Assembly (NCBI GenBank): GCA_963762565.1
Contig: CAVXLD010000001.1
Coordinates: forward strand, 106,498-170,497
Length of the DNA: 64,000 nucleotides
Source of the DNA: an uncultured Verrucomicrobiae bacterium
Lineage (GTDB): Bacteria > Verrucomicrobiota > Verrucomicrobiia > Chthoniobacterales > JAFAMB01
Direction: 5' to 3'
The notes beneath the pieces were generated by a model. The model was not told the origin of the DNA. It searched no databases and saw only the letters and a program-made list of their open reading frames with translations. Both the position numbers and the translations under genes were made by a program. Every line of letters starts with the position of its first letter. Within the stretch, counting starts at the first letter, position 1. Of this stretch, positions 1-64,000 are shown piece after piece.

Positions 1-54
1 AGCAAGAGCCGAACGGTGAGGCGGAGATGGGAAATTAGGCTGCGCATGACAAGC

Positions 55-250
55 AGGAGCTAGGAGCTAGAATCTAGGAGCTAGAAGTTCGCTTCGGGGT
101 TTTTGGATAGTGCAATCGAGGGACAGATTTCGTGCCGTCATTTAACATTCGTTGTGTAAGATTCGCGCTCATTTTGATGTCTCCTAGATCCTAGATTCTA
201 GCTTCTAGCTTCTAGCTCTCTAGCTCCTAGCTCCTAGCTTCTAGCTCCTA
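55..250. repeat. Inverted-word cassette, P arms (GGAGCTAG / CTAGCTCC heptamer arrays)
   Basis: Left arm 55-87 is aggagctaggagctagaatctaggagctagaag. Right arm 181-250 is the longer CTAG-rich reverse-complement array. Unique 93-nt core at 88-180. Confidence 0.85.
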
Positions 251-448
251 CAGCGACCAACAGCCGATAGCCAACGGGTAGGAGCCAGGTCTGCGCGCAC
301 GAGTGGAACTTCGATTGGCTGGGATGAACGACGTTCCCGCTCCATACGCTTTCCGGTTAAGGTTCATGCTGGATCTCCTATGCCTTTTTCCCTTGGCTAC
401 CGGCTGTTAGTCACTGGGAGTTGCCACAGCAAGGTAACGGGGATTCTT

Positions 449-563
449 TCACAACAAGGCCACAAAGGCGCCAAGACTGAACAGGTTCAAAAAAAGGCTT
501 TTTTCGAAATCCACTATCTGTCTCAGTCGTTTTGTCTCTGCGGCCTTTGCGACCTTGCTGTGA
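449..563. repeat. Inverted-word cassette, Z arms (CACAAAGG-type)
   Basis: tcacaacaaggccacaaaggc (449-469) pairs with gcctttgcgaccttgctgtga (543-563), 18/21 complementary. The core contains an A-run/T-run hairpin. Confidence 0.7.
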
Positions 564-766
564 ACTATTCTGTCTCCTTGTTGCGTTCTAAAAATTCACT
601 GATCATGATCAGCACACAAAGTTCGCGAAGCTGGGTCCGCTCTTCCGAACTGAGGCCGTCATCGTTTCCCGCCGATTCTTCCTGCCCCATGACCAATGGG
701 TTTATTTCATGTAATGGCTTCATTATTTTATTCGGTCCTTGAGACACCCATCTTCGTGGCTGAAAT

Positions 767-1516
767 TCATCCACCCACAACCCGAGGGGTAGGTTCTCCT
801 TCGTTTTCGTTGTTCTCGGCCACGATCTGACCGTCGAAGAGATGCACGGTTCGGTCCGCATAACCGGCAAATCGTGGATCATGGGTTACCATACAAATGG
901 TAGCGCCGCCCTGATGCAATTCGGATAGCAAATCCATTACGGCGTCACCGTTTTTGCTATCCAAGTTACCCGTTGGCTCGTCGGCCAGCAGGATCGATGG
1001 TGAACCAACCAACGCTCGGGCTACCGCCACGCGCTGTTGTTGTCCACCACTCAGCTGATTCGGATAGTGCCGTTGCCGATGGCTCATCCCGACTCGATCC
1101 AAGGATTGCAGAACCCGCTGTTTACGTTCGCTCCTGGGCATCTCGCCGCGATAGGTCAATGGTAGTTCGACGTTCTCGTATACCGTCAAGTCACCGATCA
1201 GGTTGAAACTCTGAAAAATGAATCCGATTTCCCGGTTACGGATCCTGGCTCTCTCGGACAGCTTCAGTTGTTCAACTTGCCGCCCATTCAGCCGGTAGGC
1301 CCCTTCCGAAGGCGAGTCTAGCAGACCTAGAATCGATAGGAGCGTCGATTTGCCGCAACCGCTCTGGCCGGCGATCGCCACATATTCGCCCTTCAAAATC
1401 TCGAGATAGATACCGGCTAACGCATGGGTTTCAATCTCGTCAGTAAGAAAGACTTTCTTTATCGCGTCTAGGTGGATGAGGGGTTCTGGGTTCACGTTTG
1501 GCAGTTCGCTGTTCAC
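767..1516 (-). CDS. ABC transporter ATP-binding protein (MacB/LolD-type)
   Basis: Walker A GQSGCGKST, ABC signature LSGGQQQRVAVARAL, Walker B ILLADEPTGNLD. GTG start. Same strand as the FtsX permease and HlyD adaptor. Confidence 0.9.
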   Translation of the reverse strand: MNSELPNVNPEPLIHLDAIKKVFLTDEIETHALAGIYLEILKGEYVAIAGQSGCGKSTLLSILGLLDSPSEGAYRLNGRQVEQLKLSERARIRNREIGFIFQSFNLIGDLTVYENVELPLTYRGEMPRSERKQRVLQSLDRVGMSHRQRHYPNQLSGGQQQRVAVARALVGSPSILLADEPTGNLDSKNGDAVMDLLSELHQGGATICMVTHDPRFAGYADRTVHLFDGQIVAENNENEGEPTPRVVGG

Positions 1517-1604
1517 GGTTGAGGTTGGCGGTTAGCGGTTTGCAGTTGTCGGTTAGCGGTTTCAATCGTTCTCGTCCTCGCTCTCGTAATCGTCCTCGTC
1601 CTCG
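1517..1604. repeat. Unpaired word arrays X' (CGGTTAG/CGGTTTG heptamers, 1517-1563) and Q (CGTCCT hexamers, 1567-1604)
   Basis: Tandem units are readable directly. The same words occur in inverted pairs at 9554-9860, 16685-16770, 29424-29587 and 50329-50457. Confidence 0.8.
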
Positions 1605-1783
1605 ATTCGCTTTGGTTTCTGTTCACGGTGGGCGTTTTAGCGTGGTAGGCACGAAATAGTAATCGGTGCTCGTGTTTCGCGCTGGGTAGCCGGTTAGCGA
1701 CCGTTGAACCACTTTCACTACACATGCGTGGTAACCAAAGTTTCGGATTCATTTGAAATTTTTTCGGAGTTTTATTTTTCCGT

Positions 1784-1814
1784 ACCAATCACCAATCACT
1801 TCTCACCTCTCACG
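1784..1814. repeat. H-type word array (CACCAAT / CACTTCT heptamers), unpaired
   Basis: accaatcaccaatcacttctcacctctcacg lies immediately downstream of the permease stop (1820). It is related to the arrays at 4465-4545 and 8107-8155. Confidence 0.7.
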
Positions 1815-1819
1815 TTCCC

Positions 1820-4246
1820 TCACTCCTGCCGCAATGCGGTCACGGGATCTATATTCATCGCTCGTCGTGCAGGTAAATAATTCGCGAGTAGACCAACCGC
1901 GATTAAAAGGAAAATCACTCCCAGGAAAGTCTCTGGATCGGTTGCTCTAACACCGTAAAGCAGGCCTTGGATCAGTTGGGTCAGGCAGACAGCCGCGAAC
2001 AAACCGATGGCAATCCCGAGCCCGATCAGCTTTCCTGCTTGAACCAAAAGCAGGAAGAACAGATCTCGCCGTTGGGCGCCGATAGCGGCGCGCACCGCGA
2101 TTTCCCGGGTTCGCTGCGCGACTCCGTATGATATAACGCTGTAGATTCCCATCGCGGCCAGGATCAGCGCTACTACTGCAAAACTACCAACAAAGCAGAG
2201 GTTTAGGCTCCGATCACCTATGGATTCCGCAATCAATTGGGACCACGGTTTAACCCTGTCCAGCGGCACCATAGGATCGATCTCGGCGATCTTCTGCCGT
2301 ATAGGATTAACGAGAGTTTGAGGATCGATTGAATCTGCCGCCCGAACAACCAAGACCATACCCAGTGCCAGATTTGATCCTCCAAGCCCGTAATGCGGCG
2401 CCTGGCTTACCGGATAATAGAATTCATCGCGAACCGGGGCCGTTAATCCAAAGTGATGGACGTCGCCGACAACGCCAACAATGGTCCCGGTCCAACCGCT
2501 TTCGTTATCGATCTTATTTCCAATCGCGTCTTGAGGGCTCTTCCAGAACCGAAGCGCCATCGAACGGTTGATAAGAATTCTTGGAGGAACATCCGGCCCG
2601 TCTTCTGGGCTAAAAAGGCGTCCAGCAATTAGCGGAATGCCGGCGGATCGAAAATAGTCACCATTGATCACGCGGAATTGGGCAACCGGTTCATGGCCTG
2701 GAGCAAACGCAGGTCTGCCCACAATCTGGAATCCAGTATCGGTATCTCCCCCAGTTAATGGTAACAAAGTAATTGCTCCAGCTGCGGTTACTCCGGGGAT
2801 CCCAGCCATCTTTTGTTGGATCGATTGATAAAAGGACCGAACGGATTCATCCGTGGGATAGCGGGCAGGCGGCAACGAAAGCGAAGCGGTTAAGATTTTC
2901 TCAGGGTGTTGTATACCGGAATCGGTTTCCTCTACCTTAAGAAAAGAACGGAGTAGCAGGCCGGCGCAACTGAGCACAACCAGCGCGCAGCTAATCTCGG
3001 CGATGACCAGCCCATTTCTTATCAGGGCTTGACGGATCCCACCCGCTGAGCCGCGCGAGGTCTCTCGGAGCACATGCTGCGGTCCTACTCGGTCGGCCAC
3101 CGCGAGCGCCGGCACTAGTCCACAAACGGTTCCAATCAGAAGGGTAAGCACCAATGAAAACAGAAGACCAAGCGCATTCATGTGGATTTCGGATGCGCGA
3201 GCCAAATGGTCTTGGGCTAGAAATGTGAATACTCTTGTCCCCCAACCAGCTAAAATGATTCCCAGGAGCCCTCCGCTAATGCCCAGCAAGAGACTCTCCG
3301 CCAGCGACTGTCGGGCTAACCGCCAACGGCTTGCACCAAGCGAAGCTCGAATGGCGAACTCTCGCCTTCGGTTCAACGCCCGCGACAACAACAGATTCGC
3401 CAAATTGAACGACGCGATCAGCAGCATGCAGGCAACCGCCCCTTGCAGCATCAAGAGCCCGGCACGCTGGCTGCCAACCATGTCCTCCTGCAGCGGAACC
3501 AGTCGCACGCCAAAGCCGGTATTATTCTTCTGGTCTTCGCGCGCAAGATCAGCAGCGATTTCCGACATCTGGTTCCTGGCTTGGGTGATATTCACACCCG
3601 GTTTCAGTCTTCCGTAAATCTGAAGCCAACGATTTCCCCGATCCGCGCTTTGCCCCGGATTGAATACTAGCGGTATCCAGAGTTGAACCGTTTCATCTGG
3701 AAAATGAAACCAGCCCGGCGCAATCCCAACGACCGAATAAGTCTCCGCATTTAATTGAATGCGCTTCCCAAGAGCTGCTTCGGCAGATCCAAATAACTCC
3801 CGGCCCAGACCTTCGCCCAGAACGACAACATGCCCTTGTCCGGGGTTATCTTCATTCGGCAAAAAGCTCCGACCTAGGTGTGGGCTAACGCCCATCAAGT
3901 TAAAATAATTTGGCGAGACAGCTGCGATCGAAATTTCTTGGGCGCCTTGATTACTCTCCAGAGCAATTTTTCGCGTTCGGCAGGCCGCCATCTCATCGAA
4001 GACAGTGTTTCGGTCCCTCCAATCCTGGAAGTCTAAAACTGAAACCTCGCTGTACGGCCAAGCCGGTTCCCAGTCAGAGTAAATGTGCACCAGTTGTTTA
4101 GGCTGAGAGACTGGAAGTGACCTGAGTAATACCGCGTCGACTATACTGAACACGGTGACATTCGCCCCAATGCCAATCCCCAGCGTCAACACCGCCATGG
4201 CTGTAAAGCCGGGGGATTTCGCTAAGAGGCGTAGGGCATGGCGCAT
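1820..4246 (-). CDS. Duplicated FtsX/MacB-type ABC permease (ADOP-family-like)
   Basis: 808 aa. The N-terminus MRHALRLLAKSPGFTAMAVLTLGIGIGANVTVFSIVDAVLLRSLP is typical of the duplicated orphan permease family. There are two TM-bundle/periplasmic-domain halves. Confidence 0.85.
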   Translation of the reverse strand: MRHALRLLAKSPGFTAMAVLTLGIGIGANVTVFSIVDAVLLRSLPVSQPKQLVHIYSDWEPAWPYSEVSVLDFQDWRDRNTVFDEMAACRTRKIALESNQGAQEISIAAVSPNYFNLMGVSPHLGRSFLPNEDNPGQGHVVVLGEGLGRELFGSAEAALGKRIQLNAETYSVVGIAPGWFHFPDETVQLWIPLVFNPGQSADRGNRWLQIYGRLKPGVNITQARNQMSEIAADLAREDQKNNTGFGVRLVPLQEDMVGSQRAGLLMLQGAVACMLLIASFNLANLLLSRALNRRREFAIRASLGASRWRLARQSLAESLLLGISGGLLGIILAGWGTRVFTFLAQDHLARASEIHMNALGLLFSLVLTLLIGTVCGLVPALAVADRVGPQHVLRETSRGSAGGIRQALIRNGLVIAEISCALVVLSCAGLLLRSFLKVEETDSGIQHPEKILTASLSLPPARYPTDESVRSFYQSIQQKMAGIPGVTAAGAITLLPLTGGDTDTGFQIVGRPAFAPGHEPVAQFRVINGDYFRSAGIPLIAGRLFSPEDGPDVPPRILINRSMALRFWKSPQDAIGNKIDNESGWTGTIVGVVGDVHHFGLTAPVRDEFYYPVSQAPHYGLGGSNLALGMVLVVRAADSIDPQTLVNPIRQKIAEIDPMVPLDRVKPWSQLIAESIGDRSLNLCFVGSFAVVALILAAMGIYSVISYGVAQRTREIAVRAAIGAQRRDLFFLLLVQAGKLIGLGIAIGLFAAVCLTQLIQGLLYGVRATDPETFLGVIFLLIAVGLLANYLPARRAMNIDPVTALRQE

Positions 4247-4256
4247 GGCGGGGGAA

Positions 4257-4545
4257 GTGATTAGTGATTAGTGATTGGTGGTGCTGCGCTCACGCCGATC
4301 GGCCGTTTTTTGCGTTCTCACGAAAAAAGCAACCTCACAGACCGGCAGCGAATACACTGGAAAGGGCGAATCGATTAGTCCTCTGGAGTCGTGGCGTTTC
4401 CAAAAGCTCTCACGATGCGCGATTTGTTTATTGAAAATTTTCATTTTGTTAGCTCCATCACGCTCACCAATCACCAATCACCAATCACCAATCACCAATC
4501 ACCAATCACCAATCACCAATCACCAATCACCAATCACCAATCACC
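4257..4545. repeat. Inverted-word cassette, H'/H arms (GTGATTA... vs CACCAAT x about 11.5)
   Basis: Left arm 4257-4283 is gtgattagtgattagtgattggtggtg. Right arm 4465-4545 is an 81-nt CACCAAT array. Unique core is about 180 nt. The cassette fills the permease/adaptor intercistronic gap. Confidence 0.9.
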
Positions 4546-5869
4546 TCAGTTGTATGCGTTCATGACTATCAAAGGCGCTGGTATCGGACAGAATCACGTG
4601 GTCACCCGGCGTTAGGCCATTTAGGATTACAACTTTGGTGGCGGAACCACGACCCAACTGGACCTTAGTTCTGGTGGCGGTGACACCATCTGCACTCAAC
4701 CGGAACAAACCGATAGTAGAATCATCCTGGCCGAAAGCGGGTCGACCGACGTAGATGGCATCAGCTAAACGTTCGAGTTCGATGGTTCCTTCCACACTCA
4801 GGTCGGGTCTAGCTCCTTTAGGTAGTTCGATCCCGTGAAAGGTAACATCGACGAGCACGGTCCCTTCGCTCACCGCCGGATCGATTCGAGCCACCGTACC
4901 GCTGACGATACTGCCGTTGCGCATATCAACTTGCGCGGTCTGCCCGATGGCAATGTCCCGGGCTTGAGTTTCCGGGATTTTGATTTGTGCTTTCAGCTTG
5001 GTGTTGTCCGCCACTCGGGCAAGGTTGGTGCCGGCAGAAACCCGCTGCCCGACCTCGACAGCGATTTGCTGGAGGACACCGTTCATTCCGGCTCGCACCT
5101 GTAGGGCATCGACCTGTCCATGGCGTAATTCGGCTTGGGCTTCGGCCTGTTCGAGATCCGTTTGGGCAACTGCCATTCGCGGCGCCATGGATCTCTTCGC
5201 GAATTCGTAACGCTGTTTCTGTACCTCAAAATTCGCGGATAATTCCGTGGCTGCGATCTTCGCCTTCTGAAAGTCGAGAGTCGAAATCAGGCCGCCTTTC
5301 GACAACCGTTCATCTGCCTCAAACTCGGCCTGAGCGGTGTCGCGATCGGCCTGAGCTTTGGTCAAGTTGGCCTGTTGCTCCAGCATTTCTCCTTCTAGCT
5401 CCGCTTGTAGCTGGGTCAGTTTCGCTTGAGCGCTCTTGGCTGCGGCATCCGCGTCCCTCGCTTCTTGCTCTAACTCGGCGCTGCTCAACTTCAATATCAC
5501 GGAATCCGCGGTTACTTCTGTTCCCGGCCAGATCACGATTTGCTCGACTCGGGCGTCGGTTCGGGCAGGGATCCAACGGACGTCTTCGGGAACTAGCGTT
5601 CCGATTCCACGCACGTCGCGAATCAGCGGTCCGCGCGACACGGTATCAATCCAGACCGAGCTTCGGTCTACCGAGGGCAGAGCCGGTTCAAGCCGGGCAA
5701 CAAAAATACTAACTCCGGTCACCACCGCTGCCGCCAGCAAAAGCAGCAACACATTTCTGCGCCATTTCTTTTGGCGGTAACCGATTCGCGGAATGTCCAT
5801 CCGAGAACCGTCCGCCGGGACAGAGAAAACTGGTTCTACTTTCTTTTTTGGCAGCACGCTGAGCGTCAC
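4541..5869 (-). CDS. HlyD/MacA-family periplasmic adaptor (membrane fusion protein)
   Basis: 442 aa with an N-terminal TM segment, a long coiled-coil (AELEQEARDADAAAKSAQAKLTQLQAELE...) and beta-barrel C-terminal domains. The stop TGA lies inside the last CACCAAT unit. Confidence 0.85.
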   Translation of the reverse strand: MTLSVLPKKKVEPVFSVPADGSRMDIPRIGYRQKKWRRNVLLLLLAAAVVTGVSIFVARLEPALPSVDRSSVWIDTVSRGPLIRDVRGIGTLVPEDVRWIPARTDARVEQIVIWPGTEVTADSVILKLSSAELEQEARDADAAAKSAQAKLTQLQAELEGEMLEQQANLTKAQADRDTAQAEFEADERLSKGGLISTLDFQKAKIAATELSANFEVQKQRYEFAKRSMAPRMAVAQTDLEQAEAQAELRHGQVDALQVRAGMNGVLQQIAVEVGQRVSAGTNLARVADNTKLKAQIKIPETQARDIAIGQTAQVDMRNGSIVSGTVARIDPAVSEGTVLVDVTFHGIELPKGARPDLSVEGTIELERLADAIYVGRPAFGQDDSTIGLFRLSADGVTATRTKVQLGRGSATKVVILNGLTPGDHVILSDTSAFDSHERIQLR

Positions 5870-5871
5870 GG

Positions 5872-6114
5872 TTAAGTATTTTGGACAAAGCAGACCGGTT
5901 GGATATTCTGTTGATCAGCGACGACTGCAGAAGCTCTCGGAGAGTAGGATTGCGCAGAAGCCGGTGTGATCTGAGACAGACTGAAGAGAATGCTGATCGC
6001 GGTGCTTGCGGCAAAGACCGCCCACACGGCGGACTCTACGAAACCAGTACTACGAACCGCTTTTTGGGATTCTCGTTGAAATTCCATGATCGAAGAGAAT
6101 GGGATGATTTTCAT
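5872..6114 (-). CDS. Small hypothetical exported/membrane protein (leader ORF of the pump operon)
   Basis: ATG at 6114 is preceded by GAAGG 8 nt upstream. A hydrophobic stretch AVWAVFAASTAISILFSLSQITPASA resembles a signal peptide. The stop is 2 nt from the adaptor start. No family recognised. Confidence 0.35.
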   Translation of the reverse strand: MKIIPFSSIMEFQRESQKAVRSTGFVESAVWAVFAASTAISILFSLSQITPASAQSYSPRASAVVADQQNIQPVCFVQNT

Positions 6115-6140
6115 AATAACAGCCTTCGTCCATCCCATAG

Positions 6141-6156
6141 GCATTTGCCGTGCCAA
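6141..6156 (-). promoter_or_regulatory. Candidate sigma-54 (-24/-12) promoter
   Basis: The minus strand reads cTTGGCACGgcaaATGCc. That is TGGCACG 7/7, with GG-to-GC spacing identical to the consensus TGGCACG-N4-TTGCW. It lies upstream of the leader ORF and pump operon, and an NtrC-type activator is encoded nearby. Confidence 0.5.
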
Positions 6157-6189
6157 GCCAGAAAGTCGCTATCTAAGCGGCTTTCTATG

Positions 6190-6267
6190 AACGACTTATA
6201 AAAAGTCGTTATTTTAGAACCCTATGGAAAACGATCTCAAAATAGGATTGCGATTCTCAATTTGAGA
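6190..6267. promoter_or_regulatory. Possible upstream activator/bending sites for the sigma-54 promoter
   Basis: Perfect 8-bp-stem AT-rich hairpin aacgactt-ataaa-aagtcgtt (6190-6210) and imperfect palindrome tctcaaaat...aatttgaga (6235-6267), 35-110 bp upstream of the -24 element. Confidence 0.3.
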
Positions 6268-6268
6268 C

Positions 6269-6439
6269 GGAAGGGTGAGGGCAAAAGGGCGAAGGGGCGA
6301 GGTTTAAGTGGACTCAGTGGACGGAGTGCACGAAGTGTGCCGCGCCAAACGCCAAACGCCAAACGCCAAACGCCAAACGCCAAACGCCAAACGCCAAACG
6401 CCAAACGCCTTTCACCTTTCACTCTTCACCTTGCCTTCC
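6269..6439. repeat. Composite cassette: purine-rich G arms enclosing an R word (AGTGGACNN) and a K array (GCCAAAC x about 9)
   Basis: ggaagggtgagggcaaaagggcgaagg (6269-) pairs with cctttcacctttcactcttcacc (6408-6439). Inside are taagtggactcagtggacggagtg and a GCCAAAC array at 6344-6409. Confidence 0.8.
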
Positions 6440-7803
6440 GCGGCGAGCAGAGGTAGACGCAGTTCGGCAATGCAGCCGATGATTCCGTCGATGCGATTCT
6501 CGAGTGTCAGGCTGCCGCCATGGGCTTCTGCGATTTGGCGGCAGAGGACCAGGCCGATTCCGGAACCACCGGACTTGGTCGTGAAGAATGGGACGAACAA
6601 GTTTGTGGGATTAGCGATTCCGCTGCCTTCGTCGATGACCTGGACTAGCCAATCGTTTTGTGACCTGTTCCAGGCGATTTCCACGTCTCGACCTTTCTCT
6701 AAACTGGCATCAACGGCGTTCTTCACCAGATTGATCAAGAGTTGCTCTATTTGATCGCGATCAATATTGACCACGGCTTTCTCCGTCGACGCCATTTTCA
6801 CCGTGAGACGCGTCTCCAAGGCGACTACCTGGCGGACGATTGGGCCAAGCTCGACCGGACGTAAGGTCGGGGGAGGCAACCGGGCCAGCCGGGCATAGGC
6901 GGTCATAAAGCGACCTAACGCTGAGGCCCGATCCCTAATGATCCCCATCCCACCCCGTAGGTCACTTTCCCAAGAGCTTGGCCGGGCGGCCGGGGTGAGG
7001 GTGAGCAGATCGCTTAAACTCTCGGCAATCGACTGGATCGGAGCTAAAGAATTGTTAATTTCATGGCCAAGGACTCGGATCAATCTTTGCCAGGCAATCC
7101 GTTCCTCTTCGCGCAAGGCGCGGCCGAGATCGGTTAGCACTAATAGTTGATGAGGGCGACCGCCTTCGCGGAAAGTGCTACGGCGCAGACCTAAGCGAGT
7201 TCCGGATCGACCAGGAAAATCTCGATCTATGAGACGAACCGGATCTCCAACCAGACAATCATCGAGACCTAACTCAATTGCATCATGTCCGAGAGCATGT
7301 TCCTCACGGCGCATTAACAGATGGGCGCCGGCATGGTTCATCAGTCGTAGCTTTCCGTCTTCGTCGAAGGTAAAAACCGCGATTTCGACAGCGTCGATTA
7401 CCGCTTTTAACAATGCGCTCGCTTCGGTGGCTTGTCGTCTTTCGACTAACAATTGGTCGCCCAACGCGTTGACTTCCCGCATGACTTCACCCAAAGAATC
7501 GGCTTGGCGAGCTGCCCGGGCGCGCAACGAATAATCACCTTCGCGGAGTGCAGCGAGTAAATTTGTCAACGTGCGGATAGGAAAAAGCACCTGTTGCCGC
7601 ACAGCAGAAACGGCAGCGATCCAAATTCCGACCGCAACAACGCCGATAGTAACCCGGACTGACAAAGGCCAGGATGAATGCCAGAGCAAGAACAATGTTG
7701 CGGCCACTGCAGGCCCACCCGCAACGAAGGTAAGAACCTGGACGGAGCTTTCAAATGGTAGATTCCGCCAGCGGAGTAATGGACGTCGCGAGGAGTCGTG
7801 CAT
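6412..7803 (-). CDS. Sensor histidine kinase (2 TM with about 7-aa loop, HAMP, PAS, HisKA, HATPase)
   Basis: H-box VLGHEINNSLAPI, G-boxes DEGSGI and GGSGIGL. The two TM helices are separated only by HSSWPLS, which is the intramembrane-sensing type. The last residues GKVKSER and the stop are encoded by the repeat arm. Confidence 0.85.
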   Translation of the reverse strand: MHDSSRRPLLRWRNLPFESSVQVLTFVAGGPAVAATLFLLWHSSWPLSVRVTIGVVAVGIWIAAVSAVRQQVLFPIRTLTNLLAALREGDYSLRARAARQADSLGEVMREVNALGDQLLVERRQATEASALLKAVIDAVEIAVFTFDEDGKLRLMNHAGAHLLMRREEHALGHDAIELGLDDCLVGDPVRLIDRDFPGRSGTRLGLRRSTFREGGRPHQLLVLTDLGRALREEERIAWQRLIRVLGHEINNSLAPIQSIAESLSDLLTLTPAARPSSWESDLRGGMGIIRDRASALGRFMTAYARLARLPPPTLRPVELGPIVRQVVALETRLTVKMASTEKAVVNIDRDQIEQLLINLVKNAVDASLEKGRDVEIAWNRSQNDWLVQVIDEGSGIANPTNLFVPFFTTKSGGSGIGLVLCRQIAEAHGGSLTLENRIDGIIGCIAELRLPLLAAEGKVKSER

Positions 7804-7844
7804 TTAGAAGAGGTAATTTCACGCCAAGACGCAAAGACGCAAAG

Positions 7845-8155
7845 GTGATTCGTGATTCGTGATTAGTGATTAGTGATTGGTGATTGGTGGAGGCACTTGG
7901 TGGGGCGAGGCTCCCGAAAGAGTAAGAAGTTCTATCAGAGCTCCCGATGTTTCGCCGCTAAAGAGTTTGTTAGGCCTATTGACGCGCCGAGCCGGGGCCC
8001 AGCGATAGACCACGGCTCGGCGCCCTTAACGGCCTAGCATCGCGGGTCGGCGGGGTTAACCGCAAGGGCTTCGCTATCGCGATGGACCTTTCGGGAGCCT
8101 CGCCCCACCAATCACTTCTCACCAATCACCGATCACGTCTCGCCCTACCAATCAC
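7845..8155. repeat. Nested cassette: H' array / F1 element / H array
   Basis: gtgattcgtgattcgtgattagtgattagtgattggtgattggtgg (7845-7890) pairs with caccaatcacttctcaccaatcaccgatcac... (8107-8155), enclosing F1 copy 1. Confidence 0.85.
7899..8109. mobile_element. F1 palindromic element, copy 1 (MITE-like or structured RNA; 211 bp)
   Basis: Terminal inverted repeats ggtggggcgaggctcccgaaag / ctttcgggagcctcgccccacc. Conserved central hairpin gcgccgagccggggcccagcgatagaccacggctcggcgc (7984-8023). Confidence 0.75.
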
Positions 8156-9567
8156 AGCCCATATTGCTGCAACCGCCGGTAAAATGTGCTACGACTCAAA
8201 CCGAGAGCTTCCGCAGCGCGTCGAGCATTACCACCGTACCGATTAAGCGCTTTCTTGATTAACAACTTCTCGATGTCCTCCAAGGTCATTTCATCGAGGC
8301 GCGATGAATCAGACGGAGTTTGTCCTCCGATATCGGCCAAGCCGAGATCCGGAGGCCGGATCTGAGCACTGTCTGTCATCAGAACGGCGCGTTCTATGGT
8401 GTGATCGAGTTCCCGCACGTTCCCCGGCCACCGATGATAGGTGAGAGCCTTCTCGGCAGCAGGGTCAATCCCGGTAATCCGCTTAGCGTACCGGCTAGCA
8501 TGACGGTCCAAGAAGTGTTGGGCCAACGGAACGATGTCTTCCGGCCGGTCGCGCAAAGGCGGAATCTGAATCTCGACTGTTCGCAGTCGGAAATAGAGGT
8601 CTCGCCTGAACCGGCCCGATTCAACCTCAGCCGGTAAATCGGAATTCGTCGCCGACAAAAGCCTGACACTCGCGCGCCGAGTTTTGGAAGAACCGAGCCG
8701 CTCAAACTCGCCGGTCTCAACCGTGCGCAAAAGTTTGGCCTGTTGCGAGAGTGGAATATTCCCGATCTCATCCAGAAATAAGGTCCCTCCGTCGGCGATC
8801 TCGAAACGTCCGGCCCGCTCACTCTTGGCGTCCGTAAAGGCTCCTTTCATGTGGCCGAACAGTTCGCTTTCAAACAGGTTCTCGTTCAGGCCTCCCATGT
8901 TGACTGTCACAAAGGCCTTTTCAGCTCGCTGACTGGCGACATGAATCGCTCGCGCCACCACGCCCTTTCCCGTCCCGTTTTCGCCGGTGACCAAGACATT
9001 CGCATCAGAAGGCGCAATTCGTTGGATCGTCTCGACGACGGCGCGCATTCCCGATGATTGGGCGATTAGTCCAGTGGTCGCTAACGCCGTTTTCCGACTG
9101 GGCATCAGGCCGGCATCTCCGCGAAGGACCTGATTTTCCGACTCCAATCGCTCGCCGCGCAGCTCGGCAGCCGAAAAATCAAGCTGCGTGCGCACAATGG
9201 CCGAGACGCGCGAATTTTCCCAGGGCTTTTCAAAGAAGTCCCGAGCGCCGGTTCGCATGGCAGCAACCGCCAGATCGACCGTCGCCCACGCCGTCATGAC
9301 TACAATTGGTGGAGCGCCCTCGATTTTTTTGATCTGGGCGATAAGCTCGAGACCTTCCTGGCCGCCCGTCGTATCACGAGCGTAATTGAGGTCCAACAAT
9401 ATCAGCGAGACCTCGCTATTTTCGAGAGTCTCCATCACCTCTTTAGGAGAAGTCGCCAACGCAGTCTCGTACCCTTCCTTCGCGAGAAGTATTCGGAGCG
9501 CCTCCCGGACAGCGGCTTGGTCATCGGCGATCAGGATGCGGGGTTTTTTTGCGGGTTCTCGGTTCAC
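8152..9567 (-). CDS. Sigma-54-dependent response regulator (NtrC family enhancer-binding protein)
   Basis: REC domain (ILIADDQ...), AAA+ Walker A GENGTGKG, GAFTGA-type loop KGAFTDA, C-terminal Fis-type HTH LGLSRSTFYRRLQQYGL. The ORF is open to 9654, but residues 1-29 are repeat-encoded, so the GTG at 9567 (MNREPAKKPRILIADD) is the likelier start. Confidence 0.88.
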   Translation of the reverse strand: MNREPAKKPRILIADDQAAVREALRILLAKEGYETALATSPKEVMETLENSEVSLILLDLNYARDTTGGQEGLELIAQIKKIEGAPPIVVMTAWATVDLAVAAMRTGARDFFEKPWENSRVSAIVRTQLDFSAAELRGERLESENQVLRGDAGLMPSRKTALATTGLIAQSSGMRAVVETIQRIAPSDANVLVTGENGTGKGVVARAIHVASQRAEKAFVTVNMGGLNENLFESELFGHMKGAFTDAKSERAGRFEIADGGTLFLDEIGNIPLSQQAKLLRTVETGEFERLGSSKTRRASVRLLSATNSDLPAEVESGRFRRDLYFRLRTVEIQIPPLRDRPEDIVPLAQHFLDRHASRYAKRITGIDPAAEKALTYHRWPGNVRELDHTIERAVLMTDSAQIRPPDLGLADIGGQTPSDSSRLDEMTLEDIEKLLIKKALNRYGGNARRAAEALGLSRSTFYRRLQQYGL

Positions 9568-9860
9568 GGTTCGCAGTTCACGGTTGGCGGTTGCGGTTGG
9601 AGTTGTTCCTCGTCCTCGTTCACGTCGTCGTCCTCGTCCTCGAAAGGTTTGCACCGGGACCCAGCGGCAACATCCGCTCTATGTTGATACAGGAAATAAC
9701 AATCATCGAAAAAGCCTTACAAGATACGCGTGACCAGTAGAAAGGCCCATTCGCGAAGAATTAGCAACAACTTCTCATTGGTTGCGTGAGGATAACCGAG
9801 GGGACAACCGCAAACTGCAAGCCGCTAACCTTGACACCCTCGAGGACGAGGACGAGAACG
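9554..9860. repeat. Cassette with non-nested word order X'-Q-core-X-Q'
   Basis: X' at 9554-9600 (ggttcacggttcgcag...), Q at 9608-9642 (cctcgtcctcg...), X at 9805-9830 (caaccgcaaactgcaagccgctaacc), Q' at 9837-9860 (ccctcgaggacgaggacgagaacg). Confidence 0.8.
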
Positions 9861-9933
9861 ATTATCAGCCAGCAGCCGTGCCCCGCACTGTGTGCATTGA
9901 CGACGCTGAGGGTGTTAGTAGACTCCGCAACCA

Positions 9934-10296
9934 ATGGAAGTGATTAATCGTAACGAGGTCGCGGCATTCGTCGGACCGGATGGCGGCATTATCCGGGAGC
10001 TTGCTGCTAGCCGGAATTCATCGGCCCGAAAACAGAGTTTGGCCGAGGCTACGATTCCGGTCGGAGGAACGGTTACCGAACATTTTCACAAAACCACAGA
10101 AGAGTTTTACTACATCCTCAGCGGAACCGGCCTGATGAAGATCGAGGACGAACTGAGAGAAGTGGGTCCGGGAGACACGGTTATTATCATTCCCGGTAAA
10201 CGCCACAAGATCACAAACAACGGCCAAGTTCCGTTAGTTCTGCTGGCGTGCTGTTCACCTGAATGGACTGCAGAAGATCAGGTGCTGGTGGACTGA
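9934..10296 (+). CDS. Cupin domain protein
   Basis: 120 aa with the two cupin motifs GGTVTEHFHKTTEEFYYILSG and GDTVIIIPGKRHKITNNG. Confidence 0.75.
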   Translation: MEVINRNEVAAFVGPDGGIIRELAASRNSSARKQSLAEATIPVGGTVTEHFHKTTEEFYYILSGTGLMKIEDELREVGPGDTVIIIPGKRHKITNNGQVPLVLLACCSPEWTAEDQVLVD

Positions 10297-10304
10297 TTAA
10301 AACC

Positions 10305-10809
10305 AAATTTCACCACAGAGACACAGAGGACACGGAGAACTGATCACAGACTAATTATAACACTTTACATTTATGGTGTGTATGCGATGATCGGAATATG
10401 GAAGGGTTTAGAAATGACCTAACGCATGCCGCAATCGGCATGGCCATCGAAGTACACCGGGAGCTCGGCCCCGGGCTCCTCGAATCGGCTTACGAAGAAT
10501 GCCTCGCCTACGAGTTGCACCAATCCTCCTTGAGATTTGTTCGACAAAATCCCTTGCCTATCAAATACAAAGGCTTGGAGCTAGAATGCGGCTACCGGGT
10601 AGACCTCCTCATTGAAGATGAGCTAGTTATCGAGTTAAAGAGCGTCGAAGAGCTGCTCCCGATCTTCGATGCCCAAGTCTTAACCTACATGAAGTTGGCC
10701 GACAAGCATTTAGGGCTGTTGATCAATTTTAACGTGCCAATGCTGAAAACGGGAATCAAAAGATTTGTCCGTTGAGCTCCGTGTCCTCTGTGTCTCTGTG
10801 GTGAAATTT
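10305..10809. mobile_element. ORF-bearing cassette with perfect 33-bp terminal inverted repeats (U word CACAGAG-type)
   Basis: aaatttcaccacagagacacagaggacacggag (10305-10337) is the exact reverse complement of 10777-10809. It encloses only the GxxExxY gene. Confidence 0.85.
10398..10775 (+). CDS. GxxExxY family protein (PD-(D/E)XK-like)
   Basis: 125 aa. Motif GLLESAYEECLAYEL matches GxxExxY, followed by YRVDLLIEDELVIELKS, which is typical of the family. Confidence 0.85.
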   Translation: MEGFRNDLTHAAIGMAIEVHRELGPGLLESAYEECLAYELHQSSLRFVRQNPLPIKYKGLELECGYRVDLLIEDELVIELKSVEELLPIFDAQVLTYMKLADKHLGLLINFNVPMLKTGIKRFVR

Positions 10810-10813
10810 TGTT

Positions 10814-12175
<1,362 letters not shown>

Positions 12176-12375
12176 GAGAAACGGGGAGCAGATTTTATCC
12201 CAAACTGTTTAAGCAATCGGTGAGTTATTAGAAAAGGATAAAAAAGAACGAACGCAGCAAATGATGGGCAACTGTGCATTATTCTAAGCGAGGCGCTCCG
12301 GAAACTGGGTAACAAAGCCGCCTAGAAACGGTCTGGCTTAAGCAGAAAGCGATTTTCCCCTCGTCGTGCGCGCAC

Positions 12376-13070
12376 CCCGGTTTTTACCCCAAAGGGGTAA
12401 TAGGACTCAGCCTGGGGTTTTAACCCCAGGAATGCGCCAAAAAAAAGACCCCCGCCCTGAAAGGGCGGCAGATTTTTGGAATGACAAATACATCAATATA
12501 TTATGTAATAGATACAATGTCTTAATCACTGGCACGCATCTTGATTCACCTTGTCTTTTCGACCAAGAACCGGGTCGCGTTCTTGCAATCTCAACAGCTC
12601 CGATCTGAAGTTCACGCGTATCTTACTGCGACTTTACGCGCCCTGGATTGCGAACCCGTTCAGGTCGGCGGAGTCAGCGATCACGTACATCTACTCTTTG
12701 GTCTTTCCCGAACCGTCTCGCTGGTAGATGTAGTTAAACAGCTTAAAACCAGCTCCACGAAGACGATTCGAGAGAAAGGTCATCACGCTTTCAGTTGGCA
12801 AACCGGCTACGGCGCCTTCTCAGTCAGCGAATCGAATAAAAGCGCAGTCATCGACTACATCATCAATCAAGAAATCCACCATCGTAAGATGACATTCCAA
12901 GAAGAAATCAGGGTGCTTCTAACCAAGCACAGTATGCGTTTCGATGAGCGATACGTCTGGGATTGAGACACTCTCAATCTGCCGCCCTTTCAGGGCGGGG
13001 CATTTTTGGGGCGCATTCCTGGGGTTAAAACCCCAGGCTGAGTCCTATTACCCCTTCGGGGTACAACCCC
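12376..13070 (+). mobile_element. Y1 (HUH) transposase element flanked by about 95-bp inverted REP-like repeats (RAYT-like unit)
   Basis: Left 12376-12471 and right 12979-13070 are near-identical reverse complements. Each contains the hairpins ggggttttaacccc and cccgccctgaaagggcgg. Confidence 0.8.
12517..12966 (+). pseudogene. IS200-like / REP-associated tyrosine transposase homologue with an in-frame TAA at codon 3
   Basis: Reads ATG TCT TAA then SLARILIHLVFSTKNR. HUH motif at HVHLL and catalytic-Tyr region WQTGYGAFSV. The longest intact ORF restarts at TTG 12541. Confidence 0.7.
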
Positions 13071-13135
13071 AACGTCCGAAAGATCGGCGCTTCGTTAGAA
13101 CCTGACGTTCTTTCGGGAGGCGCACCCTAGCAACG

Positions 13136-14233
13136 TCACAAATTCCCTCGTTTTGCCTGCTCGCGTTCTAACGCTTCAAACAACGCTTTGAAATTACCTG
13201 CTCCGAAACCCTGACTGCCATGACGGCGGATAACTTCATAAAACACTGTTGGCCGATCCTCAACGGGTTGGCTGAAAATCTGAAGCAGGTAACCTTCTTC
13301 ATCTCGGTCGACAAGAATGCCCCGACGCCCTAATTCGCGATAGTCTTCTTCAATCTCGCCGATCCGTGACGGTAGTTCTTCGTAGTAGGTCTCCGGCACC
13401 CGCAGAAAGTCGACTCCTGCCGCGCGTAAAGCATCAACCGTGGCAATGATATCTTTCGTCGCTAGAGCGATATGTTGCACCCCGGGCCCGCCGTAGTGAA
13501 TCAGGTATTCCTCGATCTGGCTGCGCCTTTTTCCTTCCGCTGGTTCATTAATCGGAAACTTGATGCGTCCGGAACCGTTTTGCATGACTTTGCTCATCAG
13601 GGCCGAATAGTCAGTACTGATGTCTTTATCGCTGAAGTGGGTTAGCTGGCTAAACCCAAGGACTTCACGATAGAAATCAACCCAATGATTCATCTGCCCT
13701 AATTCGACGTTCCCAACGATGTGGTCGATGGCCGCGATCCCGGTCTCTGGCGCCGGAGGCTGATTGGCGATTTCTTTAAAGCCTGGAAAGATCCCGCGAT
13801 AGTTTCGGCGCTCAATGAAACTGTGTACCGTGTCTCCATAGGTAGCGATCGAGGCTCGCACGAAGCGTCCGCTGCCGTCCTCAAATTCTTGTGGTTCTTG
13901 AACACCTTTGGCGCCTCGGCGCAAAGCCTCTTGATAAGCAGCTCGAGCATCACTAACTCTCAATGCGATATCGCGAACGCCATCGCCATGACGCGCAATG
14001 TGTCGTGATACGTCTGGCGCAGAATCCGGAGCAAGTGGTGAAGTTAAGAGAAAATGAACCTGGCCTTTTTTTAGCAACCAGGAGGCGCGATCTCGCACTC
14101 CGGTTTCCAGACCTGAGTAGGCAATTGGAACCAAGCCGAGGGCCGTGCGGTAGTAATGAGCGGCTTGCCGAGCATTTGATACGTAGAACTCGACGTAATC
14201 AATTCCGTGAAAATCGAAAGGATCTGAACTCAT
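13136..14233 (-). CDS. hppD: 4-hydroxyphenylpyruvate dioxygenase
   Basis: 365 aa. Two VOC-fold halves, the C-terminal GFGAGNFKALFEALEREQ motif, and PINEPAEGKRRSQIEEYL. Confidence 0.92.
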   Translation of the reverse strand: MSSDPFDFHGIDYVEFYVSNARQAAHYYRTALGLVPIAYSGLETGVRDRASWLLKKGQVHFLLTSPLAPDSAPDVSRHIARHGDGVRDIALRVSDARAAYQEALRRGAKGVQEPQEFEDGSGRFVRASIATYGDTVHSFIERRNYRGIFPGFKEIANQPPAPETGIAAIDHIVGNVELGQMNHWVDFYREVLGFSQLTHFSDKDISTDYSALMSKVMQNGSGRIKFPINEPAEGKRRSQIEEYLIHYGGPGVQHIALATKDIIATVDALRAAGVDFLRVPETYYEELPSRIGEIEEDYRELGRRGILVDRDEEGYLLQIFSQPVEDRPTVFYEVIRRHGSQGFGAGNFKALFEALEREQAKRGNL

Positions 14234-14339
14234 ATGGGCTTCTTCGGTTTTGAGTGACGCGTACTCCCAGACGCATCATTGGAGGTGATATTCAGGCTAT
14301 CATTAAGTAGAGAATGAAACAACGGAAAGGACGACCTTT

Positions 14340-14361
14340 GGTGGGGCGAGCCTCCGGAAAG
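14340..14361. repeat. Solo F1-type terminal repeat (left-end half site)
   Basis: ggtggggcgagcctccggaaag directly abuts F2 copy a. No matching right end is nearby. Confidence 0.6.
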
Positions 14362-14364
14362 ACC

Positions 14365-14583
14365 GGTAGGGCGAAAATCTCGGCGCGCCCAACGGAAACC
14401 ATTTTTTTTGTGACTCAATCGCGCCGGATTTGAGCCATGCGTGGGCCCTGCATCGTCCGGGACGCAATCGTTCTGTGGCGTGTCGAACCGTCGGAAGTTG
14501 CGGCTCCACGGAGCGGCTCAAATCCGGCGCGGTTAGACGTTTTAAAAAACGCATCCTGGGCGCGCCGAGATTTTCGCCCTACC
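14365..14583. mobile_element. F2 palindromic element, copy a (219 bp)
   Basis: TIRs ggtagggcgaaaatctcggcgcg / cgcgccgagattttcgccctacc, plus an inner inverted repeat cgcgccggatttgagcc...ggctcaaatccggcgcg. A second copy is at 32815-33032. Confidence 0.8.
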
Positions 14584-15187
14584 GGTCCTGGGTCGGCAAA
14601 GCGTGGGTACCCAAGATTCCGCGATCCGGAATACCATACGCCGTGCGCGACTCTGCAATGATACCAAGAGTATCTTTCGACTCGGGGACGAGACGATAAA
14701 TACGCCCTTTGGGGATAATCACATAATCACCGGGACGATAAGGCAGGATGCCGAACTCGGTCTCGAAGACACCAACCCCACGATGGAAGAAATAGAGTTC
14801 GTCGCCATCGACCGTTCGATAGAGGAACGGCATTGCCTCACGCCTCCGAGTTAAATAGAGCGAGAACGAACGCCGGGCACATGCCGCCATGGATTGCATC
14901 AACAAGGCCGGCGTTCCTTTCGGGTCCGCTAAATCCAGCGTCTCGATCGTCCGGCAATCCATAGCGATCGGCTTTAGAGAACCTTCAATCCGCTTCCAGG
15001 CCGAGGGCATCTCTTTAGCGTAAAGATGGGTGGCTTCACCAAAAAAGCCTTCGCGGCCATACTCCATTTCATAGGTCCCTTCCGGGACACCAACGTGCGC
15101 CTGATTCGGATAAACGCCGTTTTTAAGGGGGAAGCGCTGCATGCTGGCAATGTATTCCGGGGGCCGGGGAGCACAAGAGCGTGGCAC
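14579..15187 (-). pseudogene. hmgA: Homogentisate 1,2-dioxygenase, N-terminal about half only (truncated at the F2 element)
   Basis: 202 aa. NQAHVGVPEGTYEMEYGREGFFGEATHLYAKEMPSAW and the cupin segment DGDELYFFHRGVGVFETEFGILPYRPGDYVIIPKG resemble the short bacterial HGD family. It lies upstream of hppD. The ORF ends on a TAG inside the F2 terminal repeat, and no C-terminal half follows. Confidence 0.6.
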
Positions 15188-15206
15188 GCGGTAAGGGGTG
15201 GCAGCA

Positions 15207-15439
15207 CAAGTAAGCAGTAAGCAGTTTAGGAGCTAGAATCTAGGAGCAAGGAGGGCGGGGGCTTGGCAGCCGACGGTGCGGGTGGCATGCGAGTAATCAG
15301 TGATCGGTAAGTCAGTAGTCAGTGCTGAAGGCGGATCGATCACTGCTTACTGCTTACTTTGAGACTCCTGGCTATCTTTCGTCCAACGTCCGCCAGACCC
15401 CCGACCCGTTAGCTCCTAGATTCTAGCTCCTAGCTCCTC
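15207..15439. repeat. Composite cassette: V word (AAGCAGT), P arms, inner V*/V' hairpin
   Basis: V at 15207-15224, P at 15226-15253 (ttaggagctagaatctaggagcaaggag), inner hairpin at about 15306-15357 (gtaagtcagtagtcagtg ... cactgcttactgcttac), P' at 15409-15439. Confidence 0.8.
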
Positions 15440-15481
15440 TTTTTTCGAGCTTTCTGAACGATTCCGGCTATAAACCCTGGC

Positions 15482-15895
15482 GTGAACCTTTGGCAAAAAT
15501 TGAGCTTATTGGCTGTGGTCGCCTTGCTCTTACCCTTCGTCGCTTCAGCTCAAGAGCAGGCAAGTAAGTATCATTACGACGGGATCTACAAAGGGACGGT
15601 CCTGATCGACCTTTTGGTGAACGGAAATGACAAGCAACGGGCTAAGGCCCAGGCCGTTTTTTATCCGGACGGGCGCCTGCTCGTGTTGACGGTCGAATCG
15701 CCGCAAGTTCGCAACCCGATGAATATCAAAGGCGTGCTCCGAAAAAACGTCTTTACCGGAAACTGGAAGAAAGGGCTCTTCGGGACTGATCTTTCTGTCG
15801 AAGCCACCTTCCACAGTGGCTCCGCTGTACTCATCGTTACCGAGAAAAACAAGAAACCTGAGAAATGGTTCTTTACGAAGGTAAGCGGAGCGTGA
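15482..15895 (+). CDS. Hypothetical secreted protein
   Basis: GTG start. Signal peptide MNLWQKLSLLAVVALLLPFVASA|QE. No family recognised. Confidence 0.5.
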   Translation: MNLWQKLSLLAVVALLLPFVASAQEQASKYHYDGIYKGTVLIDLLVNGNDKQRAKAQAVFYPDGRLLVLTVESPQVRNPMNIKGVLRKNVFTGNWKKGLFGTDLSVEATFHSGSAVLIVTEKNKKPEKWFFTKVSGA

Positions 15896-15928
15896 CTTCG
15901 TTGTGAGAAGTGATGGTGAGGCGAGGCG

Positions 15929-15969
15929 GCCTCCTGGCTCCTAGATTCTAGCTTCTAGCTTCTAGCTCC
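15929..15969. repeat. P' word array overlapping the TetR stop codon
   Basis: cctcctggctcctagattctagcttctagcttctagctcc. The last TetR residues KKGARS and the stop TAG are encoded by this array. Confidence 0.8.
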
Positions 15970-16596
15970 TTTTTTGGATCGCTTCGGCGCTGTTTCTTGG
16001 GCCTGGTGCAAGCGCGCGAGCATCATCTCGATAGCTGTGTCCAGACAATGTTGCGCGGAGTATAACGTTAGGGCCCCATGGCTTCGCCGGAGAGAATCTA
16101 TGAAGATGACTCCTTCCAGCATATCGATGAGCATCTCAACGTCCGCGCCGCGCCGCGGTTTTTTTTGCTGCGAGGTCAACAGCGTGTTCATCGCCGAACG
16201 CATCGGCCTGAAAACGTCGTGCAAGACGTCGCGATGATCTTTGCTGAAATGATGCAACTCACCGAGCAGTACCCGGATGATAGGCAGACTCTCATCCATT
16301 AGCCGGTGTTGAAGCTTGGCGTAATGTAATAAAGCGGCGCGCAGGTCGCCGGGTGGCTCGTGCACAACAGGCGGCTCAATCCGCCGCGCAAAAAAACGTT
16401 CTACTACGGCGCGCAAAAGCTTTTCCTTCGTGCCAAAGCGGCGAAAGAGCGTCATTTCGCTGAGGCCGGCTTCGATGGCGATTTCCCGGGTGGTAGCGCC
16501 TTTTAGGCCTTTACGCGCAAATACCCGGGCGGCAGCATCAAGAAGTCTTTCTGCAGCGTTGCTTCTTTGGGGGGTCTGACTCTGGGGTCGACGCAC
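15955..16596 (-). CDS. TetR/AcrR family transcriptional regulator
   Basis: N-terminal HTH ARKGLKGATTREIAIEAGLSEMTLFRRFGTKEKLL. 213 aa. Confidence 0.85.
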   Translation of the reverse strand: MRRPQSQTPQRSNAAERLLDAAARVFARKGLKGATTREIAIEAGLSEMTLFRRFGTKEKLLRAVVERFFARRIEPPVVHEPPGDLRAALLHYAKLQHRLMDESLPIIRVLLGELHHFSKDHRDVLHDVFRPMRSAMNTLLTSQQKKPRRGADVEMLIDMLEGVIFIDSLRRSHGALTLYSAQHCLDTAIEMMLARLHQAQETAPKRSKKGARS

Positions 16597-16684
16597 TGAT
16601 TACCGCAAGCAAAGTCGCAAATGCTAGGCGCAAGTCAACTTTTAATCATACTTAACCTCTTACATCGGTTGATATTACGTTGAG

Positions 16685-16770
16685 GGGTTTGCAGTTTGCG
16701 GTTGACGGTTGGGGGTGGCGGCTTCGGCCGTCAATGAACCGCTAACGGCAAACCGCCAACCGCCCAACCC
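16685..16770. repeat. X-word hairpin (GGTTTGC/GGTTGAC heptamers vs complement)
   Basis: gggtttgcagtttgcggttgacggttggg (16685-16713) pairs with gaaccgctaacggcaaaccgccaaccgcccaaccc (16736-16770), with a short loop. Confidence 0.8.
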
Positions 16771-16775
16771 TCAGG

Positions 16776-16793
16776 CCGTCACAGAAATGTCAC
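16776..16793 (+). promoter_or_regulatory. Candidate Pho box
   Basis: CCGTCACAGAAATGTCAC: two GTCAC half sites with 11-bp periodicity, about 60 bp upstream of pstS. Compare the E. coli consensus CTGTCATAAAACTGTCAC. Confidence 0.45.
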
Positions 16794-16852
16794 AAAGCAG
16801 AGTTTGCCCGAAGCGCGACTTTCGATCAGTGGAAGAATGACTGCTTCAGACT

Positions 16853-17869
16853 ATGAAAACTACCTCATCACGGTTTGCCGGGTTGATCGCGCTGATCGCG
16901 ATTTCGCCTCTGTCAGTTCACGCAGCTACCCAGCTGCAGGGAGCGGGAGCAACCTTTCCGGCACCACTCTATCAGCGTTGGATCGCTGAGTTCTCCAAAG
17001 CAAACCCAGGAATTCAGATCAATTATCAAGGCGTTGGGAGCGGCGCGGGTATCAAGCAATTCACAGACGGTCTGGTGACGTTCGGCGCAAGCGATGCCGC
17101 AATGACTGACGCACAAATTGCTAAAGTAAAGCAAGGCGCGGTGCTGATTCCAGCGACCGCCGGCAGCATTGTATTGGCCTACAACCTCCCTGGGGTTGAA
17201 ACTCTGAAGTTGTCTCGCGACGCATACGCCGGGATCTTCTTGGGCAAGATCACCAAATGGAGCGACCCGGCTATAACGAAGACCAACGAGGGGGTAAAGC
17301 TTCCAGATTTGAACATTACGGTTTGCACCCGCTCTGACAGCAGCGGCACAAACTTTGTATTTACGGGCCACTTGTCTGCTATAAGCGCCGATTTTAAGAA
17401 CCAAGTTGGACAGGGAACGTCTGTGACCTGGCCTGCGGGTGTGGCCGGCCAAGGCAATGACGGCGTCACCGCGCTCATTAAACAAACCCAAGGCGCCATC
17501 GGTTACGTCGAGTACGGTTACGCAAAGAATAACAAGATTCCTTTCGCACAACTACAGAACAAAGCAGGCGAGTTCGTAGAGGCCACCCCGGCGTCTGGAG
17601 CAGCAACGCTAAATACTACTGAGTTCCCGCCGAATATTCTGCGCGCTTGGCCGAGCGATCCTGCTGCGAAAGATGCTTATCCAATCGCCACGTTCACTTG
17701 GCTTCTCCTGTACAAGACCTACAGCGACAAAGACAAGCTCGCAGAGCTAAAGAAGTTCGTAACATATGGGTTGACCGATGGCCAGAAACTGTCCGACTCT
17801 CTCGGGTATATACCTATGCCTCCTGAGGTAGTGCAGAAGTGTGAGGCTGCGTTGGCCACCGTTCAATAG
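16853..17869 (+). CDS. pstS: Phosphate ABC transporter substrate-binding protein
   Basis: Signal peptide, then ATQLQGAGATFPAPLYQRWIAEF and SDSSGTNFVFT motifs typical of PstS. Confidence 0.92.
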   Translation: MKTTSSRFAGLIALIAISPLSVHAATQLQGAGATFPAPLYQRWIAEFSKANPGIQINYQGVGSGAGIKQFTDGLVTFGASDAAMTDAQIAKVKQGAVLIPATAGSIVLAYNLPGVETLKLSRDAYAGIFLGKITKWSDPAITKTNEGVKLPDLNITVCTRSDSSGTNFVFTGHLSAISADFKNQVGQGTSVTWPAGVAGQGNDGVTALIKQTQGAIGYVEYGYAKNNKIPFAQLQNKAGEFVEATPASGAATLNTTEFPPNILRAWPSDPAAKDAYPIATFTWLLLYKTYSDKDKLAELKKFVTYGLTDGQKLSDSLGYIPMPPEVVQKCEAALATVQ

Positions 17870-17891
17870 AGCCCTTACTATAACGAATCCA

Positions 17892-18848
17892 ATGACAGAC
17901 GGAGCCGAGTCCCCGACGCCAAGCTTTCACCGAAAAGGGTTTCGGTTCGACTTGTTCCGTGTATTTACGTGGGTGGCCTCCGTGGCAACGGTTGCCACCC
18001 TCGTTTGTATTGCCGCCAGTATTCTGATCCAGGCGTGGCCGGCCATTGCTCGCTTTGGCCTGGGCTTTTTTACCACTGTCGCGTGGAAGACCAGCGATCC
18101 GGAGAACTATGGAGTGCTTCCGTACCTGGTGGGGACAGCCCTCAGCTCGCTGATCGCTCTGTTACTGGCTTTACCGCTTGGCGTTCTTATTGCGATTTTC
18201 TTGAGTGAAAATTTCTTGGCGCTTCCTCTGCGTCATACGGTTCGGTTTGTGGTAGAGCTGCTAGCGGCGATTCCCAGTGTTATATACGGATTATGGGGTA
18301 TCGCAGTGGTGATCCCCATTGTTCAGCGGATCGGCGGATCCATCGCCGGAGCGCTTGGGTTCCTGCCCCTGTTTGCAGGTCCGTCTTCCGGAAACAGCAT
18401 GCTAACCGCAAGTTTGGTTCTAGCGTTGATGGTATTGCCAACCATCACGGCGATCTCAAGAACCGCGCTGGTAGCCGTGCCTGGGCAATTGCGAGAGGGA
18501 TCGTACGCGATTGGCGCGACCCGCTGGGAGACAATTTTTGGTGTCTTGTTACCGACGGCTGCCCCCGGCATCGTGGCGGCCACGATTCTGGCGTTTGGCC
18601 GCGCCATGGGTGAAACCATGGCTGTCGCCATGCTCATTGGAAATAGCCCTCGACTGACTTGGTCGCTGCTTTCGCCGGCTGGAACACTGGCCAGTTTAAT
18701 TGCCAATAAGTTTGGTGAAGCAGAGGACTTGCAAGTGAGCGCGCTTTTGTACGCCGCATTTGCTCTGATGCTCTTTACCTTGCTGGTGAACGTTATCGGC
18801 GAGTTGGTACTACGCCGAGCCCAAAAATCAATCAGCGGGTTGCGCTAA
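17892..18848 (+). CDS. pstC: Phosphate ABC transporter permease PstC
   Basis: Polytopic, with the EAA-type loop REGSYAIGATRWETIFGVLLP. The ATG at 17892 avoids the overlap with pstS that the 17841 ORF start would create. Confidence 0.9.
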   Translation: MTDGAESPTPSFHRKGFRFDLFRVFTWVASVATVATLVCIAASILIQAWPAIARFGLGFFTTVAWKTSDPENYGVLPYLVGTALSSLIALLLALPLGVLIAIFLSENFLALPLRHTVRFVVELLAAIPSVIYGLWGIAVVIPIVQRIGGSIAGALGFLPLFAGPSSGNSMLTASLVLALMVLPTITAISRTALVAVPGQLREGSYAIGATRWETIFGVLLPTAAPGIVAATILAFGRAMGETMAVAMLIGNSPRLTWSLLSPAGTLASLIANKFGEAEDLQVSALLYAAFALMLFTLLVNVIGELVLRRAQKSISGLR

Positions 18849-18852
18849 CATC

Positions 18853-19743
18853 ATGTCGACCGCAGTTTTCAATCAAAATCTAGCGCCGGAAATGAAGGCC
18901 CAGAGCATCAGAGATCGGTTGCGCTTGGGTCGAAACCTATTTTGGACGGTGATCTGCGTCCTGGCTTCGTTTCTAACGCTGATCCCTCTCTTCTCGATCA
19001 TATTTCTGGTGGTCAGCAACGGGATTGGTTTGCTGACACCCAGCGTGTTTTTCCAGCTCCCGCCAGCTCCTGGACAAGAAGGAGGCGGTCTAGGAAATGC
19101 GATTCAGGGCACAGCGCTTATGGTCGGAATTGCGATTTTCATCGCCGCGCCTCTTGGCATTTTATCCGCCGTCTATATTTCCGAATATGACAAGCGTTCC
19201 GTGCTGGCGGCGACAGTCAGATTCATTGCCAAACTGTTGACCGGCATCCCGTCGATCATTTGTGGTATGTTCGCGTTTGCGACCATCGTCGTAAGCACCC
19301 ATACAAAATCGTCTATTGCCGGCGGCGTTGCGCTGGCGGTTCTGGCTTTGCCCACAATCCTCTTAACGGCAGAACAAGCTCTGCTAGGAGTACCGCATGC
19401 TTTGCGCGAGGCCTCGTACGGTATGGGCGCGACGAAATTTCAAACCATCTTTCGCGTGGTTTTGCCCGAAGCCGTCCCGGCAATCATGACTGGGTTAATG
19501 TTGGCAATAGCCCGAGCTGCTGGCGAAACTGCACCGGTCCTGTTCACGGCGACTTCCAGCGCGTATTGGCTCTCGTCCCTGATGGAACCGACCCAATCGC
19601 TGGCAGAGCTCATTTATCGGTTCGGTAAATATCCATACCCTCACCTGATCCAGCTGGCCTGGACCGCTTCACTGGTGCTCGTCGTTCTCGTCACCCTGAC
19701 GAATGTGACCGCCCAGTTAGTGTTTGCTAAGCGGAGACGGTAA
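18853..19743 (+). CDS. pstA: Phosphate ABC transporter permease PstA
   Basis: Polytopic, with the loop REASYGMGATKFQTIFRVVLPEA. Confidence 0.9.
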   Translation: MSTAVFNQNLAPEMKAQSIRDRLRLGRNLFWTVICVLASFLTLIPLFSIIFLVVSNGIGLLTPSVFFQLPPAPGQEGGGLGNAIQGTALMVGIAIFIAAPLGILSAVYISEYDKRSVLAATVRFIAKLLTGIPSIICGMFAFATIVVSTHTKSSIAGGVALAVLALPTILLTAEQALLGVPHALREASYGMGATKFQTIFRVVLPEAVPAIMTGLMLAIARAAGETAPVLFTATSSAYWLSSLMEPTQSLAELIYRFGKYPYPHLIQLAWTASLVLVVLVTLTNVTAQLVFAKRRR

Positions 19744-19785
19744 AAGACAGCGAATGGGCGAGTAGGCGCACCGGCGAAAGGGCGT

Positions 19786-20054
19786 GGTAGGGCGAGGCTC
19801 CCGAACACCAAGGGGTTTTCGCGGAGCTGGGATCGGACCAGACACCCATTATCGTTGCGACGCCTTAAATCCCGCCGAGCCGTGGTCCCAGCGCTCGCCA
19901 AACCGATGGGATCAGCTTCATTTTTCGGCCGTGCGCGGGGGGTGGCACGTTGAATATCCGCGGCTCGGCATTTCTAGCGGCCTTTGATCACGACGGGCAG
20001 CACACGTCGTGGTCCTTGGAAAAAGGTTTGGAAATGCGGGAGCCTCGCCCTACC
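19786..20054. mobile_element. F1 palindromic element, copy 2 (269 bp, enlarged centre)
   Basis: TIRs ggtagggcgaggctcccgaa / cgggagcctcgccctacc. The central ccgccgagccgtgg...ccgcggctcgg stem is retained around a roughly 58-bp larger interior. Confidence 0.7.
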
Positions 20055-20061
20055 AAACTGC

Positions 20062-21645
20062 TCACTTCGCATACCCCACGGGCGACTTGCCGCCGGGCTC
20101 GAGCTGAGCGGACGGCTTGGGGCCGCCCCAAAGGAACGTGATGGCGGCACTAACGACGTCGATGCTGACGCCGAACTTCCCGCTGACGTTATGGCCTAGG
20201 CTGTCGGTAAAATTGACCGCCGCGTCTTGCGCAAAAAGGTGGGCATAACCAACGTCGAACGCGACGAAAGAGCACGGCTGCCAGCGGAGCCCGGCAGAGA
20301 GGAAATAACGGCTGTTATCCGGGATCCGGGGATCTCGAGTCTGGGCGCTCTGGATCGGGGTTTCATCGTAAGCGAAGCCGGCGCGGAGCGTGAGTTGTTT
20401 TAGGGCATACCATTCAAAGCCGATCGAATAACGGAGCGAATCATCGTACTGAAGATTCAAGACGTTCGTTGGAGTAGATGGATTGCTAAAGGTGATATCG
20501 ACCTGTTGCAGCCGGTTCCAGCGAGTCCACTCAATGTCACCCATCACGGCAAATTTCTGGAGAAATCGTTGGTAGAGGCTGAAGTGATAGATCGCCGGAA
20601 GATCCAACCCGGCGCTGGCGTTTTGATTAAAGAACACATCTTGCAGTGCGCTGGGGAAAGGGAATTGGACCGGTGCTCCGATCGCGTTGAGACTCGGAAC
20701 TCCCCGAAATTCGCCAGTCCCTTGCAAAGTATGGTCGATGGCGGAGCGATAGCTAAACCCGAATCGGCCATCCTGCAGAAACTCGAGTTCGTTACCTTTG
20801 AGGTATTCGAAGATGAATCCAACAGTAAACCCCACGCTCCAATCGTCCCCTTGAACCTCGGCCACCCCATCGCGCCCTTGGGGCACGAAACCGGCCGCAG
20901 AATAGGCCCGCTCCGTCGCTGCCACCACCCCGGGGATAGCGGCCAACGGGACTCCGGAGGCGGCAAGTCGCGCCGGGAGCGCAGCATAGAAAGGAGCCAA
21001 GGTTTCCGCCCCGATCTCGCCAAAATCAATCGCTTGGGTGAGCCGGGCTGAGGCGTATTGGACGTCTAGTCCGGCTCCGATGGAAATTCTATCAAGGAAA
21101 CGGTAAGCGATAGTCGGCTGGATATCGAACGTTGTTAGTTTAGTCCTCAGCGCTGCATAGCGACCCACCCAATCGGGTTCATAGTTTGTCTCAAGACCGA
21201 AGGGAACAGTAAGTCCGATCCCGACACTCAAATCGCCGTAAACAGGACTCCGGAACAATGGTTGAGAAAGATAAACATTCGGAATCAGATGATCGACGCC
21301 AGGGTCGCCGCCATTTCCTCCGGTTAGCGGTTCATTGTTGAACGGAGTTCCGGGCGCGACTAAGTGAGAGCCCTGATTCTGGAAGGTGGCGTTGGGGATA
21401 ATAAATTGTCCGCCGATTTGCAACTGGCCCTGGTCGAGCAACGCAAGTCCGGCCGGATTGAAAAAGATGGTTGAGGCGTCCTCGGCCTGAGCAGCGCCAC
21501 CGGCATACGCGCTGCCCAAGCTGGAGACGCTTTGTTCGTTTAAAGCAAAGCTGCCCGCCCAGCTTGCCGGCGGGGTCCAAATCAGGAACGTAACAAAGCC
21601 AATTACAGTAGAGAACGACTTCCGCCATCCTGGTGCAGAGTTCAT
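20062..21645 (-). CDS. fadL: Outer-membrane long-chain fatty acid / hydrophobic compound channel (FadL/TodX/OmpP1 family)
   Basis: The ATG at 21645 gives MNSAPGWRKSFSTVIGFVTFLIWTPPASWA|GSFALNEQSVSSLGSAYAGGAA, a typical FadL N-terminus. The ORF extension to 21942 is non-homologous. Confidence 0.85.
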   Translation of the reverse strand: MNSAPGWRKSFSTVIGFVTFLIWTPPASWAGSFALNEQSVSSLGSAYAGGAAQAEDASTIFFNPAGLALLDQGQLQIGGQFIIPNATFQNQGSHLVAPGTPFNNEPLTGGNGGDPGVDHLIPNVYLSQPLFRSPVYGDLSVGIGLTVPFGLETNYEPDWVGRYAALRTKLTTFDIQPTIAYRFLDRISIGAGLDVQYASARLTQAIDFGEIGAETLAPFYAALPARLAASGVPLAAIPGVVAATERAYSAAGFVPQGRDGVAEVQGDDWSVGFTVGFIFEYLKGNELEFLQDGRFGFSYRSAIDHTLQGTGEFRGVPSLNAIGAPVQFPFPSALQDVFFNQNASAGLDLPAIYHFSLYQRFLQKFAVMGDIEWTRWNRLQQVDITFSNPSTPTNVLNLQYDDSLRYSIGFEWYALKQLTLRAGFAYDETPIQSAQTRDPRIPDNSRYFLSAGLRWQPCSFVAFDVGYAHLFAQDAAVNFTDSLGHNVSGKFGVSIDVVSAAITFLWGGPKPSAQLEPGGKSPVGYAK

Positions 21646-21807
21646 GGGGGATACAAAAACGAAGCGTTGTGGGGGAGGAATACTACAACAGCAAAAAAGT
21701 AAGAACCGTTTTTGGCCGCAGTTACAAGCCAATTCCGCTAAACCAGCAGCAAATAAGCTTGCAAAGTCGAGCTTCAGAATGAGATTGGGTTTAGCGGGAC
21801 GGCGGTG

Positions 21808-21831
21808 CTGGAAGTTAAGGCTGGAAGTTAA
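21808..21831 (+). promoter_or_regulatory. Direct repeat CTGGAAGTTAA x2 upstream of fadD (possible regulator site)
   Basis: Copies at 21808-21818 and 21821-21831, with 13-bp periodicity, in the fadL/fadD divergent region. There is also a 10-bp inverted repeat ccgctaaacc...ggtttagcgg. Confidence 0.3.
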
Positions 21832-21848
21832 TTTAACGAAGGTATCTG

Positions 21849-23699
21849 ATGGCTGAATCGCTCCGTCCCGGGTCTTCCATGAGTAGTCCGTTATCGACGA
21901 CTCCCACTCGCGTTTTTGACCTGCTAGTTCACCAACAGGCACATTATCCGAAGACCGATTCGCTGGCTTACAAGGTGAACGGCGTGTGGGTGAAATTTAG
22001 TACGTCCGAGGTGCTCTCCATCGTCGAGCACCTAGCCTGCGGGCTCCAGCTGGCCGGCATTAGAGCCGGGGATAAGATCGCCAACGTCACCGATAACAAT
22101 CGACCGGAGTGGAACTTCATCGATCTCGCCAGTCTGACGCTCGGCGCCGTTCATGTCCCGATCTACCCCAACGCCTCACCCGACGATTATCGATTCATCC
22201 TCTCTGATGCCCGCCCGAGCCTGGTTTTCGTCTCCAATCAGCGTCTGTTAGAGTTCATCCGGCCGATCGCAGCCGAGATTCCGGACATCGGACACATCTA
22301 TACTTACGATGAGGTGACGGGGGCTGACTCCTGGAAGAAATTGGCTGAAGCGGGGAAAACCGCGCTGCTTGACACTGCGAACAGGGAAAAGTTAGCGGAG
22401 ACACGAGCTGCCGTTAAACCAGAAGATCTGGCCACGCTCATTTACACGTCGGGTACGACCGGACAACCAAAAGGGGTTATGCTTTCGCACGCCAATCTCG
22501 TGAGCAACGCCATGGCGGCCGCGGAGATTCTACAGCCGTGCGGCCATGAGCGAGCTCTTTCGTTCCTTCCTTTGTGCCACATTTACGAGCGAACCGTGGC
22601 CAATATGTACGCCTATGTCGGCACCTCGATCTATTACGCGGAAAACTTGGACTCTATCGGGCAAAATCTGAGGGAAGTTCAACCGGATACCTTCAGCAGC
22701 GTTCCCAGACTCCTGGAAAAGATGTACGAACGGATTCTGGCTCGGGGTGAACAACTCTCTGGATTGCAGCGGCGCATCTTTTTCTGGGCGCTTAATCTCG
22801 GGTTGAACTTTGATCCGGACGCTCATTGCCCGTGGTTCAAACGGCTGCAATTAGCAATCGCAGATTTTCTAGTGTTCCGGAAGTGGCGAGAAGCGTTCGG
22901 CGGGAGAGTCAGCGGGATAATTTCAGGGTCCGCCGCCCTCCAGCCGCGGTTAGCACGCGTGTTCTTTGCTGCTGGGATCTCCGTTTGGGAAGGCTATGGA
23001 CCAACGGAGGCGGCGCCGGTGATCGCGGTCAATCGGCCTAAAACCACCTTGCACAAGCTGGGGACAGTTGGACCAGTTATTCCGGGCGGAGAAATCAAAA
23101 TTGCCGAGGACGGCGAAATTCTCTATCGCGGTCCGAACGTGATGATGGGCTACTATCAGCGCCCGGATCTTACCAAGGAAGCAATCGATTCAGAGGGCTG
23201 GCTTCACACCGGTGACGTCGGGGAGATGGATGGCCCATTGCTTAAGATCACTGATCGTAAGAAAGAGATCTTTAAGACTTCCGGCGGAAAATACATTGCT
23301 CCTCAACAGGTCGAAAATCAGCTGAAAGAATCGCGTTTCATCGCCCAGTGCATCGTTGTCGGTGAAAATCATAAGTTCCCGGCGGCATTGATCGTTCCTC
23401 AATTTGACGCAGTGCGATCTTGGCTGACGACACAGAATGAAGAGATCGAGGATCGAACGGAGATGTCGAAACATCCGAAGGTGATTGAGTTGATTCAGAG
23501 TGAAATTGATCACTGTAATTCGCGTTTTGGCCGTTATAGCCAGATTAAGAAATTTGCTCTCGTAGCAGAGGAATGGACCATCGCCAGCGGAGAACTAACG
23601 CCAACATTGAAACTGAAGCGCAAACAAATCTTGAAGAAGCACGCCAAGGAGATCGCCGCTTTATATGAGAAAGAGGAGTTGGCGTCCGCCACCTATTAG
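21849..23699 (+). CDS. fadD: Long-chain fatty acid-CoA ligase (AMP-dependent synthetase)
   Basis: AMP-binding motif YTSGTTGQPKGVMLSH and C-terminal GELTPTLKLKRK. An alternative start is at 21879. Confidence 0.9.
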   Translation: MAESLRPGSSMSSPLSTTPTRVFDLLVHQQAHYPKTDSLAYKVNGVWVKFSTSEVLSIVEHLACGLQLAGIRAGDKIANVTDNNRPEWNFIDLASLTLGAVHVPIYPNASPDDYRFILSDARPSLVFVSNQRLLEFIRPIAAEIPDIGHIYTYDEVTGADSWKKLAEAGKTALLDTANREKLAETRAAVKPEDLATLIYTSGTTGQPKGVMLSHANLVSNAMAAAEILQPCGHERALSFLPLCHIYERTVANMYAYVGTSIYYAENLDSIGQNLREVQPDTFSSVPRLLEKMYERILARGEQLSGLQRRIFFWALNLGLNFDPDAHCPWFKRLQLAIADFLVFRKWREAFGGRVSGIISGSAALQPRLARVFFAAGISVWEGYGPTEAAPVIAVNRPKTTLHKLGTVGPVIPGGEIKIAEDGEILYRGPNVMMGYYQRPDLTKEAIDSEGWLHTGDVGEMDGPLLKITDRKKEIFKTSGGKYIAPQQVENQLKESRFIAQCIVVGENHKFPAALIVPQFDAVRSWLTTQNEEIEDRTEMSKHPKVIELIQSEIDHCNSRFGRYSQIKKFALVAEEWTIASGELTPTLKLKRKQILKKHAKEIAALYEKEELASATY

Positions 23700-23771
23700 A
23701 GAGCGTGGCGAGGAACGTGCAGGGCGACGGTTGCAAGTGCCGGGAGGACAGGACATTTGGAATACTGAATC

Positions 23772-25061
23772 ATGAAGGAACCGATTTATATCGTTGCCGG
23801 GGTCCGCACTCCGTTTGCCAAGTCAGGGACTATCCTGGCGGACACCACGGCGATGGACCTGGGTAAGACCGTAGCCAGCCTCCTGATGGCAAAGACAGGA
23901 CTTGCGCCCGAGAAGATCGAGGAAGTCATCTTCGGATGTGTCGGGCAACCAGCGGAAGCACCTAATATCGCGCGAGTCATTGCCCTGCGTGCCGGTCTGC
24001 CTGAATCCGTGCCGGCCGTTACCGTCCATCGAAACTGCGCGTCGGGGTTCGAAGCCGTGACCCAAGCTGCCGAGAAAATGATCGCGGGTCGCGGTGATGT
24101 CTTCCTCGTGGGCGGCGTCGAAAGCATGTCACAGATACCGCTGCTTTATTCCTATGAAACTGCTAAAAAATTGGGCGCGTTCGCCCGTGCAAAAAATATT
24201 GCTCACAAATTTCAAGCGGCTACCCAATTTCGGTTAAGCGATCTGAAGCCGGAGGTTGCGTTACAGCTTGGTCTTTCCGATCCGGTTTGTGGCCTCAATA
24301 TGGGGCAAACCGCCGAGAACGTGAGTCGTGATTTCAATATTTCGCGTGAAGAACAGGACAGCTTTGCGATGCAATCCCATCATCGCGCCATTGCGGCTCG
24401 GGCGAATCTGGATGCCGAAATCACGCCGGTGTACCTGTCCAGATCTAAGAACGGCAAAGCCTACCTGCAGCAGGACAACGGGCCACGAGAGAACCAAACG
24501 ATGGAAGCTCTGGCCAAACTCAAGCCGGTGTTCGAAGCGAACACTGGTACGGTGACGGCTGGTAACTCGTCTCAAATCACGGATGGAGCAACTGCGCTTC
24601 TTTTAATGACCGAGAAAGGCTTAAAGGAGTCTGGTTTAACGCCATTAGGCCGGCTGCTCGGGTATGACTACGTGGGGCTGGATCCTGCCAGGATGGGCAT
24701 GGGGCCGATCCATGCGATTCATCGGGTAGAGCAGCGAGTCGGTCTTGGGTTGAAAGACGCCTCTATCATCGAGATCAACGAGGCCTTTGCGGCCCAGGTG
24801 CTAGCCTGTCAAAAAGCGGCTGTCTCGGCGGAATGGAGCAAGAAGCATCTCGGAAGAGATTCAGCTCTGGGAGAAATCCCGGATGAGATCCTCAACGTGA
24901 ACGGAGGAGCAATCGCTCTGGGTCACCCCGTTGGAGTGACCGGATCGCGTTTAGTGCTTACCGCGTTAAAGGAACTTCACCGTAGGCAGGCCGATAAGGC
25001 GTTGGTTGCTCTGTGCGTTGGGGGCGGCCAAGGAGGGGCGCTTTGGCTAACGCGAAATTGA
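23772..25061 (+). CDS. fadA: Acetyl-CoA C-acyltransferase (3-ketoacyl-CoA thiolase)
   Basis: Active-site Cys in VHRNCASGFEAV. C-terminal NVNGGAIALGHPVGVTGSR and CVGGGQGGA. Confidence 0.92.
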   Translation: MKEPIYIVAGVRTPFAKSGTILADTTAMDLGKTVASLLMAKTGLAPEKIEEVIFGCVGQPAEAPNIARVIALRAGLPESVPAVTVHRNCASGFEAVTQAAEKMIAGRGDVFLVGGVESMSQIPLLYSYETAKKLGAFARAKNIAHKFQAATQFRLSDLKPEVALQLGLSDPVCGLNMGQTAENVSRDFNISREEQDSFAMQSHHRAIAARANLDAEITPVYLSRSKNGKAYLQQDNGPRENQTMEALAKLKPVFEANTGTVTAGNSSQITDGATALLLMTEKGLKESGLTPLGRLLGYDYVGLDPARMGMGPIHAIHRVEQRVGLGLKDASIIEINEAFAAQVLACQKAAVSAEWSKKHLGRDSALGEIPDEILNVNGGAIALGHPVGVTGSRLVLTALKELHRRQADKALVALCVGGGQGGALWLTRN

Positions 25062-25093
25062 TATTACCCTAAAGGAATAGAAGGAAACGAAAC

Positions 25094-27226
25094 GTGGATC
25101 GAACCATTACTTGTGAAGTTCGCGGGCCCGGGATCGCCTTTTTAACTTTCGATCGCCCTGGCTCGGCGGCCAATATTTTCGATCAGGCGACCTTTGAACA
25201 GCTGAATGCGTTGTTGGATCAAGTAGAGAACGACTCGTCCGTACGCGGTCTGGTCATCGTTAGTGCAAAGCCAAAGATCTTCATCGCAGGAGCCGATCTC
25301 ACCGGATTCTCTAAGGACCCGAGCGGAGAGAACCTGGCAAAGATCGTCGATCAAGGGCAACTCACCTTTGATCGCATCGCTAATTTGAAGTTCCCGACGG
25401 TCGCAGCGATCCACGGGGTCGCGCTTGGCGGTGGGCTTGAGATTGCGTTGGCCTGCGACTATCGAATTGCCTCACTCGATTCAGCAACCAAGGTAGGGCT
25501 GCCGGAGACAAGTCTCGGTATCATCCCCGCGTGGGGAGGTTGCACGCGCCTTCCCCGATTAGTGGGGTTACCGACCGCTCTCGAGGTGATCCTGTCCGCG
25601 AGACAATATCCCACCCGACAAGCCCAGAAACTCGGCTTGATCGACGATTCCACTTATCGCGAACGATTGGACGGCCTGGCCACAAAAATGATTGTTGATG
25701 GCCGCGGACGAAAGCGGGAGACCAAGACTCATTTTTCCAATATCTCACTACTCCCAGCGATCATTGCTGACCGAGTAAAAAAGAAGACGATCGAAAAGAC
25801 GCGCGGACACTACCCTGCTCCTTTGAAAGCCCTCGAAGTTGTGGTCAACGGGCTGAAGAGCACAACTGCGGTCTCCTTCGAGAACGAAAAGAATGCTTTC
25901 ATCGAACTGACAAAAGGTGAGGTCGCCCAAAACTTGATTCGAATCTTCTTTCTGCAGGAACGCTCCAAGAAATTGACGATTGGGGATCTTAAACCGGAAG
26001 TTAAACCCAAGCGGGTTCTCGTGGTGGGAGCTGGGCTGATGGGCTCGGGAATCGCGCAATGGCTGAGCGCGCGCGGGCTCAATGTGGTTCTAAAGGATGT
26101 CGGACCGGACCCCCTGGCTAAAGGTCTGCAGTCCATCGAGCGAGTTTATCGTGACGCCGTCAAACGGAAGATTCTAAGTGAGGTCGATGCCCGCGCCGGG
26201 TTTGATCGAATTTTGCCGATCTACGAGGATGTGCCGTTAACGAACGTCGATCTCGCCATAGAAGCGGCTGTCGAAAAACTCGACCTAAAGAAACAGATTT
26301 TTTCGGAGCTCGAGCCGAAAATTCCAAACACTCTGCTGATTGCATCAAACACGTCCGGACTTTCGATTGACACGATTTCGGAGGGACTGACTCATCCCGA
26401 GAAAGTCGTCGGGGTTCACTTTTTCAATCCGGTCCATCGCATGCAATTGGTTGAGGTCGTGCGCGGCTCGCGGACCAGCGAAACCGTGCTGGCGATGGCG
26501 ATTCAGTTCGTTAAATCAATCGGTAAGTTACCGGTGCTAGTGAAGGATAGCCCGGGCTTTTTAGTGAATCGGATCTTGCTGCCGTACTTGGTGGAGGCCA
26601 TTAGAATTTTTTCTGAAGGGCACAGCGTCGAAGCGATCGACCGGGCAATACTGGATTTCGGAATGCCGATGGGCCCGCTGCGCCTCAACGATGAGGTCGG
26701 GCTAGATGTTTCGCTGCATGTCGGAAGTGATTTGGCTGCGCGAGTATCGCATCTGCCACCCCTCAATAATGTGTTACCTCGAATGATTCAGAAGGGCTGG
26801 TTAGGGAAAAAGTCCGGAACCGGCTTTTACATTTATCGAGATCAGTCAGAGACACCCAACCCAGGGCTCAAGGAGTTGCAGCCATCCATCGAACCAACCA
26901 ATGCCAATCAACTGACGGACCGATTGATTTTTATTATGGTCAATGAAGCCGCCAGAGTATTGGAAGAAAAGGTGGTAACCGATCCGGCAGATGTGGATTT
27001 CGGAATGATCATGGGCACCGGTTGGGCGCCGTTCCGCGGCGGCCCATTAAAGTACGCAGACACCGTCGGAATCTCCACTGTGGTCAGCCGGTTAACCCAT
27101 TTGGCCGGAAAGTTTGGAGAACATTTTAAACCGTGTGCGCTGCTCAACGACATGGTTAATCACGGAGGCACGTTTTTCGGGCCGGTAGGATCCAACGCTG
27201 AAGTAAGTCGGGCGACTGGCTCCTAA
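25094..27226 (+). CDS. fadB: Fatty-acid oxidation complex alpha subunit (enoyl-CoA hydratase / 3-hydroxyacyl-CoA dehydrogenase)
   Basis: N-terminal crotonase fold (KIFIAGADL, GGGLEIALACD) and NAD-binding VLVVGAGLMGSGIAQW. 710 aa, GTG start. Confidence 0.92.
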   Translation: MDRTITCEVRGPGIAFLTFDRPGSAANIFDQATFEQLNALLDQVENDSSVRGLVIVSAKPKIFIAGADLTGFSKDPSGENLAKIVDQGQLTFDRIANLKFPTVAAIHGVALGGGLEIALACDYRIASLDSATKVGLPETSLGIIPAWGGCTRLPRLVGLPTALEVILSARQYPTRQAQKLGLIDDSTYRERLDGLATKMIVDGRGRKRETKTHFSNISLLPAIIADRVKKKTIEKTRGHYPAPLKALEVVVNGLKSTTAVSFENEKNAFIELTKGEVAQNLIRIFFLQERSKKLTIGDLKPEVKPKRVLVVGAGLMGSGIAQWLSARGLNVVLKDVGPDPLAKGLQSIERVYRDAVKRKILSEVDARAGFDRILPIYEDVPLTNVDLAIEAAVEKLDLKKQIFSELEPKIPNTLLIASNTSGLSIDTISEGLTHPEKVVGVHFFNPVHRMQLVEVVRGSRTSETVLAMAIQFVKSIGKLPVLVKDSPGFLVNRILLPYLVEAIRIFSEGHSVEAIDRAILDFGMPMGPLRLNDEVGLDVSLHVGSDLAARVSHLPPLNNVLPRMIQKGWLGKKSGTGFYIYRDQSETPNPGLKELQPSIEPTNANQLTDRLIFIMVNEAARVLEEKVVTDPADVDFGMIMGTGWAPFRGGPLKYADTVGISTVVSRLTHLAGKFGEHFKPCALLNDMVNHGGTFFGPVGSNAEVSRATGS

Positions 27227-27316
27227 CCATGAAATGGTTGCAGAGCGCTCGGAAACTGACGACAACCGGCCCCGGTTTGAAAAGTGGGCGACCTCTCGGT
27301 GAGCGGTCTGCAAATC

Positions 27317-27440
27317 GGGGAGGGCGCGCGTCCCCGCGCGCCGCGAGGACGTGGCACAACCTAAAGGTGTATGTTGGCCCCCGATTACAACACATGCTCG
27401 GCTTCGGCGACAACGGATCGCGGGGACGCGATCCCTCCCG
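27317..27440. repeat. W-type cassette: GGGGAGGG + GC tetraloop hairpin ... hairpin + CCCTCCC
   Basis: ggggagggcgcgcgtccccgcgcgcc (27317-27342) and ggatcgcggggacgcgatccctccc (27416-27440). The same design recurs at 49063-49180. Confidence 0.7.
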
Positions 27441-27455
27441 GTCGCTCGGTTTCGC

Positions 27456-29360
27456 ATGCAAAGTGATAAACTAGCGTTTGACCGCAGTTATCCGCCGATC
27501 GAACGGGCGTTCGCTGGGTTCGATCCGGCAGATCTACAAGCCTATCTCGACGGAGAGTTCGTGGAGACACGAAACTTCGTGAAGAGCATCATTACCCGGC
27601 CAGAGTTTCGTTATTTCGAGGGCACTGATCTGCATGCCTATAGAAAACAGGTGCTCGACTGGTTGCGCGCGATTTCAGATGCCGGCCTGGGGCGCTTGTT
27701 TTTGCCTCCGGAGCTCGGCGGCGAGGCCAACTTAAGGAAATTGATAGCGGTCGTGGAGACCCTCAGTTTCCATGATGGGAGCCTCCTGATCAAACTCGGT
27801 GTGCAATTCGGGCTCTTCGGAGGGAGCATTCACCAGCTGGGGACGGAATATCATCATCGGGCATATTTGCCTAAAGCAGCCGCCTGCGAGTTATTCGGAG
27901 GCTTTGCCATGACCGAGATCGGTCATGGCTCAAACGTCCAAGCTTTGGAGACAACCGCTCTGTATGATGCTGAACACCGGGAATTCATCATCAACAGTCC
28001 ATCGTACAGTTCGGGGAAGACTTTTATCGGCAATGCTGCTGTCGACGGACGGTTCATGGTTGTGTTCGCGCAGTTGCATATTGGAGCCACAATCCATGGG
28101 GTCCACGCCTTCGTAGTTCCAATCCGGGATGCAAGCGGCCAGGCTCTTCCCGGGATTGCGATCGAAGACAACGGGCTCAAGCTCGGTCTTAACGGGGTAG
28201 ATAACGGTCGCATCTGGTTTCAGAACGTGCGGGTGCCTAAGACAGAACTATTGAATCGGTTTGCAGAGGTAACCGACGACGGCCAATACCGGAGCCAGAT
28301 CAAGAGCAATAATCGCCGTTTCTTCACGATGATCGGCACGTTAGTGAACGGTCGCATCACCATGGCTTTAGCCGCGAACAGTATGGCGAAATCAGCGCTT
28401 ACTATCGCGATCCGTTACGCAGCGCGTCGACGGCAATTTGGAGAAGCCGTCCAGGAAACGCTGGTGCTGGATTACCCGGCAACCCAACGGAGGCTCATGC
28501 CCTTGCTGGCCAATGTTTACGCCTTTGACTTTGCGGTGAAACGCCTTGCTCAGGTCCGCGAAACCTCGCCATCGACCAGTGCACGCCCAATCGAAACTTT
28601 AGCCGCTGGCATCAAGGCTTTCTCTACGTGGAACGCAATCCGCACTATCCAGATCTGCCGGGAAAGCTGCGGCGGCGAAGGTTATCTGTTTGTGAACCGG
28701 TTCGCGGCCCTGAAAGCTGATGCCGATATTTTCACCACCTTCGAGGGCGACAACACTGTCCTGATGCAGCTAGTCGCCAAGAACCTCCTTGGGGAGCTAC
28801 AGGACCAGCTTAAAGAGATGAAGCCTGGCCGGATTGCCCGTTTTTTTCTGGATCAGCGATTAAGAGTGCTAAAAGGGAAATTTGCCAGCCTGGCGACCGA
28901 CAGCGCCTCCGAGCTGACTCCCGAGCACCAGCTAAGTCACTTCCGGTTTCGCGAATCAACCCTGCTGCTCCGGTGCGGCGAAGCGTTTCGGCGGTTGGTT
29001 CGCCATAAGGCGATAGATGCATACTCCGCTTTTAGTCAGCTACAGCCGGAATTACTGGAGCTAGCAGAGGCTTACGCCGAACGCCAGGTGCTGGAAAGCT
29101 TTCTTCAAGGCATCACGGACATATCCAACCAAACGTTACAGCGGCCATTGCGCAAGCTGGCTGACCTTTTCGCTCTTTACCATCTGGAGAAACACAAAGG
29201 TTGGTTCTTGGAGAACGGTTTCATGTCGGCAAAAAAATCGAAGGCGATCACAAAACAGATCACTGGTTTGTGCGCCCAGGTTCGGCTTGATGCGGTCGGA
29301 CTAGTAGATGCCTTCGGTATCCCCGACCAGTGCCTCAGCGCCCCGATTGCGTTGGGGTAG
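27456..29360 (+). CDS. Acyl-CoA oxidase / ACOX-type acyl-CoA dehydrogenase
   Basis: FAMTEIGHGSNVQALETTA and NGLKLGLNGVDNGRIWFQNVRVP, about 630 aa, typical of ACOX. The ATG at 27456 avoids a repeat-encoded N-terminal extension. Confidence 0.85.
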   Translation: MQSDKLAFDRSYPPIERAFAGFDPADLQAYLDGEFVETRNFVKSIITRPEFRYFEGTDLHAYRKQVLDWLRAISDAGLGRLFLPPELGGEANLRKLIAVVETLSFHDGSLLIKLGVQFGLFGGSIHQLGTEYHHRAYLPKAAACELFGGFAMTEIGHGSNVQALETTALYDAEHREFIINSPSYSSGKTFIGNAAVDGRFMVVFAQLHIGATIHGVHAFVVPIRDASGQALPGIAIEDNGLKLGLNGVDNGRIWFQNVRVPKTELLNRFAEVTDDGQYRSQIKSNNRRFFTMIGTLVNGRITMALAANSMAKSALTIAIRYAARRRQFGEAVQETLVLDYPATQRRLMPLLANVYAFDFAVKRLAQVRETSPSTSARPIETLAAGIKAFSTWNAIRTIQICRESCGGEGYLFVNRFAALKADADIFTTFEGDNTVLMQLVAKNLLGELQDQLKEMKPGRIARFFLDQRLRVLKGKFASLATDSASELTPEHQLSHFRFRESTLLLRCGEAFRRLVRHKAIDAYSAFSQLQPELLELAEAYAERQVLESFLQGITDISNQTLQRPLRKLADLFALYHLEKHKGWFLENGFMSAKKSKAITKQITGLCAQVRLDAVGLVDAFGIPDQCLSAPIALG

Positions 29361-29365
29361 TTTAG

Positions 29366-29636
29366 AAAGGAGCTAGGAGCCAGAATCTAGGAGCTAGGGG
29401 GTGTGTCGTAGCTCCAAGATAGTCGTTCTCGTCGTCGTCCTCGTCCTCGTTCTCGATGAGGCGCGCGCTAGCATCACCGATGTGACAAACAGAGGCGTGT
29501 TCGCGAAGATCAAAGTCGTCGGTGATTCGAAAATGCCCGGAGAAAACAAACGTCTCGAGGACGAGGACGACGACGAGCACGAGAACGACTTCGGCGGAGC
29601 CACTACACGCCCTCCTAGCTCGTGGATTCTAGCTCC
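29366..29636. repeat. Two-layer nested cassette P-Q-core-Q'-P'
   Basis: P at 29366-29398, Q at 29424-29455 (cgttctcgtcgtcgtcctcgtcctcgttctcg), Q' at 29554-29587, P' at 29611-29636 (cctcctagctcgtggattctagctcc). Core is about 98 nt. Confidence 0.9.
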
Positions 29637-29653
29637 AAACTCCTTGCTCTTGT

Positions 29654-30337
29654 TCACGCGCCCTGGGCCTGGTAGACCCCCTTAAGGTCGACCGAGAGAC
29701 TCGGGTCAGCCAAGACCCGGGGATCGATCTTCAGGCTATCCGCTATAATGTGCCGGAGCCGCTCGAGATGGACGTTCTTCCGATCCAACTGATTTTGGCT
29801 GGCCCACCGGGCGGCGGCAACGATCAAGCTGGACACTTGCTCGGCCGTTAACTTCTCGGTGTTGATGATGATATCGAAATCGCTCCGATCGTTACTGTCG
29901 ATCCCGTAGAGGCGAAGGTACCGTTTCCGGTTCTGTTCGTCTCTCTGCAACGTACGGTAGAGCACGGACTCGTAGGTCAGACCTTTATCGACCTCCCGGC
30001 GGAAAATCCGCTTGGCTCGTTCCTCCAGTGAAGCCTGTAACCAAACCCGGAGATCGGCATTCACCAGCCAGGCGGCCAGGCGTGAACCCACGACTACCTT
30101 CGGCTGAAGTGAGAGCCGGATTTGATTCAAGTCGGTCAGGTAGTCGAAAGTTCGGTTCTGCTGCGATTGTTCATGAATTTCTTCAAAGCTGACTCCGATA
30201 TCGGCCGCCAAATCCCGAAAGGTGTAATTCACGACCTTGAGCCCCAAGGTCCGGCCGACATTCATTGTGGCCGTGGTGTTACCGCAACCGCTTAAACTGG
30301 AGATCGCAATCCTTAATGACTTTGAATCCGGGTGCAC
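29654..30337 (-). CDS. Cytidylate-kinase-like family protein (atypical P-loop)
   Basis: 227 aa. The P-loop-like SSLSGCGNTT has Asn where the Walker A Lys is expected. The overall layout resembles archaeal-type CMP kinase-like proteins. Its start lies 4 bp downstream of the fcl stop. Confidence 0.45.
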   Translation of the reverse strand: MHPDSKSLRIAISSLSGCGNTTATMNVGRTLGLKVVNYTFRDLAADIGVSFEEIHEQSQQNRTFDYLTDLNQIRLSLQPKVVVGSRLAAWLVNADLRVWLQASLEERAKRIFRREVDKGLTYESVLYRTLQRDEQNRKRYLRLYGIDSNDRSDFDIIINTEKLTAEQVSSLIVAAARWASQNQLDRKNVHLERLRHIIADSLKIDPRVLADPSLSVDLKGVYQAQGA

Positions 30338-30341
30338 GCCG

Positions 30342-31271
30342 TTAAACTTTCCTGTTTTTGAGAAACCATTCGTACGTCGACTCGATCCCTTTACGCAGAG
30401 GGATCTTTGCCTGCCAGCCCAGCTTGCTGAGCTTGCTCACATCTAGAAGCTTCTGCGGCGTTCCATCCGGCTTGGTGCTGTCAAATTCCAGCGTCCCGGT
30501 AAAGCCGACGACGTCGCAAACCAACTCCGCCAACTCTCGAATCGTCACATCCCGGCCGCAGCCAACGTTAACGATCTCGGGGGAGTCATAGTGCTCGATC
30601 AGAAACGCAACCGCATCCGCTAAATCGTCGGTGTGCAAAAATTCGCGCCTCGGATTACCTGTGCCCCAAACGACGATGCTTGCGTTGCCGGAGACTTTGG
30701 CTTCGTGCGCCTTTCTTAGCAAGGCTGCCAGGACATGTGAGTTCTGCAGGTCGAAGTTGTCGTCCGGACCATAGATGTTTGTCGGCATCAGGGAAACAAA
30801 GTTCGCCCCGTATTGGCGAGCGTAAGCCTGACAAAGTTTGATCCCGGTTATCTTCGCCAATGCATAGGGTTCGTTGGTGGCCTCAAGCGGACCCGTCAAT
30901 AGGGCATCTTCAGATATGGGTTGAGGCGCGAGCCGCGGATAAATGCACGAGCTTCCCAAGAAGAGCAGCTTCTTCACACCGGCCAGAAAGCTCGCAGCAA
31001 TGACGCTGTTTTGGATTTCCAGGTTTTCTAATAGGAACTCAACGGGAGACTGGTAGTTCGCCTGAATCCCACCCACTTTGGCCGCCGCCACGACGACTAC
31101 TTGGGGCTTGGCAGCCTTGAGGAATTCTTCGACTGCTCCCCGCTCCCGCAGATCAAGTTCCTGTCTGGTTCTTGTGAACAGCTCGATCCCGGGTTTCTGC
31201 GCGAGATTGCGAACGATCGCGCTCCCTACTAAACCTCGATGGCCAGCGACAAAAACGGAGCGGAATCGCAT
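30342..31271 (-). CDS. fcl: GDP-L-fucose synthase (GDP-4-keto-6-deoxymannose epimerase/reductase)
   Basis: VFVAGHRGLVGSAI Rossmann motif, YALAKITGIK (YxxxK). 309 aa, collinear with Fcl/WcaG. Confidence 0.92.
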   Translation of the reverse strand: MRFRSVFVAGHRGLVGSAIVRNLAQKPGIELFTRTRQELDLRERGAVEEFLKAAKPQVVVVAAAKVGGIQANYQSPVEFLLENLEIQNSVIAASFLAGVKKLLFLGSSCIYPRLAPQPISEDALLTGPLEATNEPYALAKITGIKLCQAYARQYGANFVSLMPTNIYGPDDNFDLQNSHVLAALLRKAHEAKVSGNASIVVWGTGNPRREFLHTDDLADAVAFLIEHYDSPEIVNVGCGRDVTIRELAELVCDVVGFTGTLEFDSTKPDGTPQKLLDVSKLSKLGWQAKIPLRKGIESTYEWFLKNRKV

Positions 31272-31304
31272 GAGGCAGCTTAGCTAACGCGTTTTTTTGG
31301 ACTG

Positions 31305-31496
31305 GTCAACGGCAGAGGAGCTAGGAGCTAGAATCTAGGAGCTAGGAGGGTACGGACAAAAGTGGACGGAGTGGACTGAGTAGACGCAGTGGACAGAGTG
31401 GAACCGGCCACCGGCCGATGCGCCTGATTGCGTCCACTAAGTCCACACTGTCCCCGCCGATACGCCGACACGCCCTCCTAGCTCCTGGATTCTAGC
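31305..31496. repeat. Multi-word nested cassette P-R-core-R'-S'-P'
   Basis: P at 31305-31340, R at 31351-31391 (agtggacggagtggactgagtagacgcagtggacagagtgg), R' at 31420-31443, S' at 31444-31464 (ccgccgatacgccgacacgcc), P' at 31464-31496. Lies in the fcl/ribBA divergent region. Confidence 0.85.
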
Positions 31497-31558
31497 TCCT
31501 GGCTCCCTTCTTCGGATTCGACAACGGCGTTAGGCCGAGTTTCTTATACCCCATCTTA

Positions 31559-32779
31559 ATGGTAAGTTTAAACGACCTTATGAACTTTGAGTTCGATCCG
31601 ATCGAGGAGGCGCTGGTCGCCTTGCGCGAGGGAAAGCCGGTGATTGTGACCGACGACGCTCAGCGTGAAAATGAGGGCGACCTGATTTTGGCAGCGGAAA
31701 AGGCGACTCCAGAGACGATCAGTTTCATGATTCGTTACACCTCGGGCGTGATTTGTGTTCCGATGGAAGGTTCCGCTCTGGACCGTTTGGATTTGCCTTT
31801 GATGACCCGAAGGAATACCGAGTCAATGCGCACGGCATATACCATCTCGGTCGACGCAAAGAATGGGGTCACGACCGGAATATCGGCGGCGGACCGCTCT
31901 CGAACGATCCGACTCCTGGCGGACCCAAGTACCGAGGTCGACGATCTGGTTAGGCCGGGGCACGTTTTCCCCCTACGGTATCGTCGGGGCGGCGTGTTGC
32001 GCCGAGCTGGCCATACAGAGGCGGCAGTCGATTTAGCCCGGCTGGCAGGACTACGTCCAGCCGGCGTTCTGGCTGAAATCGTCAACGATGACGGCACCAT
32101 GGCACGCTTGCCGGAGCTCTTTGCCTTTAAGGACAAGTTTGGCCTCAAGATATGCACGATCGAAAATCTGATCGCTTACCGGCGGGTTCGAGAAAAACTC
32201 ATCGTCAAAGAGACAGATGTCGAACTGCCGACGGACTACGGCGATTTTCGGTTGCATCTCTATCGATCCGTTGTGGACAATGTCCATCACCTGGCGCTTA
32301 CGACCGGACCTTTGCCGCCGGTAAACCCAACGCTGGTTCGGGTGCATAGCGAGTGTTTAACCGGTGATGTGTTCGGTTCTCGCCGATGCGACTGCGGCAA
32401 TCAACTGCACGCCGCGTTACAGCAGATTCAAAATGAGGGTGCAGGTATCCTCGTATACATGAGACAGGAAGGCCGAGGGATCGGCTTAGCCGCCAAGATC
32501 CAGGCTTACAAACTCCAGGAAGAGGGTCTCGACACGGTCCAGGCAAACGAGAAACTCGGTTTCCCTAGCGATCTGCGCGAGTATGGCCTCGGGGCACAGA
32601 TTTTAGTCGATCTTGGAGTCCACGATATCCGTCTACTCACGAATAACCCAAAGAAAGTCATTGGGCTGGAAGGTTACGGTCTAAACATCATCGACCAGAT
32701 CCCGATCCGGGTTCCGGCGAATCCGCACAACGAGAAGTATCTCGAAACCAAAAAACTTAAGCTGGGACACTTGCTGTAA
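31559..32779 (+). CDS. ribBA: Bifunctional 3,4-dihydroxy-2-butanone-4-phosphate synthase / GTP cyclohydrolase II
   Basis: DDAQRENEGDLI (DHBP synthase) and VRVHSECLTGDVFGSRRCDCG (GCH II zinc site). Confidence 0.95.
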   Translation: MVSLNDLMNFEFDPIEEALVALREGKPVIVTDDAQRENEGDLILAAEKATPETISFMIRYTSGVICVPMEGSALDRLDLPLMTRRNTESMRTAYTISVDAKNGVTTGISAADRSRTIRLLADPSTEVDDLVRPGHVFPLRYRRGGVLRRAGHTEAAVDLARLAGLRPAGVLAEIVNDDGTMARLPELFAFKDKFGLKICTIENLIAYRRVREKLIVKETDVELPTDYGDFRLHLYRSVVDNVHHLALTTGPLPPVNPTLVRVHSECLTGDVFGSRRCDCGNQLHAALQQIQNEGAGILVYMRQEGRGIGLAAKIQAYKLQEEGLDTVQANEKLGFPSDLREYGLGAQILVDLGVHDIRLLTNNPKKVIGLEGYGLNIIDQIPIRVPANPHNEKYLETKKLKLGHLL

Positions 32780-32814
32780 GGTGAGAAGTGAGAGGTGATT
32801 AGTGGGACGTGACT

Positions 32815-33032
32815 GGTAGGGCGAAAATCTCGGCGCGGCCTACGGGAACCACCTTCCTGGCTGAACCGCGCCGGATTTGAGCCATGCGTGCGCGGTGTAT
32901 TGCCCACGACGTTATTGCTCACCGTCGGATCGAAGCCAGCGAGGTGGTCCATCCACGGCGCGGCTCAAATCCGGCGCGCACGGTCCCAGCGCAGGTGGCC
33001 CATCCTCAACGCGCCGAGATTTTCGCCCTACC
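32815..33032. mobile_element. F2 palindromic element, copy b (218 bp)
   Basis: It has the same 23-bp TIRs and inner cgcgccggatttgagcc / ggctcaaatccggcgcg repeat as copy a. Lies between ribBA and ribH. Confidence 0.8.
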
Positions 33033-33046
33033 GGAGTCTCGGCCAT

Positions 33047-33066
33047 TTCGGGAGCCTCGCCCTACC
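33047..33066. repeat. Solo F1-type terminal repeat (right-end half site)
   Basis: ttcgggagcctcgccctacc lies 14 bp after F2 copy b. This mirrors the F1 left half next to F2 copy a. Confidence 0.6.
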
Positions 33067-33114
33067 ATCCTGGCCCTTGCGGGCAATCTTGGCCGGAGTA
33101 TCGTCCCAAGCTCA

Positions 33115-33591
33115 ATGTCGAATCAGTTTCCAATTCGTCCCGATACGCAGACTGAGACGTGGCGGTTCGGAATCGTGGCCAGCGAATACAACCGCGAATA
33201 TGTGGACGGGCTAGTTGGATTTGCCAAGGACGAGCTTCTAGCGATCGCCCCCAAGAGCGAGGCGACGGTTGTTCGGGTGCCCGGCTCTTTCGAAATCCCG
33301 ATCGGGGTGCAGGCGGTCATCGAGCATCAGCCTATCAATGCAGTTCTCGCCTTTGGCGTTATCTTCGATGGCGAGACCATGCACGCAGAGCTGATTGCTG
33401 GCGCAGTGACTACTGCGCTAATGAATCTGAGTCTGCAGCATAAGATCCCGATTTTACACGAAGTACTTGTTGTTAAAACGGATGAACAGGCCAAGGAACG
33501 ATGTTTATTACCCAAGATAAACCGGGGTATAGAAGCCGCCCGCGCTGCGATCCGGATCTTAAGTACCCTGAGCAACCTGGCAAAGGAGTAG
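33115..33591 (+). CDS. ribH: 6,7-dimethyl-8-ribityllumazine synthase
   Basis: WRFGIVASEYNREYVDGL and VVRVPGSFEIP. The ATG at 33115 is used because the ORF extension to 32884 is encoded by the F2 element. Confidence 0.92.
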   Translation: MSNQFPIRPDTQTETWRFGIVASEYNREYVDGLVGFAKDELLAIAPKSEATVVRVPGSFEIPIGVQAVIEHQPINAVLAFGVIFDGETMHAELIAGAVTTALMNLSLQHKIPILHEVLVVKTDEQAKERCLLPKINRGIEAARAAIRILSTLSNLAKE

Positions 33592-33594
33592 GCT

Positions 33595-34029
33595 ATGGGG
33601 AAGCGACGAGAAGGCAGAGAAGCGGCCGTGCAACTTTTGTTTCATTGGGATCTAAACGCTCAGCAACCATTAGAGGAGGCTGATCTGGATGGGTTCTGGC
33701 AGCTTCGAACCGCCAATCAAGCCACTAAAGAGTTTGCCACCCGGGTGGCCAGCGGAGTGATCGCGGAGCAAGGTATCATCGACGAAAAGATCACCCGTTA
33801 CACGGCCAACTATGAACTGAAACGGATCTCGGCAGTCGACCGCAATATTCTGCGAGTGGCCATTTACGAGATGCTTTTTTGCAATGACGTTCCACCCATT
33901 GTCGCAATCAACGAAGCGATCGAGATCGCCAAAAAGTTTGGCACTGAAGAATCCGGGAAATTTGTGAATGGCGTGCTCGACCGGGTAAAACTTGATCTGA
34001 ATCGCCCACTAAGAACGGCGGCGAGTTAG
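33595..34029 (+). CDS. nusB: Transcription antitermination factor NusB
   Basis: 144 aa with REAAVQLLF, ISAVDRNILRVAIYEM and INEAIEIAKKFG. Confidence 0.9.
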   Translation: MGKRREGREAAVQLLFHWDLNAQQPLEEADLDGFWQLRTANQATKEFATRVASGVIAEQGIIDEKITRYTANYELKRISAVDRNILRVAIYEMLFCNDVPPIVAINEAIEIAKKFGTEESGKFVNGVLDRVKLDLNRPLRTAAS

Positions 34030-34086
34030 AATGTTCGCGCAGCACTCCCGATTCTGGCTAACCGAGGGCGTGCCATCCCGGGCACG

Positions 34087-34959
34087 TTGATCAAACGAAA
34101 ACAGCGACATTCTATGGCTTTTGGATTTCTCAAAGATTTGTTCGACCGGTTTTCCGGAAAACCCGTCGACTGGGACGAGCTCGAGGAGAGCCTCATTCGT
34201 GCCGACATTGGGGTCCCGATGACGCTTGAAATCATCAAAGCTCTGCAAGAAAGGCCAAACGTCAGCGCCAAAGAAATCGTTAATGTAGTCAAGCAGCACA
34301 TCGAACAGATTCTTCCCCTGGCCAATCCGCGCCTCAGACCACTACCGGATCGTCCGAAAGTTATTTTGATGACCGGAGTGAACGGCACGGGAAAAACGAC
34401 CTCCACCGCCAAGCTTGCGCATGTTCTTAGGAGAGAACGTCACTCAGTGATGTTGGCGGCAGCCGATACCTTTCGGGCGGCTGCGATCGAACAGCTCAAG
34501 ATTTGGGGTGAACGCGTTGGCGTCGAGGTCGTCGCGGGTGAATATCAAGCGGATCCGGCTGCGCTTTGCTATGACGCCTATTCCGCTGCCAACAAGAGGA
34601 ACATTGAGTTCTTGATCTGTGACACCGCCGGACGTCTTCACACCCGCTACAATTTAATGCAGGAACTCGGCAAAATTGTCCGCACTCTGCAGAAACATGA
34701 TCCAGCAACCCCGCACGAAAGCTTGCTTGTAGTGGACGCAACCACCGGGAGCAACGCGCTCGTTCAAGCTCGCGAATTCAAGGAAGCCATCGGGTTGACC
34801 GGTCTCGTGCTCACTAAACTGGACGGCTCTGGAAAAGGCGGTATCGCAGTCGCCATTCAACAAGAGCTGGGTATCCCTCTCCGGTTCATCGGCACCGGGG
34901 AGAAAGTGGGCGATTTCGCGTATTTCGATCGGGAGCAATTCGTTGATCAGCTGTTATAG
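34087..34959 (+). CDS. ftsY: Signal recognition particle receptor FtsY (NG domain only)
   Basis: GVNGTGKTTS, DTAGRLH, TKLDGSGKGG. The start may be the ATG at 34114 (MAFGFLKDLF). Confidence 0.92.
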   Translation: MIKRKQRHSMAFGFLKDLFDRFSGKPVDWDELEESLIRADIGVPMTLEIIKALQERPNVSAKEIVNVVKQHIEQILPLANPRLRPLPDRPKVILMTGVNGTGKTTSTAKLAHVLRRERHSVMLAAADTFRAAAIEQLKIWGERVGVEVVAGEYQADPAALCYDAYSAANKRNIEFLICDTAGRLHTRYNLMQELGKIVRTLQKHDPATPHESLLVVDATTGSNALVQAREFKEAIGLTGLVLTKLDGSGKGGIAVAIQQELGIPLRFIGTGEKVGDFAYFDREQFVDQLL

Positions 34960-34974
34960 GATTAATCCGCACCT

Positions 34975-36576
34975 ATGGCTGACCGGCACCCTCTGAAAAT
35001 AGCTGCTGCTGAACCCCCGAAGTCGACAGTCAAGGCGGACCATCGGTCCCACGGTTTACGCTTCGGTCCGCCGCAACCTTTCTCGTACGATTGGCTCAAG
35101 CAGCATGCAGAGAATCTCGCGGCGAAGGAATATCAGTCTCCCCCACTGCCTGACCCGAACATTGTCGCTAACATCGACTATGACGCTTACGGCAAGCTAA
35201 AATATAAGCAGGACTTCGCTCTTTATGGAGACGGCCAGACCGGGGTCTTTCCCATTACCTTCATGTTTGTGGGGCATTATTTCCCGAAGACGGTCCGGAT
35301 GTATGCTGTCGAGAAAGGGGCTGAGATCGCCCGCGAGATTCTCTACGACCCTGAATATTTCGACATTCCGGCCAACAGTGTCGCTAAAAAACTTCCCACT
35401 GAGCCTTCCTGCATGGCCGGCTTTTGGGTCATGGAAGCGAAGACCGGCCCACTCGATTGGCATAAGGAAGAGCCATGGGCAACCTTTCTCGGCGCCTCTT
35501 ATTTCCGGGCCAAGGGAGAACTCGGACAAGTTGGTATATCGGCTCGCGGTATCGCGCTAACACCCGGAGGAAGTGGGCCTGAAGAATTCCCAGACTTTGT
35601 GGCGTTCTGGTTTAGTCCAGCCGAATCCGCCACTGAACCGCTCAACTGCTATGCCCTGCTTGACGGCCCAAGCGTCACCGGTGCTTATCGCTTCGCCCTC
35701 CAGCGAACCAAGGCTGTGATCACGGACGTTGAAGCGACCCTTTTCTTCCGTAACCCCGTCGAGCGGCTCGGCTTAGCCCCCCTCACCTCGATGTACTGGT
35801 ACTCAGAGACCGTGAAACCCGTAGCGGTGGACTGGCGACCGGAGGTTCACGATTCCGATGGACTAGCCATGTGGACCGGCAACGGGGAGCGCATCTGGCG
35901 TCCCTTGAATAACCCGCCACGGATCGTGATATCGAGTTTTTCGGATGAGAATCCTCGCGGCTTTGGGTTGATGCAACGAGACCGCAGCTTCGACCATTAT
36001 CTCGATGGCGTCATGTATGAGAAGCGGCCTTCAGTCTGGATCGAGCCGCTCGGCAATTGGGGCTCCGGTGCGGTTCATCTGGTCGAGATTCCGACGGGCG
36101 ATGAAATCAACGATAACATCATTACCTATTGGTGCCCAACTAAGCCGGTGCAGGCAAAGGACCGGATCGCGCTCCGCTACCGTCTGCATTGGGTCGCGGA
36201 CGAGCCCTATCCTCCACCGCTCGCTCGCTGCGTCGCGACTCGCCTCGGACGGGGAGGACGACCAGGCCAGCCTCATCCTGCTGGCGTTCGAAAATTCGTA
36301 GTTGAATTCCTCGGCGGCCCATTGACGGCGCTGCCTGATAATGCAAGACCGGAGCCGGTACTCTGGGCGTCGCGGGGCAAATTTTCCTACTTTAAGGTAG
36401 AGAAAGCCCCCGGTAGCACACTCGGTCTTTGGCGAGCGGAATTCGATCTGGAAGCGGATGGACACGATCCGGTTGAGATGCGCCTTTTCTTAAGGACACC
36501 GGATCAAGTGCTGACTGAAACCTGGCTTTATCAGTATCATCCGTTTCATGTTGAAGGAGCTCCAGTCGGAAATTGA
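34975..36576 (+). CDS. Glucan biosynthesis protein, OpgG/OpgD (MdoG) family
   Basis: 533 aa. PFSYDWLKQHAENLAAKEYQSP and the overall beta-sandwich family pattern. No obvious signal peptide on the annotated N-terminus. Confidence 0.8.
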   Translation: MADRHPLKIAAAEPPKSTVKADHRSHGLRFGPPQPFSYDWLKQHAENLAAKEYQSPPLPDPNIVANIDYDAYGKLKYKQDFALYGDGQTGVFPITFMFVGHYFPKTVRMYAVEKGAEIAREILYDPEYFDIPANSVAKKLPTEPSCMAGFWVMEAKTGPLDWHKEEPWATFLGASYFRAKGELGQVGISARGIALTPGGSGPEEFPDFVAFWFSPAESATEPLNCYALLDGPSVTGAYRFALQRTKAVITDVEATLFFRNPVERLGLAPLTSMYWYSETVKPVAVDWRPEVHDSDGLAMWTGNGERIWRPLNNPPRIVISSFSDENPRGFGLMQRDRSFDHYLDGVMYEKRPSVWIEPLGNWGSGAVHLVEIPTGDEINDNIITYWCPTKPVQAKDRIALRYRLHWVADEPYPPPLARCVATRLGRGGRPGQPHPAGVRKFVVEFLGGPLTALPDNARPEPVLWASRGKFSYFKVEKAPGSTLGLWRAEFDLEADGHDPVEMRLFLRTPDQVLTETWLYQYHPFHVEGAPVGN

Positions 36577-36614
36577 CGAGTCCATCCAAAGCGCGATACA
36601 GGCTCGTATCACGT

Positions 36615-37064
36615 ATGAAAACCGCCTCCGTGCGCGACTTGCGCAACCGCTTCGCAGATATCGCCAAATGGATCGAAGACGGGGAAAAAGTCGCTATCAC
36701 ACGTAACTGAGCTATTTTCGCTACTCTCTCGCCGGCAACTCCAAGACCAGCTCGTAAACCGGATTGGGCTGCCCGGTTCAGACAGTATCAGGCGGTAGGG
36801 CGAAAACTATCGAAGAAGAGACGGAAGAGTCCTGGTCCAATTTGCGGGATTGACAGCATGCCAGGCGACGCCCCCAGTAGAGTAGACGAATGTGTTCCGG
36901 CGAGCCGATGAACTCAGCGCCAAACACGCCCGTTCAGCTCCACAACGGACGATCGATTTAATCCACGTCGCATCGCCCTCGAAAGCGACGCAAAAAATTT
37001 TCTATCCTTCGATAATCGACAACGTCTTCTGGCGAGGGCTGCCGGACTAAGAACTAATCCCTGA
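36615..37064 (+). pseudogene. Decayed type II toxin-antitoxin pair (Phd/YefM-like antitoxin + PIN/VapC-like toxin remnant)
   Basis: MKTASVRDLRNRFADIAKWIEDGEKVAITRN-TGA-AIFATLSPA shows a stop where Gly is expected. Downstream PIN C-terminus ELSAKHARSAPQRTIDLIHVAS, then a frameshift, then LESDAKNFLSFDNRQRLLARAAGL, with an in-frame TAG upstream. Confidence 0.5.
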
Positions 37065-37763
37065 GTCTCGCGCCAGGTATAAGCCACGAGAACTGAATGC
37101 GTCTGGCAAATACTCGACGCTGAGACGTGCTCGCCGAAAAAGGTCCTTCCACTGATCGTGGTCTAACAAAAGCAACTCATGCCTTTCGACCGCATACCTG
37201 ACATCTATTCCATCTGCGAACAAATGATGCCCGATCAATATCGCGACATCCCCCTTCCTATCGCTCGTCATCAGGCGGCAAACCTTTCGCCGGTCGTCTG
37301 CTCCAGTAGCGATGTTGGCCTCGCCGGCACGCCACGCGTTAGGCTCGATAAAAGGCTCGATAAAGATGGCTCCTCCCGGGGCCAAATGGGCCTTGAAACA
37401 ACCCAGGGCTGATAGAATCGCTTCAGCCGTTAGCAGGTGCCCAATCGCGCTGAACAGACAGATCAGAAGGTCGAACTTGCGCCCCAGCTCGAATCGCTGC
37501 ATATCGGCGACTTGAAAATTTCCATCGGGCCGTTTTTCGCTCGCGATCCTCACAAGAGCGGGCTCAAGATCGATACCGGCTACTTCGTATTCGGGCAAGA
37601 AGCGGAGGTGTTCGCCTGTGCCGCATGCGATGTCTAAGATTGTGCGTCCCTCGGGAACAAATCGACGAAAAAGCTCCCGTAACCGATCGGTTTCTCCCCG
37701 GTAATCCTTCTTAGAGTAAACTAGGTAATAATATTCGGCGGAAGCAGAATACATAGCCTGCAT
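37047..37763 (-). CDS. Class I SAM-dependent methyltransferase
   Basis: Motif I ILDIACGTGEHL. 238 aa. Confidence 0.8.
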   Translation of the reverse strand: MQAMYSASAEYYYLVYSKKDYRGETDRLRELFRRFVPEGRTILDIACGTGEHLRFLPEYEVAGIDLEPALVRIASEKRPDGNFQVADMQRFELGRKFDLLICLFSAIGHLLTAEAILSALGCFKAHLAPGGAIFIEPFIEPNAWRAGEANIATGADDRRKVCRLMTSDRKGDVAILIGHHLFADGIDVRYAVERHELLLLDHDQWKDLFRRARLSVEYLPDAFSSRGLYLARDSGISS

Positions 37764-37949
37764 GGTAACAAATGCGCAGGCATTTGTGTACCATGCAGGC
37801 TACCGCAGAATGATCCGGCAAAGCCGGACAATTCTGCTGAAATCTACAGAGAGAGATTCCGACAGCCGACTTTTCCGGCGTAGCCGGAGAAGTCGGCTCA
37901 TAGCCTGCGCAGCCGAAAAATGCCTGCGCATTTTTCGGCTGCGCAGGCT
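37755..37949. repeat. Hairpin-dense intergenic region with two related palindromes (AGCCTGC...AAATGC family)
   Basis: 37755-37801 is agcctgcatggtaacaaatgc-gcag-gcatttgtgtaccatgcaggct, overlapping the methyltransferase ATG. 37902-37949 is agcctgcgcagccgaaaaatgc-ctgc-gcatttttcggctgcgcaggct, touching the CNNM stop. Two further hairpins lie between them. Confidence 0.8.
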
Positions 37950-39340
37950 TAGTTTGCAGCCACTTCTTCAGACGGTTGAACCTGGCGTTTTTTGAAGTGG
38001 AGCTGGAAAATCCTGAGACCGTCCGTTTGGGTTATCGTCACTAAATATTCCTCAATCTGGACTTGTTCGCCCTGTTTGGGTAAGTGTCCGAGGAGCTGGA
38101 CGACATACCCGCCGATAGTGGCCACTTCGGGGTTCTCCAGGTGAAGATCAGCCAGCTCTTGGAGCTCGTAGAGGTTCAGTTGACCCTGGACGACGAACTC
38201 TTCTTCGTTGAGCCGGATAAATTCTCGAGCTGGTTCCTGATCGAACTCATCCTTGATTTCACCAACCAATTCTTCCAGCACATTGTCCATTGTTACAATC
38301 CCAACCGCTCCCCCAAACTCATCCACTACCACCGCCAAATGCACTCTTTTTGCCAGGAATGTATTCAGCAGCTTATCCAATGGCATAAATTCCGGGACCG
38401 GTAGAAGATCGCGCTTGATCGCTAAAAGATCCGGCTTGGGCTTCTTCATCTCCTTCATCAGGTCTTTGATATGAATCAGACCAATCGTGTTGTCGAGATG
38501 GCCCTGAACCAAAGGGAAGCGAGTGTGTGCCGACTCGATCGCGACCTGAAGATTGGCTTCGAAGGAATCTTGGGCGTCCAAGTAGATCACATCTCCCCGC
38601 GGTGTCATAATATCTCGAACAACGCGGCGTCGAAAATCCAACGCGTTAATGAGGAGCTCCCTACTCAGCGCAGTAACCTCCGTTTTGGAATCGCTTTCGG
38701 TAAGGATAACCCGGAGTTCTTCCTCGCTATGGCCTAGCTCATTTTCGGCCACCGGATCCAGACGCAGAAGCTTCAGGATCTCCCTGGCCGAGACTTGCAG
38801 GAACCAGATGGCGGGCCTGAAGATAAGGTAAAATAGATGTAACGGCGCGCACAGCCAGAGACTGGTCTCAAGAGCTTTCCGAATCGAGACGGTTTTCGGG
38901 GTTAATTCGCCAAGAACAATGTGAAAGTAGGTGATCAGAGCAAACGCCAATGTGATCGAGACGCCATCAACCACCGCTGGTGAGTTAATACCTACGTGAG
39001 AGAGGAGCGGTGAAAGCAGGCCGGCGACATAAGGTTGCCCGATCCAACCCAGGGCCAGGCTGGCTAGTGTGACTCCCAACTGAGTCGCCGATAGATAAGC
39101 ATCCAGATTTGCGATGACATGCTTGGCTAAACGCGCCCTCCGATTCCCCTCCTCTTCAAGAAGATCAAGCTGGCTGGATCGGACTTTGACCAAGGCGAAT
39201 TCCGAGGCCACAAAGAATCCATTCAGAAAAATCAGAAGCAGTATAACGAAGAGGTGGGTGAACACCCCACTAGGGGTAGTGTCCTCTGTCTCCGCACCCA
39301 GGAATGGTAAAACCATCCCTAAAGAAATCGCCATGATCAT
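37949..39340 (-). CDS. CNNM/HlyC/CorC-family transporter (DUF21 TM domain + CBS pair + CorC_HlyC)
   Basis: 463 aa. N-terminal 4-TM DUF21, CBS pair (VRDIMTPRGDVIYLD...), C-terminal transporter-associated domain. Confidence 0.88.
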   Translation of the reverse strand: MIMAISLGMVLPFLGAETEDTTPSGVFTHLFVILLLIFLNGFFVASEFALVKVRSSQLDLLEEEGNRRARLAKHVIANLDAYLSATQLGVTLASLALGWIGQPYVAGLLSPLLSHVGINSPAVVDGVSITLAFALITYFHIVLGELTPKTVSIRKALETSLWLCAPLHLFYLIFRPAIWFLQVSAREILKLLRLDPVAENELGHSEEELRVILTESDSKTEVTALSRELLINALDFRRRVVRDIMTPRGDVIYLDAQDSFEANLQVAIESAHTRFPLVQGHLDNTIGLIHIKDLMKEMKKPKPDLLAIKRDLLPVPEFMPLDKLLNTFLAKRVHLAVVVDEFGGAVGIVTMDNVLEELVGEIKDEFDQEPAREFIRLNEEEFVVQGQLNLYELQELADLHLENPEVATIGGYVVQLLGHLPKQGEQVQIEEYLVTITQTDGLRIFQLHFKKRQVQPSEEVAAN

Positions 39341-39634
39341 TGGAAATTAGGCCATTCTCAAGCACCAGGTATTGCTGTCGGTTCCATAGTCCGCCTTCGT
39401 CCCTTTCTGCGGGACTTCCGCCGTCGCTAAAGCTATGGCGGACAAGTCAGCGCGACAAGCCTACCTCGAAATGCCGAGAGAGCCTTGAAATGGCCGGTCT
39501 TTTTCGCAAGGAACGAGACCCGACATTTCGAGATCCTCGCGGGCTCAGCAATGAACTTACCCTCGATTACCAGCGATCTATCGACTGGACAGCATCGTTT
39601 ACGCTGCTGCCACCTGACGGTCAAGAGTGAAGAT

Positions 39635-39648
39635 CCCGCGGCTGCGGG
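39635..39648 (-). terminator. Possible intrinsic terminator after rpsN
   Basis: cccgc-ggct-gcggg hairpin directly after the stop codon, followed on the minus strand by AUCUUCACUCUU. The stem is short. Confidence 0.35.
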
Positions 39649-39649
39649 A

Positions 39650-39919
39650 CTACCAACTCGATTTAGTGACTCCAGGAATCAATCCCTGGGAAGCACACTC
39701 CCGAAAAGCAATTCGGGATAGGCGAAAGCGCCGGTTGAAGCTACGGCGGCGCCCGCTTTGTTCACAGCGATTAACCAAGCGCGTCGGACTGGCGTCTCGC
39801 GGGAGCTGGGCGAGCCCTTCGTAGTCGCCTTTAGCCTTTAATTCGGCTCGTAGGGCGGCATACTTCTTCACCGTCTTCAGCTTCCGTTTGTTCCTTTCAA
39901 TCCAAGCTTTCTTCGCCAT
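39650..39919 (-). CDS. rpsN: 30S ribosomal protein S14 (long, non-zinc-ribbon form), not in a ribosomal operon
   Basis: MAKKAWIERNKRKLKTVKKYAALRAELKAKGD...FRLSRIAFRECASQGLIPGVTKSSW. 89 aa, no CxxC pairs. Confidence 0.93.
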   Translation of the reverse strand: MAKKAWIERNKRKLKTVKKYAALRAELKAKGDYEGLAQLPRDASPTRLVNRCEQSGRRRSFNRRFRLSRIAFRECASQGLIPGVTKSSW

Positions 39920-39973
39920 AGAGGAGTGACGACCATACAGGGAAGCGCCCTCTTTTCAACGGAAAAATTAAGG

Positions 39974-40217
39974 GAAAGGAGCTAGGAGCCAGAATCTAGG
40001 ATCTAGGAGAAAACGTGTAGGCGGGTTGGCGTATCGACGTTTCGGCGTGCGCTGGACGCCGCGATCGAATGGGATCCGCCTTCGCCAAGCCTTCGGCGCG
40101 ACGGGCTTTATGGGACCTGTAGGACCTACCTGATTGACGCATACCTCCGGTGAGTCTAATCGGCTTTGCCACACCCACACGCGCGTCTCTCCTGGCTCCT
40201 GGATTCTGGCTCCTTTC
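39974..40217. repeat. P-arm cassette with S-like inner words
   Basis: gaaaggagctaggagccagaatctaggatctaggag (39974-40009) pairs with ctcctggctcctggattctggctcctttc (40189-40217). Core is about 180 nt. Confidence 0.85.
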
Positions 40218-40394
40218 TTAGGGCGTCCGGCCGATCCAAGCAGGGATCTGAACAGGGATACTCGAACCGGAAACATAATCCTGGGAATAGCTGGCCGGAG
40301 CATACTCACGGTGACCGGCGATATAGACGAAAGCGAGGAGGTTCAGCGTTCCTACAGTGATGAAAGCGATCAGTGGCAAACGGAATTTTTTCAT
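40218..40394 (-). CDS. Small hypothetical membrane protein (58 aa)
   Basis: MKKFRLPLIAFITVGTLNLLAFVYIAGHREYAPASYSQDYVSGSSIPVQIPAWIGRTP. Below the ORF-track cutoff. One TM helix. Downstream of the PHP-GT4 gene on the same strand. Confidence 0.3.
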   Translation of the reverse strand: MKKFRLPLIAFITVGTLNLLAFVYIAGHREYAPASYSQDYVSGSSIPVQIPAWIGRTP

Positions 40395-40639
40395 GGACCG
40401 AGGCTAACGCCGGTCCGTGTTTCTATTAAATCGATAGATTATCTATGATTATCGTTTGTATCGATGTACCGCCTTGGGACGGATCCTTGCCGGCACTGAC
40501 GACGGTTCAACCGAAAGTGGACCTAGTGGACTGAGTGGACGTAGTTGCGAATGCCTTTGCTTGATAGACGCCCCTAAGGCAGCAGAAATACTGCGGAGTA
40601 GCCGGAGTGTTTCTGCCGTAGCCTGCTTCGGCGAGCAGC

Positions 40640-43054
40640 TTAATGATTCCAGAACTGGCGGAAAGCGTTGGACCAATTGCGGTCCTGGACCCGTTGGCGG
40701 GCGTGATCGCCCATCTGGCGGCGGAGTTCCGGGTCAGCTGCCAAGCGTCGGATCGCCTCAGTAAAGTCCTCTACATCCAGCGATCGCGTGATGAACCCGT
40801 CTACCCCATCGGTGACAAGCTCAGCCGGACCGCCTTGATCGGAAACAACACAGGGTAAACCGGCAGCCTGAGCTTCCAGGACGACATTACCAAAGGTGTC
40901 GGTAGTACTCGGAAAAATGAAAACATCGCTCGAAGCGTAGGCAGCACCGAGCTCCTTTCCTTTCAAATAACCCGTATAGCAGGCTTCGGGTGCAATGTGC
41001 CGTAATTCTTTAAGGTAGGGGCCGTCACCAACAATCAATAGACGAACCGGGAGCTTCTCTTGTCGTAGTCGGTTCACGGCCTTTGCGGCGATATCGAGGT
41101 TTTTCTCCTTTGAAATTCGTCCCACATAAAGAAGTCCGATCTCTTCCGGAGCTTTGCCGAAATGGCTCCAAAACTTCGGATCACGGAGTCCCGGATTGAA
41201 AAGCCGGGTATCGATTCCTCGAGGAAAAATCTTCAGCCGCTCAGGAGCGATCCCGCGCCCAATCCATCGTTGCCGGTAGTACTCAGAGTTGACGTAGACC
41301 AAATCAAGCTGGGAGTAGAACCACTGCATGAAATTCCAGGCCAATGTTTCCATATAGTTGTCCTGGGTGAGAATCCGGACGTACTGGGGAAAGTCCGTGT
41401 GATAGATGCCCACGGCGCGTATATCGAGAATTTTGGCTGCAACCAATGCGGTTAAACCGACTGGCCCCGGCGTACTGATAATCAACTCGGTGAATCGCTC
41501 ACTCTGGACGTAGTCGATCATATGCAACACCGGCGGGAAGCTCAGCTTTTGCAACTCGTATTCTGGCAACTCGAACTCGCCAATCGGAACAAAGTTCTTG
41601 ATTGGGATATCAGCAATTCCGATCTGCTGACGCGAAGTGACGACAATGAGATCGGCTCCACTTTCCAGGCCGGCCGCCGTCATTTTTCGGATCGTAGTGG
41701 TGACGCCGTTTACGTCTTCCAAGGTGTCGGTAAACCAAGCCCGTTTCGTGTTTTGCAGAACGTCCGGGACGAAATTTACGGTACCTAAACAAATGTCGGT
41801 CAATCGGCTCCGGGACGGCGCCTGGCTATGGTAGCCGTAGAAATAGGGGCCCAGCAGTAAAGCGAGCGGCGTCAAAGCACTGAGCGTTTGCACAGCGTCC
41901 ATCACGTTGCCGGCAGAGATTTGCTGGACAAAACGATCAAAGAACCGAAACCCGAGCTGGTTAAAGACGGTAGCAACGAGCAAGAATGCTCGTCGTTCGG
42001 GTTCCTGAACTCCCTGGGTCTCCTTCGCAAGTTGAGCTTGGACGTCCTGATTCCCGAAATAATTAGCGAGCTCAGGCCAGAGGGACAGGTTCACCGGCTT
42101 GGCTAACTCGAAGATCTTGCCGGAGACGATTCCGTTAAAGATGAGACCGATCTTCTCGCCAATACTGAAATGGGTGGGGTTTTTGCCTTCTAAAAACCGC
42201 GAGATAACGACCTCCAAGAAACCCAGATTCGGGCTAACTGCAGCTGAGAACTTGTCCTTGGCGAATTGGTACGCGGTATTGTAGAGGCCGTGAGCAATCA
42301 CCAACGGGGTACCGCCGAACCCGCGAGTGACGCAATCACCATGCTCCAAGTAGTGCAGAAAATCGCGGATAGATTCTGCATCCGCTGTTTCTGTGTAGGC
42401 GGAACCGGGAAAGATTCCGGCATGATCATCGGAGCCAGCCACCAGCACCTTACGCCACGGTTCTGGATGAGTTGGCGCAAGTTTTTGGCGCTCGGCAAAT
42501 TCATCGATCCTTTCCGGCGTCAGCGAACGAAAAACGAAGCGGGCAACCTCGCTCAACAAGCTGTCTCGCAGACCGTTGACCCCTTCGAAATGCTTGAACA
42601 GCAGGATCAGCTTTTGGACGTGATCGGCAGTCAGACGACGGTCTTTGTCGTAGAAAGGATGGGCCACAGCATGGCAGATCCCATTGCGACTTAGATACTC
42701 TCGTACCTCGAAAATATTCCGGCGTAGTTCCTGGATCTCGGAATGCTGCGTTTCGGAGATATTCCAAACGAGCAGATGCACTGACACACGGTCGTCGGGG
42801 AACTCAGCTCCGACTTCGACACTGACGAAGCTGCCGGGTAAGCTGGCGATTTCCAGACAACCGTCGATGCGATTGTGGTCAGTGAAAGTCACAAAAGTCA
42901 TCCCCTTCTCTTTGAGCCGATGATAAAGGGCGCGCGGAGCAGAATAACTATCGGGAAAATCGAATCGACGAAAGAGCCACTCAGCGGATCGGTCGCTAAA
43001 CCGGGAGTGGAGATGGAGATCGACTTTAGCTGCCATCCTAGTTTCTGCGGACAT
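40640..43054 (-). CDS. PHP-domain phosphoesterase fused to a GT4 (group 1) glycosyltransferase
   Basis: N-terminus VDLHLHSRFSDRS...VTFTDHN (PHP metal site). C-terminus EKNLD...LLIVGDGPY...FIFPSTTDTFGNVVLEAQAAGLPCVVSDQGGPAELV (GT4, diacylglycerol-glycosyltransferase-like subgroup). 804 aa. Confidence 0.85.
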   Translation of the reverse strand: MSAETRMAAKVDLHLHSRFSDRSAEWLFRRFDFPDSYSAPRALYHRLKEKGMTFVTFTDHNRIDGCLEIASLPGSFVSVEVGAEFPDDRVSVHLLVWNISETQHSEIQELRRNIFEVREYLSRNGICHAVAHPFYDKDRRLTADHVQKLILLFKHFEGVNGLRDSLLSEVARFVFRSLTPERIDEFAERQKLAPTHPEPWRKVLVAGSDDHAGIFPGSAYTETADAESIRDFLHYLEHGDCVTRGFGGTPLVIAHGLYNTAYQFAKDKFSAAVSPNLGFLEVVISRFLEGKNPTHFSIGEKIGLIFNGIVSGKIFELAKPVNLSLWPELANYFGNQDVQAQLAKETQGVQEPERRAFLLVATVFNQLGFRFFDRFVQQISAGNVMDAVQTLSALTPLALLLGPYFYGYHSQAPSRSRLTDICLGTVNFVPDVLQNTKRAWFTDTLEDVNGVTTTIRKMTAAGLESGADLIVVTSRQQIGIADIPIKNFVPIGEFELPEYELQKLSFPPVLHMIDYVQSERFTELIISTPGPVGLTALVAAKILDIRAVGIYHTDFPQYVRILTQDNYMETLAWNFMQWFYSQLDLVYVNSEYYRQRWIGRGIAPERLKIFPRGIDTRLFNPGLRDPKFWSHFGKAPEEIGLLYVGRISKEKNLDIAAKAVNRLRQEKLPVRLLIVGDGPYLKELRHIAPEACYTGYLKGKELGAAYASSDVFIFPSTTDTFGNVVLEAQAAGLPCVVSDQGGPAELVTDGVDGFITRSLDVEDFTEAIRRLAADPELRRQMGDHARQRVQDRNWSNAFRQFWNH

Positions 43055-43096
43055 GACACTAGCTCACGCTGTAGCGCTGGCAAATAATTAGATCGA

Positions 43097-43227
43097 AGCG
43101 CCCCGTGGAGCGTGCCTCGCTTGCGAGTCCGACGAACCACCCATTGCGTATTTCCTCTTTCCGCGGGCTGTCAGGCGAAAATATCTCAGAGTCGGCCTTG
43201 CAAGCGAGGCACGCTCCACGGGGCGCT
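43097..43227. repeat. F3 cassette with perfect 28-bp inverted repeat
   Basis: agcgccccgtggagcgtgcctcgcttgc (43097-43124) is the exact reverse complement of 43200-43227. 75-nt core. Lies between DUF2334 and PHP-GT4, and the right arm contains the DUF2334 stop codon. Confidence 0.9.
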
Positions 43228-43990
43228 ACTTCCCCACCTCAACGCTCGCCGCCTTGAGATGATTGGCGATAAACTTTTCGTACGATAACGGTTGCCGGTC
43301 CTGAAGAGCAGCGGTGACCAAGCTCTTAACATGGGACCAAACTGCGGGAATCTCGCAATCTGCGGGGTGAATCCCGATCCGCAGCAACGGTTTATCTCGT
43401 AACCGAGAAAGCAGACCTTGGTTCCAAGCCAGGCTCACCATCCGCCTCCAAGGGGCTCGAGTGCTCCACACCAACGATCGTGAGTAATAATTGTGAACCC
43501 CGTCAAAAACTTTAACGGAGCCCACATTGGTAATGTAAGAAAACCCCACCTTGCGGACAGCGGCTTCCGCTTCGTAGCCCAAAAGCCAAGCCGGTGCTAC
43601 GAACCCGTTCAGCTTTCGGTCCAGGAATGCCAAGTCCTCAATACCCATTTGGAGGCGGGAAATCGCTTCATCCCTGGCGAGATCGAAAAATTCTCCTTCA
43701 CCGGCCGTGTACACTTGAGTCGTGAATTTGGTAATACCGGCATCCGTTGGTTTGGGATTGCGAGCGTGATAATAGCCGTGCAGCACGGGTTCGTAACCTT
43801 GTCGTACTCGATCTGATACCCACTCTTTGAATGCAACGTTATCCCGGACCGGCGCGTTGTGGTGATGGTTTGGGATGACCAGTAACGAGCCCTCGGAGAC
43901 ACCCAGGCTGCGAAGGGCCTCTATAATTTTGTCACAGCTCGCCTGAGTCAAAGGCGATACATCATGAACGGAAACGACGAGAGCTCTCAT
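43226..43990 (-). CDS. DUF2334-family protein (polysaccharide-deacetylase-like fold)
   Basis: MRALVVSVHDVSPLTQASCDKIIEALRSLGV...LVIPNHHH...VLHGYYH is typical of DUF2334. The ATG at 43990 overlaps the upstream gene by 29 nt. Confidence 0.7.
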   Translation of the reverse strand: MRALVVSVHDVSPLTQASCDKIIEALRSLGVSEGSLLVIPNHHHNAPVRDNVAFKEWVSDRVRQGYEPVLHGYYHARNPKPTDAGITKFTTQVYTAGEGEFFDLARDEAISRLQMGIEDLAFLDRKLNGFVAPAWLLGYEAEAAVRKVGFSYITNVGSVKVFDGVHNYYSRSLVWSTRAPWRRMVSLAWNQGLLSRLRDKPLLRIGIHPADCEIPAVWSHVKSLVTAALQDRQPLSYEKFIANHLKAASVEVGK

Positions 43991-45464
43991 AAAAGTCAGA
44001 CAAACGCTGGCGAAGCCCGAAAACGAGACAGAGTGCACCGCTCACAATCGGAAGCCAATCTCCAAAAGAACCGTAGGGCGTCATATCATTCGCCACCGGA
44101 AAGTCGAGGCTATATGTGGACAATAGACGTGTCCTCGGCGGCGCCTCCTTTACCACTCTGCCGCTAGCGGTCTGCATAAAGGCTCCGGCTCGATCGGACT
44201 CAAAGATGATAGGCCTTCCGAGGGAGACGCCCCAGCAACGAAGGTTCTCGCTAAATTGTTCCTCACCAATCGCTGTCCCTTTCGGAGTATCAACCAAGAC
44301 AACAAATCCTTGAGCCGGGACCTTGAGCCCGGCTTTGAGCGCCTTTAACGACATGCCTTCCTGGTTAATGAATGGAAGTAGCGCAACACCTTTGACGGAA
44401 AAGCTCTGAAGATTCTTGGGAACCTGATCTGCTAAGATTTGAAAACCGGGATTCTTTTGAAACGAGAGCACACTTTTGACTGTGGTCGGAAGATAGGCGG
44501 AATAACCAGAGATGGGTGCATTACTAGCGGCGGCTACCCCTGTGATTACGCCGACATCGGGCGCCGCTGACTTCCGATCGAAGCTCTTAGATTCTATCCC
44601 CCCTTCAGTGATTCGCCGCCAAACCAGCAAATCCGATTTCAAAGCCGCTACTCCAGGAAGCAAACTGTTGAGCTCGCTCGCGCTGGATCCGGGCGATGCC
44701 GTGATGCTAATCCTGAGCTGGAGAGGTTGCGGTCGAGGCTGAGCAAATTGGAAACCGGCGGCGGCAATGACGAAGAGCATCGCCAAAGTAAAAACGATGT
44801 CGAAACGGGCCGCCCAGTTCATCCTCCCCGGCTGCAATGCGAGCCGCCGAATCGCCAGAAAAATGATCGCATTGGCAAATACCGCGATGAAACTCAAACC
44901 GAACGGACCCGTGACTCTAACAATTTGGAGGAGCGGAAGATTTGCGGCGATCGGCAAGCCGACTGGATTCCAAGCGGTCAAGATCATTCCGCGACACCAT
45001 TCTAGGAACGTCCATGAACTTGCGATCAGAACCGCCTGACGGAGATGCGCGGTGGAAACACGCCACGCCTCGGCATTACCGGGCGCCCCCATAAAAATCG
45101 GCTGAAGCCCTTTTTTGCGCTTCTTTTCATCGGGTTTAGCCAGCTCCGGGAGCTTACAGAATCGCCAGACGAACCAACTCCAAACGATACCTAGAAGGCC
45201 AAGCACACCCAGAATCGTTCCGAGCTCTTGATACCGATGTTCTTTCCACAGCCAGTGAAACGTGATGAGAGCAAAGCTCGTGGAAAACAGGGCGCCCTGA
45301 ACGATCACCATTCCCGCTCTTCCTCTTAGGGAAAGCAAAGAGAATAGGATCGGAACAAAAGCAACCCAAATAAGCCAAGACAAGTTCCAGGGAGGCAGAC
45401 CTAGGGCAAGCAAAGCGCCCGCAAGAAGACTCAATAGGAGCTGCCACAACCAAGCCAATCTCAT
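43962..45464 (-). CDS. Apolipoprotein N-acyltransferase (Lnt)-like membrane protein with divergent CN-hydrolase domain
   Basis: N-terminus MRLAWLWQLLLSLLAGALLALGLPPWNLSWLIWVAFVPIL and C-terminus TPYGSFGDWLPIVSGALCLVFGLRQR are collinear with Lnt. The ATG at 45464 overlaps the upstream stop (ATGA). Confidence 0.7.
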   Translation of the reverse strand: MRLAWLWQLLLSLLAGALLALGLPPWNLSWLIWVAFVPILFSLLSLRGRAGMVIVQGALFSTSFALITFHWLWKEHRYQELGTILGVLGLLGIVWSWFVWRFCKLPELAKPDEKKRKKGLQPIFMGAPGNAEAWRVSTAHLRQAVLIASSWTFLEWCRGMILTAWNPVGLPIAANLPLLQIVRVTGPFGLSFIAVFANAIIFLAIRRLALQPGRMNWAARFDIVFTLAMLFVIAAAGFQFAQPRPQPLQLRISITASPGSSASELNSLLPGVAALKSDLLVWRRITEGGIESKSFDRKSAAPDVGVITGVAAASNAPISGYSAYLPTTVKSVLSFQKNPGFQILADQVPKNLQSFSVKGVALLPFINQEGMSLKALKAGLKVPAQGFVVLVDTPKGTAIGEEQFSENLRCWGVSLGRPIIFESDRAGAFMQTASGRVVKEAPPRTRLLSTYSLDFPVANDMTPYGSFGDWLPIVSGALCLVFGLRQRLSDFYESSRRFRS

Positions 45465-46660
45465 GACGCCCCCTTTCGGCGGAGCTCGATAAAGGTTCGC
45501 CAAATTAATAGAACGATGAGCGGATAAATCGCCGGGTGAAATCGTTGAGGAAGCCAAGGCGACGAAAACATAAAAAGGAGCCCTTCAAGCATGGCCAGGA
45601 ACAAATAAAGCCGGGGCATGAATACCTTATTGGCCGAAAAAAAAAGCAATCCGAGGCCTGCAACTAAATGGGTGGGTACAAGCCAAGCCACGTTCCAATT
45701 CTGATATGCCTCCCAGTGCAAGGTGTTCGCCGCCAGCACAACTAAGAACAGTCCGGTAAAACCGAACACCATATAAATGACCGCTGAAATCAATCGAGAC
45801 GCCTTGCGTCCGCGCAACGCCCATAGTCCGATCCAGGCGATAAGCACGGCAGAAAATACAATCTCCGGATCGAATGCTCGAGGTATTCTTGGCAGAGGAC
45901 GAGCTGGAAACAGCCGAACCGGCGCCTGGCCAAAAGCATCATCATTAATTTTAGTCTGGCATACCGCGGACTCGAGGTTTGCCGGCAGAAAACAGGCTTC
46001 CCGAGGCTGAACCAATCGATCAACCCCAGCCCCCAGCAATAAATAAATGCCAAAGCGAATCCAGGGAATCCGATCCAGGTAAGGATCCAACATTTGGCGA
46101 AAGGTTACTCCGGCGACAGTCTTGTCTGCCACAGGCGTTCCGATGATTTTCTCAAAAGCGTCTCGCACTCGGGTTGAGCAGTTATCAAGGAGAAAATCGT
46201 ATCGATAGTAGCGATTCTCTGGGGCGAGATTCGTCTCCAGCGCCTCGAACAAGCTCTGTTTTTGTTCAGGGGTTAGATTTAGTTGGGCTTCAGTTACGCC
46301 TTGACCCAGAGCACCATGCTCCTCGATGTCCGCGGCTCCTTGATCCACCGAAAGCTGGTAAAGAAGGTCGCCTCGCGCAAATCGGAGGTAGAAATTGCCC
46401 ACACTCATGTCAAACGTCCCAAAGTTGTAGAGCCGATCAAATCCAAGTTCTGGATCCAGTATCCGGATCGCGCTGTGTCCGAAAGCTGTATACAGCTCAT
46501 CACCAGGTGAACAGGTCACCAGAGAAATCTTGGTGGCAGGGCTGAGCGCAGGAAGTCCGCCCGGTTGGTTCTCTTCGGCAGCGCGAGCACTCCAACTGAG
46601 CAGGATTAAGGTGGCAAACAGGCCGCAAAAAATACATTTCCAGTCGGTAAACGCCCTCAT
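45461..46660 (-). CDS. DUF4105 (Lnb-like) periplasmic domain protein with C-terminal multi-TM domain
   Basis: Signal peptide MRAFTDWKCIFCGLFATLILLSWSARA, then SLVTCSPGDELYTAFGHSAIRILDPELGFDRLYNFGTFD, characteristic of DUF4105. The ORF extension to 46840 is encoded by the F1 element. Confidence 0.7.
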   Translation of the reverse strand: MRAFTDWKCIFCGLFATLILLSWSARAAEENQPGGLPALSPATKISLVTCSPGDELYTAFGHSAIRILDPELGFDRLYNFGTFDMSVGNFYLRFARGDLLYQLSVDQGAADIEEHGALGQGVTEAQLNLTPEQKQSLFEALETNLAPENRYYRYDFLLDNCSTRVRDAFEKIIGTPVADKTVAGVTFRQMLDPYLDRIPWIRFGIYLLLGAGVDRLVQPREACFLPANLESAVCQTKINDDAFGQAPVRLFPARPLPRIPRAFDPEIVFSAVLIAWIGLWALRGRKASRLISAVIYMVFGFTGLFLVVLAANTLHWEAYQNWNVAWLVPTHLVAGLGLLFFSANKVFMPRLYLFLAMLEGLLFMFSSPWLPQRFHPAIYPLIVLLIWRTFIELRRKGAS

Positions 46661-46800
46661 TGGCGGACTCTGCGATATTTCAACGAGCATCCGTACGCCG
46701 GTTCTTGCGGCAAGGACCAAGACTCTGGCACGAGAAAATCTTCCGTCCAGTACTTTGGTAGGGGGGAACGCCGGGAACGAGCTAGAACGCCGGGAACGCT

Positions 46801-47011
46801 GGTAGGGCGAGGCTCCCGAACCTACACAAAGGGTTAGCAAAGGCTAAACTCCGAGGCGAATCGCTGATACGCTGTACCGACAAACGCGCCGAGCCGTGGC
46901 CCAGCGATAGATCACGGCTCGGCGCGCTTCATGGCCTATGAACACCGTTCGCCAGGTGACGTACATGGCCCTTCGCGATAGCGATGGATTCTTCGGGAGC
47001 CTCGCCCCACC
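46801..47011. mobile_element. F1 palindromic element, copy 3 (211 bp)
   Basis: TIRs ggtagggcgaggctcccgaa / ttcgggagcctcgccccacc. The central hairpin at 46886-46925 is 37/40 identical to copy 1, and the length is the same as copy 1. Confidence 0.8.
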
Positions 47012-47034
47012 AATGATTGTAGCCTAAATCCTCC

Positions 47035-48981
47035 CTACCCCACCCGACGTTCGGCATCCGTGCGTAACCACTCCCAGAGTCGCTTCAGCGCCTGGTCTAG
47101 TTCCGCCTTTGTGGTGGCTAGCGCCTCGCGGCTATCGACGGAGCGCCGGCCGAATAGATAGAACTTGATCTTCGGCTCGGTACCGGACGGCCGAACGGCT
47201 ATTCGCCGCCCATCAGCCAAATGAAACATGGTCATTTTTTCCTTCGGCAATACATCGCCTTCGACATCTCGAATCCCGCCCTCGCTAAAATCCACCACCT
47301 CGGTGACCGCACTAGCATCGATTTCCTTGGGCGGCGATGCCTTATATGACTCTGCCAATCGACGGATCTTTTCCGAGCCCGCTGCTCCCTCGAAGACCAA
47401 TGAATTACCTTTCTCGAGATAATATCCGTACTCGCAATAGATATCATCCAGAAGCTCATCGACGGTCCTATTGAGAGACTTCGCGTAGGCGCACATTTCT
47501 GCAAACATCACCGTCGCGGCGTTGGCATCCTTGTCGCGAACAAAATCCGCGCCGCTGTATCCGTAGCTTTCCTCTCCCCCGAACACAAAAAAGCTCGAAT
47601 GTTCCAGCCTGGCCCGGCGGGTTTCTTCCTCGGTCAATGACCGGTACCGTTGGCGAATCGGCTCCGGCAACTGGTTTTCATATTTGCCCAGTTTCTCGCC
47701 GATATATTTGAAACCGGTCAAAGTCTCAACGCAGCGCAGACCTTCCTTCGAAGCGATCGCCTTCTGCAGGTCAGTCGTGACCAATGTCTTGATGATCACG
47801 CAGCGTTCCTTGTTCGCATCGGTCAGGATCCCGTTCGCCCGATAAGCTTGGATCCGGTAGTAAGCCAATAAAGAACCGATCTGATTTCCGGTCAGCAAAA
47901 CCAATTCACCAGCCCGGTTCCGAACCGCCACTCCCATCCGATCGGCGTCCGGGTCGGTGCCAACCACTAGATCTGCACTGGTCCGGTCAGCCAATTCCAT
48001 TCCTTGAGCGAGCGCTTCTGCATTCTCAGGATTCGGCGATTTAACCGTTGGAAACGCGCCATTTGGTTCCATTTGCTCATCCACTGTCGCGAGATCGAAC
48101 CCGATCTCCCGAAGCACCGGCACTGAGATGACGGCTCCGGTGCCATGGATGGGCGTAAAAACGATTTTGAGATCTTTCTCCCCATTCACCATCTCCGGCC
48201 TAAGTACCAAGGTGCGAAGCCGAGTCTTATAGATCTCATCGAAATCTGCGCCCAACGGAATCACTTTGCCTTGTTCGGTCGCAGGAAGGGCTTCGTAGGT
48301 TTCGCGGGCAATTTCATTAAAACATTGGATTACGCCGGTGGCGTGCGGTTCGACGAGCTGCGCGCCGTCCGAGAAGTAGGCCTTGTAGCCATTATCGTGT
48401 GGTGGGTTATGGCTTGCCGTTATCACAATCCCGGCCGTAGACCCGGTGTGCCGGACAGCAAATGAAAGTTCGGGCGTTGATCGGGCCGACTCAAAGAGGA
48501 AAACGTTGCAGCCTAATTCGGAAGCCACTTTAGCGGCTAGTTCGGCGAACTGGCGCGAGAAATAGCGAGTATCATGAGCAATGCAGAGGCTTGCCCGCTC
48601 GGATACTGCGCTCTTGGCCAAGTGCGCTTTCATATAAGTGACCAATGCCTGAGTCGCCTTGCTGACATTGTAAAAATTCATCGCGTTGGTCCCAACGCAG
48701 GGGTACTGCGGGCAACACGCCGCATTGTGGGCTCCCTGCTCTGCTCCCGTCACTACTCGGCCAATCGATCGGCCGCGAATCCCTCCGGTTCCAAACGCTA
48801 AGGTCCTGAAGAAACGGTCATTCAGTTCAGCCCAAGCCTGAGCCGATAGCAGTTCCGCTACGGAACTCCGGTAGATCGGGTTGTCTCCGGAGCCAAGGAG
48901 CTGCAGCATATTGGCTGCGCTTGACTGCAATAGTGAACCGTCATCCACCGCTTGCTGAATCGTCTTATGCAGGTCGCTCAT
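47035..48981 (-). CDS. Phosphoglucomutase/phosphomannomutase family protein (PgcA-like)
   Basis: Active-site loop TASHNPPHDNGYK, metal loop GTDPDADR. 648 aa. Confidence 0.9.
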   Translation of the reverse strand: MSDLHKTIQQAVDDGSLLQSSAANMLQLLGSGDNPIYRSSVAELLSAQAWAELNDRFFRTLAFGTGGIRGRSIGRVVTGAEQGAHNAACCPQYPCVGTNAMNFYNVSKATQALVTYMKAHLAKSAVSERASLCIAHDTRYFSRQFAELAAKVASELGCNVFLFESARSTPELSFAVRHTGSTAGIVITASHNPPHDNGYKAYFSDGAQLVEPHATGVIQCFNEIARETYEALPATEQGKVIPLGADFDEIYKTRLRTLVLRPEMVNGEKDLKIVFTPIHGTGAVISVPVLREIGFDLATVDEQMEPNGAFPTVKSPNPENAEALAQGMELADRTSADLVVGTDPDADRMGVAVRNRAGELVLLTGNQIGSLLAYYRIQAYRANGILTDANKERCVIIKTLVTTDLQKAIASKEGLRCVETLTGFKYIGEKLGKYENQLPEPIRQRYRSLTEEETRRARLEHSSFFVFGGEESYGYSGADFVRDKDANAATVMFAEMCAYAKSLNRTVDELLDDIYCEYGYYLEKGNSLVFEGAAGSEKIRRLAESYKASPPKEIDASAVTEVVDFSEGGIRDVEGDVLPKEKMTMFHLADGRRIAVRPSGTEPKIKFYLFGRRSVDSREALATTKAELDQALKRLWEWLRTDAERRVG

Positions 48982-49062
48982 AAGTTAGAACTGGTTGGGG
49001 TAACTACTTTATGTGAAGCAACACGCATATTCCAGGCGAGACAACTCGAAAGGAGGTCGAAA

Positions 49063-49180
49063 GGGAGGGATCGCGTCCTCGCGATCCTTCTTTAGCGAAG
49101 CCCGCGACAGAGCAGATCACGCGTTTAGCCAGGTTCACCAGGCAGACCTGGTCGCGGCGCGCGGGGACGCGCGCCCTCCC
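49063..49180. repeat. W-type cassette (second instance)
   Basis: gggagggatcgcgtcctcgcgatcc (49063-49088) and ggcgcgcggggacgcgcgccctccc (49156-49180). A solo F3 arm ccacggcctcgcaagcgaggcacgctccag follows at 49264-49293. Confidence 0.7.
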
Positions 49181-49238
49181 TGCTCTGTGTCACCAATTCA
49201 GCGGATTTCACACGCAATAGCGCCGACGGAATACGGGT

Positions 49239-50180
49239 ATGAACCGCGATTTCCCCTTGCTTACCACGGCCTCGCAAGCGAGGCACGCTCCAGTGTTGCA
49301 GGACAAAATTGAAGCAGCCATTTCACGCCGGTCCGGCCTAAGATCACCCAACACCGACGTTTGCCGTCTGGTCAATGGGACCGGAGACGGCTTGGACGGA
49401 ATCATCATCGACGACTTCGGCGGGCGCTGGCTGGTCTCAAGCAAAGAAGGAGAAAACCGGCCTAAGCTTCCACCGGCATTGGGCTATCGCGCTCTTTATG
49501 CGAAAACCCTTTCGAAAAACGAGAAGACGCGTCCCTCGTACATCGGAGGCGAAGAGTTAACCGCACGTTTCCCCATTCTTGAAGATGGGCTTTCCTACTG
49601 GATCGATTTCCAAAGTGGCTATTCGCAAGGCTTATTCATTGACCAGCGCCTCAATCGCCGCCGGTTACGCGAGCTTTGTCCCGGCAAAACCGTACTCAAT
49701 ACGTTTGCTTATACGTGTAGCTTCGGAGTAGCCGCGGTTTCCGCTGGAGCCAACGCGGTGAACCTGGATCTCTCCCGCAACTACCTCGAATGGGGTCAGC
49801 AAAACTACCAGCTGAACGGTCTGCAACCCCAGCAAAGCGACTTCGTCTATGGCGACGTGTTTGATTGGATGGCCCGTTTCGCCAAACGAGGCCGCCGGTT
49901 CGACATAGTGATACTGGACCCTCCAACGTTTTCACGTAGCCGAGCTTCAGGTGTTTTTCGCGCAGAAAAAGATTACGTAGCGTTGCTAGAACGCGCGCTT
50001 CGCGTGATCGAACCCGCAGGGACCGTTCTTTGCTGCCTGAACGCTCACCATATTTCCGCGGGCGAGTTCAGGTACCTGCTGAAAAGCAGCCTCCCACCTT
50101 CCGCGGGCTTGCTGCAAATGCCAATGCCCGAGGATTTCCCAGGAAGCGATTATCTGAAGAGTTTCTGGGTACGGGTGTGA
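49239..50180 (+). CDS. Class I SAM-dependent (RlmI/YwbD-like) RNA methyltransferase
   Basis: VLNTFAYTCSFGVAAVSAGA and ILDPPTFSRS motifs. The N-terminal about 15 residues are encoded by an F3 arm, so the true start may be the GTG near 49283. Confidence 0.75.
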   Translation: MNRDFPLLTTASQARHAPVLQDKIEAAISRRSGLRSPNTDVCRLVNGTGDGLDGIIIDDFGGRWLVSSKEGENRPKLPPALGYRALYAKTLSKNEKTRPSYIGGEELTARFPILEDGLSYWIDFQSGYSQGLFIDQRLNRRRLRELCPGKTVLNTFAYTCSFGVAAVSAGANAVNLDLSRNYLEWGQQNYQLNGLQPQQSDFVYGDVFDWMARFAKRGRRFDIVILDPPTFSRSRASGVFRAEKDYVALLERALRVIEPAGTVLCCLNAHHISAGEFRYLLKSSLPPSAGLLQMPMPEDFPGSDYLKSFWVRV

Positions 50181-50185
50181 CGGTT

Positions 50186-50457
50186 CGCGTTTGGCGTTTG
50201 GCGTTTGGCGTTTTGGCGTTTTGGCGTTTGGCGTTTGGCGTTGGGCGTTTGGCGTTGGGCGTTGGGCGTTGGGCGTTTGGCGTTGGGCGTTGGGCGTTGG
50301 GCGGTTCACCGTTCGCTGGTTGGCTTTTCGTGCTCGTCCTCGTGCTCGACGAAACCCGGGCCACCTCGAAAAGAGATCCATCATCCCTGTTCTCCTTTTG
50401 CTGGCCATCAATCGCTTTCAGGCGTCGAACGCGCTCTCGAGGACGAGGACGAGAACG
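50186..50457. repeat. K' array (GTTTGGC/GTTGGGC x about 17) followed by a Q-core-Q' cassette
   Basis: Heptamer array at 50186-50304. Q at 50329-50348 (cgtgctcgtcctcgtgctcg) and Q' at 50434-50457 (ctctcgaggacgaggacgagaacg). Confidence 0.9.
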
Positions 50458-50518
50458 ATAGGACCCCTTGCACGAGAGCGAGCCTCACGTATATGATTTC
50501 GCGACCAAACGTTCCCCT

Positions 50519-50707
50519 ATGCTCAGATTCGCTTGCATCCTCATCCTGCCGCTCAGTTTTTTGTTGGCATCCTGTGACAACAACACCCAAGAAGATTCTC
50601 GCTGGGATGTCATCTATAAGGATCTGGACTCCGGCGGCAAAGTTCAGCCGTGGAAAGACGCTCAACAGAGCTGGAACAGCTCTAATCACGGGAAGGACTG
50701 GAACTAG
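50519..50707 (+). CDS. Small lipoprotein (62 aa)
   Basis: MLRFACILILPLSFLLASC with lipobox LLASC. No family recognised. Confidence 0.5.
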   Translation: MLRFACILILPLSFLLASCDNNTQEDSRWDVIYKDLDSGGKVQPWKDAQQSWNSSNHGKDWN

Positions 50708-50717
50708 GGGTTGGCGG

Positions 50718-51167
50718 TTATCCCTTCCGCCACCGCTCAATCACGTAATCGGGAGTCTCTCGAATCTGTTCGGCTAGCTTGAACTTGGGCTCGAATTCTG
50801 GAAAGTAGGCATCCCCATCGTACTCGTTCTTCACGCGGGTAATCAGGAGTTCCCGGCACTGGTCAAGTAGTTGGGCGTAAATTTCGGCGCCGCCGATAAC
50901 AAAAACTTCCGACGAATATTGGTCTGGATCGAATTGGGAAAGATCTCGAATCATTTCGACTCCCGGCCAGGAACGGGTGCGACTGACAACCAGGTTCTGC
51001 CGGCCGGGCAATGGTCGTCCGATTGACTCAAAAGTTCGGCTTCCCATGATGATCGGGTGACCGAAGGTCGCCTCTTTGAACCATTTCTGTTCACCGGGAA
51101 TGCGCCATGGGATCCGGCTTCCACGGCCGATTACGCGAGACGGTGTCATGGCAGCAATAGCGATCAC
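50718..51167 (-). CDS. folA: Dihydrofolate reductase
   Basis: VIAIAAMTPSRVIGRGSRIPW...IIMGSRTFESIGRPLPGRQNLVVSR...VFVIGGAEIY. GTG start at 51167. The longer ORF overlaps thyA and is repeat-encoded. Confidence 0.88.
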   Translation of the reverse strand: MIAIAAMTPSRVIGRGSRIPWRIPGEQKWFKEATFGHPIIMGSRTFESIGRPLPGRQNLVVSRTRSWPGVEMIRDLSQFDPDQYSSEVFVIGGAEIYAQLLDQCRELLITRVKNEYDGDAYFPEFEPKFKLAEQIRETPDYVIERWRKG

Positions 51168-51171
51168 CCGG

Positions 51172-51205
51172 AAATAGCCGATAGCCAATAGCCAATAGCC
51201 GACAG
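51172..51205. repeat. Y' word array (ATAGCCA/ATAGCCG heptamers) between thyA and folA
   Basis: aaatagccgatagccaatagccaatagccgacag. This is the complement of the AATAGCA-type word at 63851-63881. Confidence 0.75.
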
Positions 51206-51252
51206 TCCTGGTGTGGGCGAGGTCACGCCGCCTCCGTTGAACTCCTCTCTCG

Positions 51253-52047
51253 TCATACCGCGATCGGCGCCTTGATGGTCGGATGAGGGTCGTATCCCGC
51301 GAGCTCAATGTCTTCGTACACGAACTCGTGCAAAGTCGCTGGTACTTTCCTAAACTTGATGGTTGGCAGAGCCTTAACTGGCCGGGACAACTGTTCTTTC
51401 ACCTGATCCAGATGATTCAGATAAATATGCAGGTCCCCGAAGGTGTGAATGAAGTCACCTGGCTCCAGATGACAGACCTCGGCGACCATTAAAGTCAGCA
51501 ATGCGTAAGAGGCGATATTAAACGGCACCCCCAGAAACAAATCGGCACTACGTTGGTAGAGCTGGCAGCTCAAACATCCATCCAGCACGTAGAATTGGAA
51601 GAGGGCGTGACAAGGTGGCAAAGCCATTTGCTTTAATTCTCCCGGATTCCATGCAGTCACGATCAATCGACGGCTGTCCGGGTTTTCTTTGATCATGCGA
51701 ACAACTTCACTCAGTTGGTCTACCGGTTGGCCGTCAGCGGTTTTCCAATCTCGCCATTGCGCGCCGTAAACGCGACCCAATTCCCCTTGGGGATCCGCCC
51801 ACTCATCCCAGATCGTGACGCCGTTTTCGTTAAGGAACCGGACATTCGTCTGTCCACGGATAAACCAAAGTAACTCGTGAACGACTGATTTAAAGTGGAC
51901 CCGTTTGGTGGTCACTAAAGGGAACCCCTCGGACAGGTCGAATCGGGCCTGAGCCCCAAAATAGGAGAGTGTGCCAACGCCTGTGCGGTCGTGTTTTGGC
52001 CGGCCCTTCTCCAACACCAAACGGAGCAGTTGATGATACTCTTTCAC
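51253..52047 (-). CDS. thyA: Thymidylate synthase
   Basis: [15 protein letters not shown] (GTG start at 52047), DRTGVGT, catalytic [31 protein letters not shown]. 264 aa. Confidence 0.95.
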
Positions 52048-52062
52048 CGGTACGTAATTTAT

Positions 52063-52352
52063 CCGCAGATTGCGCAGATTACGCAGATTTTTTTTCGGTG
52101 GGGCGAGGCCATAAACCGTGGAGCGTGCCTCGCTTGCGAAGCCGTGGTGAGCAACGCTGACGATGTGGCAGCGCATCCGCCGGCTGCGCTCTTGCGTGTG
52201 AAGTTGCAGGAGGCGGGAGATAGAGCGCTGACCGAAATAGGGCCTGCTTCAAAATGTTGCTTTGTTTACCACGGCCTCGCAAGCGAGGCGCGCTCCAAGG
52301 CTTCGCCTCGCCCTACCCGAAAAAAAATCTGCATAATCCCCGTAATCTGTGG
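52063..52352. repeat. Three-layer nested palindrome (T / F1-like / F3 words) filling the thyA-folE2 divergent region
   Basis: T at 52063-52095 pairs with 52320-52352. cggtggggcgaggc (52096-52109) pairs with cttcgcctcgccctacccg (52301-52319). F3 arms at 52116-52147 pair with 52269-52300. Core is about 120 nt. Confidence 0.9.
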
Positions 52353-52382
52353 ATATTTGGCCTGACAAAACGCGAGTATAGA

Positions 52383-53174
52383 ATGGAACCGAAAGCAACG
52401 ACAGCTCTGGTCGATACGCAAAGCCTTCCGGATCACCGGGAAGTTAGAATCGATCGTGTCGGTGTTACCGATGTGCGTTTCCCGATTGTCGTCCGAGACA
52501 AGGCGCACTCTTCTCAACACACCATTGCCAGGGTGGCCTTGACCGTTGACTTACCACATCACTTCAAGGGCACCCATATGAGCCGCTTCATAGAGGTGCT
52601 TAACGAGCATGGCTCGGTGGTACACGTCGATAATATCAAAGAAATTTTACACCACCTCCAACAGCGCCTTGATGCTCAACAAGCGCACGTCGAATTCGAG
52701 TTTCCGTTTTTTATGGAAAAAAGCGCTCCGGTAACGGGATCGGTCGGCCTGATGGATTATAATGTGCGCTTTACGGCGACCGCCTCCCGCAAGGAGTCCG
52801 ATTTACTCTTAACCGTAATCGTCCCAGTAACGACGCTTTGCCCCTGTTCCAAAGCCATCAGCAAATATGGAGCGCACAATCAACGCGGGCAGGTCACCTT
52901 CAGCATACGGTCTAGCCGGCTGGTTTGGATCGAGGAGCTGATTCAGTTGGTGGAAAGCTCGGCCAGCGCGGAACTATACAGCTTGTTAAAACGTCCCGAT
53001 GAAAAGGCACTGACCGAACGAGCCTACGAGCACCCCGTATTCGTCGAAGATCTGGTCCGCAATATCGCCATCAAAGCCAACGCCGATTCAAGGATCATTT
53101 GGTATCGGATCGAAGCGGAAAACTACGAATCGATCCACAATCATAACGCTTATGCGATGATCGAGAAGGGGTAG
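52383..53174 (+). CDS. folE2: GTP cyclohydrolase FolE2/MptA (GCYH-IB)
   Basis: RIDRVGVTDVRFPI, HHFKGTHMSRF, TTLCPCSKAISKYGAHNQR. ATG at 52383, because the upstream ORF extension is repeat-encoded. Confidence 0.9.
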   Translation: MEPKATTALVDTQSLPDHREVRIDRVGVTDVRFPIVVRDKAHSSQHTIARVALTVDLPHHFKGTHMSRFIEVLNEHGSVVHVDNIKEILHHLQQRLDAQQAHVEFEFPFFMEKSAPVTGSVGLMDYNVRFTATASRKESDLLLTVIVPVTTLCPCSKAISKYGAHNQRGQVTFSIRSSRLVWIEELIQLVESSASAELYSLLKRPDEKALTERAYEHPVFVEDLVRNIAIKANADSRIIWYRIEAENYESIHNHNAYAMIEKG

Positions 53175-53214
53175 GCAGTATTTCCTTCTCGGATTGAATG
53201 CGGGCCCATCGCCC

Positions 53215-53264
53215 GGAAGGGATCGGATCCTCGCGATCAGGAAGGGATCGGATCCTCGCGATCA
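53215..53264. repeat. Perfect 25-bp tandem duplication
   Basis: ggaagggatcggatcctcgcgatca at 53215-53239 and again at 53240-53264. Confidence 0.9.
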
Positions 53265-53396
53265 GTTTGGTGTCGGACCGAGGATGTGATGTAATCTCGG
53301 ACGAAATTACGCCTTGGGCTTTGGCATGTCCCCGCGGCGCGCGGGGATCCTCCGTCGCTAAAGCTATGGCGGACAGGCAGCGCGCTCTCCCCTTTT

Positions 53397-53421
53397 AGCG
53401 GCCTCGGTGAACGAGGCCGCT
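53397..53421. terminator. Possible bidirectional terminator hairpin between convergent folE2 and the YXWGXW gene
   Basis: agcggcctcg-gtgaa-cgaggccgct, a perfect 10-bp GC-rich stem. The T-run lies 5' of the stem on the plus strand, so it is not a canonical U-tail. Confidence 0.4.
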
Positions 53422-53448
53422 CCACGCAAGTGTCTAAGCTAAAGCTGG

Positions 53449-54447
53449 CTAGTCTTGTTTCTTTTCTTTGTCCTTGTTTTCACCCTTCCCTTCGGGTTTA
53501 GCCTTCTGTTCCGCTGGCTTGGCGTTGGTCTCGTGGTGTTCCTTCTGAGTCTCAGCTTTTGGCCTCTCTTCGCGTTTCTCCTGAGCAGCAGCCTCTTTGC
53601 CCTTGCCTTCTACTTTATTTGTTTCTTCTCTGGCTTTTGCGGCCGGCCCGTTACCCTTGGTCGTCTCCTCTTTGGTCCCCTGCTCTTTGGTTGTTTCTTG
53701 TTTGTTTGTTTCTTGTTTAGTCGCCTCTTTGCGCTCCTCTCCCGGAGTCGCCGCGTGGTTCGCTTCTTCGCTGGCTCCTACTTTAGTGACGGCTGTCTTG
53801 GTCGGGTTGCCCTTATTGACAGAGAAGCGTTGGTTTTGGTCGTGAAGCGCTGTGTCTTCGTGAGTACGCTGCTCCTGCGTCGCCTCTAGATGTTGTTCAT
53901 GGGCGGCAGCTTCTTCTTGGGCCGTCGGTTTGGCTTCGATGCCTCCGGGGCCATTGAAGCTGACCCGGTTGACCGTAACATTCCTAATCACCGTCCGGTC
54001 AACGTAGGTGTTGTGAACGACCGTCGTATTCACATGCCAAACGGCGGTGTTACAGAGAAATCTGCCACCTTCCCATCTGCCCCCAACGAAACCGGTTCCA
54101 AAATAACCGAACCCATAGTTAACACCACCGTAGAAGCCGAGATGAAGCCCCCAATACCCGGCATTCCAACCGTAATGTCCTCCTACGAAGCCCCAGTAAC
54201 CTGGCGTCCAAAGATATCCAGGCTGCGGTGCTAAGACCCAGACGCCGGGAACCCAATAATAGTCGTCCTCTCCGTAAGCCCAGTAACCCGGAGTCCAAAT
54301 GTAGCCGTCCCCAGGGCAGAGCGGCTGGTCGAAAACCGGAAGCGGAGGAGGTGCGATCGTGATCGAAATATCTGCTGAGGCGAGCGAGGGCGTCATGCCC
54401 AGCAGTAACGCAAGTAGGATGAATCTAACTCTGATGAACTTCAGCAT
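53449..54447 (-). CDS. Secreted YXWGXW-repeat protein with Lys/Glu/Thr-rich C-terminal tail
   Basis: Signal peptide MLKFIRVRFILLALLLGMTPSLASA. YIWTPGYWAY, YYWVPGVW, YLWTPGYWGF repeats. Tail KEETTKG...KPEGKGENKDKEKKQD. Confidence 0.8.
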   Translation of the reverse strand: MLKFIRVRFILLALLLGMTPSLASADISITIAPPPLPVFDQPLCPGDGYIWTPGYWAYGEDDYYWVPGVWVLAPQPGYLWTPGYWGFVGGHYGWNAGYWGLHLGFYGGVNYGFGYFGTGFVGGRWEGGRFLCNTAVWHVNTTVVHNTYVDRTVIRNVTVNRVSFNGPGGIEAKPTAQEEAAAHEQHLEATQEQRTHEDTALHDQNQRFSVNKGNPTKTAVTKVGASEEANHAATPGEERKEATKQETNKQETTKEQGTKEETTKGNGPAAKAREETNKVEGKGKEAAAQEKREERPKAETQKEHHETNAKPAEQKAKPEGKGENKDKEKKQD

Positions 54448-54744
54448 ATTGTAGGGAGTATTTGTGTCAGGTAATCGTGGTTTGCGGGCCAACCTCGACA
54501 CGGCTTAAGCCGGCCAACGCAAGCGTTTTATCACAAGCTCAACTGTGAGGGCCGATCCGACAGAAAGCGGGGCTGTTCACTGTCTAAACCTAGACCACTA
54601 CATTGATGCTAGGCAGGTATCACCTGCTGTTCCATTAAACCAAAGCAACCATCGATGGTTGCGCAATTCAAAACGGAAAAAGTTTGGGGCGCAATCCGCA
54701 ATAACAGCGGTCGCGCCCCAAGAACTGATATCAGTTGAGGTTAC

Positions 54745-55689
54745 TTACTTCTTCTTGTCTTTGTCCCCACCGCCCTTTTTTGGAGGTGCGCCGCCGCCGT
54801 GATGCTCCGGGGCTTTATTAGTGGTGTGATGCTCGGGGGGGTTGCTAGTGGTGTGGTGCTCGGTGGTATGATGTTCGGTAGTACCATGGTGTTCGGTAGT
54901 ACCATGGTGCTCGGTAGTTCCATGATGCTCGGTAGTTCCATGATGCTCCGTAGTTGCATGCTCGTTCCCGTGATGCTCGGCGCCATGTCCACCGGTAGTC
55001 TCTTTATGTTCCTCCTCGTGAGCCGTCTTCGTCTGGGCCGATTTTCCAGGGTTACCTTTGTTCTCCGAGAACTTTTGGTTATGGTCGTGGAGCGCGTCAT
55101 TATGATGAGCTAGTTGCTCCCCTGTTGGCCCACGATGCGCCTCGTGGTCGAACTTTTCCTCCTCAGCTGTCGGTTTCCGGTCGATTCCGCCGGGTCCGTT
55201 AAAGCTAGCTCGGTTATTCGCCTCTACCCACGAATGGTTAGCGTAAGTATTGTGAATCCCGGCGCCGACATGCCAGCAGGCGCTATTATAAAAGAAATGG
55301 CCGCCTTCCCAATGGCCACCCCAGAACCCGGTTCCGAAATAACCAAATCCATAGTTAATTCCGCCGTAGAATCCGACGTGAGGTCCCCAATAACCGACGT
55401 GCCAAAAGTAGCCTCCATTACCCCAGCCCCACCACCCTGGAGTCCAAAGGAATCCGATCGTCGGCGGCAGTATCCACACGCCAGGGACCCAATAATAGTC
55501 GTCGTCTCCCCAGCCCCAATATCCAGGGCTCCACAAGTATCCATCCCCAGGGCAGGGCGGTTGATCGTAGACCGGGATTGGGGGAGGCGCGACTGTAATC
55601 GATACGTCCGCTGAGGCGAGCAAAGGTGTAAAACCTAGCAGGCCGGCAAACAGCATTAGGTGCACTCGTTTAGTAACGAACTTCAACAT
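54745..55689 (-). CDS. Secreted YXWGXW-repeat protein paralogue with His-rich TTEHHG-repeat tail
   Basis: Signal peptide MLKFVTKRVHLMLFAGLLGFTPLLASA. The Trp/Gly/Tyr-rich core is collinear with the neighbour. The tail is HGAEHHGNEHATTEHHGTTEHHGTTEHHGTTEHHGTTEHHTTEHH. Confidence 0.8.
   Translation of the reverse strand: MLKFVTKRVHLMLFAGLLGFTPLLASADVSITVAPPPIPVYDQPPCPGDGYLWSPGYWGWGDDDYYWVPGVWILPPTIGFLWTPGWWGWGNGGYFWHVGYWGPHVGFYGGINYGFGYFGTGFWGGHWEGGHFFYNSACWHVGAGIHNTYANHSWVEANNRASFNGPGGIDRKPTAEEEKFDHEAHRGPTGEQLAHHNDALHDHNQKFSENKGNPGKSAQTKTAHEEEHKETTGGHGAEHHGNEHATTEHHGTTEHHGTTEHHGTTEHHGTTEHHTTEHHTTSNPPEHHTTNKAPEHHGGGAPPKKGGGDKDKKK
54869..54958. repeat. Five tandem 18-bp coding repeats (HHGTTE units)
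   Basis: atgatgttcggtagtacc / atggtgttcggtagtacc / atggtgctcggtagttcc / atgatgctcggtagttcc / atgatgctccgtagttgc. Confidence 0.85.
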
Positions 55690-55929
55690 AAGATGAACTG
55701 CGATTGTATCAGGCGCCGCACGTTCTCCACGCGACCAAACGGCCACGTCGATGAACGTCAGCATTTGTAAAAAGATCGATCTACAGGCCAATCCCAGAGA
55801 GAGCGGGGTGATATCTGGTAAGACCGGAGAGAGATCTTAAGGATTTAATAGGTTCACCTATTAAACTCGCTAACATGCGACTAGTTGCGCAGGTCGAACA
55901 CGTTGGAATAGCTCGGCGGTGCGTTCCAA

Positions 55930-56026
55930 GTAAGCAGTAAGCAGTAAGCAGTGCTCAGCAATCAGTCGCGCGGCTGATTGAGCAGCACGCCGTTACCGAT
56001 CACTGCTTACCGCTTACCGCTCACTT
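55930..56026. repeat. V-word hairpin cassette (GTAAGCA heptamers vs complement)
   Basis: gtaagcagtaagcagtaagcagtg (55930-53) pairs with cactgcttaccgcttaccgctcactt (56001-26). Confidence 0.8.
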
Positions 56027-56082
56027 ATGGCGCTGGCGAGACCAGGGCTTTAAACCATCCACTTTCTTTGAACGTGAATGGA

Positions 56083-57663
56083 CTAGTCATAGCGCTTCAA
56101 GCGGCTCCAAATCTCCGACAGATTCCGGCGTAATCCGCGGCAGATAAAAATCGGCCGCGCGTTTTCGTAAGGCATTGCATACGGCACGCCGAATTTTCCT
56201 ACGACCTCGACCGAATCACAACCCCGTCGCCAGCGATTCGGATCACCGTTGATGTGTATAATGGTGCTCCCATCATAACCACGGGCGCCCCAAAGAAAGT
56301 ACTGATTTTGTCCGCATAACGCGGGCGGCAATCCGTCCTGTTGACCGTACACGTCCAAAGCGGCTGCTTCTCCGTAATCGACCGCCAGAATGGCCGTTCG
56401 AGAGCGCTCATCGGCGGGCAACGAATGATAGATAGAAGCCACCTGTTTCTCCATGGCTCGCCAACCGAGCTCGTCCGAGAACAGTTGGGTAAGCGGAGCC
56501 CCGACACCCGCGGCCTCTGAGGGCGGTGGAGCAAGGTGAGTAAAATCCAGATAACTCGCCAACACCGGTGGATCCAGGATCGGCAACACGATCGGAGCAC
56601 AGATTAAAGACACGATTAGTGCGGCCATTACCCAGATTGTTCGGAGGATGGGCCCAATCCGCGCCATCATCACTGCACCCACGGCAAACAGCGAGGGGTA
56701 AACCGGGAAGAGATAATAGCTTTTCCCATGAGCGAGGAACACCAGGATGCTTGCCCCGATCAGTCCAACAGACAGAAACCGGGCCGGTTTTAGCGGCGTC
56801 CAAAAGAACGGGACTACGACTCCGGTGATCCATAACGGCGCCAAAAGAATATTCATCTCGAAGACCTGAATAATCTCGAAGCGAATTGGTGATCCCGTCA
56901 GATTCGCACCGGTCGATAAATGATTCGCATGCACTTCAAAAAAGGGCCACCCGTGAAGCGCTTGCCAGATCAGGCTGGGTAGGGCCACGAGGACGGCAAT
57001 CAAGGCTCCAAGCCAAAGTGCCGGCCGGGCCAGGATCCACCGGGCAGAGGTCAGGAGAACACCGACCGCGAGTGGGACTAACCAAAATGCGATCCCGTAT
57101 TTTGCTTCCATGGCCAGACCAGCGACAAGCCCAGCCCAGATGAACGCCCGCCGGTCCTCTTTGATGACCGCCCGAGCAAGAAAATAGGCAAACGCGGTCC
57201 AAGCGATCGGTTCGAAAGTTGGAGTGGTGGTTGTGGTCGTGAGAGCGACGAGCGCGGGAGCGATGCCGGCAGCCAACCCGGCAATCCAAGCGGCAGTCGA
57301 ATTACCTCCTAGCAGCCTGGCGAAAGAAGCCGTCAGCAGAACTAGTCCGGCCGCCGCTGCCACTGCTGGTAAACGCAATAGCCATGGGTTGTCGCCAAAG
57401 AGTTGCGTAGTAGCAGCTAATAGCGGAACCAGCGGGGGCTGATCGACGTATCCAAAGTCTGGATGCCTTCCGCAAACGATGAAATAAAGCTCATTTCGGA
57501 AAATGTCGTAACGGCCGGCAACAGCCAGATGAACCAGCCCAATAACAAGTGCGATCAGCCACTCGACTGGAAACGCCGTCAGCGTCGTGAACGCCGACGA
57601 CGGCTTCTGATGGCGCTCGGTTCCTTGGTCTACCGAGGAGCCTGCTTGTCCTTTACTTCTCAT
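56083..57663 (-). CDS. GT39/ArnT-like (PMT_2) membrane glycosyltransferase
   Basis: 526 aa, polytopic. N-terminal loop NELYFIVCGRHPDFGYVDQPPLVPLLA is typical of the ArnT/PMT_2 family. Overlaps the marR stop by 4 nt. Confidence 0.85.
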   Translation of the reverse strand: MRSKGQAGSSVDQGTERHQKPSSAFTTLTAFPVEWLIALVIGLVHLAVAGRYDIFRNELYFIVCGRHPDFGYVDQPPLVPLLAATTQLFGDNPWLLRLPAVAAAAGLVLLTASFARLLGGNSTAAWIAGLAAGIAPALVALTTTTTTPTFEPIAWTAFAYFLARAVIKEDRRAFIWAGLVAGLAMEAKYGIAFWLVPLAVGVLLTSARWILARPALWLGALIAVLVALPSLIWQALHGWPFFEVHANHLSTGANLTGSPIRFEIIQVFEMNILLAPLWITGVVVPFFWTPLKPARFLSVGLIGASILVFLAHGKSYYLFPVYPSLFAVGAVMMARIGPILRTIWVMAALIVSLICAPIVLPILDPPVLASYLDFTHLAPPPSEAAGVGAPLTQLFSDELGWRAMEKQVASIYHSLPADERSRTAILAVDYGEAAALDVYGQQDGLPPALCGQNQYFLWGARGYDGSTIIHINGDPNRWRRGCDSVEVVGKFGVPYAMPYENARPIFICRGLRRNLSEIWSRLKRYD

Positions 57664-58145
57664 CCCTCGAGGCCAGGATCCGGTGCGACCGGTACATCAG
57701 CATCGGCCAATTGGCGCATGAGTTGAGCAGCAAGGCGCAGAAGCTCTCTCTCAACTGGGGTTAAGATGGACGACATTGCGGTGGCCAGCCAAGTTGCCTG
57801 CCGGCGGGCGTCATTCCTGAGCAAGTCTTCACCCAGCGCGGTGATCTCAGTTAACGATTGGCGGCGATCGACCAGGTCTGGGCGTCGAACGATCAAATTG
57901 CTTTCTTCAAGGTCGGTCAGGGTTCGGGTCAATGACTGCGGTTGTACGCGTTCCTTGGCCGCTAAAGCTGTAACCGTCAAAGGCCCGCTCAGAGCGAGGC
58001 GACCTAAGACACTGAGCTTTGATGGACTGAGACCGTGACTCATCCGTTCGGCCCGCAATCGTCGATAAAGCTGGGTAGCGCCTCGGCGAAGGGCGCGGGC
58101 GGCGGCCATGGTTTCCTCGGGTTCGGACAGAGATTGGGCAGGCAT
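57660..58145 (-). CDS. MarR family transcriptional regulator
   Basis: Winged HTH LSPSKLSVLGRLALSGPLTVTALAAKERVQPQSLTRTLTDLEESNLIVRRPDLVDRRQ. Confidence 0.88.
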   Translation of the reverse strand: MPAQSLSEPEETMAAARALRRGATQLYRRLRAERMSHGLSPSKLSVLGRLALSGPLTVTALAAKERVQPQSLTRTLTDLEESNLIVRRPDLVDRRQSLTEITALGEDLLRNDARRQATWLATAMSSILTPVERELLRLAAQLMRQLADADVPVAPDPGLEG

Positions 58146-58148
58146 TAT

Positions 58149-58170
58149 TTACTAAGCTATAGCTTAGTAA
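58149..58170. promoter_or_regulatory. Perfect 22-bp palindrome, probable MarR operator
   Basis: ttactaagctatagcttagtaa lies 4 bp upstream of the marR start. The core aagctatagctt recurs at 58285-58296. Confidence 0.55.
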
Positions 58171-58300
58171 TTTCTGGGTGGCAAACGGTTAAATCTACAT
58201 GGCATACCAGCAGGCGTATGACGGATAGGACTTATGGGACCAATGGGACTTATGGGAGCGGCAGGGAAGCGCGCCACTTTTATTAAGCTATAGCTTTACT

Positions 58301-58462
58301 TTAGGTCACGGTTCTAGCGGAATCGTCTTCCTCATCCCGCACCTTGTAATACACGATCTCCGAGTCATTCGGATCCAGGTTATGAATCATGCCACTCGGC
58401 ATGAAACCGGCCTTGGCGAATAACGCCTGCATCGGCTCGTTGCTCGTGCGAGCAACATCTTT
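58301..58462 (-). pseudogene. GNAT acetyltransferase C-terminal remnant
   Basis: KDVARTSNEPMQALFAKAGFMPSGMIHNLDPNDSEIVYYKVRDEEDD is bounded upstream by an in-frame TAG. Only the last roughly 50 residues of a GNAT fold remain. Confidence 0.4.
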
Positions 58463-58505
58463 CTAGGCTAGGCAATTCAAAGACTAACCGCTACTCTTCA
58501 CGTTC

Positions 58506-60164
58506 GTGAAGACTAGCACCTCGATTTGGTCTTCTTTGCGTAATCCGGTCTACCTGCGAGTTTGGACGGCTTTGGTAGTATCAGGATGCTGTGTCACAGC
58601 TCAGGACACGGCCGCGACCTGGGCTATGAACTCAAAGGGAGCCTCCGCGCTCTTGCTTTCGATGATGTCGAGCGCCAGCACTCTCCCTTTTTTTCTCTTC
58701 ACACTTCCGGCCGGCGCACTCGGCGATTTGATGGATCGACGGCGACTGCTGCAGGTTTTCAGCTGTTGGTTATCAGTCAGCGCCGCCCTGCTAGCCGTCT
58801 GCGCGTTCCTGAATAAATTAAGCCCGGAAATTATCCTTGCCGGCGTATTCTTGCTCGGAATCGGCTTTGCTTTTCAGGCTCCCGTGTCCTCGGCTGCGAT
58901 CCCGGAAATTGTAGGAAAGGAAGACCTCCCTTCGGCAACAGCACTTGGGGGAGTTCAAATGAATTTATCCGGGATCATCGGGCCAGCCATTGGCGGTCTA
59001 TTAGTGCCGCTGGTCGGCGTAAGCGGTGTATTCAGTATAAACGCCGCCGCATTTCTTCTCGTGCTTCTGGCGATCAGTAGCTGGCCCCGCAAAAAAAACC
59101 CGATCCAAGCTCAACTGGAAAGCTTCTCCGATTCAGTGATCGGCGCATTCCGTTTTATGAAGTATGCGCCCGGTGTCCGAGTTATTCTACTGCGAAATCT
59201 ACTGTTCGGCATCTTGATCGGTGCGACGCCGGCGTTGTTGCCCGTGGTCGGGCTGAAGGCGCTTCATTTCGATTCATTACACTTGGGGTTTGTGTTCACC
59301 TGCATGGGAATCGGTTCATTAACAGGCGCCATTGTGATTCTCGAACCCGCCAGAAAAAGGCTAAGACCGAACCAGATGACTCTGTTAACCGGCCTTGTTT
59401 TAGCCATTAGCTACGCCTTGATGGCGGTGGTACGAAATCCACAGATTTTTCTTGTGGTGGCCGCGATAGCGGGCGCCGCTTGGACGATTTCCGCTTCCGA
59501 GCTTTGGGTTGCAGGTCAACGGGTCATACCCGATTGGATCCGAGGCCGGCTCAACGCTACGCAGATGATGGTGTCTCAAGGAGGCGTTGCATTAGCCGGT
59601 ATTCTTTGGGGAGCCTTAGCAACCGTGCTCGGCATACAGTGGGCCCTGATCTGCGCGAGCATCATGGGAATCGCTAGCGCGCTCGCCGCGAAACTTTTAT
59701 CCATCGATTTTTCAGCGTCGGTCAACCTGGACCCTCACCCGTTGCCCACTCTCGGACCCTTGCCTTATTTACCGCAGGCAAACGATGGTCCGATCACGAC
59801 CGCAATGGAGATCGAGGTCGCGCCGGAAAACCATGTCCGCTTTTTCCGCCTGATGATCCAACTGCGCCTGGTCTTTATGCGAAACGGCGCCTTTAACGCT
59901 CGCTTGGACCAGGACATGACAAATCCAAATCGATTTCGCCTGTACTCGATGGTGAAGTCCTGGTCAGAATTTCAGAAGCTTGGCGAACGCATCACCCGGG
60001 ATGAACATGTGCTCTGGGCCGAACTCTGGACCTTGCATGTGGGGACGGAAGCACCGACGGCGAAACGTTACCTCGGCATTCAACAATGGACCGCGCCAGA
60101 TTCTTTAGCCACGCGGCTGAAACCTATCTCCAATTTTGCGCCTTCGGGCGAAGAGAGGAGCTAG
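58506..60164 (+). CDS. MFS transporter (former DUF894 / enterobactin-exporter-like) with about 140-aa C-terminal soluble extension
   Basis: SLRNPVYLRVWTALVVSGCCVTAQDTAATWAM, 12 predicted TM helices. The stop TAG lies inside a GGAGCTAGGAGG word. Confidence 0.85.
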   Translation: MKTSTSIWSSLRNPVYLRVWTALVVSGCCVTAQDTAATWAMNSKGASALLLSMMSSASTLPFFLFTLPAGALGDLMDRRRLLQVFSCWLSVSAALLAVCAFLNKLSPEIILAGVFLLGIGFAFQAPVSSAAIPEIVGKEDLPSATALGGVQMNLSGIIGPAIGGLLVPLVGVSGVFSINAAAFLLVLLAISSWPRKKNPIQAQLESFSDSVIGAFRFMKYAPGVRVILLRNLLFGILIGATPALLPVVGLKALHFDSLHLGFVFTCMGIGSLTGAIVILEPARKRLRPNQMTLLTGLVLAISYALMAVVRNPQIFLVVAAIAGAAWTISASELWVAGQRVIPDWIRGRLNATQMMVSQGGVALAGILWGALATVLGIQWALICASIMGIASALAAKLLSIDFSASVNLDPHPLPTLGPLPYLPQANDGPITTAMEIEVAPENHVRFFRLMIQLRLVFMRNGAFNARLDQDMTNPNRFRLYSMVKSWSEFQKLGERITRDEHVLWAELWTLHVGTEAPTAKRYLGIQQWTAPDSLATRLKPISNFAPSGEERS

Positions 60165-60242
60165 GAGGAAGTGTATGGGCGTGTGGGCGTATCGGCGTGT
60201 CGGCGATGTGAGCGCTGAAGGCGCGATAGACTCGGAAATTCA

Positions 60243-60913
60243 TCACTGGCGGTTATCGATCCAGAGCACTCGATAGACTAGATTCGGTTCGCGGAAATGC
60301 GGGCGCTCGGAACGACCCGCAATGGTGAATCCCCAGGATGTAATCAGCTGCTCTGTCGATGGTTCTCGGGACGGATCCTCGCCGCGGGTTTTTGCTTCAT
60401 TGAATGTCCCGATGATAAGGCGGCCGCCCGAGATCACGACGTGTTGCTGCGACTTTCGGTTTCTCGTTGAGATTTGAGTAGCCGCCCGATTAGGTCCGAT
60501 TGCCTTTTTGGTGGAACGTATTCCAAACCAGTCCTGACAAAATCATAACGGCGGGGCGGATTCCAATCGATCGCGTTACCTAGAAACAGACGCTCCCTCC
60601 ATTGCGGTAACCGCTGCCGCGCTAGCTCAATCAATTCCGGTGAAAAATCCAGGCCGTACGGTTCGATGCGATAACCCTTCGCCGAAACCCAGTCGAAAAG
60701 GCACTCAAGTAAAAAGCCATTGGCGCATCCGATATCCAAGAACGCTCCATCACGATCAACACTGTCGGCGATTAGGCCACGAGCTTGTGTCCAATGGTCC
60801 TGGTCTCCACTATGGCCGGATTGGGCTCTCGGATTACCACCTGAGAGATACGCTACGGTCAGCCTCGCACGGTTTTCCCGGTACCAAGCGGCATCATCCA
60901 TTCCGTCTGCCAT
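60243..60913 (-). pseudogene. Class I SAM-dependent methyltransferase split into two ORFs (frameshift or GTGA-coupled split)
   Basis: 60434-60913 carries motif I FLDIGCANGFLLE and ends ...LIGRLLKSQRETESRSNTS. 60243-60437 continues in another frame as VISGGRLIIGTFNE (post-II/III region). Together they make one fold. Confidence 0.5.
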
Positions 60914-60963
60914 AGCATTATCGCTGGGAAAACTGTTTTAGTACTTGCTCGGGATTCAAGCTA

Positions 60964-61265
60964 ATGAAAATCACGATGAACAACGACGAACTTCGCGCGC
61001 TCAATCAAAACGGAAAATCTATCAGATTGCCTGGGTCACCCGGGACCTAGAAAAGAGCATGAGAGCTTGGGTGGAAAACCTGAAAATCGGGCCTTGGACG
61101 GTGCTCACATTCACTGACCAATCGCTCAAGTACCTTGAGGTCGACGACAAACCGGTTACTGCGCCTTTCAAGTTCTTGATCGGGATTTCCTGGATCGGCG
61201 GCGAGAGAACACTTAGCCGCTACAAAAAGAAACCTAACCGCAGATTAACGCAGATTTACGCTTAA
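60964..61265 (+). pseudogene. VOC (glyoxalase/dioxygenase-fold) family fragment, frameshifted and truncated by a T-word cassette
   Basis: MKITMNNDELRALNQNGK shifts frame in the run ggaaaatc into IYQIAWVTRDLEKSMRAWVENLKIGPWTVL. Homology stops at ISWIG, where the cgcagatt repeats begin. Confidence 0.45.
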
Positions 61266-61441
61266 AGACAATAAGACCACGAACGGACTCGAATGTTAAC
61301 AACCGGTTCACGGAGCGCGGAGAGGCCATTATTATCTCTCTAGCTTACCCTTTTCTCAATCGGCTTGCCGAAAACTCGTGTCAATTCGTGTGCATTCGCG
61401 GTTTATTCCAAATCTGCGTCAATCTGCGTTCATCTGCGGTT
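61236..61441. repeat. T-word cassette (CGCAGATTN units inverted around about 148-nt core)
   Basis: aaccgcagattaacgcagatttacgc (61236-61261) pairs with aaatctgcgtcaatctgcgttcatctgcggtt (61410-61441). Confidence 0.85.
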
Positions 61442-61464
61442 CGTCTCTTTTGGCCCGCAGCAGT

Positions 61465-62241
61465 CTAGCGCGGCGTCCAGACAGCGGGCCACGTCGATCC
61501 CACTTGAGTGAACCCATATTTCGCCAGAATTGGCCGGCTGGTTGGAAGGGCGTCAACCCGCAGGTAGTGTGTTGATTTGAATTCCTTAGCCCGCGCGATC
61601 CGAGCCGACAAAAGAGCCCGATAAACTCCGCGGCCACGAAATTCATCGAGCACGCTACCGCCCCATAGCCCGGCAAACTGGGTTTGGGAGGAAGCAGTCA
61701 CTCGCCCCATACCAGCCGGCTTTTCATTCACATAGGCGATGAAGGCAAGATCCCGCCGGAGCGGGTCATTTTGATTGAACCGAAGTAACTCACCTGTGGT
61801 AAAAGATGCTCCCCAAATCTCCGTTTCAAGCTGAAGGAAACACTCGATCGCGCGCTCGTCATTGACCGGTCTAACGGTGATGCCTGCCGGGAACGGCGCC
61901 ACTAGACTTGGCGGCAGGGCCTCTAAATCCAGAATCATGAGCGCTTCTTCTGTTCCTATCGCGAACCCCCGTTGACGCAACCGTTCAAGCAAATCAGCCG
62001 GTTCATCGTGACGGTAAACCTTCCATTCAAAAGTTCGCGCCAACTTGTTGAAATAGTCGATCTCGGAGTCGATGATTTTTACCGATTCTTCAGCGGAGAA
62101 GTTCGAATAGACGATAGCGTTACGGTTCCCGAGTTTGGCGATCCCGCGGACCACACCCTGCGTCCTTTCCAATGTGGTGTCTGGGTCAGGTATCGTCTGC
62201 CGCTCGGTGTCAAGACACGACAATATTTCTAGGTAGTTCAT
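61465..62241 (-). CDS. GNAT family N-acetyltransferase
   Basis: 258 aa. Acetyl-CoA motif A LDEFRGRGVYRALLSARIARA. C-terminal ILAKYGF. Confidence 0.85.
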   Translation of the reverse strand: MNYLEILSCLDTERQTIPDPDTTLERTQGVVRGIAKLGNRNAIVYSNFSAEESVKIIDSEIDYFNKLARTFEWKVYRHDEPADLLERLRQRGFAIGTEEALMILDLEALPPSLVAPFPAGITVRPVNDERAIECFLQLETEIWGASFTTGELLRFNQNDPLRRDLAFIAYVNEKPAGMGRVTASSQTQFAGLWGGSVLDEFRGRGVYRALLSARIARAKEFKSTHYLRVDALPTSRPILAKYGFTQVGSTWPAVWTPR

Positions 62242-62270
62242 CGGTGGTTGTACGGCTCGTCTAGGGTATC

Positions 62271-63814
62271 ATGAGTCGCAACTTCGTTGGTGCAACCGTT
62301 CGACCAAATCGGCTTGACAGGATTGCGTGTATTTGCCAGAAGCGCTTTGTGTCTCGCTCTGTTTGGTCGAGCTCGCGGGATTGCTCTGAGTCCGGTGCGA
62401 GCGCAGGTAGGTTTTTGGCCATTCGGCTGGTCGTGAGTAGTTTTTCACGCGTTATAGTTGGGTCGTTAGCATTGTTTTCAGCTAGTTCGCCATCGGGCCT
62501 CCAGGCACAGTACAGTGATACCAAGATCGGCGAATACCTAAACTATGCATTGGGGGCTACTAACGGCAGTGTTTATGTTGGCTATAACTCGATCGGTTAT
62601 GCATCACCGGTCATTTACACGACCGCTGCCGGTTGGACCGGTCTACCGTATTCGGCCGGATTTGACCCATCATACCCCTATTATGGATATGCGAACGGGG
62701 TCAGCCGCGATGGCACGGTGGTATCAGGTTATACCTGGGGAGAAGTTTCCAACGGAGTGTATGTGCAGTACGCGGTCTATTGGGTAAACGGTACAGAACA
62801 AATAGTCCCTGCGCCGCCGGATGATGCCCAACCTAGCCTAATGGCTGCGACCGCCGTTTCGGGTGATTGGAGTACACTATTGGTCGAGGATACAACCGGC
62901 TCTAATCCATCGAAGGTCGAGACGTATGTGTACCAGATCGCAACCCAAACTTTCACTTCGGTTGGTTATTTAGGCACGGCGACTCAGCAGGCGTACGGCG
63001 CTGCGCTCAACTATGACGGTTCACAGCCGCCACGGGGTACAGCAACTTAGACAACGGTGACAACGATGGTTTCCTGTGGACCCAGAAATCGGGCCTGCAA
63101 GATCTTGGTGTCCCCCAACCGGGAACTTACTATGTTGAGCCCACATGCATGAGCGATGACGGAACGGTCATTTTCGGCCGGTACACCGTGGGCGGCGGAT
63201 GGGTTGGGTTCCGGTACACTACGTCCGGTGGATTTCAAGATACTGGAGGTATCAGTATCAGCGGATGCACGGCCGACGGAACCGAAGCCTTCGGGATTGA
63301 GAACCTCTATTTTCCTGCTATTTGGACCACAACCGTGGGTGGTGGCTATCTTGATTTTTGGCTGAAAGCGCATGGAATCAAGGCCAAACTAGGCGATCTT
63401 ATGGCACCGGTAACCATCTCGCCGGACGGTTCTCTATTAACCTCAATCGGACCGTTTGTGTATCTGAACGACCAAATCTGGTACGGAACTTATCAGATCG
63501 GGTTACCTTCTCCGCTTAACATTGCACCGCTCATCACAACTAAAGTTGTTAACTTATCGACGGCTTATGAGACGACTTTAACTGTTCCTGCGCCCGGTGT
63601 GATTCAATACGCGGAATTTACCACCGGGGCGACCGCTGGGGTTGTCGCTAAACCCAAGAACGCCGCGAGCTTTCATCTCAAAGCCAACGGTTCATTCTCC
63701 TATACGCCGAAAAATGGGTATAGAGGTAAGACCGATGATTTTACCTATCACTTAGTGGGTCCAGGCGGAACGAGTACCGCTGCGCAGGTGAAAATCTACG
63801 TCGCAGCGCCTTGA
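62271..63814 (+). pseudogene. Secreted repeat protein (HAF-family-like repeats + C-terminal Ig/cadherin-like domain), interrupted by one frameshift near 63015-63050
   Basis: Recurrent xxVSxDGTVVxG / FxW...G..DLG units (ANGVSRDGTVVSGYTW, CMSDDGTVIFGRYT, DNDGFLWTQKSGLQDLG). The second frame is open from about 63015, so the two ORFs read as one protein. The start codon is uncertain. Confidence 0.5.
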
Positions 63815-63850
63815 GCGCCGGCTGCGGAAGCTCGCCTTAGGCTCGCTTCC

Positions 63851-63928
63851 GAATAGCAAATAGCAGATAGCAAATAGCAAATTCACGCTACCCAACGCTG
63901 GGTTCGCTGACCCTTTGCTATTTGCTAT
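63851..63928. repeat. Y-word cassette (AATAGCA heptamers inverted)
   Basis: gaatagcaaatagcagatagcaaatagcaaa (63851-63881) pairs with tttgctatttgctat (63914-63928). Arm lengths are unequal. Confidence 0.8.
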
Positions 63929-64000
63929 CCGACGAGTCGGGCGGCTGCCCATGCGCGTCAAGATAAGGAGTCGACTCATAAAGCTGCGAGTCTTTGAAAG

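Follow-up and report, generated by a model that had tools for sequence, protein, structure and literature searches.

A MITE-capped deletion has left a 5' remnant of hmgA beside an intact hppD in an uncultured soil Chthoniobacterales species

A gene can lose its working half and keep its name. The stretch of DNA analysed here (64,000 nucleotides from an uncultured Verrucomicrobiae bacterium, hereafter the window) contains, in all probability, a pseudogene of this kind: the 5' remnant of hmgA, the gene for homogentisate 1,2-dioxygenase (HGD), produced by the loss of 816 bp with a palindromic repeat element, a B-type MITE, at the junction, next to a retained hppD and as one of several null alleles of the same gene. 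The features on which this reading is built are collected in Table 1.

On the minus strand of the window, an open reading frame at 14579..15187 is followed downstream by a 365-codon reading frame at 13136..14233. An earlier note, made from the letters and reading frames of the window, had held that the first of these encodes the N-terminal part only of a short bacterial HGD, that it stops inside a repeat and that the half bearing the His/His/Glu iron ligands is gone, and on each of these points the homology searches bear it out. The true start of the remnant is likely the ATG at 15142, because homologues begin MQRFPLKNG, and the resulting product of 187 aa is identical to that predicted by gene callers in other assemblies. 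In tblastn and blastn comparisons with full-length members of the family and with intact loci, similarity runs from 15142 to 14597 and ends at residue 182 of 387 (...GILGTHAL), where intact proteins read on as FDPGVIQYPDF...; profile and homology alignment thus place the truncation point at residue 182, position 14597. Beyond it the frame continues into the repeat element until a TAG at 14579-14581, within the right arm of a 31-nt terminal inverted repeat. The Pfam profile HgmA_N matches the frame with 29.7 bits (cutoff 20.2) over profile positions 126-216 of 273, TIGR01015 is matched weakly, and a Pfam search of the truncated frame returned no HgmA_C. Over residues 1-182 the amino-acid identity is 90-94.5% to 387-aa members and 97.8% to the intact allele on contig L218.

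Table 1. Features of the hmgA-hppD locus and of related repeats in the window
Feature	Position	Strand	Evidence
hmgA remnant, codons 1-182 of the 387-codon short-type HGD gene	14597..15142	-	tblastn/blastn, partial HgmA_N
Five MITE-supplied codons (PTQDR) and TAG stop	14579..14596	-	direct sequence reading
B-type MITE (termini GGTAGGGCGAAAATCTCGGCGCG), a non-coding palindrome of 234 bp exactly at the junction of the deletion	14363..14596	.	inverted repeat and alignment of copies
What remains of an A-type MITE: its right terminal repeat (GGTGGGGCGAGCCTCCGGAAAG)	14337..14362	.	comparison with L005, L212, L213, L217, L218, L220
Conserved hppD upstream region with palindrome GATGCGT...ACGCATC	14234..14330	-	alignment of window, L003-L006, L012
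hppD, intact 365-aa 4-hydroxyphenylpyruvate dioxygenase (HPPD)	13136..14233	-	TIGR01263, 438 bits against a cutoff of 277, positions 2-353 of 353
IS200/RAYT-like gene for a Y1 transposase (12541-12966) between ~90-nt inverted flanks, shortly downstream of hppD	12379..13069	+	Pfam Y1_Tnp, NCBIfam IS200
Hairpin-rich low-complexity segment (287 bp) at the regulator position	15186..15472	.	blastn gaps against L003, L005, L012, L212
Second B-type copy, intergenic, beside a solo A-type terminal repeat (33045-33068)	32813..33034	.	

What lies beyond the truncation point is the chemistry. With the identities of the HGD iron ligands taken from PMC6337169, alignment of an intact member to Pseudomonas putida HGD (3ZDS) sets His331, Glu337 and His367 opposite His290, Glu297 and His326 (387-aa numbering), and all three of these Fe(II) ligands map past residue 182. 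Because they are absent, the predicted 187-aa product cannot cleave homogentisate. A tblastn search for the C-terminal half within the 64-kb window did not find it; a candidate at 63593 proved to be a 9-residue chance match (PGVIQYxxF) in an unrelated surface-type protein. The frame is best classed as a gene fragment and not as a member of the HGD family in any functional sense.

The short-type HGD family itself is defined by the Pfam domains HgmA_N (PF20510) and HgmA_C (PF04209) in proteins of 365-400 aa. When the remnant was extended with the C-terminal portion of its closest partial homologue and used as a query, 1893 proteins were recovered; the best 120 of these are mostly 365-400 aa long, carry HgmA_N without exception and HgmA_C in most cases, and include several 387-aa proteins from soil metagenomes. 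Compared with canonical HGD (TIGR01015; human 1EY2, P. putida 3ZDS), intact relatives share the alignment of the catalytic region and the His/Glu/His ligands, whereas the family as a whole is shorter and divergent from canonical hmgA, scoring 76-84 bits against TIGR01015 where the cutoff is 510.75 bits, and the copy in the window comprises residues 1-182 only. On genomic context the family is to be taken as bona fide HGD, because its gene adjoins hppD in all Chthoniobacterales relatives and because a member of about 40% identity in Grimontia hollisae is followed by genes for fumarylacetoacetase and a GST-type maleylacetoacetate isomerase. A search for fahA and maiA in the neighbourhood of hmgA, in the window and its relatives, found neither. 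For a possible HGD paralogue in the same MAGs, the neighbouring protein clusters P0018-P0030 were checked, and among the members listed (15 per cluster) no accession came from these MAGs.

Half a protein is not always a dead one, and the 187-aa product might be a functional N-terminal cupin in its own right, or might work as part of a split HGD, together with a C-terminal half encoded at another place. Its reading frame remains open, HGD contains an internal cupin-like duplication (residues 104-134 resemble 286-314), and the dN/dS ratio (omega) of the remnant against species-level relatives is 0.035-0.045, the same as for intact genes. We nonetheless consider such an afterlife very improbable. 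The database matches of about 200 aa that might have formed a stand-alone cupin family (P0004, P0006-P0008) are contig-end fragments or frameshifted copies of HGD, in which HGD sequence (...HALFDPGV...) continues beyond the truncation point, so that this objection to a truncation, checked directly, failed; the C-terminal half is missing throughout the window, and a sister allele (L006, below) does without any remnant at all. Nearer relatives also tell another story from the distant ones. Against L218 the remnant has 7 nucleotide differences, 4 of them non-synonymous, and an omega of 0.41, compared with 0.08 for hppD and 0.06 for a permease gene, and three of the replacements (T42A, C147R and A160G) are derived changes of the window allele at sites where seven intact genes do not vary. 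Given these derived substitutions at otherwise invariant positions, the hmgA remnant is decaying, and its low omega against distant relatives shows only that the truncation is recent.

The manner of the truncation is revealed by the intact allele on L218. There, 816 bp (L218 3056-3871), made up of hmgA codons 183-387 and an A-type MITE up to its right repeat, occupy the place where the window has a 234-bp B-type MITE, and since this sequence is absent where the MITE stands, the lesion is a MITE-capped deletion and not a plain insertion. The earlier note had proposed truncation by insertion of a repeat element: the gene is indeed truncated at such an element, but the element replaces 816 bp and was not simply added. 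In the closest relatives for which the spacer between hmgA and hppD was read (L005, L212, L213, L217, L218 and L220) a complete A-type element is followed by about 95 conserved bp and then by hppD, and the ancestral order would have been hmgA, A-type MITE, ~95 bp, hppD. From this arrangement the 816 bp between hmgA codon 183 and the inner edge of the A-type right terminal repeat would have been lost, most likely through insertion of a B-type MITE, followed by a deletion for which one end of the element served as anchor, or else through recombination between two B-type copies. No direct repeat flanks the B-type copy at hmgA, as would be expected if deletion came after insertion, and no target-site duplication is obvious at the copy at 32813-33034.

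The element at the junction belongs to a larger population of small palindromes. Its ends were set by alignment with the copy at 32813-33034 and with that in L006, a related strain; the window holds two B-type copies, and others occur in L006 and L229. It contains a perfect 31-nt inverted repeat (14361-14391 and 14557-14587), is palindromic throughout and folds computationally into a single long hairpin (-141.8 kcal/mol, z = -10.9). Soil metagenomes contain the terminus GGTAGGGCGAAAATCTCGGCGCG on at least 120 contigs, and on 29 of these it forms convergent pairs with a span of 203-349 bp; metagenomic copies are frequently placed centrally within other palindromes. Members of the A-type family have termini GGTGGGGCGAGGCTCCCGAA, and in the window the residual A-type right terminal repeat directly abuts the B-type MITE; this exact A/B junction had no match in JGI metagenomes. 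The motif GGTRGGGCGA, which belongs to both families, occurs 16 times in the window, mostly as intergenic pairs, where 0.23 occurrences would be expected. Short, non-coding, bounded by terminal inverted repeats and present in multiple copies, the B-type element is a MITE by the usual description, and with bacterial MITEs and REPIN-type repeats it shares short non-coding form, inverted termini, high copy number, a long hairpin and mostly intergenic sites. It differs from a typical MITE or REPIN in that neither a target-site duplication nor a partner transposase was identified: the loci examined held no transposase-bearing element with B-type termini, and an Rfam search with the element gave no match. 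The RAYT/IS200-like gene just downstream of hppD was considered as a partner and rejected, as its ~90-nt flanks match nothing else in the window, A-type and B-type repeats included, so that the B-type element does not group with it as a REPIN/RAYT system.

The window does not hold the only broken hmgA of its species. Contigs carrying further alleles encode HPPD variants 1-2 residues apart, are 96-99% identical to the window in DNA and differ from it by a coding dS of about 0.02. On L218 the gene is free of lesions, with a frame of 398 aa (its stop shifted into the A-type repeat) and all ligands present. A 5' deletion distinguishes L220, which lacks L218 2500-2953 (454 bp) and with it the start codon and some 148 codons, but keeps the 3' half. 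The whole gene is missing from L219, L222 and L223, from three JGI samples, as a deletion of L218 2379-3869, and also from L006, as a deletion of L218 2313-3866. The window type, a 3' truncation in which the B-type MITE stands in place of L218 3056-3871, recurs in L007, L008, L009, L011, L221 (a second MAG) and L229 (a fourth ENA sample). At its junction L006 still has GGTC from the MITE and the GGAGGC of the window, so that this allele derives from one of the window type. The same origin was entertained and rejected for the L219 type, which retains GTTC and GGAGCC of the intact allele and therefore arose independently. One species has thus suffered at least three independent primary inactivations of hmgA and one secondary deletion, and the gene is intact in only one of the 12 sample or assembly records with an informative locus (L010, whose contig ends in the MITE, being left out). 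The endpoints of three different deletions fall within 5 nt of one another on the inner side of the A-type right repeat, some 130 bp before hppD, and none of the three reaches into the conserved sequence in front of that gene; a site prone to breakage, or else selection, may lie behind this clustering. A fourth null allele was suspected in L224, where an IS481-family element sits in the A-type left repeat, and was set aside, as the contig ends before hmgA.

Repeats are where assemblers stumble, and a sceptic could suppose that the junction is a chimeric join at a repeat and that the true genome has an intact hmgA. The B-type element is, after all, repeated in the genome, and the contig of one short-read MAG breaks off inside it, although a break there is also what a real repeat would be expected to cause. 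This explanation is scarcely credible, because the MITE junction is identical in at least seven independent assemblies. Over 13100-15500, L007, L008 and L009 match the window base for base, as does L011 from its contig end at 15297, and these four trace to three separate ENA samples and to one NCBI MAG. The same join is found on contigs 256 kb, 275 kb and 1.5 Mb long and in several MAGs of differing sample origin. The exact 187-aa product appears under three NCBI protein accessions, on contigs of up to 1.5 Mb. The suspicion of an artefact, once checked against these assemblies, did not survive, the less so as the remnant bears derived substitutions of its own and the derived allele L006 keeps MITE-specific bases at its junction. 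The truncated allele is a property of the organisms and not of the assembly.

Next door, hppD has fared much better. Its full-length profile match (Table 1) agrees with the earlier note, which had called the gene intact, and its protein is 365 aa long, as are the orthologues of the same 90% protein cluster, to which it is 92.6-94.2% identical. Nine contigs of ENA and NCBI assemblies code for the identical HPPD. On all of the 16 or more contigs in which it was seen the gene was intact, and its product varies by 0-2 amino acids from strain to strain; comparison with related species gives a dN/dS of 0.03-0.05, comparison with L218 one of 0.08, and comparison among strains 0.04-0.15. These counts are coloured by the way in which contigs were retrieved, mostly by exact HPPD sequence, which biases them towards intact hppD; look-ups through the neighbouring 137/126-aa protein yielded three contigs only, all of them hppD-positive. 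In L229 the stop codon of hppD differs by one base and the frame runs on for 31 residues, a read-through that may be a long-read error. Between the element and hppD lie some 129 bp (14234-14362), close to the ~130 bp described in the earlier note and, as stated there, free of HGD-like coding; they consist of the hppD upstream region and the A-type residue, and similarity to relatives picks up again at 14330-14364. No convincing sigma-70 promoter was found upstream of hppD.

HPPD makes homogentisate, which in the absence of HGD accumulates, is excreted and auto-oxidises to pyomelanin, and the pigment classically arises in this way, in cells that have lost HGD but keep HPPD. In cultured pathogens pyomelanin affects survival under UV and oxidants and resistance to predation. 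Given expression of hppD and no other HGD in the genome, tyrosine catabolism in the bacterium of the window would stop at homogentisate and lead on to pyomelanin, an outcome which the earlier note had likewise made conditional on the lack of a second hmgA, and to which we give a chance just short of even.

A quieter history would have the same module fall apart because nothing depends on it. Related species carry a gene for an XRE-HTH/cupin regulator between the 137-aa gene and hmgA, and this regulator is absent from the window (tblastn) and from all strains of the species, including L218; at its position the window has the hairpin-rich segment of Table 1, with inverted repeats I1, I4, I5 and I7. 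As the regulator is missing even where hmgA is intact, its loss preceded the inactivation of hmgA. The module could then have become dispensable or silent, or a second HGD could cover for the first, with no build-up of homogentisate; hmgA, flanked by deletion-prone palindromic repeats in a locus dense with MITEs and hairpins, would simply decay first, and hppD would merely not yet have been hit. The retrieval bias towards intact hppD, the read-through in L229 and the want of a promoter-like site upstream of hppD all fit such neutral decay, which is a substantial possibility even if we would not bet on it. Against it speak the intactness of hppD in more than a dozen contigs, its few replacements and low dN/dS among strains, the halt of three deletions about 130 bp before hppD with its conserved upstream region spared, and the fact that look-ups through the neighbouring protein, which do not start from HPPD, met only hppD-positive contigs. 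In relatives, an adenosine-deaminase-like gene and a uricase cluster also lie nearby; the window has neither.

Other bacteria are already known to have lost hmgA naturally to mobile DNA while keeping hppD. Pyomelanin-producing Acinetobacter baumannii have hmgA interrupted by Tn2006 or deleted via ISAba1, and their pigment depends on hmgA, as complementation shows; where Tn2006 interrupts the gene, overexpression of hmgA abolishes the pigment (PMC9431530). The likeness to the window lies in a natural loss of HGD to a mobile element with HPPD retained; the difference is that here a 234-bp non-autonomous palindromic MITE stands at a deletion-replacement that removed 205 codons, and that the phenotype is a prediction. 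In natural hmgA mutants of Vibrio cholerae and V. anguillarum the lesions are deletions of 15 bp and 10 bp in VC1345 and an internal duplication of 410 bp (PMC5812506, PMC6787238); pyomelanin from hmgA mutants is documented in V. cholerae (PMC5812506) and V. anguillarum (PMC6787238), and the authors of these studies proposed a fitness advantage of hmgA loss (PMC5812506, PMC6787238). Recurrent, independent hmgA-null alleles in environmental populations, with hppD retained, are common to the vibrios and to the species studied here, and in other Vibrionaceae (Grimontia, Enterovibrio) a short-type HGD of this same family, ~40% identical, is encoded within an hmgA-fahA-maiA operon. Unlike those of Vibrio, the lesions described here are large deletions bounded by MITE termini, and fahA and maiA do not stand beside hmgA.

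What the present locus adds to these precedents is a natural series of hmgA alleles, one of them a deletion capped by a MITE, from an uncultured Chthoniobacterales species of soil, where a lesion in hmgA is fixed or at high frequency in the lineage. That the loss has been selected in this species, and not merely tolerated, seems to us rather unlikely; if it has, the secretion of homogentisate or pyomelanin, as a redox shuttle, in iron reduction or as protection from oxidants and predation, would be a polymorphic ecological strategy, and a common soil lineage would have MITE termini as its mutational engine, with at least three independent null alleles, each with breakpoints at MITEs or hairpins that halt shortly before the control region of hppD, beside a rare intact one. 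The natural series offers a testable case both for pyomelanin or homogentisate release as a soil trait and for the idea that small palindromic repeats drive the loss of genes. In GenBank, meanwhile, the 187-aa fragment is annotated as "homogentisate 1,2-dioxygenase", a label by which pathway reconstructions of these MAGs would wrongly score tyrosine degradation as complete.

Three different deletions of hmgA, namely the truncation carried by the window, the whole-gene loss in strain L006 and that shared by the L219-type strains, have endpoints clustered no more than 5 nt apart, about 130 bp upstream of hppD (13136-14233; see table). This clustering could reflect either a site prone to breakage or selection that keeps the hppD control region intact. 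In the window, one arm of the conserved palindrome that lies upstream of hppD, GATGCGT...ACGCATC, is mutated to ACGCGTC. The 187-aa fragment that is left of hmgA (14579-15142) is labelled 'homogentisate 1,2-dioxygenase' in GenBank (MFY9985949.1, MFZ0503861.1 and MGA7129864.1), with none of the three records flagged as partial or as a pseudogene.

The A-type MITEs, whose right terminal repeat borders the deletion, are a palindromic family with a unit length of 200-260 bp; their termini have the form GGT(A/G)GGGCGAGGCTCCCGAA, and their core, GCGCCGAGCCGTGGCCCAGCG...CACGGCTCGGCGC, is conserved. The motif GGTRGGGCGA is present 16 times in the window, where 0.23 occurrences are expected, and all other copies are intergenic. 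In L224, a contig of another strain, the A-type MITE between hmgA and hppD carries an IS481-family element within its left terminal repeat (L224 20-1822), encoding a 402-aa rve-type transposase and ending in triple TGTTACCTATGTCTTGGCCA repeats.

Coordinates of repeat elements, hairpins and the shared deletion-end zone
Feature	Locus	Position	Remark
Shared deletion-end zone	window	14337-14364	Counterpart in L218 (near-identical strain, intact hmgA) at 3867-3872; inner edge of A-type MITE right repeat
A-type MITE copies	window	7899-8109; 19786-20054; 46801-47011; 52097-52317	
A-type solo ends	window	8140; 14340; 33057; 36794	
Low-complexity hairpins	window	15186-15472; 63840-63925	
Low-complexity hairpins	L005	3620-3800	
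Low-complexity hairpins	L012	9800-9960	
Segment lacking the regulator	window	15186-15472	Compared with L005 2938-3615; L012 9091-9822; L212 2909-3523
B-type MITE, complete	L006	11122-11393	RAYT gene region
B-type MITE, half	L229	1975-2096	RAYT gene region
B-type copies, soil metagenome examples	L092	1704-1982	
	L097	2098-2362	
	L116	9239-9466	
	L179	1016-1243	

On the upstream side of hmgA, related species carry a regulator gene (XRE-HTH plus Cupin_2) that is missing from the window species, the strain with intact hmgA included. Intergenic hairpins were also observed whose arms consist of low-complexity words, for example AAGTAAGCAGTAAGCAGT / ACTGCTTACTGCTTACTT or gcaaatagca repeats; the hairpins that related species have in the corresponding place upstream of hmgA are alike in style and different in sequence.

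Downstream of hppD, an Rfam match to Acido-Lenti-1 RNA (RF01687; 13018-13063, plus strand; 38.3 bits, gathering score 37) falls inside the inverted flank of about 90 nt (12976-13069) of the IS200/RAYT-like Y1 transposase gene at 12541-12966. Its 48 nt are 98% conserved relative to the related locus L004, whereas adjacent DNA is only about 75% identical; given this conservation and the position in the flank, the Acido-Lenti-1 'sRNA' motif may be the terminal hairpin array of the transposon.

In two strains, L006 and L229 (the latter with the same hmgA allele as the window), a B-type MITE stands in place of all or part of this RAYT gene region, so that in L229, where the element is a half copy, hppD is flanked on both sides by B-type sequences. 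The L229 hppD also reads through its stop codon, adding 31 aa. In soil metagenome contigs (L092-L208), B-type copies are often central within another palindrome, their left and right flanks thus being reverse complements of one another, a layout suggesting either that the element inserts into the apices of hairpins or that palindromes grow by nesting.

Follow-up and report, generated by a model that had tools for sequence, protein, structure and literature searches.

GTAG REPs are defined by an unpaired GTAG, GTRG or GTGG tag and by bulged stems that include G:T pairs (PMC3733652). They are 20–40 bp in size, with stems of 6–13 bp and loops of mostly 2–3 nt and up to 27 nt (PMC3733652). Head-out dimers with structured spacers, trimers, hybrid dimers and insertion into palindromic targets have all been described for them, and they also occur in the Verrucomicrobium Opitutus terrae (PMC3733652). 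The head-out (HH) dimers, or REPINs, are mobilized by RAYT/TnpA-REP (Di Nocera 2013, PMC3733652; Bertels and Rainey 2011, PMC3116915; Corneloup 2021, PMC8266576). In E. coli, the determinants of RAYT recognition are the GTAG tag and the bulge in the stem (PMC8266576). A REPtron is a cognate RAYT gene with copies of its own REP on either side, and an assay for tag-dependent cleavage of single strands beside the REP has been described (PMC8266576). In P. putida and P. fluorescens, tyrosine-transposase genes lie between degenerate GTAG units that are linked to stem-loops of unrelated sequence (PMC3733652).

In this study, repeat families termed F1 and F2 were analyzed in a window of 64,000 nucleotides from an uncultured Verrucomicrobiae bacterium (Table 1) and in related sequences. 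F2 is a palindromic repeat that is dispersed in soil Chthoniobacterales (Verrucomicrobiota) and is both non-coding and non-autonomous. With a probability of roughly 0.6, F2 is a REPIN-like head-out dimer of GTAG-tagged REPs that entered spacers already holding F1. It is thus a new family of a known kind and involves no new mechanism.

Table 1. Coordinates of the repeats, genes and remnants discussed in the text (positions in the window).
Feature	Position	Strand	Remarks
Complete F1	7899..8109	.	211 bp; centred in inverted GTGATTR arrays
Probable partner terminus of decayed F1	12282..12305	+	TTCTAAGCGAGGCGCTCCGGAAAC; weak match
IS200-like element	12379..13069	+	Nested in decayed F1; 73-nt inverted ends 12379-12451, 12997-13069
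Y1 transposase gene of IS200-like element	12541-12966		PF01797, E 1.6e-21
Decayed F1 terminus	13107..13131	-	4 nt past hppD stop; reverse complement GCTAGGGTGCGCCTCCCGAAAGAAC
hppD	13136..14233	-	4-hydroxyphenylpyruvate dioxygenase; intact; far side of F1 remnant and F2a
F1 remnant terminus	14340..14364	+	GGTGGGGCGAGCCTCCGGAAAGACC; abuts F2a; F1 terminus model, L144 blastn and alignment
F2a, complete F2	14365..14583	.	219 bp
F2a ends	14365-14387 (left), 14561-14583 (right)		
F2a loops	14388-14419, 14532-14560		
F2a inner repeats	14420-14436 (left), 14515-14531 (right)		
F2a variable centre	14437-14514		
Junction, F2a to truncated hmgA	14584..14596	.	ggtcctgggtcgg; 13 nt
hmgA-like pseudogene	14597..15187	-	Homogentisate dioxygenase-type; without 3' half; partial Pfam HgmA_N match
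Complete F1	19786..20054	.	269 bp
ribBA	31559..32779	+	Upstream of F2b
7-nt tandem shell	32780..32814	+	GTGAGAA GTGAGAG GTGATTA GTGGGAC GTGACTG; ribBA stop to F2b
F2b, complete F2	32815..33032	.	218 bp
F2b ends	32815-32837, 33010-33032		
F2b inner repeats	32867-32883, 32962-32978		
F1 remnant, right arm and exact right terminus	33033..33066	-	Terminus 33047-33066
ribH	33115..33591	+	Lumazine synthase; downstream of F2b
Isolated match to F2 head	36794..36806	+	GGTAGGGCGAAAA; 13 nt; in decayed toxin-antitoxin-like stretch
Complete F1	46801..47011	.	211 bp
Third family, same head, other interior	52097..52317	.	GGTGGGGCGAGGCC...GCCTCGCCCTACC

The initial annotation had described two 218/219-bp elements with 23-bp TIRs and an inner inverted repeat, and a further F2-head fragment near 36786 in a decayed toxin-antitoxin locus. 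The two elements were recovered with the same coordinates, and the fragment is present as a 13-nt match. The ends of F2a and F2b (GGTAGGGCGAAAATCTCGGCGCG / CGCGCCGAGATTTTCGCCCTACC) are perfect 23-bp inverted repeats, and their inner repeats (CGCGCCGGATTTGAGCC and GGCTCAAATCCGGCGCG) do not differ between the two copies. The differences are found in the centre and in both loops; with their flanks, the two regions align with a mean column identity of 78%. As had also been noted, F1 and F2 begin alike, sharing the terminal GGT[AG]GGGCGA (first 10 bp), and one enzyme might recognize both, as had been suggested. F1 ends read GTGG or GTAG. With one mismatch allowed at most, the motif GGTAGGGCGA occurred 17 times in the window and 3.9 +/- 1.9 times in shuffled sequences, none of 100 shuffles reaching 17. 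F1, whose tag and initial stem bases are those of F2, is most likely an older sister family. GT[AG]G-phased arrays adjoin F1, and at one locus (L035) (GGGCGAAW)n arrays run into the F2 head and take its place.

The exact 23-nt F2 end was found at 61 loci, mostly from four MAGs of soil Verrucomicrobiota/Chthoniobacterales, which by our count is about 7 to 22 loci per incomplete MAG. The paired F2 elements (n=49) ranged from 77 to 488 bp, with a mode near 225 bp, and had unrelated flanks. Both arms were found in 43 of the 49, and half elements consisting of one hairpin are common. F2 is extragenic and lies mostly 3' of genes. On crude ORF calls, the neighboring genes were tandem, convergent and divergent in 21, 15 and 7 cases for F2 and in 7, 9 and 1 cases for F1, or 24 convergent versus 8 divergent pairs for both families pooled. 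No direct flank repeat indicative of a target-site duplication was found around 49 F2 and 18 F1 copies, where insertion junctions and absence of duplication were judged by inspection of flanks and not from pairs of filled and empty sites. Within about 20 nt of F2, the flanks more commonly continued as inverted repeats than as direct repeats. Moreover, the flanks of 11 of 45 F2 and 8 of 18 F1 copies were mutually complementary (above the 95th percentile of mismatched controls), and guest elements nested in F2 occupy its predicted loops.

We propose that F2 would spread as single-stranded DNA, that an HUH tyrosine (RAYT-type) enzyme reading the GT[AG]G tag and the stem would act on it in trans, and that its entry points would be the exposed loops of hairpins. 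The observed part of this model is that F2 copies are dispersed, often sit in the middle of palindromes and have no target-site duplication. Where F2 entered spacers occupied by F1, the solo F1 termini would be what remained. Alternatively, the spacers might have been built by a single-strand DNA system other than classical RAYT, which inserted hairpins into hairpin loops and so produced onion-like nested palindromes with layers of short-tandem-repeat shells, F1, F2 and IS200-like elements; such a system may also make the flanking 7–9-nt tandem arrays from the head sequence. We regard this alternative as unlikely.

Searches of 871 kb for a mobilizing enzyme gave no RAYT gene between F1 or F2 arms (tblastn) and no transposase or other gene bounded by GGTAGGGCGA ends. 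In the two long head-to-head pairs (>500 bp apart), the F1 proved to contain an inserted IS481-like or IS200-like element, each with differing ends of its own. The Y1 gene of the IS200-like element in the window is the sole one in 871 kb. It scored 58.8 bits against NF033573 (cut-off 55), which assigns it to the IS200 type, and 26 bits against REP_Tyr_transpos (NF047646), below the cut-off of 80. The decayed F1 terminus next to it, 13107-13131, is orthologous to complete F1 elements in two relatives (L144 and L145), from which the IS200-like element is absent at this site. Being a guest in F1 with ends unrelated to F1/F2 and missing in these relatives, it is not evidently the mobilizer of either family.

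As single-stranded DNA, F2a is predicted to fold at -81.6 kcal/mol, compared with -42.1 +/- 3.5 kcal/mol for shuffled sequences (z = -11.3), and all 41 F2 copies, folded as whole elements, have a rod as their thermodynamic optimum. When folded alone, each 72-nt arm of F2a and F2b (4/4 in the window) is predicted to form GGTAG followed by a hairpin, with GGTAG unpaired. Similarly, RNAalifold with 88 arms gave an unpaired GGTAG and then a 13-pair stem in which 98.3% of the cells were paired. In an arm of 66–72 nt, the bulged stem measures about 15 bp and the loop about 30 nt. F2 is laid out as two facing hairpins with a third, variable hairpin between them. At stem pair 14:66, U:A was found in 77 arms, A:U in 7 and C:G in 2, and in the arms in which this pair is changed, the end-to-end partner of the rod is broken. 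Double-change cells numbered 9, versus 1.0 +/- 1.0 in shuffles (0/500 reach 9); this support comes from a single stem pair in related copies and may represent two or three events only. The covariation ties the F2 end to the inner repeat of its own half and not to the opposite end.

This pattern bears on whether F1 and F2 are ordinary MITEs, that is, deletion derivatives of an IS whose DDE transposase binds double-stranded TIRs beginning with GGTAGGGCGA. The perfect 23-bp inverted ends, the MITE-like sizes and the first 10 bp common to both families agree with such an origin. However, covariation between end and inner repeat of the same half, instead of end to end, argues against it, as do the common single-hairpin half elements, the lack of target-site duplication in 49 copies and the lack, in 871 kb, of any gene bounded by such ends, the long pairs being explained by IS481-like and IS200-like guests. 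We therefore find this origin quite unlikely.

It is also decidedly improbable that F2 is mainly a structured RNA or transcript element, such as an mRNA-stabilizing or processing hairpin or a terminator, whose conservation reflects RNA function. The hairpin is very stable, elements lie mostly 3' of genes, F2b sits between ribBA and ribH on the same strand, and single changes that keep G:U pairing exceed those that give A.C by 22 to 10 in our count, all of which would suit an RNA. The consensus is, however, a true palindrome in which both strands are alike, and the centre and loops are highly variable. At the gathering score, Rfam 15 gave no match in the window except Acido-Lenti-1 (13018-13063), and positions 14300-14620 gave none even at E <= 1. 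Moreover, F2 copies swap in one spacer among close relatives, which indicates turnover and not a conserved regulator. These objections leave room for a side effect of F2 on transcripts.

The initial annotation had placed a solo F1 left terminus directly before F2a and a solo F1 right terminus 14 bp after F2b, and both half-sites were confirmed. At the first locus, 14340-14364 agreed by 92% with 7897-7921, where an F1 copy has its left end, and differed from the F1 terminus model at 1 of 16 positions. A 92%-identical relative, L144, carries a complete F1 whose hppD-proximal end is collinear with, and 81% identical to, 14340-14362 plus the hppD leader; on this sequence comparison, 14340-14362 is orthologous to the hppD-proximal terminus of the L144 F1. 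On the other side of F2a, homology to hmgA ends at 14597. Orthologues of hmgA encode 387–389 aa and continue for at least 205 codons after ...GILGTHAL, and the stop codon of the pseudogene, TAG, comes from the F2 head. Loss of the far F1 end is explained by a deletion that also took the 3' half of hmgA, and the 13 nt at 14584-14596 possibly derive from the inner tail of that F1 arm. The hmgA-hppD spacer holds many different repeats among relatives.

At the second locus, F2b lies between two riboflavin biosynthesis genes of the same strand, since it is flanked by ribBA and ribH. The sequence at 33047-33066 (TTCGGGAGCCTCGCCCTACC) exactly reproduces an F1 right end and is located 14 nt past F2b. 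Arrays of the shell type were found elsewhere before an F1 (L041) and after ribBA (L066). Among relatives, the ribBA-ribH spacer holds an F1 in L065 and different F2 copies in L062, L068 and L067, and it is 12–58 bp long in distant relatives. With repeats or without, ribBA and ribH are adjacent in nearly all relatives covering both genes. The left F1 end has been lost at this locus, possibly through slippage between two direct GGTAGGGCGA heads.

Relatives thus hold a full F1 in both spacers that carry F2 in the window. The half-sites are leftovers of older F1 elements that were already in these spacers before F2. Of the earlier proposal that F2 inserted into F1 and that rearrangement followed, the first part is supported, as F2 lies inside or against F1 material here and at a further locus (L010), and the rearrangement is not. 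At L010, two inverted F1/F3-like termini enclose a mini-F2, which is separated from the left terminus by 2 nt and directly adjoins the right one; the depth of the F1-like ends on the two sides is 15 and 18 nt.

The suggested reciprocal association of F1 with F2 is not supported as a general rule. An F1-type terminus lay within 80 nt outward of 3 of 120 F2-type termini in 871 kb, namely the two window cases and L010, and one further case of F1 next to F2 was degenerate (L056). The junction depths were 25, 34 and 15 nt and none was recurrent; outside the window, F1 and F2 were seen in close adjacency once more (L010). About 0.4 adjacencies would be expected genome-wide by our estimate, or a few on the premise that F1 and F2 occur solely in the approximately 10% of DNA that is intergenic, and enrichment of F1 beside F2 was weak after both were restricted to intergenic DNA. 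These counts would fit independent gathering of F1 and F2 in a few tolerant spacers, as would the many different repeats that relatives hold in the ribBA-ribH and hmgA-hppD spacers. However, the three cases show nesting in one orientation at distances of 2–18 nt, F1-like ends flank F2 on both sides at L010, and F1 and F2 in general are significantly centred in palindromes. Shared habitat as the sole reason for the adjacency is therefore very unlikely.

The initial annotation had also read the two loci as halves of one F1, but that 14340-14364 and 33047-33066 were split by F2 and parted by 18 kb through F2-F2 recombination has a near-negligible probability. In its favor, a left end alone remains at one locus and a right end alone at the other. 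Each half-site, however, is tied to the locus where it is found, the left one and its flank being orthologous to a complete F1 end at the same place in L144 and the right one lying within the conserved ribBA-ribH pair. After an F2-F2 inversion, the right end of F1 would be expected left of the second F2, unlike the arrangement observed, and deletion into hmgA accounts for the end missing at the first locus.

The reading of F2 as a REPIN-like dimer extends GTAG-tagged REP/REPIN-like repeats to soil Chthoniobacterales, at about three times the usual size, and makes GGT[AG]GGGCGA plus the bulged stem a lead toward the cognate enzyme. The hmgA-hppD and ribBA-ribH spacers are hot spots whose content varies among relatives at 88–95% protein identity, and one element complex lies at the edge of the deletion that truncated hmgA, a case of genome remodeling. 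For annotation, F1 and F2 elements give rise to stop codons and to spurious ORFs of considerable length, and half sites are better interpreted as products of decay than as signals for recombination.

Among known systems, bacterial MITEs (Correia/NEMIS, RUP, Nezha) resemble F2 in size, TIRs, intergenic location and rod-like fold. The ends of a MITE are those of its parent IS, and a target duplication flanks it (TA for Correia); neither was seen for F2. A likeness to TIRYT/TIRtrons and IS200 is found in the window gene at 12541-12966, with its 73-nt structured inverted ends, nested in F1. Similar to the enterobacterial BIMEs (REP types Y, Z1 and Z2), in which tag-sharing subtypes adjoin in one spacer, an F1 end and F2 lie side by side. 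BIMEs, however, are ordered alternations with defined linkers, whereas the F1/F2 mosaic is nested, the younger in the older, with decay. Compared with REPs and REPINs, F2 is large: its arms of 66–72 nt, with loops of about 30 nt, exceed the 20–40 nt of REPs, and the whole element measures about 220 bp versus about 70–110 bp for REPINs. In addition, the F2 spacer is itself a long, variable hairpin, the host belongs to an uncultured Chthoniobacterales lineage, and the 871 kb searched yielded neither a RAYT nor a REPtron. Similar to GTAG REPs and REPINs, F2 carries GT[AG]G in unpaired form at the base of a hairpin that is imperfect and bulged, and it has a stem-loop that directly follows the tag and shows compensatory changes (one covarying pair), complementary stem variants that define subfamilies, and G:T pairs. 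Two inverted hairpins with the tags outside and a structured spacer can, as in a REPIN, be folded as one hairpin. F2 also shares with REPs a high copy number, an extragenic position downstream of genes, the lack of target duplication, singletons beside dimers, groups of mixed families, insertion inside palindromic targets and persistence at orthologous sites in relatives.

F1 and F2 are families of dispersed palindromic repeats, and the two window copies of F2 (F2a at locus a, the hmgA-hppD spacer; F2b at locus b, the ribBA-ribH spacer) lay at the coordinates that the initial annotation had assigned to them. The 23-bp inverted ends, GGTAGGGCGAAAATCTCGGCGCG / CGCGCCGAGATTTTCGCCCTACC, were perfect and common to both copies, and the inner repeats, CGCGCCGGATTTGAGCC / GGCTCAAATCCGGCGCG, were identical between them. 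The copies differed in the centre, which had been described as variable, and also in their loops. With at most one mismatch, GGTAGGGCGA occurred 17 times in the window vs. 3.9 expected, and 12 of these occurrences were the paired ends of six elements. F1 had the same plan as F2: its head was GGT[GA]GGGCGAGGCTCCCGAA, its arms varied, and the hairpin at its centre (CGCGCCGAGCCGTGG...CCACGGCTCGGCGCG) was conserved. The motifs common to both families, such as CTCGGCGCG, extended beyond the first 10 nt. An element of a third family had the same head and a different interior; fragments of this family were found at two more window sites, 49219-49295 and 43193-43221. In addition, a second F1-type right head, TCGCCCTACC, was found at 8134-8149; it follows the end of the F1 copy (8109) by 40 nt, and the bases after both are the same, AATCAC. 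This head has the appearance of an outer vestige left there by a previous F1, or of a local duplication. The F2-head fragment reported near 36786 was present as an isolated 13-nt match at 36794-36806, which may be the footprint of a lost element or a chance occurrence; by-eye reading placed a decayed antitoxin/PIN-like pair around it (36573-37050).

Repeat elements and nested spacers of the window, and the ribBA-ribH spacers of its relatives
Feature	Location	Description
F2a	14365-14583	F2 copy, locus a
F2b	32815-33032	F2 copy, locus b
F1 copy	7899-8109	paired GGTAGGGCGA-type ends
F1 copy	19786-20054	paired GGTAGGGCGA-type ends
F1 copy	46801-47011	paired GGTAGGGCGA-type ends
Third family element	52097-52317	same head, different interior; core CGGCCTCGCAAGCGAGGC[AG]CGCTCCA
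IS200-like element	12379-13069	Y1 gene 12541-12966; own 73-nt structured inverted ends
Nested-palindrome spacers	50-250, 1488-1605, 4256-4545, 6292-6423, 9548-9643
Nested-palindrome spacers	15216-15442, 29363-29648, 31311-31511, 39972-40222, 50167-50332
ribBA-ribH spacer	L065	F1, right end intact
ribBA-ribH spacer	L062, L068	F2 copies, A:T subfamily, inside GGAGCTA arrays
ribBA-ribH spacer	L067	decayed F2 half
ribBA-ribH spacer	L063, L066, L069, L070	other tandem-repeat palindromes

A scan with the exact 23-mer end of F2, one genome per species, identified 61 loci, of which 60 were from four Verrucomicrobiota/Chthoniobacterales MAGs and one was on a contig labelled Actinomycetota. The catalogue drawn from these loci and the window showed that F2 is dispersed: its 49 two-ended elements ranged from 77 to 488 bp (mode ~225 bp), their flanks were unrelated, and no direct flank repeat indicative of target-site duplication was found in any of the 49. 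One-half copies also occurred. The mini elements of 77-87 bp consisted of two ends and one loop, and four longer copies (L006, L025, L052, and L057) contained other palindromic repeats inside their loops or centre. In L006, L025, and L057, the loops or centre held a further palindromic family with the ends ...CCTGGAGGGGAGCCGCTTTG / CAAAGCGGCTCCC.... Inverted arrays of the 8-mer GGGCGAAW flanked about one fifth of F2 copies (L024, L035, L038, L049, L054, and L058). The 8-mer resembles the F2 head GGGCGAAAA, and at L035 5480 an array unit replaces the head GGTAG, suggesting that such arrays could arise from F2 termini. F2 lay mostly downstream of genes, with 24 convergent vs. 8 divergent gene pairs when F1 and F2 were pooled and ORFs were called crudely. 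Testing F2 orientation against transcription was dropped: with a symmetric consensus, polarity could not be assigned reliably.

In F2, the left end is similar to the inner-right repeat, as is the right end to the inner-left repeat. Thus, each outer third of the element, or arm, can fold on itself. The arm consists of 5'-GGTAG followed by GGC GA AAATC T CGGCGCG, a ~30-nt loop and CGCGCCG GATTT GA GCC, and F2 arms are hairpins tagged with GT[AG]G. RNAalifold of 88 arms left GGTAG unpaired and predicted a 13-pair stem with a one-base bulge and a 2x2 internal loop. One stem pair covaried among the arms, being U:A in 77, A:U in 7, and C:G in 2. In nine variant arms, the partner base in the opposite end of the element was unchanged, so that the pairing of the rod, the end-to-end fold of the whole element, was broken and that of the local hairpin was kept. 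Double-change cells numbered 9, vs. 1.0 +/- 1.0 after shuffling (0 of 500 shuffles reached 9), and slid registers of the arm alignment were all far worse in this covariation test. The local arm hairpin matters, as shown by this single covarying pair, which reflects perhaps two or three events. Folded alone as DNA, each of the four window arms formed the arm hairpin (-15 to -19 kcal/mol). The long rod was the optimum whole-element fold in 41 of 41 F2 copies (-81.6 kcal/mol and z -11.3 for F2a), and both folds are open to the F2 sequence. A four-way cloverleaf closed by GGTAGGGCG/CGCCCTACC was also considered; variation was uninformative and spoke neither for nor against it.

The F1-left terminus at 14340-14364 abuts F2a and the exact F1-right terminus at 33047-33066 lies 14 nt past F2b, as initially described, but the proposal that the two loci are halves of one F1 split by F2 is wrong, because the remnant at locus a is orthologous to the F1 of another genome, L144, and the ribBA-ribH order is kept. 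Nor was a general F1-F2 association found, as an F1-type terminus lay within 80 nt outward of only 4 of 120 F2-type termini. One of the four, at L053, was a tandem-repeat false positive, which left the two window loci and L010; L056 was a degenerate case. Chance would produce ~0.4 cases genome-wide, as estimated from terminus counts, rising to a few when the two families are restricted to intergenic DNA. Thus, the excess is weak. With nesting depths of 25, 34, and 15 nt, no F1/F2 junction recurred. The second alternative of the initial annotation, a putative machinery shared by F1 and F2, is reasonable.

Locus a was compared with two relatives, L144 and L145, at 92% HPPD identity. L145 possesses a full hmgA, a 320-bp spacer with another palindrome and then hppD, and the spacer of L144 contains a complete 333-bp F1. 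The alignment of the window to L144 started at 14362 and continued at lower coordinates across the hppD leader, with 81% identity. Judged from this alignment, the solo F1-left terminus is thus the hppD-proximal end, and the remnant, of an F1 resident in the hmgA-hppD spacer. F2a lies 25 nt inside this resident F1. The ORF at 14579-15187 is a truncated hmgA-type (homogentisate-dioxygenase-type) gene, of which 14597-15187 is a pseudogene with its 3' half gone. The match to hmgA orthologues of 387-389 aa ended at 14597, after ...GILGTHAL, and the stop codon of the truncated gene is the TAG from the F2 head. At least 205 codons were lost (777 nt in the nucleotide alignment to L142), and the missing part was found nowhere else in the 64-kb window. 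The far end of F1 was lost along with the missing part of hmgA, and the 13-nt junction is perhaps all that is left of that end. Only the last ~27 nt of hmgA are left in L144; the losses differ from those in the window, pointing to independent decay in this lineage.

Among 80 ribBA loci taken from metagenomes, the ribBA-ribH spacer was 12-58 bp in most distant relatives, and its content differed in each of the relatives at 88-95% RibBA identity. The F2 centres also differed among these loci, which argues for separate arrivals in a hot spot. Because the gene order is constant, the two window loci cannot have swapped flanks. The array ahead of F2b (GTGAGAG GTGATTA GTGGGA...) is that preceding the F1 head in L041. 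Thus, the surroundings of F2b are those of an F1 that has lost its left head, possibly through slippage between the two direct heads. A stop-free ORF of 235 aa (32884-33591) runs from most of F2b into ribH, whose real start is most likely 33115; automatic annotation could over-extend ribH. The lookup returned no exact-match record for the RibH and RibBA proteins of the window.

The general pattern is that both F1 and F2 sit in the middle of palindromes. Their flanks were mutually complementary above the 95th percentile of mismatched controls in 11 of 45 F2 and 8 of 18 F1. F2 is also nested in loops, F1 is itself a host, and the content of spacers turns over among relatives. No clean empty site was found for F1 or F2, the relatives' spacers being occupied by other repeats. 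Many window spacers are nested palindromes of tandem 7-9-nt repeats (GGAGCTA, CACCAAT, CGCCAAA, GTCCTCG, AGTGGAC...), in which the repeat is inverted on the far side and another palindrome lies in the middle. The same tandem-repeat shells surround F1 or F2 in relatives, and one is inside an F2 loop (L052). F1 and F2 might spread as single-stranded DNA via a common enzyme of the RAYT (REP-associated tyrosine transposase) type, and loops would be targeted because single strands are exposed there.

The transposase bounded by GGTAGGGCGA ends that the initial annotation proposed to look for was not found in the 871 kb examined, and the two candidates for an autonomous F1/F2 were F1s invaded by other ISs. 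At L041 2562-4158, an IS481-like element with a 408-aa ORF and its own inverted ends is inserted 18 nt from the F1 left end. At window 12282-13131, an IS200-like element lies within a decayed F1 directly after hppD; at this position L144 and L145 lack a transposase, and their F1 is intact. The Y1 gene of the IS200-like element scored 58.8 bits with the IS200 model (cut-off 55) and 26 bits with that of RAYT (cut-off 80). It was the sole Y1 gene across the 871 kb examined, as tblastn with RAYT/IS200 probes and the window Y1 protein found no second one. The only Rfam match in the window, the "sRNA" Acido-Lenti-1 (13018-13063), is part of the right end of the IS200-like element, and its left end has a mirror copy. 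Thus, what is classed as an sRNA may instead be the terminus of a transposon.

The stem-loop of GTAG-tagged REPs has an unpaired GTAG (GTRG; GTGG in Opitutus terrae) at one of its ends (Di Nocera et al., PMC3733652). Their stems are 6-13 bp, with bulges in some, and their subfamilies are complementary stem variants in which G:T pairs are frequent (PMC3733652). Dimers are common, mostly with tags outside, and the spacers between their units measure 20-100 bp and are in many cases structured; trimers, in which a singleton adjoins a dimer, are known, as are hybrid dimers that combine different families; in some species dimers are inserted within palindromic targets; and REPs are located chiefly downstream of genes (PMC3733652). 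RAYT of E. coli acts on single-stranded DNA and needs the tag and the stem bulge (PMC8266576). The link between tag variant (GTAG/GTGG) and flanking dinucleotide described in Marinomonas (PMC8266576) was not supported, as F1 was flanked by T/A and F2 mostly by C/G, whatever the tag. A literature search on Chthoniobacter repeats returned nothing specific, and an Rfam search gave no match to F2. Different from REPs, F2 exceeds the size criterion ~3-fold, and RAYT, which defines the REP system, was not found for F2 in the 871 kb. Similar to REPINs, the head-out dimers of GTAG-tagged REPs, however, F2 possesses a tag, a hairpin, a head-out dimer form and a structured spacer, lacks target duplication and is positioned downstream of genes. 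F2 is therefore filed as an element that would work like a REPIN and as a candidate member of that group. It represents a repeat type already known, in a new and unusually large version, and its moderate interest lies mainly in the nested architecture that spacers have in this lineage.

Follow-up and report, generated by a model that had tools for sequence, protein, structure and literature searches.

A nested palindrome between thyA and folE2 in a Verrucomicrobiae bacterium has an old outer shell related to GxxExxY cassettes and probably co-opted for divergent promoters

Where can two divergent genes keep their promoters when nearly all of the DNA between them is a palindrome? The question is raised by thyA and folE2 in the window, by which we mean the whole 64,000-nucleotide stretch of DNA analysed here, from an uncultured Verrucomicrobiae bacterium. 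The original prediction set the start of thyA at 52047 on the minus strand and that of folE2 at 52383 on the plus strand, and described a three-layered palindrome filling almost the entire 335-bp spacer. It concluded that both promoters must lie within the repeat arms, or that the arms themselves act as outward-facing promoters. The gene starts are sound and not mis-set: they agree with gene calls made independently on two further MAGs of this species, and the N-termini (VKEYH... and M.P...LVDTQ) are common to all relatives. That the spacer is nearly filled by a nested palindrome is likewise upheld by repeat search, blastn and fold prediction.

Positions 52060-52355 form one long imperfect palindrome of 296 bp, with arms of ~98 nt that are 84-87% complementary (Table 1). 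The repeat search resolves it into three inverted-repeat pairs: 52060-52098/52317-52355 (39 nt, 87% complementary), 52088-52109/52305-52326 (22 nt, 86%), and 52113-52157/52259-52303 (45 nt, 84%), the innermost arms being 101 nt apart. By blastn, the palindrome matches itself over 90 nt at 84%. A 304-nt stretch over the palindrome folds into one long hairpin both as DNA (-103 kcal/mol, z -12.5) and as RNA (-188 kcal/mol, z -15.7), and none of 100 shuffles reaches an equal fold in either case. Three independent assemblies contain the palindrome, at ~99% identity, so it is not an assembly artefact. The boundaries first drawn were right to within a few bases and needed small corrections. The outer arms reach 52060 and 52355, the inner arms are those of the third pair above, the core is ~101 nt rather than ~120 nt, and the space left outside the structure, estimated at ~15 and 30 bp, is indeed small, at exactly 12 nt on the thyA side and 27 nt on the folE2 side.

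Table 1. Features of the thyA-folE2 region and related elements in the window.
Feature	Positions	Strand	Details
thyA (thymidylate synthase)	51253..52047	-	GTG start 52047; ORF and translation; Pfam Thymidylat_synt on identical MAG genes
thyA-side spacer, 12 nt	52048..52059	.	Without Shine-Dalgarno; ~60% identity between lineages
Outer left arm: TATC + CGCAGATTG + CGCAGATTA + CGCAGATT + T8	52060..52095	+	87-97% conserved in six lineages
Left GGTAGGG-type box CGGTGGGGCGAGGC	52096..52109	+	Identical to F1 element terminus; related box in all six lineages
F3 palindromic element, 191 bp	52113..52303	.	Arms 52113-52157 and 52259-52303, core 52158-52258; species-specific nested insertion
Right GGTAGGG-type box GCCTCGCCCTACCCG	52305..52319	-	Repeat search, self-comparison, relatives
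Outer right arm: A8 + three degenerate AATCTGCG words + GGATA	52320..52355	-	Repeat search, conservation
folE2 leader region, 27 nt	52356..52382	+	Conserved CTGACAAAAC (52362-52371), ATAGA before ATG; 77% identity between lineages
folE2 (GTP cyclohydrolase IB)	52383..53174	+	ATG start 52383
Complete GxxExxY cassette	10296..10818	+	Arms 10296-10337 and 10777-10818, 42 nt, 95% complementary
Second gene-less CGCAGATT-word palindrome	61236..61441	.	Arms 61236-61261 and 61416-61441, 10-nt period

Each of the three layers represents a different repeat family that recurs elsewhere in the window, as the layered description implied, although relatives show the outer and middle layers to be one ancestral unit. 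The CGCAGATT words of the outer arms recur in the second gene-less palindrome. The boxes CGGTGGGGCGAGGC and GCCTCGCCCTACCCG are the termini of F1 elements of ~210-260 bp (7897-8111, 19786-20054 and 46801-47011). F3 has a further full copy at 43097-43227 and a half copy, with part of the core, at 49207-49292.

The window as a whole is dense in nested inverted arrays of short tandem words (AGGAGCT, GTGATTN, TCGTCC, AGTAAGC, AGTGGAC). Some heptamer arrays are long and near-perfect, such as GCGTTTG ×16 (50187-50303), TCACCAA ×12 (4464-4545) and CGCCAAA ×10 (6343-6409). The GCGTTTG array of the window exceeds that of strain L001 by ~64 nt, and GGATTCT has three copies in strains L005 and L007 and four in L006; thus, word arrays change length between strains. 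Two GTAG-type elements with GGTAGGGCGAAAATCTCGGCGCGCC termini (14330-14610 and 32790-33080) adjoin solo F1 termini, families being nested here again. GTGATTN/AATCACN heptad arrays lie at 4254-4547 and 7844-8144 and match in sequence the WATCACW heptads to which the omega repressor of plasmids binds. The sole Rfam match in the window is an Acido-Lenti-1 RNA (RF01687) at 13018-13063 on the plus strand (38.3 bits against a gathering threshold of 37).

The divergent thyA-folE2 pair is kept in relatives. We compared six Chthoniobacterales lineages (the window with L001 and L002; L003/L004; L005-L007; L010; L011; L012), in which FolE2 is 87-92% identical. In all six the outer shell occupies the same place, separated from the thyA GTG by 11-13 nt and from the folE2 ATG by 27-29 nt. 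It consists of TATCC, three 9-nt CGCAGATT words, a T run and a GGTAGGG-like box, together with their mirror; on each side, every lineage has three words and a T/A run, with a GGTAGGG-like or CCCTACC-like box just inside. Because boxes and arms occur together in all six lineages, the outer and middle layers constitute a single ancestral unit. Shell-bearing orthologous spacers measure 155-407 bp, and shell-less ones 58-109 bp, the latter being found, with no word arrays, in relatives whose FolE2 is 75-80% identical.

The interior of the shell is wholly different in each lineage. It holds the F3 palindrome in the window, 44 nt in L003, a palindrome of AGGAGTC/AGAATCC words in L010, ~200 nt of unrelated DNA in L011 and a palindrome with AATAGCA words in L012. 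In L005, a word palindrome of the L010 type carries at its centre a GTAG-type element of the family seen at 14361-14587 of the window, and this family thus forms the innermost insert there. F3 is absent from the loci examined in all the other lineages (~3.8-6.8 kb each). Comparison of the orthologous regions, one of the checks proposed with the original prediction, therefore separates a kept shell from an exchanged interior. A part in transcription for the inner two layers could not be demonstrated, and the innermost is a species-specific insertion.

Outgroup spacers of ~107 bp (L008 2894-3000, L015, L018 1395-1500 and L030) share AATGAT, GATTACAGAT, AATCTTCTTGG and GCAACTGCTATTTTGA, and that of L018 carries CAGATTTGGC-N27-GCCAAATCTA. 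The GATTACAGAT and AATCT blocks common to outgroup spacers may be what is left of the CGCAGATT arms, a forerunner of them, or an operator; given these blocks, the shell could also have arisen in situ or be older than its present distribution. The outgroup spacers are without the element and the empty site is unalignable; the TA at both palindrome ends belongs to the palindrome itself and thus does not serve as evidence of a target-site duplication.

The arms are more strongly conserved than their surroundings. Four-fold sites of thyA and folE2 are 39-59% identical between the six lineages, except in the closest pair (L005/L010, 57-68%). The 31-nt arms have a mean identity between lineages of 93% (left) and 87% (right), compared with 77% for the folE2 flank and ~60% for the thyA flank. 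Other intergenic DNA around these genes is unalignable, and both gene alignments run on into the arms. Left and right arms are as similar within a lineage (0.892) as between lineages (0.888). Thus, each arm is held to a common sequence with no coevolution of the two, and these values lend no support to concerted evolution or compensatory pairing. Furthermore, the shell words keep their 9-nt period and TATCC end in all lineages, whereas the paralogue at 61236 has a 10-nt period and different ends; homogenisation with paralogues therefore does not explain the conservation.

Most of the sequences compared here come from MAGs. Between 52060-52355 and the matching region of L002 (1647-1942), from two strains that are 99.6% identical over 3.4 kb, the palindrome arms hold nine of 12 SNPs in 195 of 3414 nt, and the core holds none (P ~1e-9). 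The arm SNPs do not consistently improve pairing. Hairpin-associated mutation, gene conversion or noise in the MAG consensus may underlie this cluster.

What do these patterns imply for the promoters? Co-transcription of thyA from further upstream, which would have undone the promoter argument, is excluded because the upstream neighbour, folE2, is divergent in every relative. With an interior that can be swapped and no more than 12 and 27 nt of flank, the arms and flanks would have to accommodate the promoters together with the 5' ends of both mRNAs. By elimination, then, the promoter elements of both genes are likely to overlap the conserved arms and the short flanks. The prediction that the promoters lie within the arms is thus favoured by spacing and comparison in the form of a probable overlap with the outer arms. 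Against it, the one sigma-70-like site returned by a scan, TTGGCC-16-TAGAAT (52357-52384), overlaps the folE2 ATG, and a canonical -35 is absent at the locus.

Read outward, the arms present A8, 27 nt of words, and then GATA(A/T)N. TAAATT (52061-52056, minus strand), which straddles the left arm end, is a candidate -10-like hexamer for thyA, and GATATT (52352-52357), at the right arm end, is its putative counterpart for folE2. Transcription of thyA is predicted to start ~2 nt before the GTG, giving a near-leaderless mRNA, and that of folE2 near 52364, giving a leader of ~18 nt. The A8 run would then fall at about -46 to -37, which we take to be the position of the proximal UP subsite in sigma-70 promoters. 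The shell does not act as an intrinsic terminator: whichever strand is read, the T run comes before the stem and the A run after it, and a terminator scan of the locus returned one weak 5-bp site, no more than in shuffles.

The more general claim, that word arms serve as outward-facing promoters, fails. In an orientation survey across phyla, arms of the family abut gene ends 53 times and gene starts 44 times among the matches listed, and we therefore reject such a role as a general property of the arms. Promoter use would thus be a local co-option and not a family trait.

This survey was based on a scan of one genome per species with the pattern CCGCAGATTN{1,2}CGCAGATT, which returned at least 120 loci, for a pattern that we estimate to yield ~140 chance matches in 596 Gb. 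Among the matches listed, 63 of 120 have either an inverted partner array or at least three words in succession, and AT stands before CCGCAG in 19 of 30 palindromes, the AT not being part of the query. A 3+3 CGCAGATT palindrome is found in many phyla; hosts among the matches listed belong to Planctomycetota, Acidobacteriota, Verrucomicrobiota, Chloroflexota, Bacteroidota, Gemmatimonadota, Pseudomonadota, Nitrospirota, NC10 and Cyanobacteria. Word loci also occur on complete plasmids of the isolates Gemmatirosa and Persicobacter. The shared arm architecture, an end of 4-5 nt followed by about three 9-nt words of the form C[A/G]C[A/G]GA[G/T][G/T]N in inverted orientation, is present at 52060-52095/52320-52355, in the window at 10296-10818, and in loci L214, L217-L220 and L206.

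Several kinds of known element were sought at these loci. An autonomous element with a classical transposase between distant arms was not found among the 120 matches listed. Rfam 15 gave nothing relevant in 12 cross-phylum loci or in the GxxExxY cassette, and at the palindrome only a plant microRNA match far below threshold; searches for tRNA and tmRNA genes returned none. Our literature search found no match to the exact word strings and no paper describing these repeats. Neither a target-site duplication nor a recent transposition was seen; mobility is therefore inferred from distribution. The outer shell appears to be a MITE-like member, lacking the gene, of a cassette family that seems not to have been described.

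Clustering of neighbouring ORFs points to the gene that such cassettes carry. One small protein lies inside or beside CGCAGATT arms in L206, L106 and L179, where the arms flank its gene, and it belongs to the GxxExxY family (TIGR04256, E 1e-39 to 1e-43). Besides GxxExxY, the recurrent neighbour families are only common housekeeping ones, e.g., ABC ATPases and sensor kinases. The window itself contains a complete cassette (Table 1), with arms built of TTCAC + CACAGAGA + CACAGAGGA + CACGGAG around a 125-aa gene (10398-10775) that matches GxxExxY and PF13366 PDDEXK_3 (E 4.7e-44 and 9e-42). Its right arm, beginning 1 nt beyond the stop codon, extends into the 3' end of a xanthine/uracil permease gene; relative L220, whose protein is 86% identical, has a GxxExxY cassette at the same position. 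The interior of the thyA-folE2 palindrome has no GxxExxY ORF, so this copy would be a gene-less derivative.

The association between gene and arms is broad. The GxxExxY gene lies within or adjoining word arms (CRCRGAKK) in ~12 of 16 loci, including that in the window, and at two further loci, both in Gemmatirosa, an empty word palindrome follows the gene. Among GxxExxY genes sampled irrespective of repeats, those of Bacteroides, Bernardetia, Sphingomonas and Treponema and four from a protein search are flanked by inverted word arrays. The Bacteroides arms (TTCACCACAGAGGACGCAGAGGACACGGAG) are almost identical to those in the Verrucomicrobial window. The two GxxExxY genes of Gemmatirosa are not enclosed, and each is followed by an empty 3+3 palindrome (L212 881-964, CGCAGAGGA words; L222 596-668 on plasmid 1, CACGCGGAT words), so that the parts are the same but arranged differently. 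Persicobacter L221, with degenerate AATCC words that are not clearly inverted, is a weak example or a counterexample. GxxExxY cassettes sit tightly between housekeeping genes, e.g., fabD|GxxExxY|fabG, and their right arm begins at, or within ~10 nt of, the stop codon.

Across ~12 sequences, GxxExxY proteins group by word type and not by host phylum. Those with GATT-type words (Chitinophaga, Coatesbacteria, Treponema) are 44-51% identical to one another, and those with CACAGAG-type words (Verrucomicrobia, Bacteroides, Bernardetia, Melioribacteraceae) 51-86%, compared with 33-42% between the two types. A partial protein from Planctomycetaceae is 68% identical to that of Coatesbacteria (tblastn). 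The only GxxExxY gene in the 64-kb window is of the CACAGAG type, with none of the GATT type. Residues D69, E79 and K81 are invariant, consistent with a PD-(D/E)XK nuclease active site. The family is large, with 20,763 representatives of 50%-identity clusters at E ≤ 0.001. Some relatives (among P0241-P0250) are 260-295 aa long with two matched stretches, being tandem two-domain fusions. Searches of PDB by sequence, PADLOC and PHROGs gave no matches for the protein, and an AlphaFold model from a 30-sequence alignment (pLDDT 45.6) was too poor for a fold search. We found no paper giving a function for GxxExxY; PDDEXK_3 has been listed only as "unknown, multiple transfers" (Steczkiewicz 2012).

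Taken together, we consider it probable, with real room for doubt, that the palindrome, a nest of hairpin repeats, has as its outer shell an old derivative of a GxxExxY cassette, without the gene, which has since been co-opted for the thyA and folE2 promoters. This reading builds on the nesting, the age and constraint of the shell, the turnover of its interior, and the family link to GxxExxY cassettes documented above. The ancestor of the clade would have acquired this gene-less (MITE-like) derivative in its thyA-folE2 spacer. The shell would then have been co-opted, with the core promoters and the 5' ends of both mRNAs in arms and flanks. Each arm would contribute, in outward order, A8 as an UP-element-like tract, the 27 nt of words, and GATA(A/T)N as a -10-like element. 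The palindrome centre might be the only place where further insertions were tolerated or targeted, which would account for the Russian-doll form.

Some of the same observations could be explained without co-option. The shell could be a selfish or neutral repeat, kept by a family-level force such as a trans-acting nuclease or gene conversion, with the promoters in the flanks or interior inserts. Conservation of word sequence across phyla does imply some family-level constraint, the survey found no bias to the promoter side, and the concentration of strain SNPs in the arms is compatible with conversion or hairpin-driven mutation. However, we judge this account unlikely. The second copy in this genome has another period and other ends, the two arms show no sign of concerted evolution, and the distance to both start codons is fixed while the sequence of the thyA flank is not; moreover, the flanks are too short for a promoter.

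Two further accounts seem to us less probable still. Transcription of one or both genes might begin on the far side, making the palindrome a 5'-UTR hairpin in a long leader RNA that RNase III-type cleavage would then shorten. 23S rRNA intervening sequences, which are hairpin-bounded and excised by RNase III, offer a precedent, and the extreme stability of the region as an RNA hairpin fits such a leader. The conserved A/T-rich block at the folE2 ATG is -10-like on both strands, and the start of the right arm of complete cassettes at the stop codon suggests a role at the RNA level. Nevertheless, the arms show no lineage-specific compensatory change, promoters would be needed inside the neighbouring coding sequence, and the region matches no Rfam family; we regard this account as improbable. 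The reading to which we give the least credence is that of a locus-specific operator, in which the words would be sites of a thymidylate or folate regulator, e.g., DnaA-box-like or Fur/Zur-type. The arms conserve primary sequence rather than pairing, every lineage has three words per side, and the outgroups keep an inverted GATTACAGAT...AATCT pair. The arm end TGTGGATAT/TGCGGATAA agrees at eight of nine positions with TGTGGATAA, which we take to be DnaA-box-like, and folE2 is regulated by Zur in several bacteria; we did not adopt the DnaA-box and Zur-box readings of the arms. Yet these arms are also present at unrelated loci across many phyla, next to both the ends and the starts of genes and surrounding GxxExxY genes, and a 9-nt period puts the sites off one helix face.

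Beyond the co-option reading lies a wider hypothesis that we put forward tentatively, as possible rather than probable. GxxExxY proteins might be nucleases, specific for structure or sequence, that recognise their own hairpins of three 9-nt words, and together with these hairpins might form a new class of selfish cassette that crosses phyla. Hairpins without the gene would persist over very long periods and could be domesticated; the present one would serve as the symmetric scaffold of the thyA/folE2 divergent promoters, its centre a recurrent landing pad. If true, this would provide the first concrete lead to the function of GxxExxY/PDDEXK_3 proteins, namely a cognate word-array hairpin in DNA or RNA. 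It would also mean that a MITE-like hairpin can stay under constraint at an essential divergent promoter, well past the point of synonymous saturation, even as its interior is replaced. The comparison of shell with interior is a clean natural experiment for telling the functional parts of a repeat from the rest, and the explanation yields testable predictions for transcription starts and nuclease substrates. The dense word cassettes of this genome would be explained as nested members of a few hairpin families.

How does the palindrome compare with known systems? GTAG-tagged REPs have been reported in Verrucomicrobia (Di Nocera 2013, PMC3733652). The middle boxes and the F1 and F2 elements described here also carry GTAG (GGTAGGG), and the palindrome resembles REP, BIME and REPIN-RAYT systems in its mosaic of nested intergenic palindromes and its long persistence in genomes. 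The outer arms do not belong with them: they are not self-folding units of 20-40 nt and have no GTAG tag, which at this locus is confined to the middle boxes. In addition, the gene linked to word arms is GxxExxY, whereas that of REPIN systems is the RAYT Y1 transposase.

The 23S rRNA intervening sequences that contain an ORF share with complete cassettes a long inverted repeat around one small ORF, situated in transcription units without disruption of the neighbours. They differ in encoding a four-helix bundle where the cassettes encode PDDEXK_3, and their arms are not word arrays; the thyA-folE2 copy, moreover, is empty and lies between divergent genes. Eukaryotic foldback transposons have terminal inverted repeats of short tandem repeats around a variable centre. 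Their likeness to the palindrome is in form only, as foldbacks are eukaryotic, much longer and unrelated in sequence. Ribbon-helix-helix proteins bind contiguous short words, such as the 8-bp metboxes of MetJ and the 7-bp WATCACW heptads of omega. The arms resemble these sites in being contiguous words of 7-9 bp in direct and inverted arrays, but no such protein is linked to them here, and the arrays are genome-wide and nested, extending beyond a few promoters.

The closest parallel is with MITEs. The palindrome has terminal inverted repeats, is small, lacks a transposase and is one of several copies, the second being at 61236-61441. The Correia elements of Neisseria are MITEs with outward promoters. 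Like them, the shell is short, gene-less, intergenic, bounded by inverted repeats, present in many copies and placed beside start codons, and it may supply promoter parts. The differences are that its arms are three tandem 9-nt words with no target-site duplication found, and that its putative autonomous partner here is a 125-aa PD-(D/E)XK protein and not a known transposase. Also in contrast to Correia elements, the word family spans many phyla, and the thyA-folE2 copy has been kept beyond synonymous saturation.
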